Positions 1-64,000 of a DNA stretch of 64,000 bases are shown one piece after another. The notes below the pieces were generated by a model that worked only from the letters and a program-made list of their open reading frames with translations, was not told where the DNA came from and did not search any database. The stretch's first letter is position 1. Every line of letters begins with the position of its first letter. The position numbers were made by a program, and so were the translations under genes. This stretch comes from an uncultured Candidatus Saccharibacteria bacterium (GTDB lineage Bacteria; Patescibacteriota; Minisyncoccia; Phycocordibacterales; JAACPR01), in the NCBI GenBank assembly GCA_964618845.1, contig CAZUCU010000001.1, forward strand, positions 468-64,467. The letters are read 5' to 3'.

Positions 1-24
1 AGTGTTAGAAATCACATTCATTTT

Positions 25-708
25 ATGTTAGTTGTTGGAAATGAATTCAAAAAAAATAAAGAAGACGATTTTTTTGTCCACAGGTGGACAGTTGACGGTG
101 ATTTATCTTTTAAAATTGAGGAAGCGATTAAGAATTTATACAAATCGCTTTCCATAGATCAAATTATTTCGGAATCAGAAATAAATTCTGCTTTTCTAAA
201 TTATTTACACGACATTGATATTAAAAATAAAAATGAAGAGATTTTAAAAAATTGGTTAAATCTTTCTAAGAAAATAAATAAAAACCCGTTAGGTGAATGG
301 GGTAGAGCAGACTCACCAAACATTAATGTAAAAGGAATTAGAGACTATGCTTACTTAATAATTAGAAGACATGGTTCACCAATACATTTTAGAGAAGTTG
401 CGGATCAAATAAATAAAATTTTTGCAAAAAAAGCACACGTTGCAACTTGTCATAATGAGCTTATAAAGGATCCGAGGTTTGTCTTGGTTGGGAGAGGTTT
501 ATATGCTTTAAAAGACTGGGGCTATGCTTCTGGAGTTGTAAGAGATGTTATTAAAGAAATTTTATTAAAACATGGGCCTTTGAGTAAGGAAGAAATTATT
601 AATAAAGTTTTGAAGGAAAGATATGTAAAAGAAAATACTGTTTTAGTAAATCTACAAAATCCAATTCATTTTAAAAAAGACAAGGATGGAAAATATTTAG
701 TTGTTTAA
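25..708 (+). CDS. Hypothetical protein with a probable HARE-HTH-type winged helix (RNA polymerase delta-like / restriction-enzyme-associated HTH). The N-terminus may extend upstream of the window.
   Basis: 227-aa ORF. A segment RRHGSPIHFREVADQINKIF resembles the HARE-HTH core. No other motif recognised. Confidence 0.4.
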   Translation: MLVVGNEFKKNKEDDFFVHRWTVDGDLSFKIEEAIKNLYKSLSIDQIISESEINSAFLNYLHDIDIKNKNEEILKNWLNLSKKINKNPLGEWGRADSPNINVKGIRDYAYLIIRRHGSPIHFREVADQINKIFAKKAHVATCHNELIKDPRFVLVGRGLYALKDWGYASGVVRDVIKEILLKHGPLSKEEIINKVLKERYVKENTVLVNLQNPIHFKKDKDGKYLVV

Positions 709-749
709 AATCTGTATCTCTTAATTTCTATCTGTTATAATATACTCAA

Positions 750-2009
750 ATGGAAATTGAATTAGGAAATTTATTTGCTGATACTTTTGATTTTATCTTT
801 TTCATATTGCCAATAGCTTTACCTATTATTTTAATTTGGATTAGTTTTGATTTTTTTATTGAATATAAAAGAAAAAAATTTTTAAATTCTTTAGAGTGGA
901 TTTTATTGGAGATTGTTCCTCCTGCTGATGTCAAAAGATCACCTATGGCAATGGAGTTGTTTCTTTTGGCGTTGTATCAAACATCGGGTGAGGGTGATTG
1001 GTATGCAAAATATATTGAAGGAAAATTTAGAAGTTGGTTTTCTTTGGAATTGGTTTCTTTGGGTGGGGTAGTAAAATATTTTATTAGAACAGAAAAGAAA
1101 TACAAAGTTATAATAGAAACAGGATTATATGCACAATTTCCAGGTATAGAAATATATGAAGCAAAAGAAGATTATACAGATGGTTATTATTATGACGAAA
1201 ATAAATTTGAACTATTTGGTTTTGAACTTAAACTCACTAAAGCGGATCCGTATCCAATTAAAACTTATGTTGATTATAAATTAGATTCTGAGCAAGAAGA
1301 TGAATTTAAGGTTGATCCAATTTCTCCTGTTTTGGAATTCTTAAATGCTGTTAAACCAAAAACCAATGTATGGATGCAAATAATAATTAGAGCACACAAA
1401 GAAGAAGATTTAGATACAGATAAATGGTTTCCTGCTTTATCCAAGAAAAAAGACAATTGGAAAGAAGAAGCTAAAGATGAAATCAAAAAAATTAGAGAGG
1501 AATCCTTTTTTGAAATAGAAGAAGGGAGTGGCGATAAAAAAACTAAGAAAAAAAGCGCACAACAAACCCCGGGGCAAAAAGAAACTATCTCTGCTCTTGA
1601 AAGAAGCATCTCTAAATTTGGTTTTGATGTTGGTATAAGAATGATTAATATTTCTGCAAAGGAGGATTTTGACAAAGGAAATAATGCAGGAATGCTTGGT
1701 TCTTGGAAACAATATAATTCTCCCAATCTAAATGGCTTTAAACCTGGTTATATTACTGATTTTGATTGGTGGTATCAGGATCCATTTAAAAAGAAATTAA
1801 AAAAAATTAAAAAGAATATATTAGAAGCTTATAAAGATCGAAATTATTTTTGGAAGAGAAATTATAAAGGTGAAAAAAGACAGCACTTTGTTTTGAATAC
1901 CGAGGAGCTTGCAACAATATATCATTTTCTTGGAAGGGTTACAGAAGCTCCTTCTGTTGCAAAAGTAGAAGCACGGAAAGTCCCTCCTCCTAATAATTTG
2001 CCGATATGA
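750..2009 (+). CDS. Hypothetical membrane protein: N-terminal TM helices and a Lys/Glu-rich C-terminal region.
   Basis: 419-aa uninterrupted ORF in an AT-rich genome where stop-free runs are rare. Hydrophobic segment FFILPIALPIILIWISF. Preceded by a TCTGTTATAATA promoter-like motif 7 nt before the ATG. Confidence 0.5.
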   Translation: MEIELGNLFADTFDFIFFILPIALPIILIWISFDFFIEYKRKKFLNSLEWILLEIVPPADVKRSPMAMELFLLALYQTSGEGDWYAKYIEGKFRSWFSLELVSLGGVVKYFIRTEKKYKVIIETGLYAQFPGIEIYEAKEDYTDGYYYDENKFELFGFELKLTKADPYPIKTYVDYKLDSEQEDEFKVDPISPVLEFLNAVKPKTNVWMQIIIRAHKEEDLDTDKWFPALSKKKDNWKEEAKDEIKKIREESFFEIEEGSGDKKTKKKSAQQTPGQKETISALERSISKFGFDVGIRMINISAKEDFDKGNNAGMLGSWKQYNSPNLNGFKPGYITDFDWWYQDPFKKKLKKIKKNILEAYKDRNYFWKRNYKGEKRQHFVLNTEELATIYHFLGRVTEAPSVAKVEARKVPPPNNLPI

Positions 2010-2986
2010 AAATTATAAAAATTTCAAAAATAAAAAATTTATTTTTGAAAAATAAAAAAGAAATTTTTTTTGTATTTTTGTTTTTAGTATTATTTTTTTG
2101 GATTTATATAACTGATATTCCAAATGGTTTTAAACCAAACGTTGTAATAATTATAGAAGAAGGAGAGAATTTAAAACAAGTAGCCGAAAAGATAAAAGAA
2201 AGTAAATTGATTAGATCTAAGACACTTTTTAATATCTTTTTAATTTTGCAAAACAAAGATAAAAATATTGTTTATGGAGAATATTTATTTGACAAACCAA
2301 GTAGTGTTTTTGAAATAGGAAAAAGAATTACAAATGGGTTTTTTGGGTTTCCCTCCAAAAGTGTTACCCTGAAAGAAGGTTTTACCTTAAAACAAATGGC
2401 TTTTGTTTTAGATAATAATTTTCCCCACTTTGATTACGATTTATTTTTGGAAAAAACCTCTGGTTTTGAAGGTTTTTATTTTCCTGATACCTACATATTT
2501 CCAGAAAATATAAAGACAGAAAAAGTAATCGAAACAATTCAAAATACTTTTCAACAAAAGATGACTGAAATAGATCCACTACTTGTTGAATCAAAAAATT
2601 CTTTGGATGAAATAATTATTATGGCTTCAATTGTTGAAAAGGAAGCAACAGCAGATGGTAGACAAGAAGTAGCTAATATTCTATGGAAAAGAATTGAAGA
2701 AAAAATGCCTCTTCAAGTCGATGCTAATTTTGTGTATTCAATTGGAAAAAATACTTTTGAATTAACAAAAAATGATCTAAAAGATAAAAATAATCTTTAT
2801 AATTCTTACATTTATTTGGGGCTTCCACCAACTGCAATATCAAATCCAGGATTGGAATCTATAAAGGCGGCGGCAAACCCACAACCAACAGAAAATCTTT
2901 TCTTTTTGACAGGAATGGATGGGGAGATGTATTATGCCAAAACTCATGAAGAGCATATAAAAAATAAACAAAAATATTTGAATTAA
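2006..2986 (+). CDS. mltG: Endolytic murein transglycosylase MltG (YceG family)
   Basis: N-terminal TM. A YceG-like C-terminal region with the LPPTAISNPGLESIKAA segment typical of the MltG catalytic domain. 326 aa. Confidence 0.75.
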   Translation: MKIIKISKIKNLFLKNKKEIFFVFLFLVLFFWIYITDIPNGFKPNVVIIIEEGENLKQVAEKIKESKLIRSKTLFNIFLILQNKDKNIVYGEYLFDKPSSVFEIGKRITNGFFGFPSKSVTLKEGFTLKQMAFVLDNNFPHFDYDLFLEKTSGFEGFYFPDTYIFPENIKTEKVIETIQNTFQQKMTEIDPLLVESKNSLDEIIIMASIVEKEATADGRQEVANILWKRIEEKMPLQVDANFVYSIGKNTFELTKNDLKDKNNLYNSYIYLGLPPTAISNPGLESIKAAANPQPTENLFFLTGMDGEMYYAKTHEEHIKNKQKYLN

Positions 2987-2992
2987 ATTCAA

Positions 2993-4078
2993 ATGGATAT
3001 AGAAAATAAAAAAGTTTTAGTAGGTTTATCGGGAGGAGTAGATTCGTCTGTTGCTTGTTTGTTGCTCAAAGAACAAAAATATTCTGTAGAAGCTGTATTT
3101 ATTAAAGTTTGGCAACCTGATTTTATTGAATGTAATTGGCGAGAAGAGATGCGAGATGCAATGCGAGTTTGTATTCAGCTTCAAATCCCTTTTCATTTTT
3201 TAGATTTAGAAAAAGAGTATAAAAAGAGGGTTGCGGATTATTTTATAAACGAATATAAAGCAGGTAGGACCCCAAATCCAGACGTAGTATGTAATAAATA
3301 TATTAAATTTGGTCACATGTTTGATTATGCTAAAAAAAATGGATTTGATTTTGTGGCTACAGGACATTATGTTAGAAATCTAAAAAATAAACTTTTTCGT
3401 GGTAAGGATTTAGACAAAGACCAAAGTTATTTTTTGTGGTCGCTTACCAAAAAAAGATTAAATAAGATTTTGTTTCCAGTAGGAGATTTAAATAAAGAAG
3501 AAGTTAGAAAAATTGCAAAAAAACATAATTTATTCAATTCTAAAAAAAAAGATTCGCAGGGTATTTGTATATTGGGCCCAATTAATATGAAAGATTTTTT
3601 AAAAAAATATATTGATGTCAAAAAAGGTGATGTTTTAGATAAAAGTGGTTCAATTATAGGAACGCACGAAGGTGCAATTTTATATACTATTGGTGAAAGA
3701 CATGGATTTACAATCGATAAAAAACATAAGAGTTCGAGTGATAAAACCCTGTATGTAATAGAAAAAGATGTGGCAAAAAACATAATTATTGTTTCAACGA
3801 GAAACGAGAAGCGAGAAGTAAGAAATATTGAATTGAAAGATGTTTCGTTTATAGATAAAGAAGTTGAGGGAGAAATAGAAATTCAAACAAGATATAGACA
3901 AAAGCCACAAAAAGGAATTTTATTAATAGATAAAAGGGAGAAGCGAGAAGTAAGAAGTAAGAAGTGGAAATTAGAAGCAAATTTTGAAGAAGACCCAGCC
4001 GTTGGGCAATCTGTTGTTTTCTATAAAGGCGATGAGTGTTTAGGTGGAGGAATTATAGATAAAATATTTTTTGAATAA
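2993..4078 (+). CDS. mnmA: tRNA-specific 2-thiouridylase MnmA
   Basis: PP-loop motif VLVGLSGGVDSSVA at the N-terminus. Conserved GHY and cysteine-containing segments of MnmA. 361 aa. Contains in-frame insertions derived from GAGAAGC repeats (EKREVRN and REKREVRSKK). Confidence 0.85.
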   Translation: MDIENKKVLVGLSGGVDSSVACLLLKEQKYSVEAVFIKVWQPDFIECNWREEMRDAMRVCIQLQIPFHFLDLEKEYKKRVADYFINEYKAGRTPNPDVVCNKYIKFGHMFDYAKKNGFDFVATGHYVRNLKNKLFRGKDLDKDQSYFLWSLTKKRLNKILFPVGDLNKEEVRKIAKKHNLFNSKKKDSQGICILGPINMKDFLKKYIDVKKGDVLDKSGSIIGTHEGAILYTIGERHGFTIDKKHKSSSDKTLYVIEKDVAKNIIIVSTRNEKREVRNIELKDVSFIDKEVEGEIEIQTRYRQKPQKGILLIDKREKREVRSKKWKLEANFEEDPAVGQSVVFYKGDECLGGGIIDKIFFE

Positions 4079-4082
4079 ATTT

Positions 4083-4706
4083 TTAGGTTCTCGGATCTGT
4101 TTTTTTCCATTCAATAATTTTTCCAGCTTTTATTTCCATTTTATCTGCTTTCCTTAAAAATTTTTTATTTTTTGGGGGGTAAAATCTTTTATGTGGACTT
4201 TTCTCTAATGCCTCTGCAATCTCAAAAAGTTCTTTTTTACTTGTTATCCACTTAGTTCCAAACCTTCTCATATCAAAGGGTAAAGAATAACTTTCTAAAA
4301 TTTTTTTACCGGTTTTGATATCAAAATATTCATGAAAATAAGAAAGTGCTAATTCTCTGATTGTCTTATAAACGGGATCACGAAATCGAAGAGTCGCATG
4401 ATTAGTTTTGCTTATTGCTCCCCAATGTCCATTTATCTTATAAATAGCCAAAGTATGGTCATCTCCACAATCAGATTTTAAGTCTAATATATAAGATTTT
4501 TGCTTATTAATCCAAAAACATAAAACAGCAAACATTGCTCCCTCCAAACAATGCGCTTTATTTTTTTGGAGAACTCTTTGGGGTGACATATAAGTTTCAC
4601 CATCTTTTTCCCAATTTATTGGTATGGTATCCAAAAAACTTTGAATTTTGATCGGAGTATTTATTTTTTTTAAAATTTTAATTTCTTCTTTTGTAAGTCC
4701 AAACAT
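4083..4706 (-). CDS. Putative transglutaminase-like cysteine peptidase domain protein
   Basis: Cys-His-Asp arrangement resembling the TGc core: KAHCLEGAMFAV, GDDHTLAIY, RFRDP. Confidence 0.4.
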   Translation of the reverse strand: MFGLTKEEIKILKKINTPIKIQSFLDTIPINWEKDGETYMSPQRVLQKNKAHCLEGAMFAVLCFWINKQKSYILDLKSDCGDDHTLAIYKINGHWGAISKTNHATLRFRDPVYKTIRELALSYFHEYFDIKTGKKILESYSLPFDMRRFGTKWITSKKELFEIAEALEKSPHKRFYPPKNKKFLRKADKMEIKAGKIIEWKKTDPRT

Positions 4707-4745
4707 ATATTGATGTTAACAAAAAATCATTTATACTAAAAGTCC

Positions 4746-5144
4746 ATGAAAAAATATGAGCCAAAGAATTTTAAGCTAAAAGTAAAGAAATCAAAAACCG
4801 GACTTGGTCTTTTTGCTGATGAAAATTTATCAAAAGGTCAATGTGTAATTGAATATGTTGGTAGAGAGATTTCTGAAAGAGAAAAATATACAAGTAGAAG
4901 TAAATATTTATTTGAAATAAATTCAAAGATAACTATTGATGGGCAAGATAGAAAAAACAAAGCTAGATATATTAATCATTCTTGTCGCCCAAATTGTGAA
5001 ATTAAAATAAAAAATAAAAAAATCTTTGTAATGTCTCTTAAAAAAATAAAAAAGGGAGAAGAATTAACTTATGACTATGGAGAAGAATATTTTGATGAAC
5101 ACATAAAACCCAAAGGTTGTAGATGTTGCAAGTGTTATAAGTAG
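4746..5144 (+). CDS. SET-domain protein (putative protein-lysine methyltransferase)
   Basis: Canonical SET motifs INHSCRPNC and ELTYDYG. Cys-rich post-SET tail CRCCKCYK. 132 aa. Confidence 0.8.
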   Translation: MKKYEPKNFKLKVKKSKTGLGLFADENLSKGQCVIEYVGREISEREKYTSRSKYLFEINSKITIDGQDRKNKARYINHSCRPNCEIKIKNKKIFVMSLKKIKKGEELTYDYGEEYFDEHIKPKGCRCCKCYK

Positions 5145-5167
5145 AGAGGTTGTTTTTTTCTATTTTC

Positions 5168-5176
5168 TGTTATAAT
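5168..5176 (+). promoter_or_regulatory. Extended -10 element TGTTATAAT, 8 nt upstream of the ATG at 5185 (leaderless-type promoter)
   Basis: TGnTATAAT consensus match. Part of the recurrent TCTGTTA(A/T)AATA motif. Confidence 0.5.
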
Positions 5177-5184
5177 AGCCTTGT

Positions 5185-5661
5185 ATGAAGAAAGGCGTAT
5201 TTATTTTCGTTGTTTTATTAATAATTTCGATTTTATTTATAATTTTTTCTCTATTAAAATTTCAAAAAAATAACAAATTAGAACCCGTATCTAGAGAGGA
5301 AGTACAAAACATCACCGAGGAAGAACCATTTGAATCTTTGGTTGTTAAACATCAATATAAAGATAACAAACATATTTTTGTTGGGGATTTACAATTACCA
5401 ACACCCTGTCATGAATTTGAAGTAAAGATTGAAGACACAAATGACCCAAATATTAAAAATATAAATTTTTTTACTAAACAAAATAATGAACAAGAAACTT
5501 GCGCTCAAATAGTAACACCAAAGGCTTTTCGTATTGAATATACAGGACCGGAAAATTTAGAATTTAAAGCTTTTATAGACAAAATTCCACGAAGATTAAA
5601 TATTTTTAATTTAGCACCAGATGTAGATATTGATGAATTTGAATTATTTATAAAGGGGTAA
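5185..5661 (+). CDS. Hypothetical membrane-anchored / secreted protein
   Basis: N-terminal hydrophobic segment VFIFVVLLIISILFIIFSLL followed by a hydrophilic domain with two Cys. 158 aa. Confidence 0.5.
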   Translation: MKKGVFIFVVLLIISILFIIFSLLKFQKNNKLEPVSREEVQNITEEEPFESLVVKHQYKDNKHIFVGDLQLPTPCHEFEVKIEDTNDPNIKNINFFTKQNNEQETCAQIVTPKAFRIEYTGPENLEFKAFIDKIPRRLNIFNLAPDVDIDEFELFIKG

Positions 5662-5664
5662 ATT

Positions 5665-6501
5665 ATGGAAGTAACAAAAAGAGATGGTACAAGTGAAGAA
5701 TTTAATGAACAAAAATTTTTGAATTCTTTGGAAAAAGCTGGTTTCTCAGATTTAGAAATTAAAATTGCCTTAGAAAAAACAAAGGAATCTTTATACGATG
5801 GTATTACTACTGATTTAATTTATGAAAAAGCATGGGAAACATTAAAAAATATCCAAAATGTTGAACCCATTGTTAAATATTCTCTTAAAAGAGCAATTTT
5901 GGAACTTGGACCTTCTGGTTTTCCTTTTGAACAGTTGGTTGCAAAAATCTATCAAGAATTAGGTTATAAAACCTTAACCGGAATTATGCTTGAAGGAAAA
6001 TGTATAGATCATGAAATAGATGTTATCGCTTATAAAGAAAATGAGCTACTTTTGATTGAAGCTAAATTTCACAATGAACAGTCTATGAAATCTGATACTA
6101 AGGTTGCCCTTTATGTAAAAGCACGTTTTGATGATCTAATTAATATAAAATTTGATATAGACGGTAAAAAAAGAAAGATGACAAGAGGGGTTTTGATTAC
6201 CAATACTGGATTTACTAATAATTCTAAAAAATATATAAAATGTGTTGATACTTTTGATATGATAAGTTGGTCTTATCCAAAAGATCAGGGTTTATTAAAG
6301 ATGATAGAAGATCACCACATTCATCCAATTACTTCCATTCCTAAATTATCTCAAAGGGAAAAGGGAGAGTTAATAGAAGCAGGATATATTTATTGTAAAG
6401 ATATTTTGAAAAATCCAAACATCCTTGATCAATTTAAAATTGTTGGTGAAAAGAAAAATGAAATTTTGAAATTTGCTCGAATAATTTGTAACGAAAAATG
6501 A
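5665..6501 (+). CDS. ATP-cone domain fused to an Mrr-like (PD-(D/E)xK) restriction endonuclease domain
   Basis: N-terminal VTKRDGTSEEFNEQKFLNSLEKAGFS matches the ATP-cone fold (as in NrdR and RNR). C-terminal CIDHEIDVIAYKENELLLIEAKFH has the D...E-x-K signature of Mrr_cat nucleases. Confidence 0.6.
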   Translation: MEVTKRDGTSEEFNEQKFLNSLEKAGFSDLEIKIALEKTKESLYDGITTDLIYEKAWETLKNIQNVEPIVKYSLKRAILELGPSGFPFEQLVAKIYQELGYKTLTGIMLEGKCIDHEIDVIAYKENELLLIEAKFHNEQSMKSDTKVALYVKARFDDLINIKFDIDGKKRKMTRGVLITNTGFTNNSKKYIKCVDTFDMISWSYPKDQGLLKMIEDHHIHPITSIPKLSQREKGELIEAGYIYCKDILKNPNILDQFKIVGEKKNEILKFARIICNEK

Positions 6502-8225
6502 CACATCAAAAATTGCGACAAAAATATTTTGATTTTATAAAAAACAAAGGTTTTGAAATTGTTCCGTCTGCATCACTTGTTCCAGAAAATGATTCTTCGA
6601 TTTTATTTACAACAGCCGGCGTTCAACCGCTCGTTCCATACCTTATGGGAGAAAAACATCCTAAAGGAAACAAACTTGCAAATATTCAAAAATGTACACG
6701 AACAATAGATTTAAACTCAATCGGTGATGATACCCATCTATCTTTTTTTGAAATGATAGGTTATTGGTATTTGGGAGAAAGCAAAAAAAGTCTCAAAAAA
6801 AAGGGTATAGAGACCACTTATGAAATGTTTTTTAGTAAAAAATGTTTTGGACTTGATATCAACAAAGCATATCTCACTTGTTTTGAAGGAAATGAAATTT
6901 CTCCGAAAGATGAGGAAAGTGCAAATTATTGGCAAGATTTAGGAGTTGCAAAAGAAAAAATTTTTTATACTGTTGATTCTAATTGGTGGGAAACAGGGGA
7001 AAATGGTCCTTGTGGTCCTGATAGTGAAGTTTTTTATAATATTTCGGGTGAGAATTTGGACATAAAAAGTAAAGAGGATTTTTTGAAAGCAGATAAAGAG
7101 GGGAAGATTGTAGAAATTGGAAACACAGTTTTTATGTTATTTGAAAAAAAAGATGGAAAAATTGTAGGTGAATTGAAACAACAAAATGTAGATTTTGGAG
7201 GAGGGTTTGAAAGACTTCTAATGGTTGTACAGAATAAAAATTCTGTTTACGAAACTGATTTATTTGAATCTCTTGTAAATAAAGTAGGTGGCAATAAAAT
7301 TATAGCCGATCATTTACGAACTTCTGTAATGATAATTTCTGATAAAGTTTTGCCAAGTAATACAGACCAGGGATATATTTTGAGAAGACTTATCAGAAGA
7401 ATTGTTAGATTTGCTAAAGAATTAAACATTAAAAAAGAAAAACTTCTTGAGGCAACAAATGAAATAGTTAAAATTTATAAAGGGGTATATAAAATTTTAG
7501 ATAAAAAAGAACTACATAAATTATTAGAAGAAGAAATAGAAAAATTTGAAAAAACTTTGGAAAGGGGATTAAAAGAATTTGAAAAAATGAGTAAAAATGG
7601 AAGAATCTCTGGTTATGATACTTTTATTCTTTTTACTACCCACGGTTTTCCATTTGAAATAATAAAAGAATTAGCAGATGAGAAAGGAATTTTTATAGAT
7701 GAAGAGGAATTTAAAAAAGAATTAGAAAAACATAGGAAACTTTCCAAAACCGCATCAGCCGGAAAATTTAGAGGGGGTCTTGCAGGAAATAGTGAAATTG
7801 AAATTAAATATCACACCGCGACACATCTTTTAAATGCGGCGCTTAGAAAATTTTTGGGAGATCACATTTACCAAAAGGGAAGTAACATAAACATTGAAAG
7901 ACTTAGGTTTGATTTTTCTCATAATGAAAAAATAGAAAAAGAAGTCTTGGATAAAATTGAAAATCAAGTGAACAAATGGATAAAAGAAAATATTTCAGTT
8001 GAAAAATTAGAAATGTCATACAATGAAGCCAAAAAAATGGGAGCAATTGGTGTTTTTGATGATAAATATGGAGATATTGTTTCGATTTATAAAATTGGAG
8101 ATATTTCGATGGAACTTTGTGGTGGTCCTCATGTTAAAAATACTGGAGAAATAGGGAAATTTAAAATTATAAAAGAAGAGGCATCTTCCAAAGGTGTTAG
8201 AAGAATAAAGGCCGTACTCGAATAA
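6498..8225 (+). CDS. alaS: Alanine--tRNA ligase, short form lacking the C-terminal DHHA1/oligomerisation region
   Basis: Class II catalytic core (FTTAGVQP). Editing-domain motif HTATHLL. CGGPHV near the C-terminus. Only 575 aa. Confidence 0.85.
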   Translation: MTHQKLRQKYFDFIKNKGFEIVPSASLVPENDSSILFTTAGVQPLVPYLMGEKHPKGNKLANIQKCTRTIDLNSIGDDTHLSFFEMIGYWYLGESKKSLKKKGIETTYEMFFSKKCFGLDINKAYLTCFEGNEISPKDEESANYWQDLGVAKEKIFYTVDSNWWETGENGPCGPDSEVFYNISGENLDIKSKEDFLKADKEGKIVEIGNTVFMLFEKKDGKIVGELKQQNVDFGGGFERLLMVVQNKNSVYETDLFESLVNKVGGNKIIADHLRTSVMIISDKVLPSNTDQGYILRRLIRRIVRFAKELNIKKEKLLEATNEIVKIYKGVYKILDKKELHKLLEEEIEKFEKTLERGLKEFEKMSKNGRISGYDTFILFTTHGFPFEIIKELADEKGIFIDEEEFKKELEKHRKLSKTASAGKFRGGLAGNSEIEIKYHTATHLLNAALRKFLGDHIYQKGSNINIERLRFDFSHNEKIEKEVLDKIENQVNKWIKENISVEKLEMSYNEAKKMGAIGVFDDKYGDIVSIYKIGDISMELCGGPHVKNTGEIGKFKIIKEEASSKGVRRIKAVLE

Positions 8226-8246
8226 TCCTGTCTAAATATCTAAACT

Positions 8247-8258
8247 TCTGTTAAAATA
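8247..8258 (+). promoter_or_regulatory. TCTGTTAAAATA extended -10-like motif, 3 nt upstream of the ATG at 8262
   Basis: Member of the recurrent motif family. Confidence 0.4.
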
Positions 8259-8261
8259 TAA

Positions 8262-9350
8262 ATGATGACAAAAGTTTTAGAAACCAAACTCGTTGTTTCT
8301 TTTAAAAGTTCAAGCATTGATCTTTCTGTTGTTGATTATGAAAATAAAATTCCAAGTATATTATTTACAACAAAAAATTTACTTTTGAGTAATAAACAAT
8401 TGACACCAAATGAATTTGTTGAAATTAGCCTGAAATCTTTGCAAAAAATGCTTGTAGATAATTCTTTTGAACTCAAAAAACATTTAAAAGAATCAAATAA
8501 ATGTGAGATTATTTTTCATTCGCCATGGTATTTAGCAGAGTTAATTTCAGAACAACACTCTGAGGGCAAAAAAGGATTGAAGCAATTTTTTTTGGAAAAA
8601 GTAAAACCACCAAAACAAAATGACTATTTGCAAATAGAAAATAAAATAACAAATATAATTTTAAATGGATATCAATTAACGAAATTACGAGATGTTGAAG
8701 GAGATGAAATACAAATAAATATTTATAGAAGTTTTGTCTCCCAAAGTAGTATCATAAAAATTAAAGAAATAATAAAAAATGAATTTAGGCAGTTTTGTTT
8801 TTTTGAATTTTCAACAAGTGCAATGATGATATATGAAACTATAAAAAATATTTTTGTAGATGAGGATAATTGTATTTTTATAAATATTGGTGGTGAAATT
8901 ACAGAAATTGGAGTAATTGAAGATGACATATTGGTTGATTTTATGACTATTCCAATTGGAATACATTTCTTTCAAAGAGAGCTGGAAACCTTTCTAACAG
9001 ACAAAAAAATATTGGATACCATAAAATTTTTATCAAATAACAAGACCGATGAAAATCTTAATCCCAAAAATAACGAGATGTTATCAACTACTGTAAAAAA
9101 TTGGGTAAATGAAGTTTTTGAAATTTTTTTAAATCAAAAAAAAGAATTTCCTAAAAAAGTTTTTGTTTTTACAAACTCAACAGCTGATGAATTTTTTAAA
9201 ATGATTTTTAAAAACAATGAGACATTAAAGAATTTTGAATTTTTCCACGTGATTTATGATACTTTTAGTAGTAGAATGAATATTCCAAGTAATGGAAAGG
9301 TTGATATTGAGTTTTTATTAAGTTCTTATTATTTGTCAGTCAAAAGTTAA
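8262..9350 (+). CDS. Hypothetical protein, possibly with an actin-like ATPase fold (FtsA/PilM-like)
   Basis: Segments SSIDLSVVD and IFINIGGEITEIGVI resemble the phosphate-1 and phosphate-2 motifs of the ASKHA fold. Weak. Confidence 0.3.
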   Translation: MMTKVLETKLVVSFKSSSIDLSVVDYENKIPSILFTTKNLLLSNKQLTPNEFVEISLKSLQKMLVDNSFELKKHLKESNKCEIIFHSPWYLAELISEQHSEGKKGLKQFFLEKVKPPKQNDYLQIENKITNIILNGYQLTKLRDVEGDEIQINIYRSFVSQSSIIKIKEIIKNEFRQFCFFEFSTSAMMIYETIKNIFVDEDNCIFINIGGEITEIGVIEDDILVDFMTIPIGIHFFQRELETFLTDKKILDTIKFLSNNKTDENLNPKNNEMLSTTVKNWVNEVFEIFLNQKKEFPKKVFVFTNSTADEFFKMIFKNNETLKNFEFFHVIYDTFSSRMNIPSNGKVDIEFLLSSYYLSVKS

Positions 9351-9354
9351 ATTT

Positions 9355-10716
9355 TTGTTTATGAGAAAAAAAATTATGCAAGATGTAATACCACCAAATC
9401 AAAAAAGATCTATAAGAGATATTCCTTTGCCAAGAAGTAGAAGGGGAAATTCTGATATAAAAATAAACAATGAGGAAGAATTTTTTCAAGAAAAATCATT
9501 TGGAAAAATAGATACAAAAAATATACCCCCAGACACAGATTATGAAGAGAACTCCTATTATGACGAAGAGAAACCTAAAAAATATTTCAAGAAAATTTTG
9601 TTTCTGTTTTTTTCTTTTTTTGTAATTTTTTCTCTATTGTTTTTTTTAAGGACAAAAGCCGAAGTCACAATTATACCAAAAAAAGAAACATCCAATATCT
9701 CTGGTATATATGAAATCAAAGAAAAAAATCAAAATACAGATTCCAATACTCTTGTATACGATAAGATTTTTGAAATTGAAAAGCAATCCTCAATAACTGC
9801 TGAATCCTCGGGAGAAGAAGAAGTAAAACAAAAAGCTTCTGGAATTATAAAAATATATAACGAATACTCCAAAGAAAAACAAAATTTAGTAAAAAACACT
9901 AGATTTGAGGCCAAAAATGGACTTATATTTAGAGTAGCAAATTCTGTTGAAATACCAGGATATAAAGAAGAAAATGGAAAAATTATTCCAGGCGAAGTAG
10001 AAGCAGAGATATTTGCTGATGAAGAAGGAGAAAAATATAATCTTTCAAAAACAAAATTCACTATTCCAGGATTCCAAAAATATCCAGATCGATATCAAAA
10101 GATTTATGCAGAATCTACAACAGATATTACTGGAGGATTTATTGGTAAAAAATACATAGTTTCTGAAGAAGATAAAAATTCTGCATTAGAAAAGCTGAAA
10201 CAAGATATTAAGGAACAGATGATTAAAGAAGTTAAAAATTATGATGGCAATTTCTTTATTATTTTTGATGAAAGTAAAATTAATTATTCAAACCTTGTAG
10301 AAGAAAACAGTGAAAATAAAGTAAACCTGAAAATAAGTGCTAATGTGGATGCTTATGCTTTTAATCTGAAAGATTTTTCTAAGTTTTTTGTAAAAAATCT
10401 AATCGTTGGTTCACCAGAGGGGGAAGTTATTATTACGAATCTCGACGAAATAAAATTTTCTTTGATTACAATAAAACCAGAAGATGAAAATCTTACAAAT
10501 AAACTAAGTTTGTCTGTTGAGGGCAATATGAATTTTGAGTGGGTAATTGATACTGAAGTATTAGCCCAAGAATTATCAGGGAAAAATAGAACTGAATTAC
10601 GGTCTATTTTGGAAAATAAAATTGCAATTTCTAAAGCTGAATTTGAACTGTCTCCTATGTGGAGCAAAAAATTTCCAAGAAATCCATCAAAAATAAAATT
10701 TACAATTAATAAATAA
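9355..10716 (+). CDS. Hypothetical membrane-anchored protein (about 80-aa cytoplasmic N-terminus, one TM, large extracytoplasmic domain)
   Basis: TM segment FFSFFVIFSLLFFL. 453 aa. Long stop-free ORF. Confidence 0.5.
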   Translation: MFMRKKIMQDVIPPNQKRSIRDIPLPRSRRGNSDIKINNEEEFFQEKSFGKIDTKNIPPDTDYEENSYYDEEKPKKYFKKILFLFFSFFVIFSLLFFLRTKAEVTIIPKKETSNISGIYEIKEKNQNTDSNTLVYDKIFEIEKQSSITAESSGEEEVKQKASGIIKIYNEYSKEKQNLVKNTRFEAKNGLIFRVANSVEIPGYKEENGKIIPGEVEAEIFADEEGEKYNLSKTKFTIPGFQKYPDRYQKIYAESTTDITGGFIGKKYIVSEEDKNSALEKLKQDIKEQMIKEVKNYDGNFFIIFDESKINYSNLVEENSENKVNLKISANVDAYAFNLKDFSKFFVKNLIVGSPEGEVIITNLDEIKFSLITIKPEDENLTNKLSLSVEGNMNFEWVIDTEVLAQELSGKNRTELRSILENKIAISKAEFELSPMWSKKFPRNPSKIKFTINK

Positions 10717-10753
10717 ATTGACTGTATTAAAATAATTATATATAAATTATTCA

Positions 10754-10966
10754 ATGAGTAAGGAGACAACATCAAAAAATGGTATAGTAATAGAGTCTTT
10801 ACCTAATACAATGTTTCGTGTTCAAATTGAAAATAGAGATGAACCAGTGTTAGCATATTTGTCTGGTAAAATGAGAATACACAAAATCCGCATTTTAATA
10901 GGAGATAGAGTAGAAATGATAATGGATCCCTATGATGGTAAAGCACGAATCATAAAAAGACTTTAA
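10754..10966 (+). CDS. infA: Translation initiation factor IF-1
   Basis: 70 aa. S1-like sequence GIVIESLPNTMFRVQIENRDEPVLAYLSGKMR. Confidence 0.9.
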   Translation: MSKETTSKNGIVIESLPNTMFRVQIENRDEPVLAYLSGKMRIHKIRILIGDRVEMIMDPYDGKARIIKRL

Positions 10967-11013
10967 AAAAACTTTACAAATGAATAATACTCTGCTAAAC
11001 TACGCATTCATAA

Positions 11014-11394
11014 ATGAGAATACAAGGTATTACAATTCCAGACAATAAAAGACTTGAGTTTGCTCTATCTGTGATTTTTGGTATTGGTAGGCAAAAATCC
11101 AAATCAATTCTCAAAAATCTTGGAGTTGACCATATGAAAAAAACAAAAGAATTATCAAGTGAAGAAGAAAATAAAATAAGAGAATCAATTGAAAAAATAA
11201 AGATTGAGGGTAATCTAAAACGAGAAATTTCTGGAAACATAAAAAGAATGAAAGATATTCATGCATATAGGGGAATAAGACACTCCAAAAGGCTTCCAGC
11301 AAGAGGACAGAGATCAAAAACAAACTCAAGAACCGTGCGAGGTAATGTTAGAAAGACCATGAGCTCTGGAAGAAAAACAGTTGATAAAAAATAA
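11014..11394 (+). CDS. rpsM: 30S ribosomal protein S13
   Basis: MRIQGITIPDNKRLEFALSVIFGIGR N-terminus typical of S13. Basic C-terminus. Confidence 0.9.
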   Translation: MRIQGITIPDNKRLEFALSVIFGIGRQKSKSILKNLGVDHMKKTKELSSEEENKIRESIEKIKIEGNLKREISGNIKRMKDIHAYRGIRHSKRLPARGQRSKTNSRTVRGNVRKTMSSGRKTVDKK

Positions 11395-11402
11395 AATATT
11401 TT

Positions 11403-11831
11403 ATGGGGAAAAAAAGAATTGTAACAAAAGGACAGAAACAAGAAACAGTAAATAGAGGAACGCAAATTAAACTACCAAGAAAAAAACTTGATCGAGGAAT
11501 TTTATATGTTCAATCTACTTTTAATAATACAAAATTATTACTTACAGATTTGAAAGGTAATGCAATAATTTCATCGTCAGCCGGATCACTGGGTTTTAGA
11601 GGTGCCAAAAAGGGTACTCCTTTTGCCGCTGCAAAAGCGGCTGAAGAATTGAGTGAAAAGGCAGAAAAACTTGGGTTAAAAGACATAGATGTTGTAGTTA
11701 GAGGTGTTGGAGCAGGAAGAGAATCTTCTATCAGAGGGTTTATTTCTCGAGGTATAAACATTAGATCTATAAAAGATACAACCCCTGTGCCACATAATGG
11801 TCCCAAACCACCCAAACCAAGAAGAGTTTAA
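11403..11831 (+). CDS. rpsK: 30S ribosomal protein S11
   Basis: GILYVQSTFNNTKLLLTDLKGNAI and GFRGAKKGTPFAAAKAAEE signature. Confidence 0.9.
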   Translation: MGKKRIVTKGQKQETVNRGTQIKLPRKKLDRGILYVQSTFNNTKLLLTDLKGNAIISSSAGSLGFRGAKKGTPFAAAKAAEELSEKAEKLGLKDIDVVVRGVGAGRESSIRGFISRGINIRSIKDTTPVPHNGPKPPKPRRV

Positions 11832-11852
11832 AAGAATAAAATTAAAAGTATC

Positions 11853-12458
11853 ATGAAAATAGGTCCAAAATACAAAATAGCAAGACGATTAGGAAGTTCT
11901 GTTTTTGAAAAAACACAGAACCCTAAATATATTTTAAATGAACAAAAAAAGTCAAAACTTAAAAAATCAAGACCGAAGTCTATTTTTGGTAAACAATTAA
12001 TAGAAAAACAAAAAGTAAGATTTACTTACTTACTTTCTGAAAAACAATTTTCAAAATATGTTAAGGAAATAATAAACAAAAAATCAGGAACACAAGCCGA
12101 AGATTTATATAAAAAATTGGAAAAAAGATTAGATAATGTGGTTCTTAGGTCTGGTTTTTTAAAAACAAGACCTCTTGCTAAACAAGCCGTCTCCCACGGT
12201 CATTTTCTGATAAATAATAAAAGAGTATATGTTCCATCAATAGAAACAAAAAAAGGAGATAAAATTACTATCAGAGAAGGAAGTTTAAATAAGGGCATTT
12301 TTATTGATTTAGAAAATACAGTAAAAAATAATCAAACTCCTGCTTGGTTAAAAATAAATTTTAATGAAAAATCAATACAAATAGTTGATGAACCAACCTA
12401 TTTTAAAACAAATTTGGACTTTGATCTACAAAAAGTCTTAGAGTATTACAAAAGGTAA
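11853..12458 (+). CDS. rpsD: 30S ribosomal protein S4
   Basis: GPKYKIARRLG N-terminus. S4 domain. Confidence 0.9.
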   Translation: MKIGPKYKIARRLGSSVFEKTQNPKYILNEQKKSKLKKSRPKSIFGKQLIEKQKVRFTYLLSEKQFSKYVKEIINKKSGTQAEDLYKKLEKRLDNVVLRSGFLKTRPLAKQAVSHGHFLINNKRVYVPSIETKKGDKITIREGSLNKGIFIDLENTVKNNQTPAWLKINFNEKSIQIVDEPTYFKTNLDFDLQKVLEYYKR

Positions 12459-12544
12459 AACTTGAAATTTTTCGACTTTTGATGTATATTTTAATAACAA
12501 AAAAAATCGAATTTATAAATTAAAAATTAACTAAAGTCAAATTT

Positions 12545-13489
12545 ATGTCAGAACAAAAAATTGCTATCCCATCCAAACCGAGAGTAGTTGAAGAAAGTGA
12601 TTCAAAGGGAATTTACGAAATTGATGGTCTATACCCAGGGTATGGTCATACTCTTGGTAACTCGCTTCGAAGAATTATTTTGTCATCATTGCCAGGATCA
12701 GCAATAACAGAAATTAAAATTGATGGAGTAGACCATGAATTTTCTACAATCGAAGGAGTAAAGGAGGATGTCTTATTAATAATTCTTAATATTAAAAAAA
12801 TAAGAATAAGAAACGAATCAGAAGAACCACAAATGATGACCCTAAAAGTTAAAGGACCCAAAAAAGTTACTGTCGCGGATATAGATGCCCCTTCTCAAAT
12901 TCGAATCATAAACAAAGATCAAGAATTATTTGAAATTACAAGTAAAAAAGAAATTGAAATTGAATTTAAAATAGAAAATGGAATTGGTTTTATACCAAGA
13001 GAAATCTTACACAAAGAAAAAATGGAAGTGGGAACTATTGCTCTTGATGCAATTTTTACACCTATTCGAAGAGTGCATTATGAAAAACAAAATATGCGTG
13101 TGGGTGATCGAACAGATTATAACAGATTAAAAATAACTATAGAAACAGACGGTACTATTACAGCAAGAGAAGCTTTAGAAAAATCTATTGAAACAATGAT
13201 TATTCAACTTAAGGCCATTATTGGTTTTAAAGAAGAATCTATAGACCAAGAAACAGAACCAGAGATTGAAAACCAAGAAGAGGTAGAAGATTTTTTGAAA
13301 ACTAGAATAGAAGATCTAAAACTTTCTGTTAGAACAACAAATGCTCTATCCAATGCAAATATTAGAACAGTGGGAGGTTTAGCAAGAAAAAAGGAATCTG
13401 ATATTTTGGAAATAGAAGGATTGGGTCAAAAAGGATTAGATGAAATAAAAGATCTTTTGGCAATACATAATATTTCATTAAAAGATTAG
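12545..13489 (+). CDS. rpoA: DNA-directed RNA polymerase subunit alpha
   Basis: Position after rpsD. N-terminal dimerisation domain (GYGHTLGNSLRRIL). C-terminal alpha-CTD (LKLSVRTTNAL). Confidence 0.9.
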   Translation: MSEQKIAIPSKPRVVEESDSKGIYEIDGLYPGYGHTLGNSLRRIILSSLPGSAITEIKIDGVDHEFSTIEGVKEDVLLIILNIKKIRIRNESEEPQMMTLKVKGPKKVTVADIDAPSQIRIINKDQELFEITSKKEIEIEFKIENGIGFIPREILHKEKMEVGTIALDAIFTPIRRVHYEKQNMRVGDRTDYNRLKITIETDGTITAREALEKSIETMIIQLKAIIGFKEESIDQETEPEIENQEEVEDFLKTRIEDLKLSVRTTNALSNANIRTVGGLARKKESDILEIEGLGQKGLDEIKDLLAIHNISLKD

Positions 13490-13527
13490 CTTTACTTTTG
13501 AATTGAAATATATTAATCTTTTAACCC

Positions 13528-13875
13528 ATGCAACACGGAAAGTCCAAAAAAACATTAGGAAGAACAAGAAGACAATACAAAGCACTTGTTAAATCTTTGG
13601 TTATTTCTTTGACAAAAAATGGATCTATAAAAACTACAGAAGCAAAAGCAAAGGAAATAAGGCCATTTGTAGAGAAACAAATAACTTTACTTAAAAAAGA
13701 AAATTTAAATTCTCTAAAATTAGTTTCGTCAAGACTGAATGTCATTACAGCCAAAAAACTTTTGGAAATTGCCAAATCTTTTAAAGATAAAAAAGGTGGA
13801 TATTCAAGGATTATCAAATTAGAACCACGAAAAGGGGATTCGGCAAAAATGGCCATTATTGAATTTGTAAAATAA
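13528..13875 (+). CDS. rplQ: 50S ribosomal protein L17
   Basis: [20 protein letters not shown] ... GGYSRIIKL pattern of L17. Confidence 0.9.
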
Positions 13876-13879
13876 AAAA

Positions 13880-14221
13880 ATGAAAGAAATAGATGCAACA
13901 AACAAAAAGTTAGGTAGAGTCGCTCAGGAAGTGGCAATGGTTTTGATGGGTAAAGACAGGCCAGATTATGAACCAAATAAAATTAACACGAATGGAATAA
14001 AAATCATAAATGCATCTAAGGTTATTATCGATGAAAAAAAGAAAGAACAAAAATTTTATAAAAGATTTACGGGCTATCCAGGTGGTTTAAAAAAGAGATC
14101 AATGAAAGAACAGATTAATAAAAAGGATATAAAGGAAATTTTTAAAAAAGCTATTTATGGAATGTTACCAAATAATAAATTAAGAAAAGAAAGAATGAAA
14201 AAATTAATAATTACAGAATAG
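13880..14221 (+). CDS. rplM: 50S ribosomal protein L13
   Basis: LGRVAQEVAMVLMGKDRPDYEP ... GYPGGLK ... GMLPNNKL matches conserved L13 blocks. Confidence 0.85.
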   Translation: MKEIDATNKKLGRVAQEVAMVLMGKDRPDYEPNKINTNGIKIINASKVIIDEKKKEQKFYKRFTGYPGGLKKRSMKEQINKKDIKEIFKKAIYGMLPNNKLRKERMKKLIITE

Positions 14222-14222
14222 T

Positions 14223-14633
14223 ATGAAAATAGCCAAAAAGAAAGAAAAATATGTTGAAGGTATTGGAAGAAGAAAAGAATCAGTGGCCAGAGTCAGGCTT
14301 TTTGAATCAAAAGAAAACTCTGTTTTAATTAATGAAAAAGCTGTAGAGGTTTTTTTTAAAACCGAAATCCAAAAAAAGATTGCTCTTCAGTCCCTAATCA
14401 ATATATCAACAGAAAAAAAATATAAAGTTATCGCTATAGTTAAAGGTGGAGGTATGTCATCTCAAGCGGAATCAATTAGACTTGGAATTGCAAGAGCTTT
14501 GGTTAAAATAGATGATAGTTTAAGAAAAGAATTAAAGAAAAAGTCTTTTCTTAAAAGAGACCCGAGAGCAAAAGAGAGGAGAAAGTTTGGTTTGAAAAAG
14601 GCTCGAAAAGCCCCACAATGGAGTAAGAGATAA
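14223..14633 (+). CDS. rpsI: 30S ribosomal protein S9
   Basis: C-terminal RDPRAKERRKFGLKKARKAPQWSKR is the S9 signature. Confidence 0.9.
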   Translation: MKIAKKKEKYVEGIGRRKESVARVRLFESKENSVLINEKAVEVFFKTEIQKKIALQSLINISTEKKYKVIAIVKGGGMSSQAESIRLGIARALVKIDDSLRKELKKKSFLKRDPRAKERRKFGLKKARKAPQWSKR

Positions 14634-14640
14634 TTCGAAA

Positions 14641-14732
14641 ATTCATATTACCAAAATATCTTTTCGAAATTGTTTAGCCCAGTTTGAGATATTGTGATAG
14701 TATGTTTTCAAAGATATTTTGGTAATATGAAT
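14641..14732. promoter_or_regulatory. Perfect 23-bp inverted repeat (ATTCATATTACCAAAATATCTTT ... AAAGATATTTTGGTAATATGAAT) with a 46-nt spacer, between rpsI and grpE
   Basis: Read directly: arms at 14641-14663 and 14710-14732 are exact reverse complements. The spacer contains TTGAGA and TAGTAT promoter-like hexamers. Confidence 0.5.
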
Positions 14733-14748
14733 TATCCTTATTTAAAAT

Positions 14749-15306
14749 ATGAAAAACAAAAAAGTAGAACAAGATGATATTGTTTTTGAATCTGATGATG
14801 AATCAGTGGAAATTGATTTTGTCCAAAAAATAAAAAAAATAAAAGAAGATTTAAAAAAATGTCAGGAAGAAAAAGCAGAGTATCTTGATGGTTGGCAAAG
14901 GGCAAAAGCAGATTTTATAAATTATAAAAAGACTCAAGAAGAAAATTTACATAATCACAGAAAATATGCCAACGAAGATTTGACTGTATCCATATTTCCA
15001 GTTTTGGATGCATTTGAAATGTCTCTTAAGGATCATGGTGAGGGGGAGGAAATTAAAAGGTGGAAAACTGGTTTTGAACATGTTTATAAACAATTAAAAA
15101 AAATTTTAGAAAGTGTAGGAGTTGAACAATTAAACCCAGAGGGAGAAACTTTTGATCCAAACCTACATGAATCTATAGAAATGATTGAGACAGACAAAAA
15201 AGACAAAGACCATAAAATTGCAAAAGTAGTAATGCGAGGTTATAAACTCGGTGATAAAATACTACGCGCTCCGCAGGTAAAAGTTTGGGTCTGTAAGACA
15301 GAGTAA
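14749..15306 (+). CDS. grpE: Nucleotide exchange factor GrpE
   Basis: GrpE coiled-coil and beta-domain blocks (DGWQRAKADFINYKK ... VLDAFE). 185 aa. Precedes dnaK. Confidence 0.85.
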   Translation: MKNKKVEQDDIVFESDDESVEIDFVQKIKKIKEDLKKCQEEKAEYLDGWQRAKADFINYKKTQEENLHNHRKYANEDLTVSIFPVLDAFEMSLKDHGEGEEIKRWKTGFEHVYKQLKKILESVGVEQLNPEGETFDPNLHESIEMIETDKKDKDHKIAKVVMRGYKLGDKILRAPQVKVWVCKTE

Positions 15307-15310
15307 GTGT

Positions 15311-15339
15311 TTACAAAAACATTTTTTTGTCTTATAATA
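15311..15339 (+). promoter_or_regulatory. Sigma-70-like promoter TTTACA-N17-TATAAT upstream of dnaK
   Basis: Near-consensus hexamers with 17-nt spacing. Followed by GAAGTGAAAAGT and a triple CTTCTCG tandem repeat (15391-15412). Confidence 0.45.
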
Positions 15340-15390
15340 CGCCCACTAATTAATAGCAAGGAGTAAGAAGTGAAAAGTGGGAAGAATTTG

Positions 15391-15412
15391 CTTCTCGCTT
15401 CTCGCTTCTCGC
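15391..15412. repeat. Tandem heptamer repeat (CTTCTCG)x3 in the dnaK 5' region
   Basis: Seen directly. The same GAGAAGC-family motif occurs at 3798-3825, 3946-3970 and 37342-37383. Confidence 0.8.
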
Positions 15413-15430
15413 TTTTAACTTTAAATATAT

Positions 15431-17329
15431 ATGTCAAAAATTTTAGGTATTGATTTAGGAACAACAAATTGTGCAATGGCAATAATGATTGCTGGGAATC
15501 CAGAAATTATTGAAAATACTGAAGGAAACAGAACAACCCCTTCGGTTGTTGCCATATCAAAAAATAATGAGAGATTGGTTGGTCAAACCGCAAAAAGACA
15601 ATCAGTGACAAATCCCAAAAATACAATTTTCGGCATAAAGAGGTTTATTGGTCATTCTCATGACGATCAATCGATTTTAAAAGACAAGGAAACTGTTCCT
15701 TTTGAAATTTTAAAATCTAATAATGGTGGAGTTACAGTAAAAATGCAAAATAAAGAATATCGACCAGAGGAAATCTCTGCTATGATTTTACAAAAATTAA
15801 AACAAGATGCAGAAGCAAAAACAGGAGAAAAAATTACAGAAGCAATAATTACAGTTCCGGCATATTTTAATGATTCTCAAAGACAGGCCACAAAAGATGC
15901 GGGTAAAATTGCAGGACTTGAAGTTAAAAGAATTATTAATGAACCAACGGCAGCGGCTCTTGCATATGGTTTTAATAAAAAGAAAAATGAGCAAATTATT
16001 GTTTTTGATTTTGGTGGAGGAACTTTTGATGTTTCTGTTTTGGAAGTGGGAGACGATGTCATTGAAGTAAAATCAACAGATGGTGATTCTCATATGGGTG
16101 GAAAAGATATTGATCAAAAAATTATAAAATGGATTATTGATGAATTTAAAAAACAAACAGCAATAAACCTTTCTGGTGATCCGCTTGCAATGCAACGACT
16201 TTATGAAGAAGCAGAGAAAGCAAAGATTGAACTTTCAACGGCACAAGAAACCGAAATAAACATTCCTTTTATTGCGTCAGGACCAAATGGACCAGAGCAC
16301 TTGGTTTTAAAATTTTCACGAGCTAAACTTGAAGAATTATCAAATGAATTTATAGAGAGAGCAATTGAAATCACAAAAAGAGCAATGGAAGCTTCTCCAT
16401 TTAAAATTTCGGATATTGATGAAATAGTGTTGGTGGGAGGTCAAACAAGAATGCCAAAAATCCAAGAAGAAGTAAAAAAACTTTTTAATGGAAAAGAACC
16501 AAATAAATCAATTAATCCAGATGAAGTGGTAGCTCTTGGAGCAGCACTTCAGGGGGGGATTATGCAAGGAGATGTAAAAGATGTTTTACTTCTTGATGTT
16601 ATTCCACTTTCACTTGGTATTGAAACACTCGGAGGAGTTGCAACAAAATTAATTGATAGAAATACAACAATTCCTGCATCAAAATCTCAAATTTTTTCAA
16701 CCGCAGCAGACAATCAAACTCAAGTAGAGATCCATATTGTTCAAGGGGAACGAGCAATGGCATCTGACAATAAATCTCTTGGAAGATTTATTTTGGATGG
16801 AATTCCACCAGCACGAAGAGGCATGCCACAAGTAGAAGTTACTTTTGATATTGATGCAAACGGAATTTTGAAAGTTTCTGCCAAAGATAAGGCGACAAAC
16901 AAAGAACAATCGATTAGAATCGAAGCGAGATCAGGTCTTAGTGAAGCTGATATAAAGAAAATGCAAGACGAAGCCACAATACATGCCAGTGAAGACGAAA
17001 AGAAAAAAACACTTATTGAAAAGAAAAATTTGGCAGAGCAAATGGTCTATACTGCAGAAAAAACTTTAAAAGATGGTGAAGAAAAAATTAAATCAGAAAC
17101 AAAAACTGAAGTTGAAGAAAAAATTAAAAATTTGAAAGAAAAATTAAATTCTGAAAATGTTGATGAACTTCAAAAACTTACAGAAGAACTTTCTGCATCA
17201 CTTCAAAAAGCAGGCACAGAGATGTATTCTAACCAAGGTTCAGAGAATAATGCTCAGAGATCAGATAAAAATGACAATGTAAAGGAAGCGGAGGTTGAAC
17301 GCGAAGATAAAAACGACGAAAATAAATAA
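15431..17329 (+). CDS. dnaK: Chaperone DnaK (Hsp70)
   Basis: [24 protein letters not shown] and other Hsp70 signatures. 632 aa. Confidence 0.95.
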
Positions 17330-17345
17330 TTCTATTAACTGATCA

Positions 17346-18221
17346 TTGAAAACCGATTATTTCATGTCAAAAGACTACTACAAAATTTTAGGTATAAACA
17401 AAAACGCTTCCAAAGAAGAGGTAAAAAAAGCTTTTCGCAAACTTGCTTTGGAACACCATCCAGATAAGGGGGGGAGTGAAGCAAAATTCAAAGAAATAAA
17501 TGAGGCATATTCTGTATTGTCAGATGATAAAAAACGTGCTCAATATGATCAATTTGGAACGGCTGATTTTAATGGTTTCAATGCTGGTCAGGGCTTTAGT
17601 GGATTTGATTTTTCTGGATTTGGACAAAATGGACAAGGATTTGAATTTGATTTGGGTGATATTTTCAACCAATTTTTTGGTGGAGGTTTTAGAAGACAGA
17701 GAAAAGGTTCAAACATCCAAGTTGATTTAGATCTTGATTTTAAAGAGTCAATTCTTGGAGTAAAAAAGAAAATTTCTTTTTATAAAAATAGATCTGATAA
17801 AAAAACAGAACTTGAAGTAAAAATTCCAGCAGGTGTTGATAATGGAGAAGTTTTAAAAATTAGAGGAGAAGGAGAACCAATAGAAGATGGCCAACCCGGA
17901 GATCTTTATGTTGCTATTCATGTAAAAACACACCCAAAAATACACAAAAGAGGTGTACATTTAGTTCAAGCCCTTGAAATTTCTATTTCCGAAGCAATTT
18001 TGGGAACCAAAAAAGAGATTGAAACTATAGATGGTAAATTAAAAATTAAAATACCACCAGGATCTAACACAGGCGATATTTTGAAAGTAAAAGGGGAAGG
18101 AGTAAAAATCTCTGAATATAAAAGAGGAGATATGTTAGTTGGAATAAAAGTCAATATTCCAGATAAGGTTTCAGGAAAAGTTAAAAAGATACTTGAAGAA
18201 TTAGATAAAGAAGGTTTATAA
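17346..18221 (+). CDS. dnaJ: J-domain co-chaperone (DnaJ/CbpA-like, lacking the CxxCxGxG zinc finger)
   Basis: J domain with HPD ([33 protein letters not shown]). G/F-rich linker. C-terminal substrate-binding repeats. Confidence 0.8.
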
Positions 18222-18228
18222 TATAATT

Positions 18229-18693
18229 ATGTCTATCGGTTTTTTAACTCTTGATATTATAATTATTTTAATCATTTTTATTGGGTCTTTTATTTATTCT
18301 TTTAATGCAGGAAAAAAAGAAGTTGTAAAATTAATTTTTCCAATTTATATAACTCTTTTGATATTTTCTAATTTAAAATTTTCTGCACTAAAAGATAATA
18401 CAACAATGATTTTAACATTTGTTGTTATTTATTTAATATTAATGTTTTTACTTCGTAAAAATTTTACAGCTCCATCAAATCATTCTGGTAGCAGAAAATT
18501 TTTTGATAGTCTGTTTATTAGTATTGCGGCAGTTTTTATGCTTTTGGTTATTTACTATAAAATATTACCAATAAGTGAATTTTATAATTTAAAACTTCCG
18601 TTTAGTGGATTCTTGATTCAAAAAATCCCTTCTTATATAAGTTTATTAGTTCCAATATTTGCAATATTTATAACCAATAGAAGAGACGACTAA
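18229..18693 (+). CDS. Hypothetical integral membrane protein
   Basis: Four or five hydrophobic helices. 154 aa. Confidence 0.45.
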   Translation: MSIGFLTLDIIIILIIFIGSFIYSFNAGKKEVVKLIFPIYITLLIFSNLKFSALKDNTTMILTFVVIYLILMFLLRKNFTAPSNHSGSRKFFDSLFISIAAVFMLLVIYYKILPISEFYNLKLPFSGFLIQKIPSYISLLVPIFAIFITNRRDD

Positions 18694-18719
18694 CATTTAC
18701 AATAAAAAAGATTAGGTAT

Positions 18720-18914
18720 ATATTTAAAAACGGTATGAAGATTAGATACCATCTGGTTAATGGCGTTCCTCAAAGGAAAAAAGAAGAAGAAATCGAAATC
18801 CGGGGAAAAACGGAAAAATACAAAAAACCTCGGAATCGCCGAGAACGCTTTCGCCACCACCCAAGTGGCAGATTTCTTCCGCATTTTTCCTTTGTTAGGT
18901 AGCCTCCAGTTTGT
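18720..18914 (+). ncRNA. Candidate structured RNA / 5' leader: a GC-rich island relative to flanks, upstream of trpS. Identity unknown.
   Basis: Local GC well above flanks. Ends in a strong intrinsic terminator (next feature). No canonical T-box, tmRNA, SRP or RNase P motifs recognised. Confidence 0.25.
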
Positions 18915-18956
18915 GCCCCACATCATGTCGTCATCAACATGATGTGGGGCCTTTTT
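18915..18956 (+). terminator. Rho-independent terminator: 13-bp perfect stem GCCCCACATCATG / CATGATGTGGGGC, then CTTTTT
   Basis: Seen directly. Confidence 0.8.
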
Positions 18957-19003
18957 AAATAAAAGATATTTTTAAAATACTATTTTTTTGATATGATAAA
19001 CAT

Positions 19004-19972
19004 ATGAAAAGAAAATTAGTTACAGGTATAAAACCTACTGGAAAGCCCCATCTGGGAAATTATTTTGGGGTTTTAAAAAGATTAAAGTCCTATCAAGAAG
19101 AATATGATTGTCGAATTTTTATTGCTGATTTACATGCTTTGACGTCAGTTTCAAACAAAAAAGAATTGGAAGAAAATATTTTTGATTTAATGGTGATGTA
19201 TTTGGCGATTGGTTTAGATCCTTCCAAAACTATCTTGTATAGACAATCAGATATTTCGCAAGTTTCAGAACTCTCTTGGATTTTTGGTTCGCTTGCAACT
19301 ATGCCATATTTAATGAGATCTCATTCATTCAAAGATGCTGAAGCCAAAAATAAAGAAATTAATGTTGCTACTTTTTCATATCCGCTTTTGATGGCTTCGG
19401 ATATTTTGCTTAGTGATGCGGATGTAGTTCCTATAGGCAAAGATCAAAAACAGCACGTTGAAATCACCAGAGACATGGCAAGAAAATTTAATCAAACTTT
19501 TGGAGAAACCTTCAAAGAACCAGAGGAATTAATAGAAAAAGAAACAGAAACAATTATTGGAACAGATGGACAAAAAATGAGTAAAAGTTATGACAATGTT
19601 ATTCCGCTTTTTGCATCACCTGACGAAATTAAAAAAATTGTAATGAGTATTCCAACCGATTCCAAAGGTATTGATGAGCCAAAAGATCCTGATAATAACC
19701 TGCTTTTTCAAGTTCATTCCATGATACTTATGAGTAATGCTGATAAAAGGGCCCTGCGGGCCAAATATGAGGCTCCTGGGCTTAGTTATAAGGTAGCAAA
19801 AGAAGATTTAATACGAGATTTGGACGCTCTTATTGCACCACTTCGTGCAGAAAAACAAAAACGGGAAGGGAATAGAAGTAAAGTATTAAAGATTTATAAA
19901 AAAGGAGGAGAGAAAATGAAGAAAATTGCGGAGAAAAAGATGGTAGAAATTCGATCTAAAGTTGGGTTGTAG
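19004..19972 (+). CDS. trpS: Tryptophan--tRNA ligase
   Basis: Class I motifs: PTGKPHLGNY (HIGH-like) and KMSKS. 322 aa. Confidence 0.9.
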   Translation: MKRKLVTGIKPTGKPHLGNYFGVLKRLKSYQEEYDCRIFIADLHALTSVSNKKELEENIFDLMVMYLAIGLDPSKTILYRQSDISQVSELSWIFGSLATMPYLMRSHSFKDAEAKNKEINVATFSYPLLMASDILLSDADVVPIGKDQKQHVEITRDMARKFNQTFGETFKEPEELIEKETETIIGTDGQKMSKSYDNVIPLFASPDEIKKIVMSIPTDSKGIDEPKDPDNNLLFQVHSMILMSNADKRALRAKYEAPGLSYKVAKEDLIRDLDALIAPLRAEKQKREGNRSKVLKIYKKGGEKMKKIAEKKMVEIRSKVGL

Positions 19973-19973
19973 A

Positions 19974-20070
19974 CCGTCATTCCCAAAACTATATAGAGAA
20001 TCTACACTTAGTAAAATAATGCTTAAAAAGCACGGACCTCCGATATTGCTTCGGAGGTGACAACTCTTTT
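19974..20070 (+). repeat. Copy A of a roughly 100-bp hairpin-containing repeat element (the second copy is at 45774-45863)
   Basis: Shared blocks CGTCATTCCC, ATGCTTWWAAAG, AAGCRYGGACCYCCGATANNGCTTCGGRGGTGAC. The hairpin at 20036-20058 carries compensatory T-A to C-G changes relative to copy B. Confidence 0.55.
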
Positions 20071-20150
20071 ATATTTCTTTGTTTTAAAACTTCATAAATT
20101 CTTCAACATTTCTTTATCAGGATTTAACCTCTTTTTGATAGCATTGTTCT

Positions 20151-20537
20151 ATGCTAAAGGATTTTGATAGTTGGAATCTAATAAAGAAAAGAATAGACCT
20201 AGAAAATAGGGTACCTATTAGGGTTGGTGAGATATTTTGGTGTAAGCTTGGTCTAAATATTGGTGTTGAACAGAATGGAAACGAAAAAGAATTTACTAGA
20301 CCAGTTATAATTATAAAAAAATTCTCAAATCAAATTGTTTTAATTGCTCCATTAACAACCAAACCCCATAAAGGCAATTGGTATTTAGAAAAAGATATTC
20401 TTGGAATTAAACAACAAATAATCCTAAATCAAATCAAACCAGTTGATGTTAAAAGGTTAACAAAAAGTTTGGGAGAGATATCTGAAAAAGAAGTTCAACT
20501 AATATTATATGAGTATTTTAAATTGCTTATTCTTTAA
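20151..20537 (+). CDS. PemK/MazF-family toxin-like protein (putative endoribonuclease) with no recognisable antitoxin partner
   Basis: GEIFWCKLGLNIGVEQNGNEKEFTRPVIIIK ... IAPLTT resembles the MazF/PemK signature (GxIxxxDxxP...RPxxVxS...xxPxTS). 128 aa. Confidence 0.5.
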   Translation: MLKDFDSWNLIKKRIDLENRVPIRVGEIFWCKLGLNIGVEQNGNEKEFTRPVIIIKKFSNQIVLIAPLTTKPHKGNWYLEKDILGIKQQIILNQIKPVDVKRLTKSLGEISEKEVQLILYEYFKLLIL

Positions 20538-20693
20538 TGTATAAAGACCGCTTGTGGCGGTCTTCGGCTGGGTTACCCCAAACTGTATGTGTCACTATTA
20601 TAACAAAATTATTTTGTCAAAGTCAACAAATGCCCCACAATGGCGAAGCCATCGCGGGGCTATAAATCACAAAATTTTTTGGGCAAAACTTGG

Positions 20694-21659
20694 ATGGATT
20701 ATGTGGGGGAGAGAGAGTTGAAAATTGAAAAACAAGGATTTTTGTGGTATTTTATAGATATGAAAAAGTGGTTTGGCGGTATTATTTTGATAATTATTTG
20801 TATAGCTATTTGGGGTTATATTTTTTATTTACAAAAATCTAAATTTGATTTGGCTTACGTAGACACAAAAGGTCAGGTTTGGCTCAAAGATTTGAATGGT
20901 TTTAAAAAAGACTTGATGGTTGTTGATGAAGCTGATGAGCAAGACACAAAAATAGATACTCCTAGAACTATAAGTGTTTCACCTAATAATAAAATGATCG
21001 CAGTAGATTTATTTAGACAAAATAACTCCGAAAAAGGCGTTGCAATCTATGACATAAAATCAGCAAATATTAAATTTATAACTGAAGGTGAAATAGGTAA
21101 TTTTGCATGGTCCCCTGATTCTAAGTATCTTCTAATGAATTCATATACATATGCAGACAAAATCTACTCAATTGAGTTTGGCGAATTAATTGAATTTCAG
21201 GAAGCTCCAAGATATAGACAAGACGGTGATTACTCAGCAGAAAAGGCATTTTATCGTATGGTAAGTTGGGGAGAATCTGACCGAGCTTATTTTATGAAAA
21301 TAAATTTAAATGATAATAGCCAACAAACTGTCTTATTTAATTTGATTACAAAAGAAGAAAAAGTAGTAGAAGATCTAAAAGAAACATCTTTTGATAAATT
21401 AAAACTAGCTTTTGGTTCTTTCGAGCCAAAACTTCTTGACTCTATGGACAATACCAAAAGTCCAAATGAACCTTTTTATCGTCGTCAAGAAAGACCAGGA
21501 AATAAAACACTTTGTGGATTTGAAAATAAAATAATCTATCCAACAAAATCTTTGAAAGAAATTTTATACAGAGATTATTCTTTGGCTATTTTTGATACTA
21601 AGACACAGAAAACCAAAAGAATCGTTGAAAACATAATAGACTATTCTTGTTTTTGGTAG
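20694..21659 (+). CDS. Membrane-anchored protein with TolB/PD40-like beta-propeller repeats. Start uncertain (20640, 20694 or 20760).
   Basis: TM GIILIIICIAIWGYIFYL. Repeats such as SPNNKMIAVDL and WSPDSKYLLMNSY are typical of PD40 blades. Confidence 0.45.
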   Translation: MDYVGERELKIEKQGFLWYFIDMKKWFGGIILIIICIAIWGYIFYLQKSKFDLAYVDTKGQVWLKDLNGFKKDLMVVDEADEQDTKIDTPRTISVSPNNKMIAVDLFRQNNSEKGVAIYDIKSANIKFITEGEIGNFAWSPDSKYLLMNSYTYADKIYSIEFGELIEFQEAPRYRQDGDYSAEKAFYRMVSWGESDRAYFMKINLNDNSQQTVLFNLITKEEKVVEDLKETSFDKLKLAFGSFEPKLLDSMDNTKSPNEPFYRRQERPGNKTLCGFENKIIYPTKSLKEILYRDYSLAIFDTKTQKTKRIVENIIDYSCFW

Positions 21660-21869
21660 GAGTGGGAGCTGTGTCCCGCGTAACGAAGTGTAGTGGGATT
21701 GAAAATTAAAGAGAAAGAAAGTATAAATATAACTATGAAAAAAACCAAAAAAATGAATTTATAAGAGTTACCACAGAACTTAAAAACGGAGTTTTCGTAA
21801 CTTCAACTTCTACAATTGACCGTTAACGAACCCTTCCATTTGGGCTTATTCCTTCAAAATATAAATTTT

Positions 21870-22118
21870 TTATTTAGTCCATTTTCTAAAAGATTTAATC
21901 ACTGCACCCAAAAGACTTCCTAATATATAAACTACTATAAAACTTATTATGGCTGGAGGAAGAACGGTTGAAATAATAATCTTATAATAATTCCATAGAT
22001 TCTCAGCACAAGAAAATTCACAAATTATTGTGCTGTCATAAACAATATATTTTCTTCTTAATTCTAACTTTCTAAATGCCCAAATGTCTGTTAAAATAAG
22101 CCTATAAATATGACACAA
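21870..22118 (-). CDS. Possible small membrane protein
   Basis: 82-aa ORF with a hydrophobic segment. No homology recognised. Could be spurious. Confidence 0.2.
   Translation of the reverse strand: MCHIYRLILTDIWAFRKLELRRKYIVYDSTIICEFSCAENLWNYYKIIISTVLPPAIISFIVVYILGSLLGAVIKSFRKWTK
22087..22098 (+). promoter_or_regulatory. TCTGTTAAAATA extended -10-like motif upstream of scpA
   Basis: Member of the recurrent motif family. Confidence 0.4.
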
Positions 22119-22123
22119 GATTA

Positions 22124-22861
22124 ATGACAGAAAATTATAAAATCAAAACCGAAAAGTTTGAAGGACCCCTTGATATACTTTTGGATATGATTGAGAGGAG
22201 AAAACTTCTAATCAATGATTTTTCTCTTTCAAAAATTACAGATGATTTTATAGATTATATTTCTAATTTAGGAAAAATATCCGCTTCCAAGATTTCAGAT
22301 TTTTTGGTTGTTGCTTCAACTCTAATTTTAATTAAATCTCGGTCTCTTTTACCCACTTTAACATTAGGTGGAGATGAAGAAAAAGATATACAAGATTTAG
22401 GGATAAGATTAAATATTTTAAAAATTATAAAAGAAATTTCAATTTTTGTGGAATCGTCTTTTCAAAAGATAATCAGATTCCCCAAAAGACAAATCAAAAT
22501 CTTAAAACCAAAATTTTCACCCACAAAAGAATTAAACTCTCATAACATGAGAATTATAATGCTCAGTATCATAAATACATTTCCTTCCTTTGAGGAAAAA
22601 AAAGAAGCAAGAATCAAAAAAACTATATCTTTAGAAGATACAATGAATAAGTTGATAAACAGAATAAGAAGTCATACCTCGATGTCTTTTTTTGAATTTT
22701 CTGGAAAAAAGACCAGAACAGAAAAAATAAATATTTTGGTAAGTTTCTTGGCTGTGTTAGAGTTGGTAAAAAGAGGCCTATTAAAGGCTAATCAAAGTAA
22801 CAAATATCATGATATTAATCTTGAATCAAACGAAATTAACATACCAAAATTTGGAATATGA
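22124..22861 (+). CDS. scpA: Segregation and condensation protein A
   Basis: N-terminal FEGPLDILLDMIERRKLLINDFSL is the ScpA signature. Followed by scpB. Confidence 0.8.
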   Translation: MTENYKIKTEKFEGPLDILLDMIERRKLLINDFSLSKITDDFIDYISNLGKISASKISDFLVVASTLILIKSRSLLPTLTLGGDEEKDIQDLGIRLNILKIIKEISIFVESSFQKIIRFPKRQIKILKPKFSPTKELNSHNMRIIMLSIINTFPSFEEKKEARIKKTISLEDTMNKLINRIRSHTSMSFFEFSGKKTRTEKINILVSFLAVLELVKRGLLKANQSNKYHDINLESNEINIPKFGI

Positions 22862-23403
22862 GTGAATTAGATAAAAAAATAGAAGCATTAATTTTTTATA
22901 AAGGGGAAGAAATAACTTTCAAAGAGCTTTCAAATATTTTGGAAGTCAGCGAAGAAGAAATAAAAAATGGCGTTTTAAATATCAAAGAAAAAAATAAATA
23001 TTCAGGGATAAAAATTTTGACAACAGACAATTCGGTTATGTTTACAACAGGTGAGGAAATTGCTCCAATAATAGAAAAATTAGAAAAAGAAGAATATGAA
23101 AAAGAATTATCCAAAGCATCACTTGAAACTTTAACAATTATTCTTTATCGCGGACCAATAAAAAAAAGCATGGTTGATTATATAAGAGGAGCAAACTCTC
23201 AATTTACTCTTCGAAATTTATTAATCAAAGGTTTAATCGAAAAAGAAACGGATCCCAAAGACGAGAGGTCTTATCTTTATAAACCAACAATTGAACTTTT
23301 GCGATATATGAATATTTCTAATATCAAAGAATTACAAGAATATAAAGAAATAAATGAAAAAATTGATAGTTTTATTAAAAATTCAGAAAAAGAAAATGGA
23401 TGA
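22858..23403 (+). CDS. scpB: Segregation and condensation protein B
   Basis: IEALIFYKGEEITFKELSNIL ... LETLTIILYRGPIKKSMVDYIRG are the ScpB winged-helix blocks. Overlaps the scpA stop. Confidence 0.8.
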   Translation: MSELDKKIEALIFYKGEEITFKELSNILEVSEEEIKNGVLNIKEKNKYSGIKILTTDNSVMFTTGEEIAPIIEKLEKEEYEKELSKASLETLTIILYRGPIKKSMVDYIRGANSQFTLRNLLIKGLIEKETDPKDERSYLYKPTIELLRYMNISNIKELQEYKEINEKIDSFIKNSEKENG

Positions 23404-24328
23404 ACAAGAAAAAAAACAGAATAGAGATTTGTTTATACTTTTTTTATTTTTTTTGATTCCGCTTTTGATCCTTGCCTTCTCATTAATAATTAAGAATCCA
23501 AAAAATATAAATGAAGAAGCGACGAATAAAAATCAAAAAGAATATGTTTTTGATACAAAAAATATAAAAGCAGAATCAATATTGGTAACCGAACTTAATA
23601 CAGATAAAATTATTTTTAAAAAAAATGAGAAAGAAAAAAGGGCAATAGCTTCAATAACCAAATTGATGACAGTTTTAGTGGCAAGTGAAAAATTATCAAC
23701 CAAAAATATAAATAATATAAAAATAAATGAAAAACATTTAACGGCCTTTGGAGACTCAGGGTTATTGGTAGGACAAGTATGGAAGGTCAAAGATTTGATA
23801 GATTTTACTTTAATAACTTCATCAAATGACGGAGCAAAAGCCTTAGCATTATCTGCTTTTGAAAATGATGAAACATTATTTGTAAAAAATATGAATTTGT
23901 TTGCACAAAATTTGGGTTTACAAAATACTCATTTTGTCAATGAAACTGGATTAGATTTAATAGATAAAAATGAAGCAGGGGCCCTATCAACAGCAGAAGA
24001 TATTACTAAAATATTAAAATTTATTGTATTAAACGAAACAGATGTTTTTTCTGAATCAACAAAGGGAAATAAGAGGTTGACAGTCGGAGACAAAAATTAT
24101 GAAATATCAAATACTAGCTCTGCCGTTGATATGCTTCCAGGAGCTATTATATCCAAAACAGGGTATACAGACCTCGCAGGAGGAAATTTAGCAATAGTAA
24201 TTGATTTTGGGCTTAATAACCCTATATCCATAGTCATTTTAGGTTCTACAATGGAAGATAGAGATCAGGATATCATTAATTTATACAACCAAACAGCTAA
24301 TTATTATGCTAAAAATATCAGGAAATAA
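23354..24328 (+). CDS. dacA: D-alanyl-D-alanine carboxypeptidase (PBP5/6-like, S11 family). The true start is probably at 23398.
   Basis: SITK (SxxK), SSND (SxN) and KTGYT (KTG) motifs in the correct order. N-terminal TM. Confidence 0.8.
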   Translation: MKKLIVLLKIQKKKMDEQEKKQNRDLFILFLFFLIPLLILAFSLIIKNPKNINEEATNKNQKEYVFDTKNIKAESILVTELNTDKIIFKKNEKEKRAIASITKLMTVLVASEKLSTKNINNIKINEKHLTAFGDSGLLVGQVWKVKDLIDFTLITSSNDGAKALALSAFENDETLFVKNMNLFAQNLGLQNTHFVNETGLDLIDKNEAGALSTAEDITKILKFIVLNETDVFSESTKGNKRLTVGDKNYEISNTSSAVDMLPGAIISKTGYTDLAGGNLAIVIDFGLNNPISIVILGSTMEDRDQDIINLYNQTANYYAKNIRK

Positions 24329-24349
24329 TCTTTAGTTTTTTTTATTTTT

Positions 24350-24361
24350 TCTGTTAAAATA
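24350..24361 (+). promoter_or_regulatory. TCTGTTAAAATA extended -10-like motif, 6 nt upstream of the mraY ATG
   Basis: 19-nt near-identity with the motif at 5161-5179 (TTTTCTGTTAWAATARCCT). Confidence 0.45.
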
Positions 24362-24367
24362 ACCTCC

Positions 24368-25438
24368 ATGACAATAGATATAATAAAAATTTTAATACCA
24401 GCAATATTAGCATTTTTTGTTGGGATAGGAATTACTCCCACTATTACCAATTATCTTTATAAAAATAAGATGTGGAAAAAGAAGGCAAAGACAGTTACGA
24501 TTGATGGTAGGGAAGCAACAGTTTTTAATTCTTTACACAAAGAAAAAGAAGTTAATACACCAAGACTTGGTGGAACCGTAATTTGGATCTCTGCGTTGAT
24601 TGCTACTCTTATAATATGGTTAATAGCAAGAATAACTTCAATAGATGTTTTTGAGAAACTTGAATTTGTCTCCAGAAATCAAACATGGATTCCATTTTTT
24701 ACTTTACTTTTTGGAGCTGGCATTGGTGCAGTTGATGATATTTTGGAAATAAAAGGTATTGGCGGGCACATCGCTGGGGGTTTGTCTCTCAAAAAAAGAT
24801 TAGTTTTTGTTGGGATTGTAGGATTAATAATAAGTTTATGGTTTTTTATAAAATTAGAGGTCTCTTCTATATTTTTACCATTTTGGGGGTATAAAGAAAT
24901 TGGGTGGTTATTTGTTCCTTTTTTTATAATTGTTATGTTACTTATTTATTCAGGTGGTATTATAGATGGAATTGATGGATTATCTGGAGGAATTTTTGCA
25001 ATTGCTTTTGCTGCTTATGGTGTAATTGCATTATCAAATACTCAAATAGATTTAGCCACTTTTTGTGTATTGATAGTTGGGTCTATTCTTGCTTTTTTGT
25101 GGTTTAATATACCGCCCGCCCGTTTTTATATGTCAGAAACAGGATCAATGGCGCTCACTATGACATTGACGGTTGTTGCATTTATGACTGATTATTTAGG
25201 AAAGGGGAGGGGCCTTATTGTTCTTCCTCTTATTGCTCTTCCACTTATATTAACCACCCTGTCTGTTATTGTTCAATTATTATCCAAAAAATTTAGAGGA
25301 AAAAAAATATTTTTGTCTACTCCTATACATCATCACTTTGAAGCAATTGGTTGGCCTGCCTACAAAGTAACAATGCGATATTGGATTTTTTCTATAGTAT
25401 TTGCAACTATTGGTGTAATTTTTGCCATAATAAAATAA
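24368..25438 (+). CDS. mraY: Phospho-N-acetylmuramoyl-pentapeptide transferase
   Basis: GGIIDGIDGLSGG motif. Multi-TM. 356 aa. Confidence 0.9.
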   Translation: MTIDIIKILIPAILAFFVGIGITPTITNYLYKNKMWKKKAKTVTIDGREATVFNSLHKEKEVNTPRLGGTVIWISALIATLIIWLIARITSIDVFEKLEFVSRNQTWIPFFTLLFGAGIGAVDDILEIKGIGGHIAGGLSLKKRLVFVGIVGLIISLWFFIKLEVSSIFLPFWGYKEIGWLFVPFFIIVMLLIYSGGIIDGIDGLSGGIFAIAFAAYGVIALSNTQIDLATFCVLIVGSILAFLWFNIPPARFYMSETGSMALTMTLTVVAFMTDYLGKGRGLIVLPLIALPLILTTLSVIVQLLSKKFRGKKIFLSTPIHHHFEAIGWPAYKVTMRYWIFSIVFATIGVIFAIIK

Positions 25439-25464
25439 ATCAAAATTTTGTTATAATCTTATAA

Positions 25465-26565
25465 ATGTATAATAAAATTAAAGTTGAAAAATATTTTTTA
25501 TGGACTGTAATAATACTTACTCTTTTTGGTTTTTTAATTTTTTATTCAGCTTCAACAGGATTAGCCGCCAAAGAAAATTTAAATTTTTATTCTAGAATAA
25601 TAAATCAATTTACAATAGGTATACTGGGGGGGCTATTTTTGATGTTTATTTTTTATAAAATTATTAATAATGATTTTATAAAGAAACACGCTATTATCTT
25701 GTTTTTAATTTCTTTCACATTAAATCTTGTTGTTTTTATTCCTGGAGTTGGAATAGAACACGGTGGATCTATAAGATGGATTGATTTTAAATTTTTTACT
25801 CTTCAGCCTTCAGAATTATTAAAAATAACTTCCATAATTTTTTTTGCTTCATGGATTAATTATCATAAAGAAAAGATCAAAAAAAACTTTTTTTCTATAA
25901 TATCCTTATGTGTGCTAATTCTTTTAATTTCCATCCCATTGATATTTCAGAGAGATTTTGACACAATATTTTTAATCACGGTACCAATTTGTGCAATGTA
26001 TTTAGTAGCAAAGGCCCCGTTTAAACATTTTTTGTTATTTTTATCTTTACCAATAATTTTAGGGTTAATTTTATTTTTTACAGTACCCCATATAAATTCC
26101 AGAATAATGGGTTTCCTAAATCAAAGTGAAGATGGACAAACAATAAATTATCAAACTCAACAATCGCAAATCGCAATTGGTTCTGGTGGAATTTTTGGCA
26201 AAGGATTAGGAAAAAGTACTCAAAAATTTGGAGCGTTACCTGAACCCACAAGTGATTCTGTTTTTGCAGTTTTAGCAGAAGAGACTGGTCTGATTGGTGC
26301 GACTTTCATTTTAATTTTATATTTTTTACTTATTGTGTTTGGATATAAAATCGCCTTGAACTCTAAAAATATATATGGTTCTCTATTTACTTTTGGGGTT
26401 ATGACATTAATTGCTACACAATCTATTATGAATATTGCTTCGATGGTTGGTTTGTTTCCAATTACTGGACAACCTTTAGTTTTTGTTTCTCATGGAGGTA
26501 CCTCCCTTCTTGTGACACTTGCTTCAATGGGAATGATTTTAAATATATCCAAAAAAGAAAAATAA
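25465..26565 (+). CDS. ftsW: SEDS-family peptidoglycan polymerase (FtsW/RodA)
   Basis: 10-TM SEDS topology with conserved blocks. Sits between mraY and murG, as in division and cell-wall gene clusters. Confidence 0.8.
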   Translation: MYNKIKVEKYFLWTVIILTLFGFLIFYSASTGLAAKENLNFYSRIINQFTIGILGGLFLMFIFYKIINNDFIKKHAIILFLISFTLNLVVFIPGVGIEHGGSIRWIDFKFFTLQPSELLKITSIIFFASWINYHKEKIKKNFFSIISLCVLILLISIPLIFQRDFDTIFLITVPICAMYLVAKAPFKHFLLFLSLPIILGLILFFTVPHINSRIMGFLNQSEDGQTINYQTQQSQIAIGSGGIFGKGLGKSTQKFGALPEPTSDSVFAVLAEETGLIGATFILILYFLLIVFGYKIALNSKNIYGSLFTFGVMTLIATQSIMNIASMVGLFPITGQPLVFVSHGGTSLLVTLASMGMILNISKKEK

Positions 26566-26605
26566 TTTATTTTATAATAATCAATTTTTTTGGTAGAATA
26601 AAAGC

Positions 26606-27733
26606 ATGAAGATTATTTTTACGGGAGGCGGTTCTGGGGGTCATTTTTATCCAATAATAGCAATAGCCCAGGAACTTAGAAAATTAATAAAAGAAGAAAA
26701 ATTAGTTGACCCAATTTTGTATTTTCTGGCACCCGATCCTTATGATAAAGGAATATTATTTGACAATGGAATAATTTACAAAAAAATATTTTCTGGGAAA
26801 AAAAGATTGTATCCTTCATTCTTAAATTTTCTCGATAAAATTAAACTCGCAATTGGTGTGTTACAAGCAATGTGGATGGTTTTTTGGATTTATCCTGATA
26901 TTGTTTTTAGCAAAGGGGGTTTTGGTAGCATTCCCGTCGTCTTTGTAAGTAAATTACTTAAAATTCCAATTGTCATACATGAATCAGATAGTGCTCCAGG
27001 CAGAGCAAATCAGTGGGCCAGTAAATTTGCAGAAAAAATTGCAATTTCTTATCCAGAAGCAGCAAATTATTTTGATAAAGAAAAAGTTGCCTGGACGGGT
27101 CATCCTGTAAGAGATGAAATAAAAGTACCAACAAAAGAAGGCGGGCACGAATATTTGGGTTTTGATAAAAATATACCAACTCTCTTTATATTAGGTGGTT
27201 CCTCAGGGTCACAAACTATTAATGACAAAATTGTTGATGTCTTACCAGAGTTGGTAAAAAAATATCAAATTATTCACCAAGTCGGAAAGAAAAATTTAAA
27301 GGAAATGAGAGAAACAACAAATTTAGTGTTAAATGATTCTTTATTTGGTAATCGCTACAAAATTTTTGATTATTTAAGTAATTTAGGAATTAAAATGGCT
27401 TCTGGAGCTACAGATTTAATAATATCTCGAGCAGGTTCAACTATTTTTGAAATAGCATCGTGGGGAAAGCCAAGTATCATTATTCCAATAACAGAATCTA
27501 ATAATGATCACCAGAGAAAGAATGCTTATAACTATTTAAGAGCAGGAGCTTGTGTGGTAATTGAAGAAAATAATTTAACCTCAGAAATATTGCTCTCAGA
27601 AATAGAAAGATTATTAACAAATCAAGTTTTATTAAAAGAGATGTCAGAAAGGGCTCTATCTTTTGTAAAACCAAATGCAAGTTATTTGATAGCTAAAGAA
27701 ATTATTGATACATTAATAAGACATGAATCATAG
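26606..27733 (+). CDS. murG: Undecaprenyldiphospho-muramoylpentapeptide beta-N-acetylglucosaminyltransferase
   Basis: IIFTGGGSGGHFYPIIAIAQEL N-terminal G-loop of MurG. 375 aa. Confidence 0.85.
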   Translation: MKIIFTGGGSGGHFYPIIAIAQELRKLIKEEKLVDPILYFLAPDPYDKGILFDNGIIYKKIFSGKKRLYPSFLNFLDKIKLAIGVLQAMWMVFWIYPDIVFSKGGFGSIPVVFVSKLLKIPIVIHESDSAPGRANQWASKFAEKIAISYPEAANYFDKEKVAWTGHPVRDEIKVPTKEGGHEYLGFDKNIPTLFILGGSSGSQTINDKIVDVLPELVKKYQIIHQVGKKNLKEMRETTNLVLNDSLFGNRYKIFDYLSNLGIKMASGATDLIISRAGSTIFEIASWGKPSIIIPITESNNDHQRKNAYNYLRAGACVVIEENNLTSEILLSEIERLLTNQVLLKEMSERALSFVKPNASYLIAKEIIDTLIRHES

Positions 27734-29138
27734 AAAACAGCCAGAAGAAAACAGCGAGAAAAGAAAAGCAAAGAAGAGTTTTTTTTCCTTTTTCCGTTCT
27801 TTTTTTTTGGTAAAGAAAGAAGCTCCAGTCATAGTTAGAATTGCCCCATCTCCAACAGGAAATTTACATATAGGAACGGCACGAACCGCTTTATTTAATT
27901 ATCTATTTGCCAAACAAAATAATGGAAAATTTGTTCTAAGAATTGAAGATACAGACAAAGAAAGAAGCAAAAAAGAATACGAAGAAAATATAATTGAAGG
28001 CTTAAAATGGCTTGGAATTTCTTGGGACGAATTTTACAGACAAAGTGAAAGGGGAGAAATATATAAAAAATATTTGAAAAGATTGATTGATGAAAAAAAA
28101 GCTTATATTTCAAGAGAAACCCCCAAAGAAGAAAGCCAGAGGAGCGAGGTTATTAGATTTAGAAATCCAAATAAAAAAATAAAGTTTAAAGATATCATAA
28201 GGGGAGAAATAGAATTTGATACTACAGAATTAGGAGATTTTGTAATTGCTAAATCAGTAGATGAGCCGATTTTTCATTTTGCTGTGGTTGTTGATGACTA
28301 TGAAATGAAAATTACTCATGTAATAAGGGGTGAAGATCATATCTCTAATACACCAAGACAAATATTGATACAAGAAGCAATTAGGGCTCCAAGACCTCTT
28401 TATGCCCACATGCCATTAACTTTAAATAAACAAAGAGCAAAATTATCAAAAAGAGATGGTGTAATGTCTATAAATGAGTTTAAAGAGATGGGATATTTAC
28501 CAGAAGCTTTTATAAATTTTTTGGCAATGCTTGGTTGGGCACCCAAAGATGATAGAGAACTGTTTACTTTGGAAGAACTCAAAAAAGAATTTAAATTAGA
28601 GGATTTACAAAAAGGAGGAGCAATTTTTAATATTGAAAAATTAGATTGGTTCAATAAAGAATGGATTAAAAAAATGGATAATCAATATCTCAAAAAAATA
28701 ATATTAGAAAAAGCTAAAAATATTAAAGAAGATGTTTTGGATAGATCTTTACCAGAAATAAAAGGGCGCATTGAAAAAATTAAGGATCTGGAAAAACTAT
28801 TTCAGATAGGTGGGGAATTTGAATATTTAATAATCTTGTCATCATATAAAAAAGAAAAATTAAATTGGAAAAACAATCCAAATGAAATTACCAAAAAACA
28901 TTTACAAAAAATATTAAGCTTGGTTGGAACAATTTTAATTGATGATTTTGAAATTGAAAAAATTAAAACAGAAATATTTAACTATGCCAATAAAGAGGGG
29001 AGGGGTGATGTTTTGTGGCCATTTCGTTTTGCATTATCAGGAAAAGACAAATCTATAGATCCATTCACACTAAGTTATATTTTAGGAAAAAATGAAACAA
29101 TAAATAGACTTGAAAATGCAATTACAAAATTGGGATAA
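27723..29138 (+). CDS. gltX: Glutamate--tRNA ligase
   Basis: RIAPSPTGNLHIGTARTALFNY (HIGH) and KLSKR (KMSKS). 471 aa. Confidence 0.9.
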   Translation: MNHRKQPEENSEKRKAKKSFFSFFRSFFLVKKEAPVIVRIAPSPTGNLHIGTARTALFNYLFAKQNNGKFVLRIEDTDKERSKKEYEENIIEGLKWLGISWDEFYRQSERGEIYKKYLKRLIDEKKAYISRETPKEESQRSEVIRFRNPNKKIKFKDIIRGEIEFDTTELGDFVIAKSVDEPIFHFAVVVDDYEMKITHVIRGEDHISNTPRQILIQEAIRAPRPLYAHMPLTLNKQRAKLSKRDGVMSINEFKEMGYLPEAFINFLAMLGWAPKDDRELFTLEELKKEFKLEDLQKGGAIFNIEKLDWFNKEWIKKMDNQYLKKIILEKAKNIKEDVLDRSLPEIKGRIEKIKDLEKLFQIGGEFEYLIILSSYKKEKLNWKNNPNEITKKHLQKILSLVGTILIDDFEIEKIKTEIFNYANKEGRGDVLWPFRFALSGKDKSIDPFTLSYILGKNETINRLENAITKLG

Positions 29139-30432
29139 AAAAATATATAAAATAGTATTTTTGATTATCTTTATTATTATTTTTTTGCCATTTGTTTCTC
29201 AATCAGAAACCGTAGAAGAATTAGAAGATAAAATTGAGTCTTTTGAAGCAAGAATTCTACAATTAGAAAAAGAAATTACAGAACAAAGAGCCAAAGTTCA
29301 AGATACTTCAAAGAAAGCAGCTGATTTACAATCCGTAGTAAATTCTTTAAATGCAACAAAAAAAACATTAGAAAAGGAAATTGCCAGGACAGAAACAGTA
29401 ATAGATAAAAGTAAAACGAATATTGAAAAATTATCTATAGAAATTGATGACAAAAATCAAAAGATAAAAATTACTAATAAAGCTTTGGCAGAATCTATTA
29501 GGTCTTTAAATATGCTTGAGGAAAGATCTTTTTTTGAGATGTTATTTTCAAGTCAAACTATATCAGAATTTTCTAATGATTTGATAAATGTACAAAAGGT
29601 CAAAGACAGATTAAAAAGAACAAAATATGAATTATTAAATTTAAATCAGGAATTAAGTGTTAAAAAAGATGAAGAAGAAGGTGAAAAAGAAAATTTAGAA
29701 CAAGAACAAAAAAAATTAGTTGGTCAAAAACAAACTGTTGAGTATACAAAAAAAGAAAAAGATTCTCTGCTTGCAATTACAAAAAATGAGGAGGCCCGAT
29801 ATAAAACATTATTAGCAGAAAAAGAAGCACAAAAAAAGGCTTTTGAAGCCGAACTTTTTGATATAGAATCGAAATTAAAAATTTTAATAGATCCCAATAG
29901 CTATCCTACAGCAAAAAAGGGAGTTTTAGATTGGCCTGTTTCTGGTTTTAGAATTACTCAATTTTTTGGTAATACTACTTTTGCACGCAGTAATCCACAA
30001 TTTTATTCAAGTGGATTTCATAATGGAGTAGATTTAGCTATACCAATTGGTACTTCTGTTCGCTCAACTGATTCTGGTGTTATAATGGGATTTGATAACA
30101 CAGACAGATATCCAGGTTGTTATTCTTGGGGTGGATGGGTTTTAGTCAAACACGATAATGGTCTGTCTACTCTTTATGCTCATCTATCGAGTTCAATAGT
30201 AAAAGTTGGTCAAAGAGTAGAAAGAGGACAAACAATTGCATATAGTGGAAGCACTGGTATGTCAACTGGACCACACCTTCACTTCACTGTTTATGCAAGC
30301 CAAGGAGTAACTGTAAGATATTATAAAGATGTCAAACCAAGCACCATTGGTTGTGGAGCAACCAATGCCCAAATTCCGATAGCATCGCTTGATTCTTATC
30401 TTGATCCAATGCTTTATTTACCACAATTATAA
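29110..30432 (+). CDS. M23-family peptidase with an N-terminal coiled coil (EnvC/LytM-like murein hydrolase or activator)
   Basis: HNGVDLAIPIGTSVRS and GSTGMSTGPHLHF M23 motifs. Long coiled-coil N-terminus. Signal/TM. Confidence 0.8.
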   Translation: MKMQLQNWDKKIYKIVFLIIFIIIFLPFVSQSETVEELEDKIESFEARILQLEKEITEQRAKVQDTSKKAADLQSVVNSLNATKKTLEKEIARTETVIDKSKTNIEKLSIEIDDKNQKIKITNKALAESIRSLNMLEERSFFEMLFSSQTISEFSNDLINVQKVKDRLKRTKYELLNLNQELSVKKDEEEGEKENLEQEQKKLVGQKQTVEYTKKEKDSLLAITKNEEARYKTLLAEKEAQKKAFEAELFDIESKLKILIDPNSYPTAKKGVLDWPVSGFRITQFFGNTTFARSNPQFYSSGFHNGVDLAIPIGTSVRSTDSGVIMGFDNTDRYPGCYSWGGWVLVKHDNGLSTLYAHLSSSIVKVGQRVERGQTIAYSGSTGMSTGPHLHFTVYASQGVTVRYYKDVKPSTIGCGATNAQIPIASLDSYLDPMLYLPQL

Positions 30433-30433
30433 A

Positions 30434-31465
30434 ATGTCACAATTAGAATTTAAAAAAATAGATAACCCCAAAAATTATCAAAATTTTATTATTGAAAACA
30501 GTGGTAAATTTACTCAGGCAGATTTTTATGGAGATTGGCATTTAAATTTGGGAAAAGGTGTATACCATTTTATCATCTTAAATCAAGATAAACCGGTTCT
30601 TTTTATGCAAATAATTGAAATTAATGCACTTTTTAATCAAAAATTTTTATATTCTCCATATGGACCGATTTATAAAAAAGAGTTCTTAAAAGAAATTTTA
30701 CCCGTGCTTAAAAATGGATTAATAAAAGAATTTAAAAACACAAAAAATTTCTTTTGCCGGTTAGACTTTTGTCCAACATTAAACAAAGAACAAGAAGATT
30801 TAATAAAAAAATATTTTTGGAAATCGAATAAAAAAATCTACAAAGGGTCTCTTTTTCAACCAAGAGACGAGTGGGTATTAGATTTAAACAAAGAGGAAGA
30901 TGAGATTTATAAAAATATTGACAAAAAAAATAGATATTGTATTAGGCAAGCTGAAAAAAGGGGAGTGGTGGTAGAAATTATTACTGATCAGTTTAATAGA
31001 TATTTTGAAGAATTTTACAAATTACTTTTGGAAACTTCAAAGAGAAATAATTTTGGAATTCATAAAAAAGAATATTATCAGGAAATTTTCAATTCAATAC
31101 AAAAAAATAAAAATGGATATTTAGTTAGATCAATTTATAAAGGAAAAATTAATGATTCTCTTTTATTTTTAAACTTTGGAAAGACAACAATGTTTATATT
31201 TGGTGCTTCAAGTGACTTAAATAGGACTCTACCTACAGCTCACTTAGCTCAGTGGCATAGTATTCTGTACGCAAAAAGCATTGGTATGGATTTATACAAT
31301 TTTGGTGGAATATCGACTGATTCTGATCCAATACCGAGTCTTGAAAAAGTAACAAGGTTTAAGAAGAGATTTGGGGGATATATATTTAAACATTCTCAAT
31401 ATTTTGATCTGATAATTAATAGGTTTTGGTATTTGTTGTTTATAATAAGAAAATTTATAAAATAG
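30434..31465 (+). CDS. Putative FemAB-family peptidoglycan aminoacyltransferase (start taken at MSQLEF)
   Basis: Size and composition fit FemX-like GNAT-fold proteins. The neighbourhood (M23 peptidase, murG, gltX) is consistent. Motif recognition is weak. Confidence 0.45.
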   Translation: MSQLEFKKIDNPKNYQNFIIENSGKFTQADFYGDWHLNLGKGVYHFIILNQDKPVLFMQIIEINALFNQKFLYSPYGPIYKKEFLKEILPVLKNGLIKEFKNTKNFFCRLDFCPTLNKEQEDLIKKYFWKSNKKIYKGSLFQPRDEWVLDLNKEEDEIYKNIDKKNRYCIRQAEKRGVVVEIITDQFNRYFEEFYKLLLETSKRNNFGIHKKEYYQEIFNSIQKNKNGYLVRSIYKGKINDSLLFLNFGKTTMFIFGASSDLNRTLPTAHLAQWHSILYAKSIGMDLYNFGGISTDSDPIPSLEKVTRFKKRFGGYIFKHSQYFDLIINRFWYLLFIIRKFIK

Positions 31466-31569
31466 AAATCCCGTGGTCTTAGTCATATTGTATAGGGCGC
31501 AAAGATATATTGTGCGACATAGATATATAGAGCAAAAGGCGCTTCCCCCTCCAAAAGAAAGCACAAAGT

Positions 31570-31635
31570 TCGAAATCAGAAATATAAAATTCTTCGATCA
31601 GGCTCAGAACAAGCAAATCAGAAATCCAAATATCC
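31570..31635. repeat. GAAATCAGAAAT / CAAATCAGAAATCC purine-rich heptamer repeats (GAAATCC family)
   Basis: Seen directly. Related arrays lie at 39260-39294, 39394-39466 and 53107-53125. Confidence 0.6.
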
Positions 31636-31710
31636 TCTTTTGTGTTTGTATTATTATTTTGTATTTTGTGCTTGGTACTTCGGATTTATTTTTTTACCTC
31701 TCCCCCAGAC

Positions 31711-31752
31711 AAACCAAAAATCCCCAGGATAAACCTTGGGGATTTTTGGTAA
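31711..31752. terminator. Bidirectional intrinsic terminator (stem CCCCAGG / CCTTGGGG, flanked by an A-run and a T-run) between the convergent FemAB-like gene and the SLT-like gene
   Basis: Seen directly. Confidence 0.65.
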
Positions 31753-31762
31753 ATGGAATAAT

Positions 31763-32200
31763 TTAATTACTGTTCATCGCAATACCTTCACCTTTGTTCC
31801 AACATTTGGAAGATGAATACCAGGGTTTTAATCCTTGAGTTTCATATAAATGTTTTGCATAAGCAAGGTTTCCTTCGAGAGTATAAATGTCGTGACCTAA
31901 TTTTTTGGAATTTTCTAAATGAAAATATTCATTTATTTGCATGATCCCAACATCTAATCGATTTTTCACACCTCGTAGGGTATTTCCATTCGCATCGAAT
32001 TGATTGTATTTTGATTCGCAGAATGCGACTTTTGAAAGTATTGGTGTATTTGTGAAGTACTCTTTGACAGTTTCTTCAACTGTTTTGGGCTCTTCCAAAG
32101 CCTCGTTCTTGATGCTCTCATCAACAGTCGTTGTTGATGCGACGCTATCAAGGCTTGCGATATTTACTGAGTTAGCTCCTGTTACAGATGCTACAAGCAT
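31763..32200 (-). CDS. Lytic transglycosylase (SLT/lysozyme-like) domain protein, secreted
   Basis: AFCESKYNQF ... GIMQINE matches the SLT catalytic E-S ... G-[LI]-M-Q-I block. 145 aa. Confidence 0.55.
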   Translation of the reverse strand: MLVASVTGANSVNIASLDSVASTTTVDESIKNEALEEPKTVEETVKEYFTNTPILSKVAFCESKYNQFDANGNTLRGVKNRLDVGIMQINEYFHLENSKKLGHDIYTLEGNLAYAKHLYETQGLKPWYSSSKCWNKGEGIAMNSN

Positions 32201-32458
32201 CGCAAGTCCGATAGTAAATTGTATAATAAGCCTACTTTTAACTGTAATCTACACATGCAACCCTATATGGAGTGTAGGTTTTGAGTTATTTTTAGATTAT
32301 GGATTTTTATTCCAATTCTATTATCTTCAATCAAATTTTATTGATTCAAGCCCTGTTTACAGGCCCCAAAACTAAAGTTCGGTGTGCTTAACCGAACAGT
32401 AAATATTGTACCATATTTTGAATTATAATCAACATTACACTATTAATTTAATGTATTG

Positions 32459-32818
32459 TCAATGCTCAAAATATGGCTTAAAACCTGCCTTTTCTGCTTC
32501 TTCTTGACTTTTAAAATAAATTCTATTCTTCTCAGAAAGAGAATTTGCTCGATTTGAGTCTATTTGATAATAGTACTTTCCTCTGCTTGAAGCGACAAAT
32601 AAAAATATACTTGATGAAGTTGCAATTTTTTCTTCTTCGGTTTGTTTAGATTCACTAATTATTATAATTTTTTCTTCTTTACTCAATACTTTATTCCATA
32701 CAAAAAATATACCTATCGTTAAAAATAATAAATAAAAACCAATATCAACAAGCATTTCCATAATAATTTTTCTTTTAAAAAGTCGCTTGATTTTTATTAT
32801 TTGTTGTATTAGAATCAC
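32459..32818 (-). CDS. Hypothetical small membrane protein
   Basis: TM FYLLFLTIGIFFVW. The C-terminal NRIYFKSQEEAEKAGFKP resembles the Ada N-terminal metal-binding fold but lacks all Cys ligands. Confidence 0.4.
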   Translation of the reverse strand: MILIQQIIKIKRLFKRKIIMEMLVDIGFYLLFLTIGIFFVWNKVLSKEEKIIIISESKQTEEEKIATSSSIFLFVASSRGKYYYQIDSNRANSLSEKNRIYFKSQEEAEKAGFKPYFEH

Positions 32819-32887
32819 AGAACTTAGTATAAAACATTAAGGTTAAATTCTGATAAATAAAAGATTAAAAAATTATAAAACAAGATT

Positions 32888-33166
32888 ATGTCAAAAGTTA
32901 AAGCCGGTGGAACAGCTAAAAACCTCAGAGATTCAGGACCAAAATATTTGGGAGTAAAAATTTCTGACGGTCAAAAAGCCAAAAAAGGAAACATCATAGT
33001 AAAACAAAGAGGTACAAAATACCTTCCTGGGACAAATACAATGATCGGCAAAGATCATACTATTTTTTCAATTAAAGATGGGGTTGTTAAATTTTCAACA
33101 AAAAGAAAAACCAGATTTGATTCAAAAAAAGTTACAAGAAAATTAGTTGAAGTTATATCTAAATAA
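32888..33166 (+). CDS. rpmA: 50S ribosomal protein L27
   Basis: AGGTAKNLRDSGPKYLGVK ... KQRGTKYLPGTN signature. Confidence 0.9.
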   Translation: MSKVKAGGTAKNLRDSGPKYLGVKISDGQKAKKGNIIVKQRGTKYLPGTNTMIGKDHTIFSIKDGVVKFSTKRKTRFDSKKVTRKLVEVISK

Positions 33167-33182
33167 GTAAAGATTGATTTTT

Positions 33183-33614
33183 TTATTTTATTTCTAAAGT
33201 AAAACTTCCCTCTTTGTTTTTACTTTCCATAGGAATTTTATATATACCCACTTCTCTAATTTCTGGCATTTTAATTATTTCTTTTGCTTCTTTGTTTTCT
33301 ATAACCCGCAACACCTCGTCTAAATGAAGTTTAGAGAACATATGTCCCTTATCATTTTTTGCTACTCCAAGTTCAAAACTCTTACCATTTAATGAATCAA
33401 TAATCAAATTTAACTTTGCTATCTGGGTATTTTTTTCTTCTTCTAATGCAGACTTTTTTGTCTCAATGTTGGAAATTGCACTCTCTGAAGCTTCAATCGC
33501 TAATCCTTTTGGTAAAAGCAGGTTAAGAGCATAACCGGTCTTGACCTCTTTGATATCATCCTTTTTCCCCAAATTTAGTACATCTTTTAATAGAATTATT
33601 TTCATTCTGCTCAT
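33183..33614 (-). CDS. rplI: 50S ribosomal protein L9
   Basis: [37 protein letters not shown]-terminal domain of L9. Confidence 0.85.
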
Positions 33615-33619
33615 AGAGC

Positions 33620-34867
33620 CTACTTTAGCATTTCAATAGCTTTTTGCAACTGAATATCTATACCTTTATCAAATTTATCCTTATCAAATTTAACCTTAAA
33701 ATTAGGTTCTAATCCCCCATCCGAAATAGATTTGCCGTTTGGAGTTAACCATTTGGCAATGGTTACTTTTAAAGATGTCTCTCCATTTATACTTAATAAT
33801 TCTTGTACAGAACCCTTACCAAAGGTGGTTTCACCAACAAGTTTTGCTACGCCGTGTTCTTCTAATGCACCAGCAACTATTTCAGAAGCTGAAGCAGAAC
33901 CTCCATCAATTAAAACTACCATTTTCAAATTTTTGGTAAAAATATCATATCCTTTACTTCTAAAAATCTTTTGTTCCCCCTCATCTCCAAAATCTTCTAT
34001 TACTATTGATTTACCAACTGGTAAAAACCAGCTTGCAATATCAATTGCGCTCTCCAAAAAACCACCAGGGTTGCCTCTCAAATCTAAAATTAATTTATTT
34101 TTTTTCGATTTAATAAATTGTCTGAGAGCATTTCTAAAATCATAACTCGATGAAGAAGTAAAATTATATAAACTTATAACAAAAACATCATCAATAGTTT
34201 TTGTTTCAAGAGTAGGTATAGTTATCTTATCTCTCATAATTTCTATAAGAATTGGGTCTTTTTCTCCTTCTCTAATAATCGTAAGCCCAACCGCAGTTTT
34301 TTGGGGACCTCTTATTTTTTTTATTGCTTCATCAACAGTAATATCCATAGAGGTTTCTCCATCAATTGCAATTATTTTATCTCCGCTTTTTATGCCAGCT
34401 TTTTCTGAAGGAGAATTTTTAAGCGGAGAAACCACTGTTAAAAACCCATCTTTGAAACCGACCTCCATCCCAACCCCCTCAAATGTTCCAGAAATTGTTT
34501 CCTCAAATTGTTCACTTTCTTCTGGGGGTAAAAACACTGTGTATGGATCACCATAAGATTCAACTAATCCAGATATCGCTCCATAAATTTTGTCTTCATC
34601 CGAAATTTTTTCACCAGAGACAGAAACAAATTTTTCCTCTAAAAGATTGAAGGTTTTCCAAAATAGGTCTAAATTAATGGGTTCACTAGCACTCACCCCA
34701 TTGCTAATATGATTTTTGTTATTTCCAACAAAAAACCCGGTACCAAAAATAAGTACAAACAACATCAAACTAAAAACAATAGTGGCACTTTTTGTATAAA
34801 AATTTTTCATACGAGTATTATAGCAGAAATTTAAAGATTTGAGGATATAAAAAGATATCCCTTTCAT
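33620..34867 (-). CDS. ctpA: Carboxyl-terminal processing protease (S41 family, PDZ-containing)
   Basis: PDZ segment ([13 protein letters not shown]). S41 catalytic region (LRGNPGG ... GSASASEI). N-terminal TM. Confidence 0.85.
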
Positions 34868-34896
34868 GTTTTTGTCTTAGCATTTATAATATATTT

Positions 34897-35826
34897 ATGA
34901 TATATACTCGAAGACATAAAAATATTATTTGGATTGACTTAGATTCACCAACTAGAAATGAAGTTAGAGAACTGATTGAAAAATATGATATTGATCCAAT
35001 TGTTGCCGACGAACTTTTGATTCCGACTCTTAGATCAAGAGTTGATTTGCACGATAATTATATTTATTTAATTTTACATTTTCCTCAAAAAATAAAAGGT
35101 CATAAATACGAAAAAAATTTTAACAAAGAAACACAAGAAGTAGATTTTATTATTGGAAAAAATTTTATAATTACTGCTCGATATGGAGCAATTGATGCGC
35201 TTTTGGAATTTTCAAAAATTTTTGAAGCTAATTCTATTTTGGACAGAAGCAATATTGGAAAACATGCAGGATATGTATTTTATTATATGATTAGAAATAT
35301 TTATAAATCTATGTATGAGGAGATTCAAAATATGAGAGATAAAATCTCTGAATATGAAGAGAAGGTTTTTTCTGGGCAAGAAAGAGAGATGGTTCAAAGC
35401 CTCTCCCAAATGAATCGATTACTTTTGTATTTTAAAGAATCCCTTTTGTTTCATAAAGAAATTTTAATTTCTTTTGAAGAGGCGGGGAAAAAAAATTTTG
35501 AACCAGAATTTACTTACTATTTGCGAGCAGTATTGGGAGAATATTATAAAGTTCAAAATATTCTTGAAAGTTCGAGGGATTATCTTTCAGAAATAAGAAA
35601 TACCAACGACTCATTACTTTCAACTAAACAAAATGAATTTATGAAAATGATAGCAATAATTACTTTGCTAACCTTCCCCACCACTTTAATTTCAAATATA
35701 TTTAGTATGAATACTGAAAGTACACCAATTGTCGGTAAAATGAATGATTTTGTGATTATTGTTAGCATGATGTTTTTATCAGTTGCTATTCTATTTCTCT
35801 TTTTCAAGAAGAAGAGATGGTTTTAG
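34897..35826 (+). CDS. CorA-like divalent cation transporter
   Basis: Cytoplasmic alpha/beta domain followed by two C-terminal TM helices, with an MN motif (FSMN) at the first TM end, reminiscent of CorA GMN. Confidence 0.55.
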   Translation: MIYTRRHKNIIWIDLDSPTRNEVRELIEKYDIDPIVADELLIPTLRSRVDLHDNYIYLILHFPQKIKGHKYEKNFNKETQEVDFIIGKNFIITARYGAIDALLEFSKIFEANSILDRSNIGKHAGYVFYYMIRNIYKSMYEEIQNMRDKISEYEEKVFSGQEREMVQSLSQMNRLLLYFKESLLFHKEILISFEEAGKKNFEPEFTYYLRAVLGEYYKVQNILESSRDYLSEIRNTNDSLLSTKQNEFMKMIAIITLLTFPTTLISNIFSMNTESTPIVGKMNDFVIIVSMMFLSVAILFLFFKKKRWF

Positions 35827-35834
35827 ATTAAAAA

Positions 35835-37247
35835 ATGTTAAAGATAAAAAATACATTAACTGGAAAAATTGAGAATTTTGAGCCCTTAAAAAGGACATTT
35901 TGGGGCAAATCCAAAATCGGAATGTATAATTGTGGTCCAACTGTTTATAGTAAAGCTCATATTGGGAATTTGCGTGCATATATTTTTGCAGATTTAATAA
36001 GAAGAACTCTGGAATTTAATGGGTATAGAGTTAAACAGGTGATAAATATTACTGATGTTGGACACTTAACTTCAAATTCAGATGAGGGAGAAGATAAAAT
36101 TGAAGAACAAGCAAAAAAAGAGAATTTAAAAGCAAAAGAAATAACCCAAAAATATACTGACCTTTTTTTTTCTGATTTAGATAGATTAAATATTGATAAA
36201 AGCAAGATTTTATTTCCCAAGGCCACAGAACACATAAAAGAACAAATTGATATAATAAAAAAATTAGAAAAAAAAGGTTTTACTTATAAAATTTCTGATG
36301 GTATCTATTTTGATACTCTAAAATTTAAAGATTATGGAAAACTTGGAAAGATAGATATCAAAGGATTAGAGGGAGGTGCAAGAATTGAAGTAAATAAAGA
36401 AAAAAGAAATTCAACTGATTTTGCTCTTTGGAAATTTACTCCACGACAAAACTCGAGGCAAGGTGGCAGACAGCAAGAATGGAAATCTCCTTGGGGTATA
36501 GGTTTCCCTGGGTGGCACTTAGAGTGTTCTGCTATGAGCATGAAATATTTGGGAGAGACTTTTGATATTCACACGGGAGGAATTGATCATATTAACACTC
36601 ATCATAATAATGAAATTGCTCAATCGGAAAGCGCTACTGGAAAAGCTTTAGCAAAGTATTGGATGCATGTAAATCATATTCAAATAAACGGAGAAAAAAT
36701 TTCTAAATCAATAGGTAATGTGGTATATCTTGATGAACTTGAATCAAGGGGATATACTTCAATGAGTTATAAATATCTTTTACTTACCGCTCACTACTCT
36801 ACTCTTTTGAATTACACTGAGGAAAATTTAAGGGCTTCTCAAAAAGCTTTGTTTAGGATTTATAGTTTTCTTTTAGGAGTTACCAGTGATCAATTATCAG
36901 AGATCAGTGAAGATTATTATAAAAAATTTAAAGAAGCAATTAATGATGATTTAAATACGGCGAAAGCCATTGCAATTATTTTTGAATTACTATCAGATAA
37001 AGGAATCTCAAATCAAGATAAAAAAACAACAATATTGAAGTTTAATAAAGTTTTAAATTTGGGGTTTGATAATCCAATAATTTTAAAAACAGAAATACCA
37101 GAAGAAGTTTTAAACCTTGCAAATGAAAGACTAAAAGCGAGAAAAAATAAAGATTTTGTAGAATCAGATAAATTGAGAGAAAAAATAAAACATTTAGGTT
37201 TTGAAATAAAAGATGTCCCCGAAGGCTTTAAATTAGATAGAATATAA
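35835..37247 (+). CDS. cysS: Cysteine--tRNA ligase
   Basis: MYNCGPTVYSKAHIGNLRAY (HIGH) and KISKS. Zn-binding Cys. 470 aa. Confidence 0.9.
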   Translation: MLKIKNTLTGKIENFEPLKRTFWGKSKIGMYNCGPTVYSKAHIGNLRAYIFADLIRRTLEFNGYRVKQVINITDVGHLTSNSDEGEDKIEEQAKKENLKAKEITQKYTDLFFSDLDRLNIDKSKILFPKATEHIKEQIDIIKKLEKKGFTYKISDGIYFDTLKFKDYGKLGKIDIKGLEGGARIEVNKEKRNSTDFALWKFTPRQNSRQGGRQQEWKSPWGIGFPGWHLECSAMSMKYLGETFDIHTGGIDHINTHHNNEIAQSESATGKALAKYWMHVNHIQINGEKISKSIGNVVYLDELESRGYTSMSYKYLLLTAHYSTLLNYTEENLRASQKALFRIYSFLLGVTSDQLSEISEDYYKKFKEAINDDLNTAKAIAIIFELLSDKGISNQDKKTTILKFNKVLNLGFDNPIILKTEIPEEVLNLANERLKARKNKDFVESDKLREKIKHLGFEIKDVPEGFKLDRI

Positions 37248-37341
37248 AGACTATTTTTATCTTGAGATTTAATACATAAAATAACAAATAAAACAATGTG
37301 TTTTGATAAATTTGTCAAATTTGATTTTTCCCCAATTCATC

Positions 37342-37383
37342 CACTTTTCTTAAACTTTTCACTTCTCGCGGTTCTCTTCTCGC
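37342..37383. repeat. GAGAAGC-family motif cluster upstream of dnaB (reverse orientation relative to the copy upstream of dnaK)
   Basis: The reverse complement reads AGCGAGAAGAGAACCGCGAGAAGTGAAAAGTTTAAGAAAAGTGG. It shares GAGAAGTGAAAAGT with 15370-15385. Confidence 0.6.
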
Positions 37384-37401
37384 TATGATAACATTACATT
37401 T

Positions 37402-38763
37402 ATGAATTCATTAAAAATCCCACCACAAAGTCAAGAAAGTGAGAAAGCTTTAATTGGAGCAATTTTGCTTCGACCAGAAGCAATTTATGAAATTATGGAT
37501 ATGATTTCTCCCGAAGCATTTTATGCCACCAAAAATAAACTAATTTTCCAAACAATGCTTGAACTGATCAGTAAAGGAATAGAGATAGATTCTGTTTCTG
37601 TCTCCGAAAAACTTCGAGAAAAAGGAAATTTTGATAAAACAGGAGGAAAATCATATATAGCAGAACTTTTGGACTCTGTTCCCTCTTCCTCTAATATTAA
37701 ACATTATGCAAATATAATTTTAAAGAAAAAATTAATGCGAGATCTTTTAGAAGTAGCTGATCATTTATCTTTTCTGGGTTATGAAGAATCAAAAGAAATT
37801 GAAGAAATATTAGATGAAGCCGAAAAAAAAGTTTTCTCTGTTACAAATTTAAAAACTACAAAAAATTATATTGAACTCAAAAAAGCTCTTGGTGAAGCAT
37901 TTGAAAGATTGGATAGACTACATAAATCAAAAGAAGATTTAAGAGGTATACCTACTGGTTTTGCTGGGCTTGATAATTTACTCTCTGGATTTCAAAAATC
38001 AGATTTAATAATTTTGGCAGCTCGTCCCTCTATGGGAAAAACCTCTCTGGCTTTAGATATTTCAAGAAAAGTTGCATTAAATTATAAAATTCCTGTAATA
38101 TTTTTTTCTCTTGAAATGAGTCACGACCAACTGGTAGATAGGGTTTTGGCAGCTGAATCTGGTGTTAATTCTTTTAATATTAGACGAGGGAAGGGACTTA
38201 AAGAACAGGATTTTGAAAATATTGGTAATGCGATATCACGACTTTCTGAAGCACCGTTTTTTATAGAAGATACCTCTGGATTAAATATTATTCAAATGAA
38301 ATCAATGATTCGAAGAATTATTTCTGAAAAATTTAAAGATGGGGATAGAGGTTTAGTAGTTGTGGATTATTTACAACTTATGACACCAACAAATTCTCGA
38401 ATTGATAATACCGTAGCTCAAATTACAGAAATTTCTAGATCACTAAAAGGTATGGCAAAAGAATTTAGAATTCCCGTTATTGCTCTTTCACAACTTTCAA
38501 GAGCAGTAGAGTCAAGAGGTGGAAAACCTCGATTATCAGATCTGAGAGATTCTGGCGCAATCGAACAAGATGCCGACGTTGTTATGTTTATTCATCGAGA
38601 AGATAAATATAACGAAGAATCTAATAAGCCAAATATTGCGCAGATTCTAATTGAAAAACACAGAAATGGACCAACGGGTCGAGTTGATCTCTATTTTGAC
38701 GAAAAGAAAACAACCTTTGTTGATATAGATAAAACTCACAGTAATCTTCTTGAAAATTTTTAA
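37402..38763 (+). CDS. dnaB: Replicative DNA helicase DnaB
   Basis: SQESEKALIGAILL N-terminal domain. Walker A (ARPSMGKTS). RecA-like C-terminal domain. 453 aa. Confidence 0.9.
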   Translation: MNSLKIPPQSQESEKALIGAILLRPEAIYEIMDMISPEAFYATKNKLIFQTMLELISKGIEIDSVSVSEKLREKGNFDKTGGKSYIAELLDSVPSSSNIKHYANIILKKKLMRDLLEVADHLSFLGYEESKEIEEILDEAEKKVFSVTNLKTTKNYIELKKALGEAFERLDRLHKSKEDLRGIPTGFAGLDNLLSGFQKSDLIILAARPSMGKTSLALDISRKVALNYKIPVIFFSLEMSHDQLVDRVLAAESGVNSFNIRRGKGLKEQDFENIGNAISRLSEAPFFIEDTSGLNIIQMKSMIRRIISEKFKDGDRGLVVVDYLQLMTPTNSRIDNTVAQITEISRSLKGMAKEFRIPVIALSQLSRAVESRGGKPRLSDLRDSGAIEQDADVVMFIHREDKYNEESNKPNIAQILIEKHRNGPTGRVDLYFDEKKTTFVDIDKTHSNLLENF

Positions 38764-38772
38764 ATTTAAAAT

Positions 38773-39381
38773 ATGAATATTATTGACGAACTAACAGAAT
38801 TATTTAAGGAATTTCCCGGGATTGGTCCGCGTCAGGCCCGAAGATTTGTTTACTATTTACTTAGAAAAAACGGGGATTACATAAACAAAATAGTCACCCT
38901 CATTCCAGAACTGCGAAAAAAAACTAAAACTTGTAATGAGTGTTTTCGATTTTTTTCTTCCCCGTCTTCTAAATGTAGTATTTGTGAAAATAAAAACCGC
39001 AATTCAAAAATTTTGATGGTTGTTGCTCGAGATTCTGATCTTGAAAATATAGAAAAAACAGATACTTTTAATGGGTATTATTTTGTACTTGGTGGACTTT
39101 TGCCAGTACTTGAGAAAGATAGCAAAAAGCATATTAGACTTAATGAACTTTTAAAACTAATTTCTCAAAAAAAAGATCTTGGGGAAATAATTCTGGCCTT
39201 TCCAGTAAATCCCGAAGGAGATAACACTGCTCAATTTCTTAAAAAAGAAATTGAACAACAAATTCGAAATTCGAAATCCGAAATCCGAATTTCTACATTG
39301 GGAAGAGGACTTTCTACAGGATTAGAACTTGAATATTCAGACAAAGAAACAATCAAAAATGCACTACAAAATAGAAACTAA
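38773..39381 (+). CDS. recR: Recombination protein RecR
   Basis: FPGIGPRQARRFVYYL helix-hairpin-helix. Cys4 zinc finger. Toprim domain. The C-terminus contains repeat-derived IRNSKSEIRIS. Confidence 0.85.
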   Translation: MNIIDELTELFKEFPGIGPRQARRFVYYLLRKNGDYINKIVTLIPELRKKTKTCNECFRFFSSPSSKCSICENKNRNSKILMVVARDSDLENIEKTDTFNGYYFVLGGLLPVLEKDSKKHIRLNELLKLISQKKDLGEIILAFPVNPEGDNTAQFLKKEIEQQIRNSKSEIRISTLGRGLSTGLELEYSDKETIKNALQNRN

Positions 39382-39466
39382 AGAACAAATATAAAATCCG
39401 AAATACGAAATCAGAAATTCAAAACAAATCCGAAATTAGAAATACGAAATTCCAAACACGAGTTTT
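39260..39466. repeat. Two arrays of GAAATYC / CGAAAT heptamer repeats, one inside the recR 3' coding region and one downstream
   Basis: AAATTCGAAATTCGAAATCCGAAATCCGAATTTC (39260-39294) and AAAATCCGAAATACGAAATCAGAAATTCAAAACAAATCCGAAATTAGAAATACGAAATTCC (39394-39466). Confidence 0.8.
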
Positions 39467-39506
39467 AAATTTCTAATTTTGTGCTTAGTGCTTCGAATTT
39501 AATTAT

Positions 39507-39896
39507 CTAGATCTTAACGATCTTAACTTTCATAAAATCTTGTCTGTGTCCCCTTTTTATAAAATATCGAGATTTTGCTTTGTATTTGATAACAACAATT
39601 TTTTTATCCTTTCCTTGTTCTACTAACTCCCCCTCTACAGATGCACCTTTAACATACGGGGTACCAATTTTGATTTCTTTTCCATCATCTATTAATAAAA
39701 CATTATCAAATTTTACTTTATTACCTCCCTTGATTTCACCACCTAATTTTGCAATTTTAATAATTTGACCGACAAAAACAACCATTTGTTTGCCTCCCGT
39801 CTCCACAACCGCATACTCCTTTGCCAAGTTCGTGCTCTTGGCGACAGCGGATTTGTCTTTTATTTTCACTTTCTCTGTTTTAGTTTCTTTTTTCAT
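39507..39896 (-). CDS. rplU: 50S ribosomal protein L21 (with a Lys-rich N-terminal extension)
   Basis: YAVVETGGKQ ... KIVVIKYKAKSRYFIKRGHRQ signature. Confidence 0.85.
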   Translation of the reverse strand: MKKETKTEKVKIKDKSAVAKSTNLAKEYAVVETGGKQMVVFVGQIIKIAKLGGEIKGGNKVKFDNVLLIDDGKEIKIGTPYVKGASVEGELVEQGKDKKIVVIKYKAKSRYFIKRGHRQDFMKVKIVKI

Positions 39897-39940
39897 AAGT
39901 CCTACGATTTTACACTATTTTTAATGTTTTGCAAGAATTT

Positions 39941-41014
39941 TTACCCCTCTACTTTTACACTTTCTTCAATTTGAAGTGGGTCTAATTTTACTTCTCCGTC
40001 TGTAATTCGCACGATATCTTTATCGATTTTTTTAAATTCTTTAGCTGACAAATTATATTGATTTACAACTGTCCCCAAATTTTTTCCAAGCTTATCATGA
40101 TAATCTTCATAGGACTTTAAATGTCTTTGAAGCTCTCCTACATATTTTCTAATCTTTTGAGCTGATTCCTCGATCTTGTAGGCCTTAAAACCAAAAAGAA
40201 CTGATTGTAAATATGCCAAAAAAGTTGTCGGCGAAACTATAAAAACTTTTTTTTCATTGTAAGAATAATCGATTAGACTTCGCGAATTTATAGTTGTTGC
40301 ACCAACTGCTCCTGTAAGCAATTCATAATAAATTCCCTCAGCTGGAATAAACATAAAAGCAAAAGAAAGAGTTCCCTCATTCGGTCTAATATATTTGGCA
40401 GTTTCATCAATTCTTCTTTTTAAATCATTTTTGAAATCTCTTTCAAGTTCTGCTCTTCTAACTTCATCACTTTCATTTACTAAACGAGAATAATTATCCA
40501 GAGAAAATTTAGCATCAATTGGGATAATTCCCTCTTTGGTTTTAATTATTGCATCAACCACATCACCATTTTTGAACATATATTGAAGATCATAAGTAGT
40601 TGGATCCAAGGCGTTTTGTAAAACAAGCTCCAAAGCTGCTTCTCCCCAATTCCCTCTTTGTTTTTGATGTTTCAAAACTTTTTCTAAATTGGAAAGTTGC
40701 TCAGCAATTGTAAACACTTGTTTAGTTGATTGGGAGACTTCTGTTACCCCTTTTGTAACATTTAAAAGTTGCTCAGTCATTTGTTTGTTTATGTCTTGTA
40801 TAAGTTGCTGAGATCTTGCAAATTGTTCAGAAGAAACCTGAGCTACATTTTTTTGAGAATCTTGAATAGACCTATTTACTTCATTCATCTGAGTAAGTAA
40901 CATATTTAAACTCTTTTCATCTTGAGAATCCTTTTTCTTGGTAATCAAAAAAACAACCGCTATAACATTTATAACAAGTAAAATAAGCACGATAACAAGT
41001 AATGTTTCTACCAT
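39941..41014 (-). CDS. rmuC: DNA recombination protein RmuC
   Basis: N-terminal TM, a long coiled coil, and the conserved C-terminal RmuC block (GNWGEAALELVL ... PIDAKFSLD ... FMFIPAEGIYYE). Confidence 0.8.
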   Translation of the reverse strand: MVETLLVIVLILLVINVIAVVFLITKKKDSQDEKSLNMLLTQMNEVNRSIQDSQKNVAQVSSEQFARSQQLIQDINKQMTEQLLNVTKGVTEVSQSTKQVFTIAEQLSNLEKVLKHQKQRGNWGEAALELVLQNALDPTTYDLQYMFKNGDVVDAIIKTKEGIIPIDAKFSLDNYSRLVNESDEVRRAELERDFKNDLKRRIDETAKYIRPNEGTLSFAFMFIPAEGIYYELLTGAVGATTINSRSLIDYSYNEKKVFIVSPTTFLAYLQSVLFGFKAYKIEESAQKIRKYVGELQRHLKSYEDYHDKLGKNLGTVVNQYNLSAKEFKKIDKDIVRITDGEVKLDPLQIEESVKVEG

Positions 41015-41099
41015 TGAGAATGATTATAACATATTACAAACATCGGATGTTTGTAATATATGATAAAATTGTTTATATATTAAAATTAATAAAAACAAT

Positions 41100-41552
41100 A
41101 TGAGTTTAATAGAAAAAATTAAGGGAGAAATGAAAGAAGCAATGAAATCTAAAGATACTGTAAAATTAACAGTTCTACGGGGTCTTATTTCTGGTTTTAC
41201 AAACGAATTGGTTGCAACTGATAAAACTCCCCAAGATGAAGTTACTGATGATTTAGCCCTTACTGTAATCAAAAGAGCTTCCAAACAAAGAAAAGACGCA
41301 ATAGAACAATTTGAAAAAGGGGGACGATCTGATCTTGTTGATAATGAAAAAGCAGAATTAAAAATTATTGAAACTTACATGCCCCAAATGATGAGCGAAG
41401 AACAAATAAAAGAAATTGTTCTTAGAAAAAAATTAGAACTTAAAATTTCTGATACTTCTCAAGCGGGACAATTAATAGGAGCTGTTATGAAAGAAATAAA
41501 CGGAAAAGCTGATGGGAGTTTGGTCAAAAAAATTATAACCGAAAATTTATAA
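41100..41552 (+). CDS. GatB/YqeY-domain protein
   Basis: 150 aa with YqeY-type helices (ETYMPQMMSEEQIKEIV). Confidence 0.75.
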   Translation: MSLIEKIKGEMKEAMKSKDTVKLTVLRGLISGFTNELVATDKTPQDEVTDDLALTVIKRASKQRKDAIEQFEKGGRSDLVDNEKAELKIIETYMPQMMSEEQIKEIVLRKKLELKISDTSQAGQLIGAVMKEINGKADGSLVKKIITENL

Positions 41553-41570
41553 GAATTTAAAAAAAGATTA

Positions 41571-41593
41571 GGCGTCGCGCTTCGCGCGACGCC
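41571..41593 (-). terminator. Intrinsic terminator: 10-bp GC-only stem GGCGTCGCGC / GCGCGACGCC followed by a T-run on the - strand
   Basis: Seen directly. Lies immediately downstream of the - strand ORF 41599-41880. Confidence 0.6.
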
Positions 41594-41598
41594 CCCTA

Positions 41599-41880
41599 TC
41601 AAATTCCTCCCCACTTGAAGAGCGAGTCTTTTTCTTCAAGTTTAGCCCTTCGTTTTGCTTCCCTCCTCCTTCTTACAAATTCAGAAATTGGTTTTTGGTT
41701 CCATTTTCCAAATTTTTTGAGATCGTTCTCTATTTTTTCCGCTCTCAAAAACCTGCCAGAAGGATTAGACTGAAGAGTACAATCTACAAAAATATCATCA
41801 GTCAACTCTTCGGGGACAGAACTTCCCCTTTTTGGTTTTTTCATTTTTTTGTTTTTGTGCTCTTTATTTAGAGAATACAA
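41599..41880 (-). CDS. Hypothetical small basic protein
   Basis: 93 aa. Locally elevated GC. A terminator lies downstream. Confidence 0.35.
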   Translation of the reverse strand: MYSLNKEHKNKKMKKPKRGSSVPEELTDDIFVDCTLQSNPSGRFLRAEKIENDLKKFGKWNQKPISEFVRRRREAKRRAKLEEKDSLFKWGGI

Positions 41881-41929
41881 TAAATACCCCTATTGTCAAT
41901 TTTTTCAAAATGTTTATAATTAAGGAGGT

Positions 41930-42241
41930 ATGAACCTTAAGGAAATAAACCCGAGTCGCCTTTCGAACATCGAATTGGCGAAAGTTATCGTTGCGGAAAC
42001 ATTTAAAATCACCGAGACAAGAGGCGAGAAAAAAATCGCCCAAATCGTTGACTTGGTGATGGGTCTCTTCATGTTTCAGGTCACTTCTTTTGAAGTACTC
42101 TTGGAGCGTTTTAGAAAGTACGGACCCGACCCTGATGCTCTCGAGATCATTAGGAAAAAGTTTCCACAAAAAGCGGAATACCTGTGCCAAGAAGCGGGTG
42201 TTCCATTTGAAAGTCAATCTCAATTTGACTTTCAAGATTAG
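41930..42241 (+). CDS. Hypothetical protein
   Basis: 103 aa. Followed directly by an intrinsic terminator at 42249-42287, which favours this frame over the overlapping - strand ORF. Confidence 0.4.
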   Translation: MNLKEINPSRLSNIELAKVIVAETFKITETRGEKKIAQIVDLVMGLFMFQVTSFEVLLERFRKYGPDPDALEIIRKKFPQKAEYLCQEAGVPFESQSQFDFQD

Positions 42242-42248
42242 CTCTTAC

Positions 42249-42287
42249 ACCTCGCTTGTCCCACAAGACAAGCGAGGTATTTTTATT
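42249..42287 (+). terminator. Intrinsic terminator: stem ACCTCGCTTGTC / GACAAGCGAGGT, then ATTTTTATTT
   Basis: Seen directly. Confidence 0.7.
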
Positions 42288-42314
42288 TATCAGAATCAGA
42301 CTCCATATCTTTAT

Positions 42315-43013
42315 TTAAAACTCAATTTTCCCTTTTGGAGAATAAATTTCAACTGTTTCTATTTTTTGGTAATAAGAAATAGTATCTTTTAAAATAGAAA
42401 ATAAGTGCTGATTTTCACAACTACTAAGTCCAGTAATGAGTCTGCCGGATGGCATATTTTCACTTTTCAAAAAAACTTTAGCAACCTTATTTGAAATTTC
42501 TACTTTTTCATACACTCCGTAATTTGATAGTTCATCTTCAAACAAAACTTTTACAGCTGAATCAATTAAGTTATTTGTTTTGGGAATTATTTTTGAAATT
42601 TGTTGGGTTACACCACAATCACTTGTTCTTGCAATTTCTTTGTTTTGAATAAAAAGAGTTATCGTCTCGGTTGTATTTGGACAAACAAACTGACAATCAG
42701 GTCCAGTACGCCCAACATAAGATCCGTCAGGACATTGCATCGCATCCATTGTGCAAGCGACAGAAGTAGAACTCACTTCACACTTCTCTTCCCAAACTCT
42801 CAAACATTTATTTTTTGCTTCACACCAAGAATATCCTGCAGATCCAATACATCCATGTGCATCTTTGTCTCCCCCAACAACAGGTGGATTGACATCAGGA
42901 AGAGATATTTCTTTAGAAGTTTTTTCTATATACAAATAAAGCCCAGCTCCTACCAGAACCATAAAGAACAACAAACCTAATAAGGTCGAAAATCCTTTCT
43001 GTTTATTTTTCAT
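42315..43013 (-). CDS. Secreted / membrane-anchored cysteine-rich protein (10 Cys in the N-terminal half) with a GerMN-like C-terminal region
   Basis: Signal/TM LLGLLFFMVLVGAGLYLYI. Cys-rich segment. 232 aa. Confidence 0.45.
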   Translation of the reverse strand: MKNKQKGFSTLLGLLFFMVLVGAGLYLYIEKTSKEISLPDVNPPVVGGDKDAHGCIGSAGYSWCEAKNKCLRVWEEKCEVSSTSVACTMDAMQCPDGSYVGRTGPDCQFVCPNTTETITLFIQNKEIARTSDCGVTQQISKIIPKTNNLIDSAVKVLFEDELSNYGVYEKVEISNKVAKVFLKSENMPSGRLITGLSSCENQHLFSILKDTISYYQKIETVEIYSPKGKIEF

Positions 43014-43211
43014 ATAGATATTATATCAAATTTCAAAATTGAAATATGTAGAATTTTTCCCAAAATCTGTTATTATTCTTTTCACAAACAACGGAGGAAA
43101 ACTTGAAGAATAAATGTTGTCCGAGAGTGTTCGAGTTAGATTTTTGGCGAAGTCATATCGCCAAAAAGCAACGAGTTTCGAGGAAACATTTATTATTTAA
43201 GTTTTCCGTAG

Positions 43212-43283
43212 GGCCCTATCGTCTAACGGTTAGGACAGCGCCTTCTCAAGGCGTAAATCCGGGTTCGATTCCCGGTAGGGTCA
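43212..43283 (+). tRNA. tRNA-Glu (anticodon CUC)
   Basis: Manual cloverleaf: acceptor GGCCCTA / TAGGGTC (one G-U pair), D-arm GTCT-AACGGTTA-GGAC, anticodon stem GCGCC / GGCGT with loop TTCTCAA (anticodon CTC), T-arm CCGGG-TTCGATT-CCCGG, discriminator A. Resembles canonical tRNA-Glu blocks (TCGTCTA..GG..AGGAC, GGTTCGAWTCC). Confidence 0.8.
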
Positions 43284-43364
43284 CATCATATTTTAGCTTT
43301 ATTTTAAGCCATTTTATTTTTGAAAAAGTTTTGTTTTCCGAATTTTTTGATATGATTATTTCAT

Positions 43365-43949
43365 ATGGAAAAACAACCAAGCGAAGTATATAAAGATGAA
43401 GCAGAAGAAACAAAAAAAGCTTTAGAGAACTTTTTTGATGATAATAGCGATTTCCCAACTGATGTTTCCTCTCTTTTGTACTCTCATGATGAACCTATCA
43501 TTAAAGATAATACAGAAGACCTGTTAATTTATGGAATAGATAAAATATTAAGAGAGTTAGTTATAATAGACGTTAATGAAGAAGATAACCAAGAAGTAAT
43601 TAAAAAATTACGAAATATTTTTCTTCACCAAGTTTCACATACACTCCTTTCATTATCATTTTTTGATGATAAATTAATTAAATCTAAACAATATATAGAC
43701 ATACTTAACAAAATATCTTACCTCGCTCTTTTATTTTGGGTTGATTTAAAAAGTACTGGAAAAGAAGATGTATTTATGAATTACAAAGATTTTTGTAAAA
43801 AATATGAAATAAAAGAATATGATTATTCAAAAGAATTTAATTTTGTTGAAGAATACACAAAAATTATTACTGAATTAAAAAAGTTTCTATTATCTAATGG
43901 AAAGAGGGAAGAAATAAAAAACAAAATTTTAAAAAATATAAACTTATGA
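43365..43949 (+). CDS. Hypothetical protein (first gene after the tRNA; island cargo)
   Basis: 194-aa ORF. Acidic N-terminus. No recognised motif. Confidence 0.45.
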   Translation: MEKQPSEVYKDEAEETKKALENFFDDNSDFPTDVSSLLYSHDEPIIKDNTEDLLIYGIDKILRELVIIDVNEEDNQEVIKKLRNIFLHQVSHTLLSLSFFDDKLIKSKQYIDILNKISYLALLFWVDLKSTGKEDVFMNYKDFCKKYEIKEYDYSKEFNFVEEYTKIITELKKFLLSNGKREEIKNKILKNINL

Positions 43950-44049
43950 ACATCGTAGATATTATATGATTGATAAATTCAATTCTTCTAAACTTTCTTT
44001 AATACAATCTCTATATCCCAAAAGTTCGGAAAGCCACACTTTGGGGTCA

Positions 44050-44151
44050 CCGCGTCAAACGCGGTTTCAGAACCGTATCAAACGGTATGGAACCACCAAA
44101 TTAACAAACCCCGTTTGACGGGGTCGCAGTGAAGGAGCCCGTCAGACGGGC
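44050..44151. repeat. Cluster of four small GC-stem hairpins (CCGCG-TCAAA-CGCGG, ACCGT-ATCAA-ACGGT, CCCCG-TTTGA-CGGGG, GCCCG-TCAGA-CGGGC) abutting the IS element
   Basis: Seen directly. A near-identical copy of the last hairpin occurs at 53239-53253 in the opposite orientation. Confidence 0.6.
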
Positions 44152-44196
44152 ACGTTCTCATCGCGTCAAAAATTCTCTAAAAAAGTTGATCGTTTT

Positions 44197-45078
44197 CTAA
44201 TCAATAGCTTGGAAACACCCAGACAATAATTGCATCGGAGTTTTGAGCTCAATTCCCATGTGCAATCTTTGCTCGTTATAGTATTTCAAATATTTCTCTA
44301 AAGCACAATTAATAACAGAAACGTTTCTTGGAAGAGTGTCTAAACACTCTTCTTGAAGTGTTCTGTTAAATCTTTCAATGTGTGCATTGTCATTAGGTTT
44401 TCCAATTCTAGTGTATCTATGGTTTCTCTTCACTCTGTCATAAAACCATTTTCCAAATTCACTTCCATGATCTGTTTGTATCATTTCAAAATTAAAAACT
44501 GATTGTCTCTCTGCTTCATTCAAAAACTCAACACTTATTGAAGAGTTTAATCTTTCATACGCTTTCGCAAAAGTGTTTCTAGAATAAACATCAATTAAGG
44601 TGAGAACATATATCCTAGTCTTCGGTCCTGTCATAAGGTGTATAGTGTCAATTTGAACCAAAGAACCTGGCTTTATTGGATATGGTCTATCAACAGGAGG
44701 ATGATATCTCTTCCAAGGAGATCTCTTTTTCATAAGTCCATGTCTATCAATTGTTCTTCTAACAGAGTTCAAAGAAACTTGGATATTTTCATTTAAAAGA
44801 TGTTGATGAACAACTTCACTTGTTCTCTTTGTGTCTAATCTGATTTTAATAATTCTTTTAACTACATTTTCTTCTAATTCCTTAGGATGATGATGTGGTC
44901 GTGAAGATTTGGTTGGTATTGGGTGAATACCGAGTTTTTCAGCTTTCTTTACCCATTTACTAATTGTTCCTGGACTTACGCCATATCTTCTAGCAACCGT
45001 TCTAACACCATATCCAATTCGAACCATAGTCGCAGCATCTCTACGAACTTTTGGCATGTTTGGATTATTTGTATACAT
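44197..45078 (-). CDS. IS481-type DDE transposase (rve integrase core)
   Basis: HTH (RYGVSPGTISKWVKK). The rve core spans LVQIDTIHL ... LIDVYSR ... IQTDHGSEF ... HIERFNRTLQEE. Confidence 0.85.
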   Translation of the reverse strand: MYTNNPNMPKVRRDAATMVRIGYGVRTVARRYGVSPGTISKWVKKAEKLGIHPIPTKSSRPHHHPKELEENVVKRIIKIRLDTKRTSEVVHQHLLNENIQVSLNSVRRTIDRHGLMKKRSPWKRYHPPVDRPYPIKPGSLVQIDTIHLMTGPKTRIYVLTLIDVYSRNTFAKAYERLNSSISVEFLNEAERQSVFNFEMIQTDHGSEFGKWFYDRVKRNHRYTRIGKPNDNAHIERFNRTLQEECLDTLPRNVSVINCALEKYLKYYNEQRLHMGIELKTPMQLLSGCFQAID

Positions 45079-45123
45079 AATGCTTGGATATTACTTTTTA
45101 ATGGAAGTGTTTCCAAGCTATTG
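44202..45123 (-). mobile_element. IS481-family insertion sequence (single-ORF DDE transposase with an N-terminal HTH) bounded by 17-bp terminal inverted repeats CAATAGCTTGGAAACAC
   Basis: Inverted repeats at 44202-44218 and 45107-45123 are exact reverse complements. The transposase ORF sits between them. Confidence 0.75.
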
Positions 45124-45147
45124 GGATATTACGGTTGATTTGACAAA

Positions 45148-45654
45148 ATGTTACGTCATGGTAATTTTACCTTAGACTTTAGCACAACACACACCATGAA
45201 AACATACGTACTGAATCGCTCGATATGTTCTCTTCTTGCATTAATCCCACTTTTGGGTTTTACGTATCTTGAGACCGTATATCATCTAATTCCCAGATTT
45301 AATGAAATATTTTCTCTAACACCAAAATCAACGAATTTGAATCACCTTGAACTAGTTTGGGTCCCGATCATCGCTTATATTTTGATTGCAACTATTGTTT
45401 ACCTCTTGTTAAAGATTTTCAAGAAACTGGAAGGTTTTAATAGAGAATGTGTCATTTGGGGTCTTACATGGGGTCTTATTATAGGCATCATCGCTGGTCT
45501 AATCTGGGGTCTGACGTCGGGTCTAATCGGTAGTGTCAATGGTGATCTCATTGGGAACATCATCTTGAATATCATTCTTGATCTCATCGTAGGCCTTATC
45601 TTGAGCCTCATCATAGGTCTAATTATAGGTCTCAAGCATGAATTCGAGTTATAA
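45148..45654 (+). CDS. Hypothetical membrane protein with degenerate GLI(x) glycine-zipper-like repeats
   Basis: GLIIGIIAGLIWGLTSGLIGSVNGDLIGNIILNIILDLIVGLILSLIIGLIIGL. The underlying DNA shows GGTCT(A/T)AT(C/T) periodicity. Confidence 0.45.
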   Translation: MLRHGNFTLDFSTTHTMKTYVLNRSICSLLALIPLLGFTYLETVYHLIPRFNEIFSLTPKSTNLNHLELVWVPIIAYILIATIVYLLLKIFKKLEGFNRECVIWGLTWGLIIGIIAGLIWGLTSGLIGSVNGDLIGNIILNIILDLIVGLILSLIIGLIIGLKHEFEL

Positions 45655-45773
45655 GCGTCAAGCTTAAATTCGAAAACAGTTTACACACAAAACGCACGAC
45701 CTTCGGGTACGGCGTTTTCTTTTTACATAACCACTGCAAATGTCCGACATTTGCAGTAAATGTACTTCATTTT

Positions 45774-45863
45774 CGTCATTCCCGTGAAGACGGGAATTCA
45801 TGCTTTTAAAGATATTAATAAAGCGTGGACCCCCGATACGGCTTCGGGGGTGACGATTATTTT
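45774..45863 (+). repeat. Copy B of the roughly 100-bp hairpin-containing repeat element (copy A at 19974-20070). Contains hairpins ATTCCCGT-GAAG-ACGGGAAT and CCCCCGA-loop-TCGGGGG.
   Basis: Direct alignment by eye with copy A. See findings. Confidence 0.55.
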
Positions 45864-45909
45864 GTTTGTTATTTTGTTGTGACTAGTACAGAGATGATAC
45901 TACAAAACA

Positions 45910-46401
45910 TCACGCCATTTTTAATTTTGATTTTAGGAGTCGTATGTTGTCGGTATTTCGATCTAATTGATTAGAATGTGAAAGCTGAATTTTTTTGATT
46001 TCTTGAACATCACTTTTTACTTCTTTCATATCTATTTTTAATTCGTGTATATCTTCTTCAACTCTATCAAATTGATTTTTGACAACAATTGTAAAATTTT
46101 CAAAATCTGTTCTTAATTCGCTTATTTCCGATTTCATAGAAACAATACTCTCTTTTATAGAAACAATATCTGTTTTTGTAGAAACAATACTCTCTTTTAT
46201 AGAAACAATATCTGTTTTCGTAGACACAATATCTGTTTTCATAGAAACAATATCTGTTTTTGTAGACAAAATATCTTCTTTCATTAAAGATATATCTTTT
46301 TTCATTGGATTAATCACTTTTTTTGTGTGAACAGCAAAAGCACCATTTATTGAAGTATTAACTATAAAAGAAATTTGTTTTAAATCATTTTTTGTTAACA
46401 T
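45910..46401 (-). CDS. Coiled-coil protein with about eight tandem heptad repeats (TKTDIVS / IKESIVS), encoded by 21-bp DNA tandem repeats
   Basis: Protein repeats KTDIVSMKTDIVSTKTDIVSIKESIVSTKTDIVSIKESIVSMKSEI. DNA repeats span 46135-46290. Confidence 0.5.
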   Translation of the reverse strand: MLTKNDLKQISFIVNTSINGAFAVHTKKVINPMKKDISLMKEDILSTKTDIVSMKTDIVSTKTDIVSIKESIVSTKTDIVSIKESIVSMKSEISELRTDFENFTIVVKNQFDRVEEDIHELKIDMKEVKSDVQEIKKIQLSHSNQLDRNTDNIRLLKSKLKMA

Positions 46402-46532
46402 AGTTTGATTCTATCATAAGTGAAAAACAGACTTATCAACATACCCCCCTCCATTTAATTAGTTTTTAATCTCTTTTTAATAAAAACACCGCCCATGTAT
46501 TTGATACTCTGGGCGGTGTTCAGCAAGGTAAA

Positions 46533-47576
46533 TTAATGACGAGGTTTTAAACCCTTCTTGATAGCATTGAGAATCTCTTTGCCAGTAAGAAGAGTCGGCT
46601 CAACAGCACAGTGATGTTCTGTGCCATTGTAAATCCGAGAAAAATTACTCTTCTCATGAACATGCCACATCAATAAATCGGGATGAGTTCCCTCTCCTGA
46701 AAGCCAACCACTTGGTTTAATTCCCCGTTTTTGAGCCTCAGCAAGCCGAAACTGATATGCTACAGCCTGCAGATGAAGACCGGAATTTCCCGAAGCTGAG
46801 ATCATCAGATAACCACCTGATTTGTTTTTGCAAACAACCAAGTCAACTATCTTTTCGGCCTCATTTCCGGAAAATGGATTTTCTGTCTGAAAAATCAGAA
46901 GTTTTTTGGGTCCTGCCCAAGTTTGGATTTCTCGAACTTTGAGTCCAGAAATTTCTTCTCGGGCTTTCTCCCTCAAAACTTCCGCTTCATCCAAAACATT
47001 TTTACCCCAAGAGAGCCATTCTTTGTCATTCTCCTGTTCCATCACTCCTGCTATACAGTGCAAAAGCATAGATCTCCAAGGATGAAGGGTTTTTGGGTTT
47101 GTTGCCCCCCTCTTAGCCATTGGATTATCACTTTCCCAGACGATGATGGCATCAATCGCCTGATTAGTCCAATCACGAACATCGCTCAGTGACTTCCCAA
47201 CTCGATAGGCAGTGACAACCACAGAGGCAAGTTCATCTTTGAACTTTCTACCGACTTTATCCTGCTCATGGACTTTCTCCACAAGCATAGACACAGCAGG
47301 ATTACCAGTAATTCCAAGATTCTCTGCCACCAAGAGAGTAGCCGATTTTGTGGCATTGTCTCCATGACCATCATATGGGCTTCCCGCACAATCAATAAAA
47401 CACTTGTTAGGATAATCCCTCCAAGTCTTATCGTCAGGGAAACCACCAACACAAAAAACTTCCCATCCAAATTTGCGTGATAACAAGTCACTGAATTTTT
47501 CCAGTAACCTGACCGCAAATAATTTGTCCAAATTTGGATGATAAGGAGTCACAACAAAATCATACTGACGAGACAT
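46533..47576 (-). CDS. GC-rich island cargo: hypothetical protein, tentatively a divergent DHH/DHHA1-family phosphoesterase
   Basis: Locally about 45-50% GC against a background near 30%. Weak motif resemblance to NrnA: YHPNLDKLFAV (motif I-like), CFIDCAGS (II-like), YDGHGDN (III-like), SGNSGLH (GGGH-like). Confidence 0.35.
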   Translation of the reverse strand: MSRQYDFVVTPYHPNLDKLFAVRLLEKFSDLLSRKFGWEVFCVGGFPDDKTWRDYPNKCFIDCAGSPYDGHGDNATKSATLLVAENLGITGNPAVSMLVEKVHEQDKVGRKFKDELASVVVTAYRVGKSLSDVRDWTNQAIDAIIVWESDNPMAKRGATNPKTLHPWRSMLLHCIAGVMEQENDKEWLSWGKNVLDEAEVLREKAREEISGLKVREIQTWAGPKKLLIFQTENPFSGNEAEKIVDLVVCKNKSGGYLMISASGNSGLHLQAVAYQFRLAEAQKRGIKPSGWLSGEGTHPDLLMWHVHEKSNFSRIYNGTEHHCAVEPTLLTGKEILNAIKKGLKPRH

Positions 47577-47682
47577 TTTTTCTCCTTTTTTGGGGTTGTT
47601 TCTTGCTCAATATCACCATGATAAAGAACTTCAAGTCGCCTTGATTAATAACACAATTTTTGAATTTTGTAAATACAAAATG

Positions 47683-47711
47683 GCCCCGACCCATTCCATG
47701 GGTCGGGGCCT
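47683..47711 (-). terminator. Intrinsic terminator: 12-bp GC-rich stem GGCCCCGACCCA / TGGGTCGGGGCC, T-run on the - strand
   Basis: Seen directly. Lies downstream of the - strand ORF 47720-48298. Confidence 0.7.
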
Positions 47712-47719
47712 AAAAAGAA

Positions 47720-48298
47720 CTAAGCCTCTGGCGCCTTTTTCTTACGCTTAGGCTTAGCAGGAGAAGTTTCCTCCAATGATGCCTGAGTGGCCATCATTGC
47801 CCTGTCCAGAGCCTCCTGGGCTTCTTTTGCGAGCCGAAAACCATTGTTTTGGATCGTCGGCTTACGCAGAGTTCTCCTCGAACTCAGAACTTGAAGCTCG
47901 TTGTTGACCCTTTCAACATCCGAGCCCCGAAGCCCCCTCTTTTGAGTAAGCCCTTTTGAAACCCTTCTAAAATAGGGTCCAAAAGAGGCCCAGGCAAACG
48001 CCTTATTTTTTCCATTCTCCAAAATCTTGGGAGTGGAAAAAACAACCACGTCTCCGGGCTCGACTCTTTCGACATCCCGTTCAAACCAAGACTCGCCCCT
48101 GGCCTGATGGAATTGATACTGACCAGAGAGCGCGATATAGACATCGCGATCCACTTCTGGACAGTACACAAAAGAAAACCCGTCCTCCGGAAAGGGGATG
48201 TCTTTTAGAAACCCCCAATGAACATGGACATGGTCCGGAAGACCCAGATCATCCAAGACCCCCGCAAAGAGGTCTTGAAAATTCTGAATGGTTAACAT
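47720..48298 (-). CDS. GC-rich island cargo: hypothetical protein with a Lys-rich C-terminal tail
   Basis: 192-aa ORF. High GC relative to the genome. No motif recognised. Confidence 0.45.
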   Translation of the reverse strand: MLTIQNFQDLFAGVLDDLGLPDHVHVHWGFLKDIPFPEDGFSFVYCPEVDRDVYIALSGQYQFHQARGESWFERDVERVEPGDVVVFSTPKILENGKNKAFAWASFGPYFRRVSKGLTQKRGLRGSDVERVNNELQVLSSRRTLRKPTIQNNGFRLAKEAQEALDRAMMATQASLEETSPAKPKRKKKAPEA

Positions 48299-48378
48299 AT
48301 TATTCTCCTGTTTTTCCTCCCAAAGTCTGCCCCTTTTGACAGATTGTTCGGTTGGTCTGCAAAAATTATACTCAATTT

Positions 48379-49671
48379 TCAGTTTTTGTCAATCCAAAAA
48401 TCTTCCTGCCTCACCAATAATTCCTTTGCTTTTTCTTTGTTTTCTATAACTTCTTTTACAATCTTTTCCATTCTCATTGTTTGAGAGCCTTTTATCAAGA
48501 CAATACTTCTTTTATCTAAAAGTTCTTTTAATTTAAAAACTAATTTCTCATGTGTTTCAAAAGAAAAAACTTTTTCTTTCTCCATTCCAGAAATTAATAC
48601 TTCTTCAACAATAAACTCCGCTCTTTTACCAATAGTTAATAAGTAATCAAATTTTAATTCACAAATTAATTTTCCGATCATTCTGTGTTCATTAGCAGTA
48701 TATTTTCCAAGTTCTGACATGTCACCTAAAACCACTATCTTTGGTTTGACATTTTTTATTTTTGACAAAACTTTTAATGCTTCTTCAACGGCAACAGGAG
48801 AAGAATTATAACTATCGTCTATTATTGTGGAATTATTAATGCCCTTTAAAATTTTCATTCTGCCTGGAGCAGTAACATAGTTTGCAATAGAATTTAACAT
48901 TTTCACTACATCTATTTCATTTGATATTCCGCAAGCAAAAGCTATTAAAATTGGATAGATATGTTGCTTTCCTAAAACTCCCAAAATTTTGAAAGGCATG
49001 GAATTGTTTCCAAAATTAATTTTAAAATTGACTCCAATTGGATATTTGTTTTCATAGATTATATCAATATTAGAAGCTTTTATATCCGCATCTAAATCAA
49101 TCCCATAGGTGATAACTCGACTTTTGATCTCGTTTTTTATCTCCATTATAAGAGGGTCATCAGCATTCAAAATGGCGTGACCATCTTTCTTAAGGCCTTT
49201 TATCATTTTTTTATCTTCATCATTTAATTCTTTTGGAGAAGAAAAATATTCAACATGAACAGGCACCTTCGGAAATCTGGTAAAAACAGCAATATCTATT
49301 TTTATCCAACTTATAAGTTTATCCATATCTTTTGGGTGATCAGTACCCAATTCCAAAACTAACCATTTAGGATATTTTTTATTAAATAAAACCAAAAATC
49401 CTTCAGAGATATTTATCAACCATTTAAATAAATTATGATATCCATTTTCTAATCCTAAAATAGTCAATGGAACTCCAATCTCACTATTAAAACTTTTTTG
49501 GTTTTTTCTTATGTATAGAGAACCAGACAAAGCAGAAAAAATAGCATCTTTTGCAGAAGTTTTTCCAACACTACCAGAAACACCAATTATTTTGGGTTTA
49601 AATCTCTTTAAAACCATTTTGGATTCTAATTTCAATATAAAAATGATAATTTTTTTTAATATTTCTTTCAT
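48379..49671 (-). CDS. murF: Mur ligase, most likely UDP-MurNAc-tripeptide--D-Ala-D-Ala ligase MurF (MurE not excluded)
   Basis: P-loop GVSGSVGKTSAKDAI. Mur ligase middle and C-terminal domains. Located after ftsI in the cell-division gene block. 430 aa. Confidence 0.7.
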   Translation of the reverse strand: MKEILKKIIIFILKLESKMVLKRFKPKIIGVSGSVGKTSAKDAIFSALSGSLYIRKNQKSFNSEIGVPLTILGLENGYHNLFKWLINISEGFLVLFNKKYPKWLVLELGTDHPKDMDKLISWIKIDIAVFTRFPKVPVHVEYFSSPKELNDEDKKMIKGLKKDGHAILNADDPLIMEIKNEIKSRVITYGIDLDADIKASNIDIIYENKYPIGVNFKINFGNNSMPFKILGVLGKQHIYPILIAFACGISNEIDVVKMLNSIANYVTAPGRMKILKGINNSTIIDDSYNSSPVAVEEALKVLSKIKNVKPKIVVLGDMSELGKYTANEHRMIGKLICELKFDYLLTIGKRAEFIVEEVLISGMEKEKVFSFETHEKLVFKLKELLDKRSIVLIKGSQTMRMEKIVKEVIENKEKAKELLVRQEDFWIDKN

Positions 49672-49672
49672 A

Positions 49673-51373
49673 TTATCTATCTGGTTCTATTTGATAATAA
49701 TTTATCAAATATTTCACAATTTCACTAAAAGGTAAAGTCAAAGAATCAGCAGAATATAAAACTCCGTGTGGTTCAACTGCATAAAGTAAAATTATAAACT
49801 TGGGATCAAAAGCAGGAAAATATCCTATAAAGGAATGTAGATATTTATCTTCTGAATATTTTCCATTTTCTACAACTTGAGCAGTCCCTGTTTTGGCTGC
49901 AATTGAATAATTCTTCATAGAAATTTTTCCTCCCAAAAGAGCTTCGTCTACTGCCTTTACCAACATAGAAGAAACTTGAGCTGTAGTTTCTCCATTAAAG
50001 ATTTTTATTTTTTCTTTTGGTTTTATTTCTTCCTCCTTGTTTAAGGAATATTTAATTGATTTTACGACATGTGGATAAATCAAATAACCACCATTTGCCA
50101 ATGTATTTAAAGCTCTTATTGTTTGAATAGGAGAAACCGCTATTCCCTGTCCAAAAGAAGCACTTGCTATTTCTATACTTCGCAAAGAATTCAAATTATC
50201 AATTTTTGATCCTACTTCATTTGGTAAATCGATCTCTGTTTTTTGATCAAAGATTTTTTTTATATAATCTCTAAATTTTGATTCTCCTACTAATAAGGCC
50301 ACATGAGCTGCTCCCAAATTAAGAGATTTGTTCAAAACTTCTTGCATATTAACTACACCATGGGGCTTTTTATCATGATTATAAAAAGTTTCTCCATTTA
50401 GGGTCATACTACCCAAATCATTATATGTACTATTAGGAGATATTTTATTTTCTTCAATACCAATCGCAATTGTCAGTGGTTTAATAATTGATCCCATCTG
50501 ATAAATACTCTCTACAATATCATTATTAAAGATAGAGACATTTTCTTCTTTACCAAAATTATTTAAATCAAAAGTTGGATTTAGAGCCATAGCATAGATT
50601 TCTCCATTTTCTGGATTCATTATAATAATACCAACCTTTTGTGGATTCCACTGTTTATTTATTTTAGAAATGGTTTCTTCTGCAAATGTTTGGACATTTG
50701 GTTCTATAGTTAAAACAATAGACTCTAAATTTTCTTTTGTGTTCTTTTTCTCATTTGGTCTCGAAAAAAGTTGCACAAAAAAATTTTTAAACAAGACATT
50801 TTTTTCCTTTATTAGTAAGTCATTAAACTGCCTTTCTAAACCATATGTCCCAGTTAAATTATCACCCCTATATGACAAAAACCCTATTATATGAGCTGCT
50901 AATTCTTTACCGGGATAAAATCTAAATTTTTTCTCATCATTAGAGATTCCTTGTAATCTTAATTTCATTACCCTCTCTGTGATTTCTTTACTTACATTAT
51001 TTGCAATCAATTCTGAACTATCATTTTTTTTCGTTGCTTTAACAAAAAATTCCTCGGCGTTTAGGCTTATTTCTGCTGACAAAATATTAAAAACGTCTTC
51101 TGGATTTTTGATAACTCTTGGATCAATAAAAATATTATAATTTGATTTATCGATCGCTGCAAAAAATTCTTTTCCATCTTTATATTTTAAAATAATAGCT
51201 CCCCTATCAATATAATCTGGAGAAAATTCTACATATTGTTTATTTGAAATTTCTTTATAAGAATCAAATTTATTAACTTGTAAATCATAAAGTTTAAAAA
51301 TAATTAAGATAAAAAAAATGGCAAAAAATAAAGTAAATAATCTTATCCAAAATATACTAATTTGAGATTGCAT
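49673..51373 (-). CDS. ftsI: Penicillin-binding protein transpeptidase (FtsI/PBP3-like)
   Basis: N-terminal TM. SIIK (SxxK) and KTGTAQV (KTG) motifs. Position between ftsL and murF. Confidence 0.85.
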   Translation of the reverse strand: MQSQISIFWIRLFTLFFAIFFILIIFKLYDLQVNKFDSYKEISNKQYVEFSPDYIDRGAIILKYKDGKEFFAAIDKSNYNIFIDPRVIKNPEDVFNILSAEISLNAEEFFVKATKKNDSSELIANNVSKEITERVMKLRLQGISNDEKKFRFYPGKELAAHIIGFLSYRGDNLTGTYGLERQFNDLLIKEKNVLFKNFFVQLFSRPNEKKNTKENLESIVLTIEPNVQTFAEETISKINKQWNPQKVGIIIMNPENGEIYAMALNPTFDLNNFGKEENVSIFNNDIVESIYQMGSIIKPLTIAIGIEENKISPNSTYNDLGSMTLNGETFYNHDKKPHGVVNMQEVLNKSLNLGAAHVALLVGESKFRDYIKKIFDQKTEIDLPNEVGSKIDNLNSLRSIEIASASFGQGIAVSPIQTIRALNTLANGGYLIYPHVVKSIKYSLNKEEEIKPKEKIKIFNGETTAQVSSMLVKAVDEALLGGKISMKNYSIAAKTGTAQVVENGKYSEDKYLHSFIGYFPAFDPKFIILLYAVEPHGVLYSADSLTLPFSEIVKYLINYYQIEPDR

Positions 51374-51677
51374 TTATAGCAGTTTTTGGATTCTTTTTAA
51401 TAAAAACGATATCAGAAATTTCAACAAAACCATTTTCTAAAGCCATTTCTCTATTTATTGTTCTTTTAACATCTACCATTTGAAATTCTGTTTCACTTAT
51501 TTGTGATTTTATATCAGAAATTTTCTCTTCTAAATTTTGAATACTAATAGCATAAGAGATTGATAATTGATATGAATATATATAAATAAAAATTGAAACA
51601 ACAATAAAAATTATAGACAAAAATGATAAGTTATATGTTGATAAAATATTTATTTTTAGGTTTTTTGTTTTATTCAT
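51357..51677 (-). CDS. ftsL: FtsL-like cell division protein (small bitopic coiled-coil protein)
   Basis: 106 aa. One TM followed by a coiled coil. Position between rsmH and ftsI. Confidence 0.5.
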   Translation of the reverse strand: MNKTKNLKINILSTYNLSFLSIIFIVVSIFIYIYSYQLSISYAISIQNLEEKISDIKSQISETEFQMVDVKRTINREMALENGFVEISDIVFIKKNPKTAINAISN

Positions 51678-52569
51678 ATAATTTTTCTAATATTCTTAAT
51701 TTTGCACTTCTTGATCTTGAGTTATTTTCTAATTCACTTTTCTTCGGAATTATTGGCTTTTTATTAATTCTTTTGGCCCTTTTAGTCTTTTCTTTATGGA
51801 TCATAAATCTTTTTACAATCCTATCTTCTATAGAATGAAAAGAAATTACTAACAATCTGCCTCCCTTTTTTAAGTAATCAAAAGTTTTGTTCAAAGTAAT
51901 AGATAGACCATCAAATTCATCGTTTACAACAATTCTAAGTGCTTGAAAAGTCTTTGTTGCTGGATGAATTTTTCCATAATGATAAAATTTTGGGGTTGCT
52001 TTTTTAATTATATCTACTAATTCAAAAGTGGTTTTTATTTCCTTGGTTTTTCTTTCATCCACAATTTTTTTAGCAATTTTTTTAGCATACTTCTCTTCTC
52101 CAAAACCATAAATAATATCTGCTAATGACTCTTCACTAAAAGTATTAACAATCATCTTTGCTGTTAAATCCGAGGATTCCAGATTCTTTTTCATTGTCAT
52201 AAGTAGTGGTTCATCTTTTTGAAAAGTAAAACCCCTACCCGAAGATTCTAATTGTTCAGAACTAATTCCCAGATCAAGTAAAAATGCGTCAACTTTTTCA
52301 ACACCATTTTTATCTAAAATTTTATCAAATTGAGTGTTAGAGGATTTTTCCAAAATAATTTTAGATTTTGAGTTTTCCAAATAATTAGCAGATCTTTTAA
52401 TAGCATCAATATCTTTATCAATTCCGATTATAATTAGATTATTCAAACCTAATTTAGAAACCGCTTGGCTATGCCCCGCACTACCCAGAGTTAAATCTAC
52501 AAAAACAGCATTATCTTTTAATTTTAGATTTTCTATTACTTCTTGTAAAAGAACAGGTTTGTGTCTCAT
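51670..52569 (-). CDS. rsmH: 16S rRNA (cytosine1402-N4)-methyltransferase RsmH (MraW)
   Basis: MRHKPVLLQEVIENL ... VDLTLGSAGHSQAV SAM-binding block. 299 aa. Confidence 0.9.
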   Translation of the reverse strand: MRHKPVLLQEVIENLKLKDNAVFVDLTLGSAGHSQAVSKLGLNNLIIIGIDKDIDAIKRSANYLENSKSKIILEKSSNTQFDKILDKNGVEKVDAFLLDLGISSEQLESSGRGFTFQKDEPLLMTMKKNLESSDLTAKMIVNTFSEESLADIIYGFGEEKYAKKIAKKIVDERKTKEIKTTFELVDIIKKATPKFYHYGKIHPATKTFQALRIVVNDEFDGLSITLNKTFDYLKKGGRLLVISFHSIEDRIVKRFMIHKEKTKRAKRINKKPIIPKKSELENNSRSRSAKLRILEKLYE

Positions 52570-52571
52570 GT

Positions 52572-53006
52572 TTAAATTGCTCCTATTTCCCCCAATTTTT
52601 CTGCCATTTGATCAGCATTCTTGGTAACTTGAAATTTGTACTTTTCCCAACTATCTTCATCCCAAACTTCAATTCGATTGTATACACCAGCAAAAACAAC
52701 TTTAGTTTTTATGTTTGCAAATTTTTTTAAATTTTCTGGAATTAATATTCTTCCAACGGAATCAACATTTATTTCTGTTGCTCCTGACAAGAAAAAACGA
52801 TTAAATCCTCTTTTATCTGCTTGTCCCATTCCAAGCTCTCCAACTTTGGATGCAATTTTTTCCCATCCTTTAACAGGATAGATAAAGAGACAATTATCTA
52901 ATCCTTGTGTAATGATTAATCTTTTTCCAAGCACACTTCTAAACTTACTAGGAAGTGAAATCCTTTTTTTTTCATCAAGTGTGTGTTTGTACTCTCCGAT
53001 TAACAT
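52572..53006 (-). CDS. mraZ: Transcriptional regulator MraZ
   Basis: MLIGEYKHTLDEKKRISLPSKFR. Duplicated SpoVT/AbrB-like halves. 144 aa. Confidence 0.85.
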   Translation of the reverse strand: MLIGEYKHTLDEKKRISLPSKFRSVLGKRLIITQGLDNCLFIYPVKGWEKIASKVGELGMGQADKRGFNRFFLSGATEINVDSVGRILIPENLKKFANIKTKVVFAGVYNRIEVWDEDSWEKYKFQVTKNADQMAEKLGEIGAI

Positions 53007-53160
53007 TTCATATATTTACCACTTTATCCCACTTGATTAATATTATAACCCACTATTTAACATTTTGCACAAATAGTTATCCACAGCATAAGACGAAGCG
53101 CAAAATAAAAAATTCAAAATTCAAAATAAAATTTATTTTCTTTTTTTAGTGAGAACTGAT

Positions 53161-53321
53161 CTTCCCAAAATAAAATTAAATATCTTTCGAGAACCGTGTT
53201 TGAGCGGGAGGATGATTATATTTTTTATAAAGCATATACCCCGTCTGACGGGGTGTAACGAAAATGGCAATCGTGTCTAGAGCGAGTTTTCGAGAAAGAT
53301 ATATAATTTTATTTTGGGAGG
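53161..53321. mobile_element. MITE-like element: about 34-bp imperfect terminal inverted repeats (CTTCCCAAAATAAAATTAAATATCTTTCGAGAAC) flanking about 90 bp that contain a CCCCGTCTGACGGGG hairpin
   Basis: Arms at 53161-53194 and 53286-53321 match in about 30 of 34 positions as reverse complements. The internal hairpin belongs to the CCCGT-loop-ACGGG family. Confidence 0.45.
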
Positions 53322-53322
53322 A

Positions 53323-54798
53323 TTATTCGAGTCGTGGTTTCATTAAAGGAAAGAGTTGTGTTTCTCTTATGGGTTTATCTATCAAAAAAGCAAAGAGCCT
53401 TTCTCCTACTCCAAAACCAAAATTAGGTGGCATTCCATATTCAAGCATTTCAACAAATTCATTGTCACTCATCATTGCTTCTTTGTCTCCTTCCTTTATT
53501 AATTTATTTTGAATATCAAAACGATTTTTTTGATCAATAGGATCATTTAACTCTGCGTGGGCTCTACCAATTTCACTTCCAGCAATTATAATCTGAAACA
53601 TTTCTGTCTTTCTATTATCTTTTTCGTTTTCTTTTGAAAGTGGAGCAACGAGTTTTGGATGATTTACCAAAAAAACAGGACCTGAAATGTTTTTTCTACA
53701 ATATTTCCAAAGAGCATCGGTCATTCTTTCTTTGTTTTTTCCTTCAAATTTTATTTCCAATTTTTCAAGAACTTTTTCCATTTCATTTTCATTTGCTTCC
53801 AAAACATCAACTCCTGTTTGTTTTTTAACTTCATCAACATAATCAATTTCTTTCCACTCAGAAGCCAAATCAAATTTATGACCTCTTGTTTTAAACTTAG
53901 TTTTTCCAAAAACATCTTCCGCAATTTTTATATATAAATCTCTAACAAGCTTTTTCCCCTCTTCCAAATTCATATAGGAAGCATAAAATTCCATATTAGT
54001 AAATTCTTGTAAGTGTTCTGCGCTCCCCCCTTCATTTCTAAAAATCCTTCCTATTTCAAAAGTTCTTGGAAATCCAGCTGCCATTAATCTTTTTTGCCAA
54101 AGTTCACCAACAGAAATTCGAAGATATATATCTATATCAAAATCATTATGATGAGTTTGAAACGGTCTTGCCTCTGCTCCTCCTGTTGTTATTTCCAAAT
54201 ATGGAGTCTCTACTTCTAAAAAATTTTTATTTAGCAAAAACTCTCTCATTGTTTGCCAAAATTTTGCTTTTTTGTAGAAAATCTTTTTTGCGTCATCATC
54301 AAACAATAAATCTAAATATCTTTTTCTAAATCTTTCATCTTCGTCTTTTATTCCATAAAAACTATCGGGAATTGGAAGAAGGGATTTGGTCAAAATTCTC
54401 CAAGATACAACATCCAGACTTTCTTGCCCAGATTTTGTAATAAAAGGTTTTCCTTTTACTTCAATAAAATCTCCAATGTCTACAGTGTCTTTAAAAAGAA
54501 TAAAGGCATCTTCTATTTCTTTATCAAAATAAGAAATATTGTTTTCTTTTTTTAAAACTATTTGAAATTTAGAGGTACCATCAAATATATCGACAAATAT
54601 TATCGCCCCTTGTCCACGTTGAGACATTATTCTACCAACAACTATTAGCTCTTGATTTTGTAATTTATCAAAATAATCAACAATCTCTTTGAGATTGTGG
54701 GTTTTTAATGACTTACTTGGATAAACATTTATCCCCAAAGTTTCTAATTTTTTTCTTTTTTTGAGCCTTATGGCTCGTAATTCTTCATGTGATGCCAT
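53323..54798 (-). CDS. lysS: Lysine--tRNA ligase (class II)
   Basis: N-terminal OB fold. Motif 2 FEIGRIFRNEG. Motif 3 region. 491 aa. Confidence 0.9.
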   Translation of the reverse strand: MASHEELRAIRLKKRKKLETLGINVYPSKSLKTHNLKEIVDYFDKLQNQELIVVGRIMSQRGQGAIIFVDIFDGTSKFQIVLKKENNISYFDKEIEDAFILFKDTVDIGDFIEVKGKPFITKSGQESLDVVSWRILTKSLLPIPDSFYGIKDEDERFRKRYLDLLFDDDAKKIFYKKAKFWQTMREFLLNKNFLEVETPYLEITTGGAEARPFQTHHNDFDIDIYLRISVGELWQKRLMAAGFPRTFEIGRIFRNEGGSAEHLQEFTNMEFYASYMNLEEGKKLVRDLYIKIAEDVFGKTKFKTRGHKFDLASEWKEIDYVDEVKKQTGVDVLEANENEMEKVLEKLEIKFEGKNKERMTDALWKYCRKNISGPVFLVNHPKLVAPLSKENEKDNRKTEMFQIIIAGSEIGRAHAELNDPIDQKNRFDIQNKLIKEGDKEAMMSDNEFVEMLEYGMPPNFGFGVGERLFAFLIDKPIRETQLFPLMKPRLE

Positions 54799-54813
54799 GA
54801 AAAGATTATACCA

Positions 54814-55278
54814 TTATTTTACATCAATAATCTTATATTCAATTTTTCCTCTTGCCGTTTTAAATTCAAAAGTCTCCCCCTTTTTCTTTCCAAGAATAGA
54901 CTGGCCAAGAGGAGATTGGTTAGAGATTTTATTTTGAGTAATGTCAGCTTCTTCTGAACCCACAATAACAAAAGTTTGCTTCTCTGAAGAGGGGGTTCTG
55001 AGGACAACAACTTGTGAACCAATTTCTACAGTATTACTTTTTTTATGCTCAACAATTTCTGAGCTTTTCAAAATATTTTCTATTTGAGAAATTCGAAATT
55101 CTATTTGCGCTTGTCTATCACGGGCTTCATGATACTCAGCATTTTCTGATAAATCACCCATACCTTTTGCGACTTGCAATTGTTCTGCAATTTCTCTTCT
55201 TTTATTTGTCTGAAGTTCTGCTAATTCAGCTTGCAATTCTTCAAATTTTTCTTTTGTTAAATATTCTTTTTCCTCCAT
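54814..55278 (-). CDS. greA: Transcription elongation factor GreA
   Basis: Coiled-coil N-terminus with DLSENAEYHEARD. FKBP-like C-terminus. 154 aa. Confidence 0.9.
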   Translation of the reverse strand: MEEKEYLTKEKFEELQAELAELQTNKRREIAEQLQVAKGMGDLSENAEYHEARDRQAQIEFRISQIENILKSSEIVEHKKSNTVEIGSQVVVLRTPSSEKQTFVIVGSEEADITQNKISNQSPLGQSILGKKKGETFEFKTARGKIEYKIIDVK

Positions 55279-55410
55279 TAAAATATAAGTAAATAATAAT
55301 TAAAGAGACATTATACTTTTTTTCTTTTAGAAGTAAAGGACTTTTTTCAGTTAACACTCTGAGGTGACAAATTGGCTTTTTAAAGGTAACAAGTGTTAGC
55401 CAAAAAAATA

Positions 55411-57099
55411 TTAAAGATATTCCTGTCTATAAAGATTCATCCATTCAAAAACCTGTTTCATCACGGCAACTCCTCCTACCAGATTGACTGTGCCCCCCCT
55501 TTCCATTATGACAACAAAAGCGTACTTTGGATTTTCATAAGGGAAAAAACCAATAAGAGATGAGTTAACTTTATCTTTTAAAATTCCGATTTCTGCAGTA
55601 CCAGTTTTGGCTGCTACTTTTACAAAAGGAAAGTCTAAACTTTTTACCCTGCCATCAGTAACTGCTAAACGCATTCCTTCTTTTACGGTTTTATAAACCC
55701 AAGGTTCAATATAGTTTAATTCTCTTTCAACTTCTGAATTAGAATTCAATAAAATTTTTGGTTTCAAAATCTTCCCTTCATTTGCTATCATAGCAACTCC
55801 CCTAACAGCTTGAATTGGGGTAATTTGAAAGCCATATTGTCCAATAGAAGTAAAATAAGTATCCCCAAGACGCCAGATATCACCATCAAAATTTTCTGAT
55901 TTCCATTTTGGATTCGGCACTGTACCAGAAAGCATTGAAGAAATTTCTCCGTTTACAGGATTTCCAAAACCATAATCTCTCATATATTTTTCAATTCTTG
56001 AAATACCCAAACCCTCTATGTCTTCATATCCTCCTCCAACAACATAAAAATAAATATTAGAAGAAACGGCCAATGCTTCTTTTATATTTACTGGTCCATA
56101 AGCTTGAAAATCACTAAAATAACTTGGATTATCAGGGTCATAAGGATTTGGAACTACCAACTCGCCTTTGGAGACAATTTTTGTAGTCGGATCAATAACT
56201 TTTTCATTTAAGGCTGCTAATGCCATAAAGGGTTTGACTATAGACCCAGGAGTATAAAGACCCTGAATGGCTCGATTTAAAAAAGGATTTCGAGAATCTG
56301 AACTTATTTGTTTTAAATATTCTTGATCCCCATCCGTTAATTTATTTGAATTAATTTCTGGATAAGTAGTTAAAGCCAAAATTTGTCCTGTATTAACATC
56401 CATTATAATCGCGCTACCACCTACATAACCGACATTATCCGCAATTTCTTTTACTGATTGATACAACTTTTCTTGTAAACCTAAATCTATACTCAATTTT
56501 ATACTATCACCTTGTTTGGGATTTAAAATCACATTCTTAGAAATAATTTCATCCAGCGCATTGGTTTCAACAATTGTCGTTCCATTTATACCAGATAAAA
56601 TATCATCAAATATTTTTTCGACACCATCAATTCCTCTATAATTTAGCTCGTAATAAAAACCTTTACTATCTTTTTTGGGATATTTTATATAACCAATTAG
56701 ATTTCCTATTCCATCTTTTTTGGCATAAATTCTTTTGGCAAAATCATTATCTTTTTGTGGTTCATTCCATGCTATCAATTCTCCATTCCGATCTAAAATA
56801 TTTCCCCTACTTGCAAAGATAACTGAGTGATTTAACCGATTATTTTCGCTCAAATTTTGGTAAGTTTGGCCTTCTATTATCTGTAATTTAAAAATTCTGT
56901 ATGACAAAAAACACAAAATAAAAAAGAAAAAAAGGGATAAAAATCGAATAGATTTTTTTGAAACAGGTTTTTCAATCCTTCCTTCAAATTGATCTTTATC
57001 AAATTCAGGTAAATTTTGAGAATCTAAAAAAATTTCATCAGGATCAATATTTTTATTGTAGATTCTTTTTTCTTTTTTATTTAAAAATTTTTTAATCAT
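55411..57099 (-). CDS. mrdA: Penicillin-binding protein 2 (elongation-specific transpeptidase)
   Basis: N-terminal TM. SIVKP (SxxK) and KTGTAE (KTG) motifs. Adjacent to mreBCD. 562 aa. Confidence 0.85.
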   Translation of the reverse strand: MIKKFLNKKEKRIYNKNIDPDEIFLDSQNLPEFDKDQFEGRIEKPVSKKSIRFLSLFFFFILCFLSYRIFKLQIIEGQTYQNLSENNRLNHSVIFASRGNILDRNGELIAWNEPQKDNDFAKRIYAKKDGIGNLIGYIKYPKKDSKGFYYELNYRGIDGVEKIFDDILSGINGTTIVETNALDEIISKNVILNPKQGDSIKLSIDLGLQEKLYQSVKEIADNVGYVGGSAIIMDVNTGQILALTTYPEINSNKLTDGDQEYLKQISSDSRNPFLNRAIQGLYTPGSIVKPFMALAALNEKVIDPTTKIVSKGELVVPNPYDPDNPSYFSDFQAYGPVNIKEALAVSSNIYFYVVGGGYEDIEGLGISRIEKYMRDYGFGNPVNGEISSMLSGTVPNPKWKSENFDGDIWRLGDTYFTSIGQYGFQITPIQAVRGVAMIANEGKILKPKILLNSNSEVERELNYIEPWVYKTVKEGMRLAVTDGRVKSLDFPFVKVAAKTGTAEIGILKDKVNSSLIGFFPYENPKYAFVVIMERGGTVNLVGGVAVMKQVFEWMNLYRQEYL

Positions 57100-57100
57100 T

Positions 57101-57355
57101 TTAGTAGATAATTAAATTCTTTTTAAAATTTAAAACTAAAAACAAAAGAATTATCGCGAATAAAGTTATTGGATACGGAAAATCCAAAATATACATGCTC
57201 CCATACAAAACATCTGCCAAAATAGCAATAATAATAATTTCATAAAATTTATCAAAATAAAATAATGAGGCCAAGGACAAAATTAAGACTAACCACCAAG
57301 GAAAAACAAAAAAAGAAAAAATTAACAAAACACCCAAAATTACCCTTAAAATCAT
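57101..57355 (-). CDS. Possible MreD-like small polytopic membrane protein
   Basis: 84 aa with two or three TM helices. Lies between mreC and PBP2. Shorter than typical MreD. Confidence 0.3.
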   Translation of the reverse strand: MILRVILGVLLIFSFFVFPWWLVLILSLASLFYFDKFYEIIIIAILADVLYGSMYILDFPYPITLFAIILLFLVLNFKKNLIIY

Positions 57356-57431
57356 AGAAGTATTTTAGCACAAAAAATATATTAGTGGGTATTTATTTTT
57401 AGTATAAATTTAATCTATAATATTAAATATC

Positions 57432-58223
57432 TCATTGGGAATCGTTTGGGGGGTTTTCTACTGAAACATAATTTATATCTCTAAAATCAATTGGAATATT
57501 AAAAAGAGCCTTTTTAAATAAATCATCTGAGGTAGAAGTTATTTTATTTATTACACCAAGTAAAATAATTTCATTTTCTGGATAAATTATAGGGTCCCCT
57601 TCTTTTATTTCAACATCTTTTGGTAAAATCATTTCATATTGTCCGCTTCCTTTTCCCAAGGCCTCAAATTGATTCCCATCAATTAGTTTTGCAGGTATTT
57701 TTGATTCAGAAGCAGAATAAAGTTTTGCGATAGCAATATTATCTCCTATTTCAACAATTTCACCCAAAATTACATTTTGATAATAGATTTTTTGTCCAAT
57801 TTTGGACTCATCAAATTTTCCCCCTAAAAGAAAATTGTCAAAACTAGAAAAAGGGGGTTTTAAAATCACTTTTGCTAACAAAGAATCTTTGGATTTTTCT
57901 TCTTTTTGAAAAAGTAAATCATTATACTCTTTTTTTAAAATTATATTTGACAAAACTTCAATTTTAAGATTTAGATTTTCTCTTTTTAAGAGCTGATTTT
58001 CTTTTTCCATTTTTTGTTTAGAAGAGAAAAAAAAGGAAATATTTGAAAAAGGTTTTAAAACTACCTCTTTGATATTCAAAATTGGTCCGGACATTAGCAA
58101 AGTAACTTTGTGAAGTGGTTTCCACTTAAAATAATTAAAAATAAGAAAAATAATTATCAAAATAACTATAAAAAATCGAAAAAAACTTTTTTTGTCTTTT
58201 CGACTTTTTTTAATATTCGTCAT
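57432..58223 (-). CDS. mreC: Rod shape-determining protein MreC
   Basis: N-terminal TM, a coiled coil (KMEKENQLLKRENLNLKIEVL), a C-terminal beta-domain. Immediately downstream of mreB. Confidence 0.55.
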   Translation of the reverse strand: MTNIKKSRKDKKSFFRFFIVILIIIFLIFNYFKWKPLHKVTLLMSGPILNIKEVVLKPFSNISFFFSSKQKMEKENQLLKRENLNLKIEVLSNIILKKEYNDLLFQKEEKSKDSLLAKVILKPPFSSFDNFLLGGKFDESKIGQKIYYQNVILGEIVEIGDNIAIAKLYSASESKIPAKLIDGNQFEALGKGSGQYEMILPKDVEIKEGDPIIYPENEIILLGVINKITSTSDDLFKKALFNIPIDFRDINYVSVENPPNDSQ

Positions 58224-58269
58224 GAACCAATTATATCAAAAAAATTATAATGTTCCGAATCTAAAAAAA

Positions 58270-59367
58270 CTATCTTTTAGGAGGTAACTCTTCTTCTCTT
58301 TCAACTAAAATATCTTGGAATTTCTCTAAATTTTCAAGAATAATTCCAGTACCACGAGCAACGGCGGTCAATGACTCATTTGCCACATAAATTGGAATCT
58401 CAAGTTCTTGATTCAAAATCTCAGGAAGTCCTTTTAAAAGCGCACTACCACCAACTAAATAAATTCCCCGCTTCATAATATCAGACAAAATTTCTGGTGG
58501 AGTTGATTCCAATACTTCTTTGGCACCTTCAATAATAGAAACAACGGAGTGGGAAATTGCTTCTCTAATATCTGCATCAGTTACAATAACTTCTCGCGGA
58601 AGACCCGTGACTAAATCTCTACCTCTAATAGTCGTCTCTTCTGTATTTTTACCTGGTAAAACATTTCCTATAGCAATTTTAACATCCTCAGAGGTTTTTT
58701 CTCCGATCAAAATTTTAAATTCATTTCTTACATAATTCATTATATCATCATTAAATTTATCTCCTGCAATTTTTAAATTCTTTGATCTAACAATTCCCCC
58801 AAGAGAAATAACAGCAATATCTGTAGTGCCTCCACCAATATCAATTATCATATTCCCAACAGGATCAGAAATAGGTAGTTTAATACCAATGGCCGCCGCC
58901 ATAGACTCTTCAACAATATGTACTTCTCGAGCTCCAGCATTTAATGTGGCATCCCTGACTGCTCTTGATTCGACATTAGTTACTTCAGATGGCACCCCAA
59001 CAACAACTTTTGGACCAAAATAATTTTTGTTACCTTTTTGGGCTTTATTTATCAAATAATTTATCATTTCTTCGGTAACTTCAAAATCAGAAATAACCCC
59101 ATCAACAAGGGGTTTAATTGCCTCTATATGACCCGGGGTTCTACCAATCATTCTTTTGGCCTCTTCTCCAACAGCCACCACTTGACCAGTTTTGGTATTA
59201 ACTGCCACAACAGAAGGTTCATTTATAATTACCCCTTTATTTGGCACATAAACAAGCGTATTGGTTGTTCCCAAATCAATACCGATATTGCCAGAGAATA
59301 GGTTATAAAAATTCCCAACTCTGTTAATTAATCCCCTTATTTTCTTTCTCATATATTTACCAAACAT
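58270..59367 (-). CDS. mreB: Rod shape-determining protein MreB
   Basis: [30 protein letters not shown] and other actin-like MreB blocks. 365 aa. Confidence 0.9.
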   Translation of the reverse strand: MFGKYMRKKIRGLINRVGNFYNLFSGNIGIDLGTTNTLVYVPNKGVIINEPSVVAVNTKTGQVVAVGEEAKRMIGRTPGHIEAIKPLVDGVISDFEVTEEMINYLINKAQKGNKNYFGPKVVVGVPSEVTNVESRAVRDATLNAGAREVHIVEESMAAAIGIKLPISDPVGNMIIDIGGGTTDIAVISLGGIVRSKNLKIAGDKFNDDIMNYVRNEFKILIGEKTSEDVKIAIGNVLPGKNTEETTIRGRDLVTGLPREVIVTDADIREAISHSVVSIIEGAKEVLESTPPEILSDIMKRGIYLVGGSALLKGLPEILNQELEIPIYVANESLTAVARGTGIILENLEKFQDILVEREEELPPKR

Positions 59368-59431
59368 TTAGAATCTAAACATTTAGTAAATTTAAATATC
59401 TAAATGTCTATCTGTCTAAATGTCTAATTAC

Positions 59432-60685
59432 CTATACATTAAAATCACCCTCTACAATATCAAAAAAAGACTTATGTGTCATTTCTCCAGTTTTTCTATC
59501 TTTAACTTCAAAATTACCGTCTTCAATAGATCTTTTACTAACAACCACAGAATATGGTATACCAATCAAATCAGCATCATTAAACTTTTCGCCTGCCGAA
59601 ATATCTCTATCGTCAAATAAAACTTCTATATCGTTTGCCAGAAATCCTTCATACATTTTCTGTGCCTCTTCTATTACTTCCTTATCATTTTGGAGAGCAA
59701 TCAGATGAATTTGAAAAGGTGCAATTTCTTTTGGCCAAACAATTCCTTTGGCATCTGACAAAACTTCTACAATCGTTGCCATCAGTCTTCCAATACCTAT
59801 ACCATAACTTCCCATCCATGGATATTTTTCATTTCCTTCCCTATCTTTAAACTTTAAATTTTCAGCTTCTGCAAATTTTTGTCCTAATGAAAAAATATTT
59901 CCAACTTCAATGGTTTTTTTCTCCACTAAAGAAGTTTTATCAAGGTTAGCCTCTTTCAGATTTTCATCTGTCATAATATCTTTATTAATTCCTATCTTGG
60001 TTTGTTCATCAACATAAACCGTATCTTCTCCTGCTTCTGTTACGGTTTGAAATTCATGAGAATATTTTGAAAAAACACCACCACTTGCAAACACACAATA
60101 AGTCCTATCTCCAAGCCCAACTCTGTCAAAAATATTTATATAAGCTTTTTTGGCTCTTTCATAATATTCATCTTGTTCTTCTTTTGATTCACAATATGAA
60201 TATAAATCTTTCATTAAAAATTCACGACCGCGCATAAGCCCAGATTTAGCTCTAAGTTCATTTCGAAATTTTGTTTGAAATTGATAAACATAAATAGGTA
60301 AATCTTTATAAGAAGAGACGTGATCACGAAGCATATTGGAAATTGGTTCTTCGTGTGTAATTCCTAAACCAAGCTCAGTATCATTTTTTAATTTAGTTTT
60401 AAACCAAATATCTACTTTATTGTCATCCCATCTATCTGATGCTTTCCAAACTTCTGGGTTTTGTAAAGCTGTCATAGAAATTTCAACACCCCCAATTTCC
60501 TCCATTTCTTCTTTGATAATTTTTTTGATTTTTTCAAAAACTCTAACTCCAAGTGGCAAAAGAGCATAAACTCCTGCTAACTCCTTATGTATAAAACCGG
60601 CCCTAATTAATAATTGCGCATTTTGAGATGTTTCATCCTTTGGCACCTCCCTCCTCGTTTTTAAAAATAATTGACTGAATTTCAT
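59432..60685 (-). CDS. proS: Proline--tRNA ligase (short, editing-domain-less form)
   Basis: N-terminus QNAQLLIRAGFIHKELAGVYALLPLGVRVFEKI is ProRS-like. Class II core plus a C-terminal anticodon-binding domain. 417 aa. Confidence 0.8.
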   Translation of the reverse strand: MKFSQLFLKTRREVPKDETSQNAQLLIRAGFIHKELAGVYALLPLGVRVFEKIKKIIKEEMEEIGGVEISMTALQNPEVWKASDRWDDNKVDIWFKTKLKNDTELGLGITHEEPISNMLRDHVSSYKDLPIYVYQFQTKFRNELRAKSGLMRGREFLMKDLYSYCESKEEQDEYYERAKKAYINIFDRVGLGDRTYCVFASGGVFSKYSHEFQTVTEAGEDTVYVDEQTKIGINKDIMTDENLKEANLDKTSLVEKKTIEVGNIFSLGQKFAEAENLKFKDREGNEKYPWMGSYGIGIGRLMATIVEVLSDAKGIVWPKEIAPFQIHLIALQNDKEVIEEAQKMYEGFLANDIEVLFDDRDISAGEKFNDADLIGIPYSVVVSKRSIEDGNFEVKDRKTGEMTHKSFFDIVEGDFNV

Positions 60686-60727
60686 ATAGAATATATTAAC
60701 ATACTAATAATTTAGTAAATATAAAGT

Positions 60728-61321
60728 TTATCTTTCCCATACAATATGTCCGTTTATATCATGTTTTTCGAAAGTTTTTAAAATATCTGCACAAAATTTT
60801 ATAAGTTCTTTATTTTTTTCAGTTTTGGCCAATTCATAAAGTCGTATAAACATTTTCTTTCCTGTTTCTGTCTGTTTAAAATTTTTCTTAATAAAATTAT
60901 GTTGAGAACATAAAGTTTGGCCGTTTTCAATTGTTGCTTCTCCACCGAAATCTTTAGATTTAATATGATCAATATGCAATTCAACTCCTTCTTTTTTACC
61001 TCTGCCACAAATAACACATTTATATCCGTCTCTCTTCAGAATTTCTGTTTTTTGAGAATATGTAAAATCTTCTAATTTCCTTAAGTGAGCTTTTTTAGGA
61101 TCATACTTATAAATTCCTTTCGCTACTTTAACCAAAAAACCATTTTGTGATAGTTTTCTAATCGCTCGATCTGGATCACGAAAAATCTTACCTGTCCGTT
61201 TCTTATATGTTGAAACTACCCAATCAACAACTTCGGGATGTTTTATATCCCTTTTAGGATTTGATTTAAAAAATTCGATTATTAAATCTTGTTGAATTAA
61301 ATTATTTTTGTCTTTTTTCAT
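60728..61321 (-). CDS. HNH-family endonuclease: candidate restriction endonuclease of a Type II R-M pair
   Basis: CVICGRGKKEGVELHIDHIKSKDFGG ... NGQTLCSQHN HNH motif with flanking Cys. Directly downstream of a DNA methyltransferase. Confidence 0.7.
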   Translation of the reverse strand: MKKDKNNLIQQDLIIEFFKSNPKRDIKHPEVVDWVVSTYKKRTGKIFRDPDRAIRKLSQNGFLVKVAKGIYKYDPKKAHLRKLEDFTYSQKTEILKRDGYKCVICGRGKKEGVELHIDHIKSKDFGGEATIENGQTLCSQHNFIKKNFKQTETGKKMFIRLYELAKTEKNKELIKFCADILKTFEKHDINGHIVWER

Positions 61322-61324
61322 AAA

Positions 61325-62173
61325 TTATTTTATTAAAATTTCTTGATTAATTTTTGCTTCTTCTTTTAAACGTGTTATAGCAATATCACAATATTTTCTA
61401 TCAATATCAATTCCAATTCCAATTCTATTATGTAAATATGAAGCAATAAGAGTTGAACCACTTCCCAAAAACGGATCCAAAATTGTGTCCCTTTCAAAAC
61501 TAAATAATTTTATACATCGTCTCGGCAACTCCACAGGAAAAGGTGACGGATGCCCACCCGCTCCTTTTTTATTTTGTCCGGGAAAAGTCCAGATACCATA
61601 TGTCCAATCTAAAAATTCTTTTTTAGTAATATCATTTATTCTACTGCCACCAGTTTTTTTCCAACTATCTTTATATAAAACCAATATTAATTCAACAGGA
61701 GCTATAACATAAGGAGCAGAAGCTGACATATAAGAACCCCAAGCAGTTCGACGAGAAATATTTCCTTCATTCCAAATAATAGTTGAATGATATTTCCAAC
61801 CAATATCTTTTGCAATTTTTGTTATATCTGCACCAACAGATTTTTGACCACCTTTATTTTTATCTAAAGGAATATTTAATAATAATCGCCCCTCGATTTT
61901 TGCCAAATCAAAACATTTTTTTATCCATTTTTTAGTAAACTCCAAATATTCTTCATATGAAAGATTATCATCATTAGAATTGTAATGAATATCGACATTG
62001 TAGGGTGGTGAAGTAACAATAAGATCAATCGATTCATTGGGAATAGATTTTATAGTTAAAATATCTTCATTGAAAATTTTAATATTTTTAGTCTCAAAAT
62101 AAGGCCTTCGAGTTAAAATTTTTGAATTTTTTATATTTTTTTTTACTATTTGCATTGATTGGTATTCTAACAT
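61325..62173 (-). CDS. DNA methyltransferase, beta-class amino-MTase (N4-cytosine or N6-adenine)
   Basis: Motif IV SPPY (IVTSPPYNV) precedes motif I DPFLGSGST, the circular permutation typical of beta-group N4C/N6A methyltransferases. 282 aa. Confidence 0.8.
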   Translation of the reverse strand: MLEYQSMQIVKKNIKNSKILTRRPYFETKNIKIFNEDILTIKSIPNESIDLIVTSPPYNVDIHYNSNDDNLSYEEYLEFTKKWIKKCFDLAKIEGRLLLNIPLDKNKGGQKSVGADITKIAKDIGWKYHSTIIWNEGNISRRTAWGSYMSASAPYVIAPVELILVLYKDSWKKTGGSRINDITKKEFLDWTYGIWTFPGQNKKGAGGHPSPFPVELPRRCIKLFSFERDTILDPFLGSGSTLIASYLHNRIGIGIDIDRKYCDIAITRLKEEAKINQEILIK

Positions 62174-62280
62174 GTATTATATATACCATAAACAACATTA
62201 AATTTTCATAAAAAAGTGATAAAGAATTGATTAAATAATCCTTAGTTATCCACACAATTATATGTATTATTAATAAAATA

Positions 62281-63351
62281 TTAAAATAACTTCCCTATAT
62301 CAGAAATTGTAATGACAATCATTAAAATCAATAGAATTGCAAAACCAACAAAGTTTAAAACATTCGCCACTTTTGGATTTATGTTTCTTCTGGTAAGAAC
62401 TTCAATCAAAATAAACAACAATCTTCCACCATCCAAAGCTGGGAACGGAAGTAAATTCAAAATTGCTAAATTCACAGAAATAAATGCGGTAAAAATAATT
62501 AAATTAACAATCCCAGATTTGGCAGCTTCCCCCACAAGTCCAACAATGCCTATCGGACCAGCAATATTTTCAAGTTTAGCTTCTCCAGAAAAAGCATCAA
62601 AAATTAAATTTTTGAGAGCAATTGTTGTTTCTTTAAGTGTATATCCGGTCATCAAAAATCCATGCCAGAAAGATTTAAAAACATTTGTTTTGGTATTTAC
62701 AACATCTTCCATATAAAAACCAACGACTTCCCCATCACTCGTCTTTAATTTTGAATTAATCGCCACATCACCCTTGGAAGTTTTAAGTAAAAACGGCACA
62801 TTATTATTTTTTATATTTTGCAAAGCATCAGAAGAGTTTTTAAAATAAATTTCATTGTTTCCTTTCACTAAACCTAAAATTTGATCACCCTTTTTTATTC
62901 CTAATCTTTCGGCTGGAGTATTTTCTTCAACAGAAATAACTTGAATTTTAGAATTTTCGTTATTAACAAAAGAAAAAGTATCCTTGGAAACATCAAAACC
63001 AATTACAAATGCAACTCCAAACAAAAACCAAGCAAAAAATATATTAAACATAACACCGGCAACCAAAACTGAAATTTGTGTAAACTTGGATTTATTTACA
63101 AAAGAATCTTTTGCATTTTTAGCCATTGATTCTTCGTCAGGGTTTTCTCCAAAAATTTTTACATACCCCCCAAAAGGGATAAAGTTAAGAGCATACCTTG
63201 TACCACCTTTAACCCAAGAGAAAATCCGAGGCGGAAAACCGATTGCAAATTCATCAACTCTTATTCCACTTTTCTTGGCTACTAAAAAATGTCCAAGTTC
63301 ATGAACAAAAATGAGTGCACCAAGTATTATGATAAAAATTATTACAGACAT
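62281..63351 (-). CDS. rseP: RIP zinc metalloprotease RseP (site-2 protease, M50) with a PDZ domain
   Basis: HELGHFLVAK HExxH in the first TM. PDZ region. LDGG motif. 356 aa. Confidence 0.85.
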   Translation of the reverse strand: MSVIIFIIILGALIFVHELGHFLVAKKSGIRVDEFAIGFPPRIFSWVKGGTRYALNFIPFGGYVKIFGENPDEESMAKNAKDSFVNKSKFTQISVLVAGVMFNIFFAWFLFGVAFVIGFDVSKDTFSFVNNENSKIQVISVEENTPAERLGIKKGDQILGLVKGNNEIYFKNSSDALQNIKNNNVPFLLKTSKGDVAINSKLKTSDGEVVGFYMEDVVNTKTNVFKSFWHGFLMTGYTLKETTIALKNLIFDAFSGEAKLENIAGPIGIVGLVGEAAKSGIVNLIIFTAFISVNLAILNLLPFPALDGGRLLFILIEVLTRRNINPKVANVLNFVGFAILLILMIVITISDIGKLF

Positions 63352-63902
63352 TATGATCTAATTTCTTGTTCTTTTAATTTAAATTTACTATCTAACTCTT
63401 TTGTTTTTTCATCGACTAACTTTTGAATTTCATCTTTTTTTCTTTTTAAATCATCTTCAGACATTGCGCCTTCTTTCTCTAATTTTTCTAAAGATTTTAT
63501 AATATCCCCCCTTTCATTTCTAATAGAAATTTTAGCTTCTTCAGTTTTTTTGTGGGCCTGTTTTATAAGCTGTTCTCGAGTTTCTGATGTCAAATCTGGA
63601 AATTTAACTCGAACCCCTTCTGCATCTGTTAAAACAGAGACTCCAAGATCAGCCTTGGTAATAGCGCTTTCTATTGCTCTTACCAAACTTTTATCCCAAG
63701 ATAAAATTCTTATAGATTTTGAATCTTCTATATTAATGGAAGCCAATTGATTTATTGGGGATTTAGTTCCATAAGCTTCTACAACAATATCGTCCAATAA
63801 ATTAACTGTGGCTCGACCAGTTCTAATAGAAGAAAATTCTCTAACAAGCCAAACAACCACATCATCAAGCTTCTTTTTAAAAGTATTTATATCTGTATTC
63901 AT
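63351..63902 (-). CDS. frr: Ribosome-recycling factor
   Basis: 183 aa. Conserved RRF blocks (VREFSSIRTGRA ... RIKFPDLTSETR). Confidence 0.9.
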   Translation of the reverse strand: MNTDINTFKKKLDDVVVWLVREFSSIRTGRATVNLLDDIVVEAYGTKSPINQLASINIEDSKSIRILSWDKSLVRAIESAITKADLGVSVLTDAEGVRVKFPDLTSETREQLIKQAHKKTEEAKISIRNERGDIIKSLEKLEKEGAMSEDDLKRKKDEIQKLVDEKTKELDSKFKLKEQEIRS

Positions 63903-64000
63903 AAGTAAATTTTAACAGAAAAGTCTATACATTCAAAGCAACAGTCTCAAGTAAAATTTTTATTGAGGCACCATTTAAATTTATATATTTTCTCGCATTC

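Follow-up and report, generated by a model that had tools for sequence, protein, structure and literature searches.

At extended -10 (TGn) promoters of the sigma-70 type, RNA polymerase is expected to initiate ∼7 nt downstream of the -10 hexamer, and leaderless translation requires a 5′ AUG. Known promoters of this type include the Gram-positive ones with TRTG in the ‘-16 region’ and those of Campylobacter and Helicobacter, which are T-rich and -35-less; in sigma-70 family promoters, the primary sigma factor makes its contacts with this region at positions -17 to -14. It has been established that a -10 box placed 6–8 nt from the starts of genes that are first in their operons is a signature of leaderless transcription in bacteria, accepted as such for group C in GeneMarkS-2, examples of which are Mycobacterium, Streptomyces, Corynebacterium and Deinococcus (Lomsadze et al. 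2018, PMC6028130). A literature search of limited coverage returned no paper that reports on leaderless genes in Parcubacteria, Patescibacteria or other members of the candidate phyla radiation. In Parcubacteria, about half of the 16S rRNAs are without the anti-Shine-Dalgarno motif (Tsurumaki et al. 2022, PMC9297842); that study dealt with rRNA, not mRNA start regions, and left the mode of translation initiation open.

We analysed a 64,000-nt stretch of DNA (the window) from an uncultured, low-GC bacterium of the Parcubacteria/Paceibacteria (candidate phyla radiation), with a genome GC content of 29%. Intergenic spacers in this host are very short, and downstream genes within transcription units are spaced -23 to +21 nt from the preceding gene. 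For start regions, counts were taken over 116 loci of related genomes; exact copies of the 12-mer described below were sought in related loci totalling 1.3 Mb. Contigs L168–L171 are from the same species as the window and provide ∼10 kb of extra sequence, while the AlaS protein of relative L177 is 76% identical to that of the window. No 16S rRNA is present in the window or in the fetched related loci. An extended -10 element is defined here as TGnTAnnnT, with TGNTAWAAT as its stricter form.

The window contains five exact copies of the 12-mer TCTGTTAWAATA, all on the + strand, at 731, 5166, 8247, 22087 and 24350, as reported in a preliminary description of this DNA. The mean number in 100 dinucleotide-preserving shuffles is 0.06, and none of the shuffles reaches five. 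Similarly, there are 14 matches with one mismatch compared to 2.98 expected, and two of these, at 34816(-) and 63908(-), sit 5–6 nt before a real start codon. Every exact copy points in the same direction as a gene start, which is less than or equal to 8 nt away in four of five cases; the distances from 12-mer to ATG given previously are correct, at 25 nt for scpA and at 7, 7, 3 and 6 nt for the other four. The ATG at every copy is either the earliest possible start of the ORF or agrees with the starts of homologues; for instance, MraY homologues agree with the window MraY in N-terminus and length. Of the two adjacent ATG codons at the third copy, the one at 8265 is likely the start of the 362-aa protein gene, at the usual geometry of 7 nt past the hexamer. 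The single leadered member of the set, scpA, has a predicted 5′ UTR of ∼19–20 nt without a Shine-Dalgarno site. One earlier claim failed, in that the segments 5161–5179 and 24341–24359, said to share 17 of 19 nt, are identical at 7 of 19 positions as quoted and at 16 of 19 if anchored on the motif (24345–24363).

Table 1. Extended -10 elements in the window. Distance is the number of nucleotides from the -10 hexamer, or from the element as listed, to the ATG.
Element	Position	Strand	Hexamer	ATG	Distance (nt)	Gene and remarks
TCTGTTATAATA	731..742	+	TATAAT 736-741	750	8	DUF8128 protein gene (750-2009); TG 733-734
TCTGTTATAATA	5166..5177	+	5171-5176	5185	8	158-aa hypothetical protein
TCTGTTAAAATA	8247..8258	+	8252-8257	8262/8265 (ATGATG)		362-aa hypothetical protein
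TCTGTTAAAATA	22087..22098	+		22124	25	scpA
TCTGTTAAAATA	24350..24361	+	24355-24360	24368	7	mraY
TCTGCTATAATA	34816..34827	-		34810	6	S41/CtpA-like protease; one mismatch
TCTGTTAAAATT	63908..63919	-		63902	6	frr (ribosome recycling factor); one mismatch
TCTGCTAAACTA	10991..11002	+		11014	12	rpsM operon promoter; -35 TTTACA 10973-10978, 17-nt spacer
TGATATGAT	18989..18997	+		19004	6	trpS
TGATAGCAT	20136..20144	+		20151	6	MazF/PemK-like toxin gene
TGGTATTTT	20745..20753	+		20760	6	ORF 20604-21659, of which ATG 20760 is the probable true start
TGTTATAAT	25449..25457	+		25465	7	ftsW
TGGTAGAAT	26591..26599	+		26606	6	murG
TGATAACAT	37386..37394	+		37402	7	dnaB
TGATATGAT	43348..43356	+		43365	8	194-aa hypothetical protein
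TGTTAACAT	4713..4721	-		4706	6	207-aa hypothetical protein
TGTTATAAT	41023..41031	-		41014	8	rmuC
TGATATAAT	43020..43028	-		43013	6	232-aa hypothetical protein
TGATAGAAT	46408..46416	-		46401	6	
TGGTATAAT	54805..54813	-		54798	6	class II (D/K/N) aminoacyl-tRNA synthetase
TGCTAAAAT	57362..57370	-		57355	6	84-aa ORF upstream of PBP2 gene
TGATATAAT	58230..58238	-		58223	6	mreC
TGTTAATAT	60693..60701	-		60685	7	class II aminoacyl-tRNA synthetase (tRNA-synt_2b)

The 12-mer belongs to a larger population of elements in the window. All five copies and ∼20 further sites read TGnTAnnnT, with A at -11 and T at -7 invariant; T occupies position -17 in 82% of promoters in the window and 62% in relatives, position -16 in the window is T (41%), A (32%) or C (27%) and never G (0%), and the tract upstream of the element is T-rich. 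The preliminary description had assigned the motif to a defined gene subset, a claim that is not supported, since ∼20 further window genes share the architecture with TTTG, TATG or AATG, and relatives do likewise. The best match to a -35 box in the window is 2.8/6 compared to 2.5/6 for control hexamers, which is not significant, and a scan for classical -35/-10 promoters yields no excess over shuffles (94 versus 95). With respect to individual sites, two TTCTCGC heptads precede the dnaB promoter, and the site upstream of the class II (D/K/N) synthetase gene occupies a 15-nt gap beside the greA stop codon.

Positional statistics, a check proposed in the preliminary description, show that the position of these elements relative to start codons is sharply restricted, in the window and in the related loci. 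Of 31 TGNTAWAAT sites in the window, 11 are 6–8 nt upstream of the ATG of an ORF with 100 codons or more, and the range of 9–25 nt contains no such site; in the relatives' loci, the counts are 24, 16, 14 and 11 at 6, 7, 8 and 9 nt, compared to ∼1–3 at other distances. TAWAAT-like hexamers are abundant in the window (409), and scrambled control hexamers do not give a sharp, tall peak at 6–9 nt; some give low, shifted bumps, which are consistent with overlap with real sites. Across the 116 related loci, a -10 hexamer is found at 6–8 nt from 23% of starts but 5.6% of control positions, and an extended -10 element from 9.5% of starts but 0.5% of controls. Moreover, the element is enriched at the beginning of operons: of the window genes that come first in their operons, 20 of 44 (∼45%) have TGnTAnnnT at 6–8 nt, compared to 3 of 25 at internal positions (odds ratio 6.1, P = 0.007).

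The element also prefers ATG. From a pool of 1,689 sites, we obtained counts of 119, 63, 39 and 32 for ATG at 6, 7, 8 and 9 nt, but only 5, 3, 1 and 1 for GTG, a peak that is at most faint, and 1, 4, 4 and 1 for TTG, which has no peak at these distances; this preference fits leaderless translation, which depends on a 5′ AUG. Three tRNA genes in relatives also have the element, ∼10 nt upstream of where the mature tRNA begins, and thus it acts on untranslated genes too.

Comparison of orthologous upstream regions, another check proposed at the outset, upheld the geometry but the exact motif only in part. In orthologues with 55–82% protein identity, the flanking sequence has diverged but a -10 element remains at 6–8 nt from the ATG, as seen for mraY, ftsW, murG, trpS, corA and the genes for the S41 protease and the DUF8128, 158-aa and 362-aa proteins. 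For mraY, an element 6–8 nt before the ATG is found in many relatives, including genomes of ∼45–54% GC. Orthologues of trpS have TGGTATTAT, TGCTATTAT or TGTTATTAT 6–7 nt before the ATG; those of ftsW have TGATATAAT or TGCTATAAT at 6 nt; and in both L161 and L164, murG has TAGTATAAT at 6 nt and the S41 protease gene, which has the same MKN start, has TTTGATATAAT at 6 nt. In contrast, only one relative (L177) retains the exact 12-mer, at two orthologous sites, and it is lost at most other orthologous promoters. The 158-aa gene has the exact 12-mer in L177 and TGCTATAAT in L175 and L176, and the 362-aa gene has TCTGTTATAATA in L177 and TTGATATAAT in L175, with a shared upstream ATCTAAA. The DUF8128 gene retains TGnTAnAAT 8–9 nt before its ATG in L176 and L177 without TCTG; at the orthologous DUF8128, mraY, S41 protease, ftsW and trpS promoters, TCTG is replaced by TTTG, ATTG, TGTG or ATAG. 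The frr promoter is identical in the same-species contigs L168–L171. The rpsM promoter, for which a leader of ∼5–6 nt is predicted, is also present in L175, L176 and L177 as a conserved sequence, and three of these four genomes (counting that of the window) have TCTG in it. The scpA gene follows trpS directly in L161 and L164, with no promoter, and has TGTTAAAAT 10 nt before its ATG in L166.

Based on these sequence comparisons, the 12-mer is probably the near-consensus core of an ordinary housekeeping (sigma-70-type) promoter that is fused to the ATG and would leave about half of the transcription units leaderless. In such a promoter, an extended -10 element of the form T-Y-T-G-n-T-A-n-A-A-T would come after a stretch rich in T, and the promoter would work without a -35 box, with its hexamer ending 6–8 nt before the ATG in approximately half of the units. 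With this spacing, RNA polymerase is predicted to start on, or at most 1–2 nt from, the A of the start codon, so that the mRNA would have neither a 5′ leader nor a ribosome-binding site; the ribosome would bind the 5′-terminal AUG directly, and genes downstream in the unit would be translated via coupling or re-initiation. The leaderless mRNAs envisaged in the preliminary description are thus supported by position, operon bias, ATG preference, orthologues and tRNA genes, insofar as sequence can speak to transcripts, and a leaderless-promoter architecture appears well supported as a property of the entire lineage. The five exact copies would be the best-matching members of the promoter population, which makes an extra factor unnecessary.

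The resemblance to group C is close, in that a Pribnow box is found 6–8 nt before first-in-operon ATG codons and affects ∼45% of operons here compared to 25–50% there. Nevertheless, there are three differences. First, the host is a candidate-phyla-radiation bacterium of 29% GC, not an actinobacterium or Deinococcus. Second, the -10 element is TG-extended and -35-less. Third, group C genomes use Shine-Dalgarno sites on their other genes, while the other genes of the window do not show them. With respect to known extended -10 promoters, the TG one base upstream of TAnAAT, the frequent T at -17, the dispensable -35 and the T-rich upstream tract are all shared; unlike in TRTG, position -16 is a pyrimidine or A rather than a purine, and promoter and start codon are fused.

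The preliminary description had raised the possibility of a dedicated regulator that recognizes TCTG, and we considered whether TCTG promoters form a distinct sub-class or regulon in which such a regulator, or an alternative sigma factor, reads C(-16) and T(-13). There are statistical indications of this kind in the window: under independent positions, 1.16 exact copies are expected among 24 window promoters versus five observed (column-permutation P ∼0.002, post hoc), C(-16) goes with a pyrimidine at -13 in 6/6 cases versus 6/16 (P = 0.015), and C is found at -16 in ∼27% of promoters compared to 5–14% C in upstream regions generally. The two conserved sites in L177 and the TCTG of the rpsM promoter point in the same direction, as does the gene directly preceding the first copy (731), which encodes a Sigma70_r4 + HARE-HTH protein. 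However, the statistics are post hoc and rest on 24 sites, and positions -16 and -13 are not associated in relatives, whether in a set of 262 promoters (P = 0.28) or in 40 from the closest relatives (P = 0.40). The 12-mer occurs just five times in the 1.3 Mb of related loci and not once more in the extra same-species sequence, and the loss of TCTG at most orthologous promoters also argues against a regulon. Furthermore, the targets are functionally unrelated (DUF8128 protein, two hypothetical proteins, ScpA, MraY, RRF, S41 protease and ribosomal protein S13), the motif has no dyad or repeat structure apart from the promoter itself, and the TCTG bases fall within the region contacted by the primary sigma factor. 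Thus, a dedicated TCTG regulator is unsupported, the data can be explained without the extra TCTG, and we regard a separate sub-class as unlikely, with the proviso that the consensus explanation accounts for the excess of the 12-mer only if promoter strength is heterogeneous.

We also considered that the element might act in the mRNA, as an AT-rich, non-Shine-Dalgarno ribosome-binding or standby site of the Bacteroidota type (GeneMarkS-2 group B). Shine-Dalgarno-like motifs precede only 4 of 69 window genes and are not enriched in the 116 related loci (8.1% of starts versus 10.7% of control positions), and thus leadered and internal genes need some other signal. Many promoter-bearing gaps are just 34–46 nt long with no visible terminator, and read-through transcripts that carry the element as RNA therefore likely exist as well. 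If the element were a translation signal, we would expect it at internal genes too, but it is largely confined to operon-first genes. Moreover, the sequence is a textbook TGnTAnAAT with invariant A(-11) and T(-7), not merely AT-rich, scrambled hexamers give no comparable peak, and the 6–8 nt spacing is the distance from a -10 box to the transcription start. The element is also present where no protein is made, before the tRNA genes and at an ORF-less site, 20597–20626(-), that has a good -35 box. For these reasons, a role as a ribosome-binding site seems very unlikely. Finally, the possibility that an AT-rich 12-mer recurs by chance in a very AT-rich genome with hundreds of TAWAAT-like hexamers can be dismissed for these copies on their number relative to shuffles, their common orientation with gene starts and their proximity to them.

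A housekeeping promoter fused to the ATG does not account for every gene, since about half of the operon-first genes, such as dnaK, grpE, mraZ and scpA, lack the element at 6–8 nt. These genes must use leaders, and a second mode of initiation independent of Shine-Dalgarno sites is therefore required. The Parcubacteria subgroup reported to have lost the anti-Shine-Dalgarno motif belongs to the same broad lineage as this bacterium, and the loss predicts an absence of Shine-Dalgarno pairing, which matches our observations in the window and the 116 related loci. The evidence tips slightly toward the idea that this clade may have abandoned Shine-Dalgarno-guided initiation altogether, with about half of its units leaderless, by fusion of a -35-less extended -10 element to the AUG, and the downstream genes translated via coupling. 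If so, initiation would rely mainly on ribosome loading at a 5′-terminal AUG, which would be a functional counterpart to the anti-Shine-Dalgarno loss reported in Parcubacteria, and a low-GC lineage with ultra-small genomes would join the leaderless-rich bacteria.

Upstream regions of 60 nt were read for every gene in the window, and in these TGnTAnnnT ending 6–8 nt before the ATG is recurrent, while Shine-Dalgarno sequences are almost absent. The more specific TGNTAWAAT occurs 31 times on the two strands of the window; 11 of these sites lie 6–8 nt before the ATG of an ORF of 100 codons or more, and no site lies 9–25 nt before such an ATG. Scrambled control hexamers do not give the sharp, tall peak seen with the TG-extended motif. 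The element is found at 20 of 44 operon-first genes in the window compared to 3 of the 25 genes inside operons (odds ratio 6.1, p = 0.007), and Shine-Dalgarno-like motifs precede just 4 of 69 genes, two of them in a 38% GC region beside a transposase gene. We find no -35 box in the window promoters, where the best match to TTGACA is 2.8/6 versus 2.5 for control hexamers; a classical -35/-10 scan, which gave no excess over shuffles, is uninformative because the promoters lack this box. Based on their sequence, the sites appear to be extended -10, -35-less promoters, whose first transcribed nucleotide should be the A of the ATG, so that the mRNAs would be leaderless.

The window has 29% GC and tightly packed genes, including bacterial housekeeping genes for ScpA/B, MraY, FtsW, MurG, RRF, DnaK/J, MreB/C, MraZ-RsmH, ribosomal proteins and aminoacyl-tRNA synthetases. 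We assign the host to the candidate phyla radiation (CPR) because homologues of MraY and AlaS, like 160 related loci, carry names such as Parcubacteria, Paceibacteria, Paceibacterota, Minisyncoccia, Taylorbacteria and Kaiserbacteria. Contigs of the same species (99.3–100% identical) and syntenic relatives at 69–82% protein identity were recovered, and all relatives from a metagenome scan with MraY had at most 71% identity.

The same geometry is observed in related genomes. At 287 TGNTAWAAT sites in 80 related loci, ATG-ORF starts number 24, 16, 14 and 11 at distances of 6, 7, 8 and 9 nt, and ∼1–3 elsewhere. In a larger comparison of 116 loci long enough to analyse (from 167 plus the window), 23% of first-ATG ORFs have a -10 hexamer at 6–8 nt compared to 5.6% at control positions, and 9.5% have the extended form compared to 0.5%; values fall at the upper end, 33–48% and 22–35%, in the window and its closest relatives. 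Shine-Dalgarno-like motifs, by contrast, precede 8.1% of first-ATG ORFs and 10.7% of controls. If the transcripts are leaderless, the peak is predicted to be specific to ATG, since a 5' AUG is needed. Indeed, among 1,689 pooled sites ATG peaks strongly (119, 63, 39 and 32 at 6, 7, 8 and 9 nt), while GTG has at most a faint peak (5, 3, 1 and 1) and TTG none (1, 4, 4 and 1). At mraY the promoter geometry is kept across many genomes of 30–54% GC as the sequence drifts, and similar conservation amid drift is found at orthologues of ftsW, murG, trpS, corA and the genes for the S41 protease, the DUF8128 protein, the 158-aa protein and the 362-aa protein. Three tRNA genes of relatives also have the element, ∼10 nt before the mature 5' end; together with a minus-strand promoter in the window that has no ORF, this indicates that the element acts in transcription rather than translation.

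The mechanism itself is of a known kind. In 25–50% of the operons of GeneMarkS-2 group C genomes, the first gene has a Pribnow box 6–8 nt from its start (PMC6028130), and the window promoters match this published signature of bacterial leaderless transcription. They differ from group C in that the remaining genes in the window lack Shine-Dalgarno sites. This scarcity is in line with the reported absence of the anti-Shine-Dalgarno motif in about half of the 16S rRNAs from Parcubacteria (PMC9297842); no 16S rRNA, and so no 3' end, was present in any fetched locus. Operon-internal genes would be translated by coupling, which fits their spacing of -23 to +21 nt. Promoter-bearing same-strand gaps cluster at 34–46 nt and are made up of a T-tract, the extended -10 element and 6–8 nt. 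Since no terminator is recognisable within these gaps, read-through plus internal leaderless starts is likely.

The 12-mer TCTGTTAWAATA is present in five exact copies in the window, all on the plus strand, compared to a chance mean of 0.06, with five or more copies in none of 100 dinucleotide-preserving shuffles; allowing one mismatch, there are 14 matches versus 3.0 expected. The copy at 8247 precedes a doubled start, ATGATG, of which the second ATG has the usual spacing. The preliminary description located the copies and their distances to the ATG correctly. Its identity of 17/19 nt for two copies was mis-registered (7/19 as quoted, 16/19 when anchored on the motif), and the copies are not duplicates of a single cassette, as their likeness ends outside the T-tract and motif. 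A -35-like TCTAAAT common to the copies at 8247 and 22087, and kept at the orthologous 8247 site, is not general among the promoters. Nor is there support for the suggestion that the copies mark a defined gene subset, because the 12-mer belongs to the much larger population of TGnTAnnnT promoters.

It had also been proposed that a dedicated regulator recognises TCTG, the first four bases of the 12-mer (-17 to -14). Such a regulon would account for the over-representation of the exact 12-mer among the 24 extended -10 promoters of the window (5 versus 1.16 expected under independent positions, permutation p ∼0.002), for the association of C at -16 with a pyrimidine at -13 in these promoters (p = 0.015), and for the retention of the 12-mer at two orthologous sites in the relative L177 and of TCTG in the rpsM promoter of 3/4 genomes. 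However, the -16/-13 association is absent both in 262 promoters of relatives and in 40 of the closest relatives, 1.3 Mb of sequence from related loci contain just five copies of the 12-mer, and the promoters of orthologues of the DUF8128 protein, mraY, S41 protease, ftsW and trpS genes have other bases in place of TCTG. Moreover, the 12-mer genes have no common function, and ∼10 kb of extra same-species sequence holds no new copy. A separate regulator is unsupported and we consider it improbable. Most simply, T-Y-T-G-n-TAnAAT would be the -17 to -7 sequence preferred by the primary sigma factor, in which case the five copies would be the strongest promoters.

A conserved 342-aa protein, encoded just 5' of the first copy and syntenic in the relatives L176 and L177, carries an N-terminal sigma-70 region 4 and, after it, a HARE-HTH domain; no sigma region 2 was detected in it.

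The leaderless rule does not hold for dnaK, which has a canonical TTTACA-17-TATAAT promoter and a leader of ∼90 nt. In this leader three tandem TTCTCGC heptads pair with a purine-rich arm to form a long hairpin (MFE -29.5 kcal/mol, z = -5.3; equally stable in 0/200 shuffles), which by this folding prediction may serve the heat-shock operon as a thermosensor or as a processing element. The GC-rich heptad occurs 13 times in the window versus 2.7 expected, and is a better candidate than TCTG for a regulator site.

Several other loci were observed. The ORF-less promoter is strong, with a good -35 box (TTGACT, 18 nt, TGTTATAAT), and the next ∼60 nt contain a hairpin, GACCGCCACAAGCGGTC, and a T-run. 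Transcription from it would enter the 3' end of a MazF/PemK-like toxin gene in antisense; the transcript may be a small or antisense RNA, and an Rfam search of the region gave no credible family. The 38% GC region (29% elsewhere) contains an rve-family transposase gene and hypothetical genes, two of which have the sole good Shine-Dalgarno motifs of the window (GGAG/AGGAG, 6–7 nt before the ATG); the region is probably a mobile insertion of foreign origin, in which the translation signals of the donor persist. Genes for an N6/N4 DNA methyltransferase and an HNH endonuclease, between the tRNA-synt_2b synthetase and M50 protease genes, look like a restriction-modification-like pair. In the same-species contigs L169 and L170 the next gene called begins just 20 nt after the M50 protease gene, compared to ∼110 nt for the methyltransferase gene in L168, so the insert may be absent from the L169 and L170 strains. 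Finally, TGATACATT, 8 nt before the gltX ATG and inside the 3' end of murG, is kept in three relatives (L161, L164 and L166); it may represent an internal leaderless promoter or no more than a coding constraint.

Coordinates of the promoter elements and other features (window positions unless a locus is named)
Feature	Position	Strand	Remark
Exact 12-mer	731, 5166, 8247, 22087, 24350	+	second ATG at copy 8247: 8265
One-mismatch 12-mer	34816	-	just 5' of S41 protease ATG at 34810
One-mismatch 12-mer	63908	-	just 5' of frr ATG at 63902
Promoter-bearing same-strand gaps	709-749, 5145-5184, 8226-8261, 24329-24367, 26566-26605		examples
342-aa protein gene	25-708	+	full gene: L174 8931-9959
dnaK promoter	15310-15338	+	leader region 15310-15431
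Three TTCTCGC heptads	15392-15412		dnaK leader
Two TTCTCGC copies, directly 5' of dnaB leaderless promoter	37363-37383	+
ORF-less promoter	20597-20626	-	region 20538-20634; -10 element 20597-20602
MazF/PemK-like toxin gene	20151-20537
38% GC region	44197-48298		Shine-Dalgarno motifs before ATG 47576 and 48298
rve-family transposase gene	44197-45078	-
Methyltransferase and HNH endonuclease genes	60728-62173	-
Element at gltX	27706-27714	+	gltX ATG at 27723

A literature search for leaderless genes in CPR, Patescibacteria, Parcubacteria or TM7x returned nothing relevant, and the searchable literature yielded no account of leaderless genes as the dominant architecture of a low-GC CPR lineage that has no Shine-Dalgarno sites; most subscription journals fall outside this literature, so an earlier description is possible. 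The architecture provides a concrete, testable answer to how translation starts in a lineage whose anti-Shine-Dalgarno sequence is reportedly missing. In these genomes, start codons will be misplaced by gene callers built on the assumption of Shine-Dalgarno sites, and a -10 box 6–8 nt before the true ATG is a direct rule for annotating starts in Parcubacteria/Paceibacteria. The compact promoter and start module of ∼40 nt could let operon structure be read from sequence alone, and may be of use in expressing genes in these organisms.

Follow-up and report, generated by a model that had tools for sequence, protein, structure and literature searches.

The heptamer repeats in this DNA were found to be real, lineage-specific and mostly stable between strains. 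With a probability of about 0.65, we interpret them as lineage-specific heptanucleotide SSRs of the 'long SSR' class, which would have been born by slippage and are now fixed, giving RNA hairpins between genes and tolerated loops within genes.

Period-7 arrays were strongly over-represented in the window, the whole 64 kb stretch of Patescibacteria DNA that was analysed. When a strong array was defined as a 21-nt span with at least 18 lag-7 matches, four were found against 0.05 expected. Exact period-7 runs reaching 14 nt or more numbered 30 (10.9 ± 3.1 expected), and those reaching 18 nt or more numbered 6 (0.23 expected). Periods 4 to 12 were scanned in the window, and the excess was present at 7 only. 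The null models were order-2 Markov sequences and dinucleotide shuffles; neither ever reached the observed counts. The repeat sites listed by the sequence-only reading were all present, and the shuffles confirmed their period-7 excess. GCGAGAAG occurred in 9 copies against 0.56 expected in the window, GAAGTGAAAAGT occurred once per strand (15367 and 37365; expected 0.00-0.02), and two-unit patterns with up to three mismatches gave 14 and 23 hits against 2.2 and 8.6 expected, respectively. Two unit families were recognized within the 64 kb, A (GAGAAGY, four loci) and B (CGAAATN, three loci), each with one unit re-used at separate loci. Neither unit contained a stop codon in any of the six frames. 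Arrays of 2.7-5 head-to-tail units began at 3796, 3932, 15390, 39260, 39394 and 53107, the last being a marginal 2.7-unit case. Non-coding DNA made up 10% of the window, yet held six of the nine arrays. The features are as follows; the promoter, leader and terminator roles given to sites at the arrays are putative, as read from the sequence.

3796-3825, + strand: family A array 1 in mnmA (AACGAGA AACGAGA AGCGAGA AGTAAGA AAT), encoding TRNEKREVRN
3932-3967, + strand: family A array 2 in mnmA (GAGAAGC GAGAAGT AAGAAGT AAGAAGT), encoding DKREKREVRSKK
15310-15338, + strand: putative sigma-70-like promoter of dnaK (TTTACA-17-TATAAT, 11/12 matches)
15359-15416, + strand: predicted dnaK leader hairpin, AAGAAGT-type purine arm with (GCUUCUC)x3.6
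15390-15414, + strand: dnaK leader array, (GCTTCTC)x3.6, family A
31571-31584 and 31613-31626, + strand: two short two-unit family B pieces, CGAAATCAGAAATA and GCAAATCAGAAATC, downstream of a FemAB-family gene
31650-31690, + strand: complementary heptamer arm (TTTTGTA TTTTGTG CTTGGTA CTTCGGA)
37342-37383, - strand: family A array before dnaB, with its purine units on the - strand and the dnaB sense strand pyrimidine-rich
39260-39294, + strand: family B array in recR, AAATTCG x4.9, encoding IRNSKSEIRIS
39394-39461: family B direct array in the recR-rplU spacer, CGAAATN units
39394-39505, - strand: family B inverted array pair in the convergent recR-rplU spacer, predicted long hairpin, complementary arm at 39466-39505
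53107-53127, + strand: weak AT-rich array upstream of mraZ, (AAAATTC)x2.7, 17/21 lag-7 matches

Two of the sites differed from their first description. The stretch at 31570-31635, taken earlier for one array, resolved into two separate two-unit pieces that are not contiguous, and the site at 53107-53125, assigned earlier to the family B type, was a weak case with a different, AT-rich unit (AAAATTC), leaving the membership of 53107-53127 in the heptamer families doubtful. The complementary arms at 31650-31690 and 39466-39505 had been overlooked; with them, the intergenic arrays become predicted hairpins. The arm at 31650-31690 has GTGCTTnGTnCTTCG in common with 39481, and the 31.6 kb element did not fold significantly better than shuffles.

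The origin of the arrays may be reconstructed as follows. Replication slippage or template switching would have amplified short purine-rich seeds, and the unit may then have been re-used at several loci via local duplication or gene conversion. Where a direct array adjoins an inverted array between genes, the transcript is computed to fold into a long, G·U-rich hairpin; one such hairpin appears to have been inserted into an otherwise short, conserved dnaK leader, and another seems to stand in place of an ordinary recR-rplU terminator. In-gene arrays persist because the units are stop-free in six frames and sited in surface loops whose length varies among orthologues. Slippage alone leaves unexplained the recurrence of one unit at four loci and the common flanking sequence, and the net insert lengths (36 nt and 6-12 nt) fit no whole number of 7- or 21-nt steps, indicating that the history was more complex than unit gain.

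For both the dnaK and the recR-rplU hairpin, predicted folding was far stronger than in shuffled sequences, and of the two strands the one in the sense of the adjoining gene gave the better fold. At dnaK, a purine arm (AAGGAGT AAGAAGT GAAAAGT GGGAAGA, 15357-15384) lies 5' of the array, and the predicted hairpin has 24 pairs, six of them G·U, with -29.5 kcal/mol (z -5.6) on the + strand and -21.7 kcal/mol on the - strand. It ends 17 nt before the ATG and was identical in three assemblies of the species. The TATAATACGC promoter of dnaK was also present in three relatives (L173, L171 and L172); the short leaders of L172 and L173 lacked the hairpin, and L171 had a different hairpin at that point. 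The ancestral dnaK leader appears to be about 30 nt long, with the array hairpin apparently inserted after a conserved AGC. The present leader, 86 nt and structured by prediction, stands out because elsewhere the genome lacks Shine-Dalgarno sequences and most of its mRNAs have no leader. No match to the CIRCE/HrcA operator (TTAGCACTC-N9-GAGTGCTAA, up to three mismatches) was found anywhere in the window. The recR-rplU hairpin was predicted at -31.9 kcal/mol (z -4.4) on the - strand, the sense strand of rplU, where a U-rich tail, UUUUAUAUUUGUUCUUU, follows the stem; the + strand gave -19.6 kcal/mol. This hairpin (39394-39505), which takes up the spacer between the convergent genes, is probably a terminator; a simple terminator scan passes over it because the stem is long and interrupted. 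In the relative L001, that position is occupied by a classical GC hairpin terminator, not an array pair. The intergenic hairpins most likely act as RNA structures, either as terminators or attenuators or as leader elements for stability or initiation.

A regulatory role for the arrays themselves is possible but unlikely. Under this explanation, the (GCUUCUC)n arrays before dnaK and dnaB would bind a protein of the S1, Csp or CsrA kind that recognizes single-stranded nucleic acid, or be an RNase III-type processing site, tuning chaperone and replication genes. On the sense strand both arrays are rich in pyrimidines, and each ends in TTCTCGCT exactly 17 nt before the ATG. The two upstream regions were significantly similar: over 45 nt, the alignment score was 35 against a null of 15.5 ± 2.9 (about 6.7 sd above the null). 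The dnaB array abuts a TATGAT -10-like box, gave no predicted hairpin and was invariant in five assemblies and in strain B. The structured dnaK leader in a mostly leaderless genome also favors this role, as does its pairing of a heptamer arm with a complementary arm through many G·U pairs, which mirrors the hmw 5'-UTR element (PMC12721329); comparable proposals have been made for TAACTGA repeats and Nostoc heptamers (PMC4679880; bioRxiv 10.1101/2022.06.06.494920). However, there are two cases only, and the start codon lies outside the dnaK hairpin. The same genes in relatives lack the arrays (the dnaB upstream array was absent in the syntenic L001), so that any regulation would have to be of very recent origin. 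This explanation leaves the in-gene copies unaccounted for, and no candidate binding protein was identified. For a protein-binding array, binding to RNA or single strands would be more plausible than binding to double-stranded DNA, because a contiguous 7-bp period mismatches the helical phasing of double-strand DNA binders.

The in-gene copies were placed by alignment of MnmA and RecR orthologues, which showed that they are lineage-specific and sited at variable positions. Both mnmA arrays are in frame in mnmA (2993-4078) and have 20 of 21 nt in common in the same frame, giving EKREVRN and EKREVRS. The proposal that they are insertions held for array 2, a net gain of 12 codons relative to P0002, a 69%-identical orthologue, and failed for array 1, which takes the place of a variable linker with no net change in length. 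In the AlphaFold model of MnmA, array 1 corresponds to loop 269-275 and the start of a strand (pLDDT 77 for the 10-residue block), and array 2 to the beta-hairpin loop 314-323 (pLDDT 65), the lowest-confidence block of the C-terminal domain. Both sites fall in beta-hairpin loops of reduced pLDDT, where other MnmA orthologues have insertions too. A third look-alike, at 3139-3167, was rejected as coincidental; it encodes the invariant WREEMRDAMR. In recR, the array was likewise lineage-specific and at a variable loop, with only two to four residues gained and its last unit spanning the conserved IKIS motif. In strain B, one T-to-C change turns the recR array into a perfect (CGAAATC)3 and gives S166P.

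Somewhat less likely than regulation is a small non-autonomous mobile or recombining motif, in which a unit array and a short flank were copied to new sites, also in frame, in the manner of Rickettsia palindromic elements. The near-identity of the two mnmA copies fits such copying, and mnmA array 2 with its flank was 83% complementary to the dnaK arm and flank over 40 nt, 16 nt of it non-repeat flank. The two family B elements have a 46-nt arm in common (76% identity). Syntenic relatives (60-73% protein identity) lacked arrays at mnmA array 2, recR, the dnaB upstream region and the recR-rplU spacer, and in one relative the same MnmA loop carries a palindromic insert that has a direct repeat of 10 bp. 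However, no copy had terminal inverted repeats, target-site duplications or constant length, unit number and unit variants differed among copies, and flank similarity is weakly informative because the flanks are AT-rich. There was no associated transposase, and the arrays had no connection with the rve gene (44197-45078). The same unit also forms arrays in unrelated taxa: metagenome contigs with the GAGAAGC-type pattern numbered more than 120 and ranged in GC content from 24 to 74%; some had the inverted partner as well, and in some the pattern stood between a stop codon and a terminator. Exact three-unit arrays of the GAGAAGY and CGAAATN units and of two permuted controls were each found in 5-22 IMG/VR viral contigs, indicating that the array unit is not special. 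The syntenic relatives have a few arrays of other units instead. Another proposal, slightly less probable again, is a young lineage-specific layer of post-transcriptional control in an organism with mostly leaderless mRNAs and no Shine-Dalgarno sequences. In it, the CU-rich tracts 17 nt before the dnaK and dnaB ATGs would attract a factor that binds single strands or an RNase that cuts double strands, the dnaK tract being masked by its purine arm, and the heptamers, stop-free whatever the frame, would also be raw material for new peptide loops in essential proteins.

For each array except that at 53.1 kb, three to eight independent same-species assemblies (98.7-100% identity) were compared. 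The arrays are not artefacts, since they were present in up to eight independent assemblies from other sequencing runs (at least three per array compared). Unit number was constant at the mnmA, dnaK, dnaB, recR and recR-downstream arrays in every comparable assembly, up to 1.3% divergence, and the length of mnmA array 2 was unchanged in strain B. The sole unit-number polymorphism was at 31650-31690, where two assemblies (L040 and L047) were one heptamer short and carried six clustered substitutions against a background of 0.4%. The comparison showed that the arrays are now essentially fixed, at three to five units each, without on/off switching. It did not bear out the earlier suggestion of slipped-strand hypermutable tracts, as five arrays were invariant and length differed at 31650-31690 only. 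Hypermutable contingency loci, at which frequent change of unit number would switch or tune expression, are therefore very unlikely. The one-heptamer indel, the clustered substitutions gathered by the family B arrays (an approximately 10-fold excess in strain B) and the breaks at the 39.4 kb array in seven of nine assemblies are in favor of such loci. However, the arrays are short, and a one-unit change would cause a frameshift in mnmA or recR, both conserved housekeeping genes. The hosts and neighbors (mnmA, dnaK, dnaB, recR and rplU) are housekeeping genes, not dispensable surface or virulence genes. A chance outcome of purine-rich codon usage and low GC can practically be dismissed, as the shuffle controls and the restriction of the excess to period 7 showed that base or codon composition does not account for the motifs, although the 3139-3167 look-alike and the marginal 53.1 kb array would fit it.

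The lineage-specific SSR reading extends the bacterial preference for 7-nt units, still unexplained, to reduced candidate phyla radiation genomes. The host is a small, AT-rich candidate-phyla bacterium. The arrays provide a clean natural example of heptamer repeats that are fixed rather than phase-variable, that build predicted hairpins in transcripts where ordinary leaders and terminators would stand, and that become additional residues in loops of conserved enzymes. Should the dnaK and dnaB arrays prove regulatory, they would offer a rare way into gene control in an organism that is uncultivated and has leaderless mRNAs; otherwise, their main message is one of care in annotation and assembly, because one array is a recurrent break point for contigs of the species.

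To our knowledge, heptanucleotide long SSRs have no prior description in Patescibacteria. Rickettsia palindromic elements are palindromes of 100-150 bp whose ends are defined, and they lie in frame in housekeeping genes. As here, short repeated DNA is tolerated as extra peptide in conserved proteins; in contrast, the arrays within genes here measure 30-36 nt and consist of direct heptamer repeats without a partner arm. Over-representation of heptamers and the polymerase-slippage idea have been described (PMC4679880, PMC4692102), and 7 nt is the commonest long-SSR unit length in many bacteria according to Mrazek and co-workers (2007), as cited in these two papers. As far as the survey is represented there, the prokaryotic long SSRs resemble the present arrays in their tandem 7-nt units beyond compositional expectation, intergenic enrichment and presumed slippage origin, whereas those of this window are short, at 3-5 units, and essentially do not vary from strain to strain. 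In cyanobacterial STRR, the Xanthomonas/Nostoc GGGAATC-type repeats (PMC4692102, which also describes inverted pairs of heptamer arrays) and Beggiatoaceae TAACTGA (PMC4679880), one unit likewise occurs at many loci, with arrays near start codons or between convergent genes, stem-loop-capable inverted pairs, occasional in-gene copies at the protein periphery or in variable parts, and no established function. The units here differ in being GAGAAGY and CGAAATN, stop-free in six frames and without G-quadruplex potential, at a handful of loci in one 64 kb window. In Haemophilus influenzae hmw1A, a heptamer SSR, (ATCTTTC)n, forms a 5'-UTR hairpin that is processed by RNase III (PMC12721329). There, as predicted for a transcribed dnaK leader, a pyrimidine-rich heptamer array pairs with a purine/G-rich arm in a long hairpin before the start codon; the hmw1A array has at least 11 units, is variable and controls an adhesin, whereas the dnaK array has 3.6 units and is invariant. 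Heptamers re-used across one genome are therefore already described in cyanobacteria, Xanthomonas and Beggiatoaceae, and the hairpin has its precedent in Haemophilus hmw.

Exact period-7 runs were in excess in the window. Runs of at least 14 nt numbered 30 against 10.9 ± 3.1 expected from order-2 Markov sequences, and runs of at least 18 nt numbered 6 against 0.23 expected; no comparable excess was found in the same exact-run count for periods 4-6 and 8-12. When mismatches were tolerated, four 21-nt segments carried at least 18 lag-7 matches (0.05 expected), and two-unit patterns with up to three mismatches were observed 14 times versus 2.2 expected for one and 23 times versus 8.6 for the other. 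Units were re-used as well: GCGAGAAG occurred nine times (0.56 expected), and the 12-mer GAAGTGAAAAGT had one copy 5' of dnaK and one, in inverted orientation, 5' of dnaB, showing that the period-7 arrays are non-random. Non-coding DNA makes up 10% of the window, yet holds 6 of the 9 arrays. The sequence-only reading had proposed two dispersed heptamer families, and all arrays that it listed were located. The loci of the two families, with the complementary arms of the family B elements, are:

3796-3825: mnmA array 1, GAGAAGY units (family A)
3932-3967: mnmA array 2, family A
upstream of dnaK: dnaK leader array, family A
37342-37383: array upstream of dnaB, family A
31571-31690: the 31.6 kb element, CGAAATN units (family B)
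39260-39294: array within recR, family B
39394-39505: the 39.4 kb element in the recR-rplU spacer, family B

Two of the earlier assignments were revised. The region 31570-31635, described as a single array, consists of two short pieces, and 53107-53127 has a different, AT-rich unit and is of doubtful membership. This weak array lies upstream of mraZ (- strand), on whose sense strand the repeat is (TTTTGAA)n. In Nostoc PCC7120 the TTTTGAA unit has been described 5' of recF and of some 20 further genes (bioRxiv 10.1101/2022.06.06.494920), a match that may be coincidental because the unit is AT-rich. A further candidate at 3139-3167 was rejected as a chance look-alike; it encodes the invariant WREEMRDAMR.

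The copies inside genes lie in loops. Both mnmA copies had been taken for insertions; alignment bore this out for array 2, which adds 12 codons relative to a 69%-identical orthologue (P0002), but not for array 1, which is located in a variable linker and causes no length change. Unrelated insertions occur at the array 2 site in other orthologues, and the two arrays, which are read in the same frame, match each other at 20 of 21 nt. In the AlphaFold model of MnmA (mean pLDDT 88.6), array 1 forms loop 269-275 and the start of a strand (10-residue block, pLDDT 77) and array 2 forms loop 314-323 of a beta-hairpin (10-residue block, pLDDT 65); within the C-terminal barrel, these blocks have the lowest model confidence. 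The recR array was likewise an insertion in part: 2-4 residues are gained in a variable loop, and the last unit overlaps the conserved IKIS motif. Inspection of the units showed that neither (GAGAAGC)n nor (CGAAATC)n has a stop codon in any reading frame of either strand, which explains how arrays can survive inside genes. The mnmA orthologue P0003 on a relative's contig (L168, 3302-3400) has a 37-nt palindromic insert, CATGCCCCGTGATGGTGAAACCATTTTACGGGGGGAG, at the beta-hairpin loop of array 2, flanked by the 10-bp direct repeat AAGGGAAAAG, and a further insert, rich in GC, in the loop before it.

The window (GC 29-30%) carries ordinary housekeeping genes, namely those for ribosomal proteins, rpoA, grpE-dnaK-dnaJ, cell-wall genes, cysS-dnaB-recR, rplU and the mraZ-mraW cluster, and the nearest matches of its MnmA, GrpE and RecR were from uncultivated Patescibacteria/Paceibacterota. 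Most of its mRNAs are probably leaderless, since many genes have a TGnTAtAAT-like (-10) box 4-9 nt 5' of the ATG and Shine-Dalgarno sequences are nearly absent. AGGAG-type sites are few and concentrated at 46.5-52.6 kb. An Rfam gathering scan of the whole window returned one tRNA only and no known RNA family at the arrays. At about 32000-40000 cumulative GC skew peaks and the predominant gene orientation switches from + to -, a combination that a nearby replication terminus would lead one to expect. A 163-residue ORF with weak coiled-coil matches contains a 21-bp unit repeated in tandem about nine times (46082-46333); together with the adjoining integrase gene it probably forms a mobile island (local GC 38% versus 29-30% elsewhere).

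750, 5185, 8262, 24368, 39941-41014 and 53323-54798: examples of TGnTAtAAT-like -10 boxes upstream of genes
4746-5144: SET-domain protein, among housekeeping genes
20151-20537: PemK-type toxin, among housekeeping genes
44197-45078: rve-family integrase gene
45910-46401, - strand: ORF with the 21-bp repeat
60728-62173: HNH endonuclease adjoining an N6/N4 DNA methylase, among housekeeping genes

Intergenic arrays combine a direct array with an inverted one, an arrangement overlooked at first reading. In the dnaK upstream region, 24 pairs, 6 of them G·U, join the purine arm AAGGAGU AAGAAGU GAAAAGU GGGAAGA to (GCUUCUC)x3.6. The predicted fold reached -29.5 kcal/mol (z -5.6) for the dnaK sense strand, compared with -21.7 for the opposite one. 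The promoter TTTACA-17-TATAATACGC is conserved in relatives and would place the hairpin in the dnaK transcript. In two relatives a leader of about 30 nt follows this promoter, and the array hairpin of the window's species is an insertion into that leader; at the same point one relative has an unrelated hairpin and the closest relative a leaderless arrangement. Because relatives differ in this way, the dnaK hairpin is young. A search for the CIRCE operator found none. A candidate ORF 5' of dnaK, starting with GTG at 15370 after an AAGGAG, was considered weak, since Shine-Dalgarno sequences are not in use in this genome. The array upstream of dnaB lacks a partner arm, and no hairpin was predicted there. 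The convergent recR-rplU spacer consists over its entire 125 nt of a family B array and its diverged complement. For the rplU sense strand the predicted fold was -31.9 kcal/mol (z -4.4), compared with -19.6 for the opposite strand. A U-rich tract follows, and this 39.4 kb hairpin would act as a terminator. The 39.4 kb element has the arm GTGCTTnGTnCTTCG in common with the 31.6 kb element, whose predicted fold was not significantly better than that of shuffles.

The best-supported reading is that the arrays belong to a known class of slippage-born heptamer repeats, here fixed. They would have arisen by slippage or template switching and then become fixed; where active at all, they would act as RNA hairpin arms in the dnaK leader and the recR/rplU terminator, and the in-gene copies would persist as harmless loop residues. 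Plain slippage leaves three observations unexplained. The dnaK and dnaB arrays both terminate in TTCTCGCT exactly 17 nt 5' of the ATG, the two upstream regions align with a score of 35 (null 15.5 ± 2.9), and mnmA array 2 is 83% complementary to the dnaK arm over 40 nt, flank included. Because of these, a regulatory role of the arrays and their spread by copy-and-paste are kept as readings of low probability.

The arrays are specific to the lineage at the orthologous sites compared. A syntenic contig (L001; RecR 72% identical) had no array upstream of dnaB, within recR or downstream of recR, and its recR-rplU spacer holds a classical GC-rich terminator. Across 13 related loci (about 240 kb in total) only two period-7 arrays were found, with other units. 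Heptamer arrays of other kinds are present in related Patescibacteria. On contig L004, (ATTGCTA)n stands directly 5' of AAGGAG and ATG (19467-19522, - strand). On L172, from another relative, a (GGGATAA)n array and, after it, its pyrimidine-rich complement separate a peptidase gene from mraY (19708-19800), and this pair folded no better than shuffles.

At least eight further sequencing runs yielded the same species, with nucleotide identities of 98.7-100%. The mnmA arrays, the dnaK hairpin, the arrays of dnaB and recR and the one downstream of recR all kept a constant unit number across the assemblies compared. On these comparisons contingency (switching) loci were rejected, and the slipped-strand hypermutable tracts suggested earlier were not supported. 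The sole length change among the arrays compared was at 31650-31690, where two assemblies lacked one heptamer and had six clustered substitutions (background 0.4%). Between 38773 and 39442 a second strain type (about 99.0-99.3% identity) showed 10 differences, of which 6-7 fell within or beside family B arrays; differences at these arrays increased their regularity, and one gives S166P in RecR. Substitutions therefore accumulate faster in the arrays than around them, a pattern consistent with either unit homogenisation or relaxed constraint. Of nine independent assemblies, seven end at or within the array 3' of recR (39389-39442; L037, L038, L220-L224), which points either to an ambiguity of assembly at this hairpin or to a variant of it in the population. 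In cysS (36454-36459), a +1/-1 indel pair, 5 bases apart, recodes about two codons between strains.

Three family A units, searched as one 21-nt pattern, were present in more than 120 metagenome contigs among the matches listed (GC 24%-74%), some with an inverted partner adjoining the array. In contigs of 46% GC (L072, L077, L095, L137, L141, L151), (GAGAAGC)4-15 lies between the stop codon and a terminator hairpin. That hairpin is GGTTGACG...CGTCAACC, at many loci of one organism; many other metagenome contigs concatenate several different heptamer units. This abundance does not make GAGAAGC special: in viral contigs (GAGAAGC)3 occurred in 11, permuted-unit controls in 5 and 8, and (CGAAATC)3 in 22. 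Heptamer triples of any unit are common in nature, since the permuted controls were similarly frequent.

According to a 2007 survey, the heptanucleotide is the most abundant long simple-sequence repeat unit in most prokaryotic genomes, a preference that it proposed to link to the DNA length held by the polymerase (as summarised in PMC4679880 and PMC4692102). Dispersed, unit-specific heptamer families with inverted pairs able to form stem-loops are found in Calothrix/Nostoc and Xanthomonas (PMC4692102). In Beggiatoaceae such arrays adjoin start codons, and copies are occasionally found in the peripheral parts of proteins; the binders proposed for them are S1, Csp or CsrA (PMC4679880). An effect on expression has been proposed for Nostoc heptamers near recF and recO (bioRxiv 10.1101/2022.06.06.494920). 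The nearest structural parallel to the predicted dnaK leader hairpin is the (ATCTTTC)n leader of Haemophilus hmw1A, in which the repeat arm pairs with a G-rich arm and RNase III cuts the hairpin (PMC12721329). However, the hmw1A array is long and variable, whereas that of dnaK is short and fixed.

Follow-up and report, generated by a model that had tools for sequence, protein, structure and literature searches.

An AF1548-like fusion of an ATP-cone and an Mrr-type nuclease encoded between mnmA and alaS in a patescibacterial genome fragment

We found that the 278-aa product of the open reading frame at 5665-6501 of the window (the whole stretch of 64,000 nucleotides analysed here) is a member of the AF1548-like family, in which an ATP-cone is followed by an Mrr-type PD-(D/E)xK nuclease domain and a helix-hairpin-helix (HhH)-like C-terminal domain. 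Our data indicate that this family is compact, ancient and vertically inherited in ultra-small bacteria and archaea. The best reading of the protein, to which we give about an even chance, is that of an adenine-nucleotide-gated DNA endonuclease that would serve turnover or salvage of the cell's own nucleic acids. A first-pass annotation had placed the gene in a candidate four-gene, nucleotide-sensing defence module, and that module does not hold. Since the family is inherited vertically and its gene adjoins the SET and protease genes in one species only, there is no evidence that they form a defence module. The interest of the family lies in the joining of the allosteric ATP/dATP sensor of ribonucleotide reductases (RNRs) and NrdR to a catalytically intact nuclease, a combination common in the two great radiations of ultra-small, nucleotide-scavenging prokaryotes.

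The gene block between mnmA and alaS

The four open reading frames of the block were borne out, as was their position between mnmA and alaS:

2993-4078, plus strand: mnmA, usually found immediately upstream of the nuclease gene (cone-Mrr) and serving as the synteny anchor
4083-4706, minus strand: gene for a CPR-C4-family cysteine protease of 207 aa, previously described as TGc-like
4746-5144, plus strand: gene for a predicted minimal SET-domain methyltransferase of 132 aa with a post-SET Cys cluster
5168-5176, plus strand: extended -10 TGtTATAAT, 8 nt upstream of the sec158 ATG at 5185
5185-5661, plus strand: sec158, putative first gene of the operon, encoding 158 aa with an N-terminal hydrophobic anchor
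5665-6501, plus strand: cone-Mrr, the AF1548-like gene, encoding 278 aa (ATP-cone, Mrr_cat and AF1548-like C-terminal domain)
6498-8225, plus strand: alaS, whose start overlaps the stop of the nuclease gene (ATGA)

The last three genes form a tightly packed string, with 3 nt between sec158 and cone-Mrr. Because the stop of cone-Mrr and the start of alaS overlap, the two genes are probably co-transcribed and translationally coupled, which would place the nuclease in an operon with an essential gene. The consensus extended -10, spotted by direct reading of the sequence and correctly placed by the first-pass annotation, probably serves sec158, cone-Mrr and alaS as a leaderless promoter. This motif occurs 15 times against 5.15 expected, and 8 of the 15 sites lie 6-8 nt ahead of the ATG of a long open reading frame. 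A promoter scan between 3900 and 6700 showed no enrichment of sigma-70-like sites (12 against 15 expected), and a terminator scan of this region predicted none. Scans of the window for tRNAs and Rfam families returned one tRNA-Glu only; the 64 kb hold no second ATP-cone, RNR or salvage-module member, which is uninformative for a fragment of this size. Searches of Pfam, NCBIfam and PHROGs gave the sec158 product no noteworthy match. Its homologues lie directly upstream of cone-Mrr in the closest relatives only (6 of 80 loci by tblastn, 10 loci in the cluster, and loci L161 and L162).

Our data agree with the earlier assignment of a SET-domain protein to this block. The open reading frame at 4746-5144 covers the full PF00856 model (E=1.3e-25), and its translation, on direct reading, shows RYINHSCRPN (with the NHSC motif), ELTYDY and the C-terminal Cys cluster, which identify it, as far as sequence goes, as a SET-domain methyltransferase. 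In NCBIfam it also resembles, weakly, the SET domain of Legionella LegAS4. The 207-aa protein is orthologous to CPR-C4, a cysteine protease of CPR bacteria that has already been described (PDB 7OB6/7OB7/7PJO; Cornish et al. 2022, PMC9108980), and the form encoded here is mesophilic and low in GC. It shares the hallmarks of CPR-C4: the fold, which is vasohibin-like and transglutaminase-like, the Cys-His-Leu(carbonyl) triad and the tri-Asp Zn site. The remark that none of the block's genes is housekeeping has to be withdrawn, since two of the four are widely conserved CPR genes, of which CPR-C4 is already published.

The protease, the SET methyltransferase, the secreted protein and the nuclease could in principle form one effector module, for instance against the host cell of an episymbiont. 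The genes are adjacent here, both SET proteins and cysteine proteases are known among bacterial effectors, the LegAS4 similarity points the same way, and the arrangement recurs on several contigs from different samples. However, all of these contigs carry an identical SET protein and thus come from the same species. The SET gene was found in none of 160 related loci and the CPR-C4 gene in one; these comprise 80 nuclease-baited genome loci (none of either gene) and 80 mnmA-baited metagenome loci, an unbiased set (SET none, 207-aa gene one). The closest long-contig relative has a sec158-like gene, cone-Mrr and alaS and lacks both. Furthermore, the protease gene lies on the opposite strand, a homologue 80% identical to its product is encoded between rpoB and trmD in another genome, and no signal sequence is evident in the translation of the nuclease or of CPR-C4. 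The missing co-occurrence has largely refuted the module, whose probability we regard as negligible, and the CPR-C4 and SET genes are unrelated, species-specific insertions at this site.

The AF1548-like protein, its family and its inheritance

The fusion of an ATP-cone to an Mrr-type nuclease, as proposed in the first-pass annotation, was confirmed, with the domains and both the nucleotide-contact and the catalytic residues present:

5665-5904, plus strand: ATP-cone domain, putative ATP/dATP sensor (residues 1-80)
5905-5931, plus strand: conserved linker LGPSGFPFE, from sensor to nuclease (residues 81-89; family consensus LGPxGFxFE)
5917-6264, plus strand: Mrr-type PD-(D/E)xK nuclease domain (residues 85-200; catalytic E89, D119, E132-x-K134)
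6277-6498, plus strand: AF1548-like C-terminal helical domain, HhH-like (residues about 205-278)

We found that all features of the AF1548-like family, the ATP-cone, the Mrr_cat domain with its D...E-x-K set and the C-terminal helical domain, are present in the 278-aa protein. Its cone is closest to NrdR-type cones, with K5, E11, F13 and K17 corresponding to K50, E56, F58 and K62 of Streptomyces coelicolor NrdR, and the sole match in the PHROGs scan was an RNR cone. The nuclease domain matches Mrr_cat (PF04471, E=3.3e-8), and D119, E132 and K134 align to D38, E51 and K53 of AF1548. Cone residues K5/G8/E11/K17 and nuclease residues E89/D119/E132/K134 are invariant across bacteria and archaea. 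The linker ends in E89, the first glutamate of the catalytic core; its G82, P83, G85, F88 and E89 do not vary among 27 bacterial and archaeal sequences, nor do L81, G82, P83, G85, F86, F88 and E89 among 115 CPR sequences. We suggest that this linker couples the sensor to the nuclease. The C-terminal domain is a probable non-specific binder of the DNA backbone.

The family comprises 349 clusters at 50% identity, from Patescibacteria, DPANN archaea and Archaeoglobi, and its three-domain architecture is essentially fixed throughout. Nearly all of the best 150 representatives are about 270-290 aa long and align from query residue 1-5. The ATP-cone/Mrr fusion is already catalogued (PDB 1Y88, Pfam PF22357, NCBI 'ATP cone domain-containing protein'), and all three domains have Pfam models. 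The crystallised AF1548 (1Y88) corresponds to a truncated gene model without the cone, while the true gene encodes 265 aa with the cone included. A literature search found no functional or experimental study of the cone-nuclease fusion.

In Paceibacteria, cone-Mrr occurs as one chromosomal copy whose place is fixed: mnmA comes first, then cone-Mrr and, further on, alaS. The mnmA gene lies upstream on the same strand in 62 of 72 loci (with a gap below 180 nt in 41), and of the 52 loci with enough DNA, 42 have alaS downstream in the same orientation. Within the mnmA-baited set, cone-Mrr directly follows mnmA in 28 of 53 loci (approximately 53%), and its lack in the other approximately 47% marks it as dispensable, which would also fit an accessory or defence gene. 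MgtC still follows mnmA in 7 of 15 loci without cone-Mrr. The divergence of cone-Mrr correlates with that of its neighbours (Mantel r of 0.73 for mnmA, 0.81 for mltG and 0.54 for alaS; controls 0.43 and 0.73), and its mean pairwise identity of 0.49 is comparable to 0.52 for mnmA and 0.40 for mltG. These data show that cone-Mrr is inherited vertically and evolves at a housekeeping-like rate. It was found in no viral contig, in none of 50,697 phage records and on 2 of 72,556 plasmids, both copies lying within a metabolic operon. Outside Paceibacteria, five bacterial loci (L030, L040, L060, L068 and L069) and three archaeal loci share no common theme, except for a beta-CASP gene in L030.

Nucleotide gating and candidate roles

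Since the nucleotide-contact residues of the cone and the catalytic residues of the nuclease are both kept, gating of the nuclease by adenine nucleotides, also part of the first-pass reading, can reasonably be inferred; nucleotide binding, nuclease activity and substrate are predicted properties of the AF1548-like proteins. The cone would bind ATP/dATP (or ADP/AMP), and binding would shift its oligomeric or conformational state, as in NrdR and RNRs; the contacts of NrdR with its ligands and its nucleotide-driven switching between oligomers have been described (PMC9110341). This shift might turn a sequence-nonspecific DNA endonuclease on or off, with ATP as either activator or inhibitor. The endonuclease would then cut DNA whenever the state of the adenylate or dATP pool calls for turnover, nucleotide recycling or salvage. 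Such an enzyme would suit organisms that depend on scavenged nucleotides, rather than being an anti-phage module. Published predictions have CPR and DPANN organisms subsisting on nucleotides or DNA that they scavenge, by means of AMP phosphorylase and form III RuBisCO (PMC7304191, PMC7414124).

The only conserved functional linkage of the gene is an operon with beta-CASP nuclease, AMP-phosphorylase-like and PRPP-synthase genes in three bacteria outside CPR. A homologue with the full architecture lies directly upstream of the beta-CASP nuclease gene in Criblamydia, Pontibacter and Bacteroidetes UBA2664, and in Criblamydia and Pontibacter this gene is followed by those for an AMP-phosphorylase-like enzyme and PRPP synthase. 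These homologues are approximately 35% identical, and the linkage, confined to the three non-CPR lineages and not seen in the CPR and archaeal loci that we inspected, counts against the salvage reading in this respect, as does the finding that only 2 of 127 plasmids with a TP gene also carry cone-Mrr. Our literature search found no paper on a beta-CASP/TP/Prs stress-island module. It is possible, and we put it forward tentatively, that AF1548-like proteins are the first nucleases controlled by an ATP-cone, an energy- or dATP-gated valve through which DNA would enter nucleotide recycling or catabolism. The products could pass from the beta-CASP nuclease to the AMP-phosphorylase-type enzyme and on to pentose phosphate or PRPP. 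If true, this would explain how nucleotide-auxotrophic CPR and DPANN symbionts digest scavenged or surplus DNA while sparing their own genome when pools are adequate, and gating, if shown, would also offer a handle on DNA as a nutrient in these organisms. Because the operon occurs in the cultivable Pontibacter and Criblamydia, the salvage idea is testable.

A structure-specific repair or recombination nuclease is an unlikely alternative. The nuclease and its C-terminal HhH would work in the manner of XPF/Mus81/Hef or NucS, with the ATP-cone limiting cutting to states in which the supply of dNTP or ATP suffices for repair synthesis. CPR neighbours such as UDG, an Ogt-like protein and a Cas4-like nuclease fit repair as well as salvage, and their co-occurrence with cone-Mrr is statistically significant. 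However, this co-occurrence is an effect of lineage and synteny block: an unrelated M3 peptidase gives the same statistics, and we therefore dropped it as functional evidence. The archaeal loci have no repair neighbours and the other bacterial loci only DinB, in L040, Geoglobus carries a genuine Hjc three genes away, and the sole operon-level linkage is to nucleotide catabolism. A different role for the cone, control of transcription by a nuclease-dead, NrdR-like DNA-binding regulator, is suggested by the NrdR-type cone and by one source in which a homologue is called 'transcriptional regulator NrdR family protein'. We rejected this reading, now very improbable, because bacteria and archaea alike keep the full PD-(D/E)xK catalytic set without change; moreover, the protein has no Zn-ribbon and no RNR genes are among the annotated neighbours.

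Defence by this gene alone, as an anti-phage or abortive-infection nuclease that senses a phage-caused collapse or imbalance of the ATP/dATP pool and then degrades DNA, appears less probable still than repair. Ligand-gated PD-(D/E)xK nucleases (Can2, Card1, NucC) are typical defence effectors, and characterised Mrr_cat relatives are Type IV restriction enzymes. That Can2, Card1, NucC and Cap4 are among the structural neighbours of the protein therefore weighs against the salvage reading and matches a sensor-effector logic. Presence in about half of the conserved loci is patchy, and a search of the four window proteins against PADLOC-DB v2 gave weak nuclease-domain matches to ZorD (1.5e-4) and CARF-PDDEXK (1e-3). 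These are Mrr-domain matches only; in keeping with the first-pass statement that the gene belongs to no named system, PADLOC-DB v2 returned no defence system with a system-specific protein model and nearby partner genes. Among ten recurrent neighbours, it detected a solitary Cas4-like nuclease and matched a PCMT gene to mad2, a generic methyltransferase-domain match. The proposed gating is a reasonable reading; its use in defence is unsupported: the gene keeps a housekeeping position and rate, probably shares a transcript with alaS, is absent from phages and nearly so from plasmids, and encodes no domain that would recognise modified or foreign DNA. A survey of homologue neighbourhoods showed no conserved SET or TGc genes, and no defence or restriction-modification neighbours occur in about 170 CPR, other bacterial and archaeal loci.

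Comparison with known systems

The closest known protein, available as a structure, is AF1548 of Archaeoglobus fulgidus (PDB 1Y88; PF04471 Mrr_cat and PF22357 AF1548-like_C), to which the window protein is about 31-35% identical. Archaeal members lack an insertion of approximately 9 residues at residues about 160-170, and their genomic context differs.

Members of the Type IV Mrr family (E. coli Mrr, MspJI/AspBHI) share the Mrr_cat catalytic domain with the window protein. They carry an N-terminal modification reader, the Mrr_N winged helix or an SRA-like domain as in MspJI, whereas the window protein has the ATP-cone in its place; we found no evidence of Type IV-like restriction function, island location or mobility for cone-Mrr. 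Can2, Card1, NucC and Cap4 sense cyclic oligonucleotides through a CARF or SAVED (or NucC-type) sensor, while the ATP-cone would sense housekeeping nucleotides, and cone-Mrr is vertically inherited with no cyclase or CRISPR partner. In XPF, Mus81 and Hef, the nuclease precedes a C-terminal HhH DNA-binding module. The window protein has a similar order, a restriction-endonuclease-fold nuclease followed by a region with HhH matches, but its nuclease is of the Mrr_cat and not the ERCC4 family, and it has one small HhH-like domain instead of an (HhH)2 dimerisation module, together with the ATP-cone.

NrdR, a Zn-ribbon and ATP-cone repressor of RNR genes, shares with the window protein an ATP-cone with conserved nucleotide-contact residues. 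The window protein starts at the cone beta-hairpin (MEVTKRDG) with no Cys4 motif, and its homologues are not confined to RNR or nrdR operons, as no RNR linkage was seen among the annotated CPR, other bacterial and archaeal neighbours. Its predicted output is a nuclease and HhH domain, and gating of this nuclease by adenine nucleotides, if shown, would mean that ATP-cone allostery reaches further than RNR and NrdR.

Locus layout and the four-gene cluster

The window has a G+C content of approximately 28% and a high coding density. The gene under study, here called cone-Mrr, encodes an ATP-cone joined to an Mrr-type nuclease and is placed as follows.

Genes of the locus
2006-2986, mltG
2993-4078, plus strand, mnmA
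4083-4706, minus strand, 207-aa ORF (CPR-C4 gene)
4746-5144, SET protein, 132 aa (Pfam SET, E=1.3e-25)
5185-5661, plus strand, sec158, 158 aa, with a hydrophobic anchor at the N-terminus
5665-6501, plus strand, cone-Mrr, 278 aa (Pfam ATP-cone and Mrr_cat)
6498-8225, alaS

ORF reading and Pfam searches agree with the coordinates and domain calls of the first-pass annotation, and the TGc-like fold it gave the 207-aa ORF was right. Since the gap between sec158 and cone-Mrr is 3 nt and cone-Mrr overlaps alaS by ATGA, the sequence indicates that sec158, cone-Mrr, and alaS form a single transcription unit. mnmA and the CPR-C4 gene converge, with 4 nt separating their stop codons (4076-4086); no terminator-like hairpins were predicted within 3900-6700. 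Around the locus, at 25-2009 and 8262-10716, lies a deeply conserved, syntenic Paceibacteria backbone seen in dozens of genomes (loci L001-L160); it includes a HARE-HTH protein and a DUF8128 protein (750-2009) and, 3' of alaS, two conserved proteins of 362 and 453 aa, of which the 362-aa protein has no Pfam match.

Cone-Mrr, sec158, SET, and the 207-aa gene had been proposed to form a nucleotide-sensing defense or effector module. Our neighborhood survey of 80 genome loci baited with the nuclease and 80 metagenome loci baited with mnmA found SET in 0 of 160 loci and the 207-aa gene in 1 of 160, the latter in the mnmA-baited set. sec158 was present in six nuclease-baited loci (10 when counted by clustering) and one mnmA-baited locus. 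The gene arrangement of the window recurs solely on contigs encoding an identical SET protein, so these contigs are the same species from different samples. Among relatives on long contigs, the closest (67% identity) reads RmuC, L21, hydrolase, sec158-like, cone-Mrr, alaS, and onward, and lacks both SET and the 207-aa gene; these two genes have been inserted between mnmA and the unit of sec158, cone-Mrr, and alaS. The four-gene module is therefore unsupported, the evidence points against it, and the gene cluster itself is ordinary.

The extended -10 noted ahead of sec158 is exact (TGtTATAAT, 5168-5176), and the sec158 ATG follows 8 nt further on. The window contains 15 exact extended -10 motifs (TGNTATAAT) against 5.15 +/- 2.1 expected, and 8 of the 15 precede a long ORF (158-491 aa), exactly 6-8 nt ahead of its ATG.

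Extended -10 motifs ahead of long-ORF ATGs
733-741, plus strand
5168-5176, plus strand
25449-25457, plus strand
58238-58230, minus strand
54813-54805, minus strand
43028-43020, minus strand
41031-41023, minus strand
34825-34817, minus strand

This spacing suggests that leaderless mRNAs are a systematic trait of the source genome and nothing particular to sec158.

Domain architecture and conservation in the AF1548-like family

Both parts of the fusion match Pfam above gathering scores, the ATP-cone over residues 1-76 (E=4.9e-9) and Mrr_cat over residues 85-192 (E=3.3e-8), as the first-pass annotation had anticipated. By phmmer, residues 90-272 match PDB 1Y88 ("hypothetical protein AF1548", Archaeoglobus fulgidus; E=9e-27), and a 115-sequence cone-Mrr profile gave E=3.2e-40 against 1Y88 and approximately 0.01 against NrdR ATP-cones. 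A 2007 study predicted AF1548 to be a nuclease of the restriction type and named D38, E51, and K53 as its catalytic residues (PMC1821046); these correspond to D119, E132, and K134 of the window protein. A search with the AF1548 sequence found that the full gene encodes approximately 265 aa including an ATP-cone (P0241, an Archaeoglobus protein, 99% identical). Since the crystallized protein (1Y88, 199 aa) is a gene model truncated at the N-terminus, the published structure is without the regulatory domain. The C-terminal part is modeled in Pfam (PF22357, "AF1548-like, C-terminal"), and homologues carry the names "ATP cone domain-containing protein", "Restriction endonuclease/ATP cone domain", and "Holliday junction resolvase". 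Cone-Mrr is a three-domain protein and a further member of this known, catalogued, functionally uncharacterized family.

In a word-indexed search the window protein retrieved 2811 clusters and AF1548 retrieved 980, while an exhaustive search of 1.84 billion representatives returned 349 clusters at E<=1e-30, rising to 686 at E<=1e-10. Of the best 150 representatives, nearly all are approximately 270-290 aa long and align from query residue 1-5, so within the family the ATP-cone is essentially fixed. The main carriers are Patescibacteria (Paceibacteria/Parcubacteria lineages), DPANN archaea (Aenigmarchaeota, Nanoarchaeota), Archaeoglobi, and Hadesarchaea, with scattered carriers in Bacteroidota, Chlamydiota, and others.

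Across 27 homologues from bacteria and archaea, invariant residues are found in the cone (K5, G8, E11, K17), the linker and first core residue (G82, P83, G85, F88, E89), and the nuclease (E117, D119, E132, K134, H136). Through profile alignment to Escherichia coli NrdR, cone K5, E11, F13, and K17 correspond to Streptomyces coelicolor NrdR K50, E56, F58, and K62, of which the first three lie at the inner-site ATP and K62 at the outer site, and their mutation abolishes nucleotide binding (PMC9110341). Given that ligand-contact and catalytic residues are invariant, sensor and nuclease both appear to be under purifying selection, and this conservation speaks for a putative coupling of the nuclease to a nucleotide sensor. 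C113, H116, H136, and C193 do not vary among 115 CPR homologues; over bacteria and archaea together, H136 remains invariant, C113 and C193 are at least 90% conserved, and H116 is frequently Q in archaea. These four residues may form a metal or structural site beside the active center.

Inheritance and neighbors of cone-Mrr

The gene order in the nuclease-baited set is leuS-like, HARE-HTH, DUF8128, mltG, mnmA, sec158 (in some loci), and cone-Mrr, followed by a variable set, alaS, two conserved unknowns, infA, and rpsM/K/D. Among loci with enough DNA, 62 of 72 have mnmA upstream on the same strand (gap below 180 nt in 41) and 42 of 52 have alaS downstream. In the mnmA-baited set, which is unbiased, cone-Mrr is directly 3' of mnmA in 28 of 53 loci, and in cone-less loci MgtC, its usual downstream neighbor, still follows mnmA in 7 of 15. 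Cone-Mrr is thus common and stable in position, yet dispensable. Its pairwise identities correlate with those of mnmA, mltG, and alaS (Mantel r of 0.73, 0.81, and 0.54) as strongly as housekeeping genes do with one another (0.43 and 0.73), and its mean pairwise identity (0.49) is similar to that of mnmA (0.52) and higher than that of mltG (0.40). Such agreement marks vertical inheritance at a rate like that of housekeeping genes. We found cone-Mrr on no viral contigs, in none of 50,697 phage records, and on 2 of 72,556 plasmids.

Recurrent CPR neighbors are a family-4 UDG, a Cas4/AddB-like nuclease, an MGMT domain protein, a YfbR-like 5'-deoxynucleotidase, an HD_4 protein, MgtC, PCMT, a DUF7282 protein, and large (approximately 590-610 aa) putative M3-type peptidases, the last named from sequence rather than a profile scan. 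Notable PADLOC matches among the scanned recurrent neighbors were only the solitary Cas4-like protein and PCMT, which matched mad2 through a generic methyltransferase domain. Outside Paceibacteria and in archaeal loci, no restriction-modification or defense genes were found near cone-Mrr, and neighbors are miscellaneous housekeeping genes. Without defense neighbors or phage and viral copies, and with vertical inheritance, the defense role first assigned to cone-Mrr is unsupported and the gathered evidence argues against it. Co-occurrence of repair genes with cone-Mrr is statistically significant (Fisher p=0.002-0.03), but a peptidase of unrelated function gives the same pattern, so we rejected functional linkage and treated the co-occurrence as block synteny.

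The solitary Cas4/AddB-like PD-(D/E)XK nuclease, which carries an N-terminal Cys motif, lies 1-3 genes 3' of cone-Mrr in one CPR locus (L032, 7110-7940) and 23 others, with no further cas genes nearby. Mg2+-related genes also adjoin cone-Mrr. An MgtC-family gene is present in 16 of 80 nuclease-baited CPR loci (e.g., L032, 6586-7086), immediately downstream in 11, and in Ferroglobus (L165, 5958-7786) CorA ends at the base where cone-Mrr starts. This adjacency could reflect Mg-ATP homeostasis or coincidence.

A proposed nucleotide-gated nuclease in turnover or salvage

Both plasmid copies, from Criblamydia sequanensis and Pontibacter actiniarum, lead a tightly packed operon of cone-Mrr, an MBL-fold hydrolase, a thymidine-phosphorylase-family (TP) protein, and a ribose-phosphate pyrophosphokinase (Prs). 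In Bacteroidetes UBA2664 (L030), the MBL-fold gene, a beta-CASP gene (57% identical), again lies directly 3' of cone-Mrr, and all three nuclease homologues retain the full three-domain architecture with key residues intact. This is the sole conserved operon-level association of cone-Mrr. NCBIfam assigns the partners to an aCPSF1-type beta-CASP nuclease, an archaeal AMP-phosphorylase-like protein (TIGR02645, 602 bits, above cut-off; AMP_phos, 506 bits, cut-off 535), and the PRK07199 PRPP-synthase subfamily. TP is carried by 127 plasmids; in three further records inspected, Prs follows TP in 3/3 and MBL precedes it in 2/3, and cone-Mrr is just an occasional first gene of this module. Surroundings in those records are of a stress or energy-starvation type (universal stress proteins, alcohol dehydrogenases, P-type ATPases, phosphate acetyltransferase), and the Criblamydia module is flanked by phosphoketolase, acetate kinase, and glgP. 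We found no paper on the beta-CASP/TP/Prs module.

Loci with the module in stress or dormancy-type islands
L171, 6001-10608
L172, 1972-6597
L030, 8001-10209
L173-L175

CPR and DPANN organisms are predicted to live by salvaging nucleotides and degrading nucleosides via AMP phosphorylase and form III RuBisCO, and to use nucleases for digesting DNA that they import (PMC7304191, PMC7414124). Given guilt by association in three distant lineages and this lifestyle correlation, a nucleotide-gated nuclease feeding nucleic-acid turnover or salvage is the best-supported functional hypothesis. Of the first-pass reading, the nucleotide-gated logic thus stands as an inference from conserved sensor and catalytic residues, while the module and defense readings do not. 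Adenine nucleotides would switch the nuclease through a change in oligomer or conformation, passed on through the conserved linker (residues 81-89); the HhH-like domain would bind DNA without sequence specificity, and the output would be DNA cleavage that serves turnover or salvage, with repair as the alternative. The AF1548-like family is relevant to how CPR and DPANN organisms scavenge DNA. In other ATP-cone proteins, it is established that ATP/dATP bound to the cones acts through a change of oligomeric state, in NrdR among dodecamer, octamer, and tetramer (PMC9110341), and the family is a good experimental target in which such ATP-cone allostery would be extended to a nuclease.
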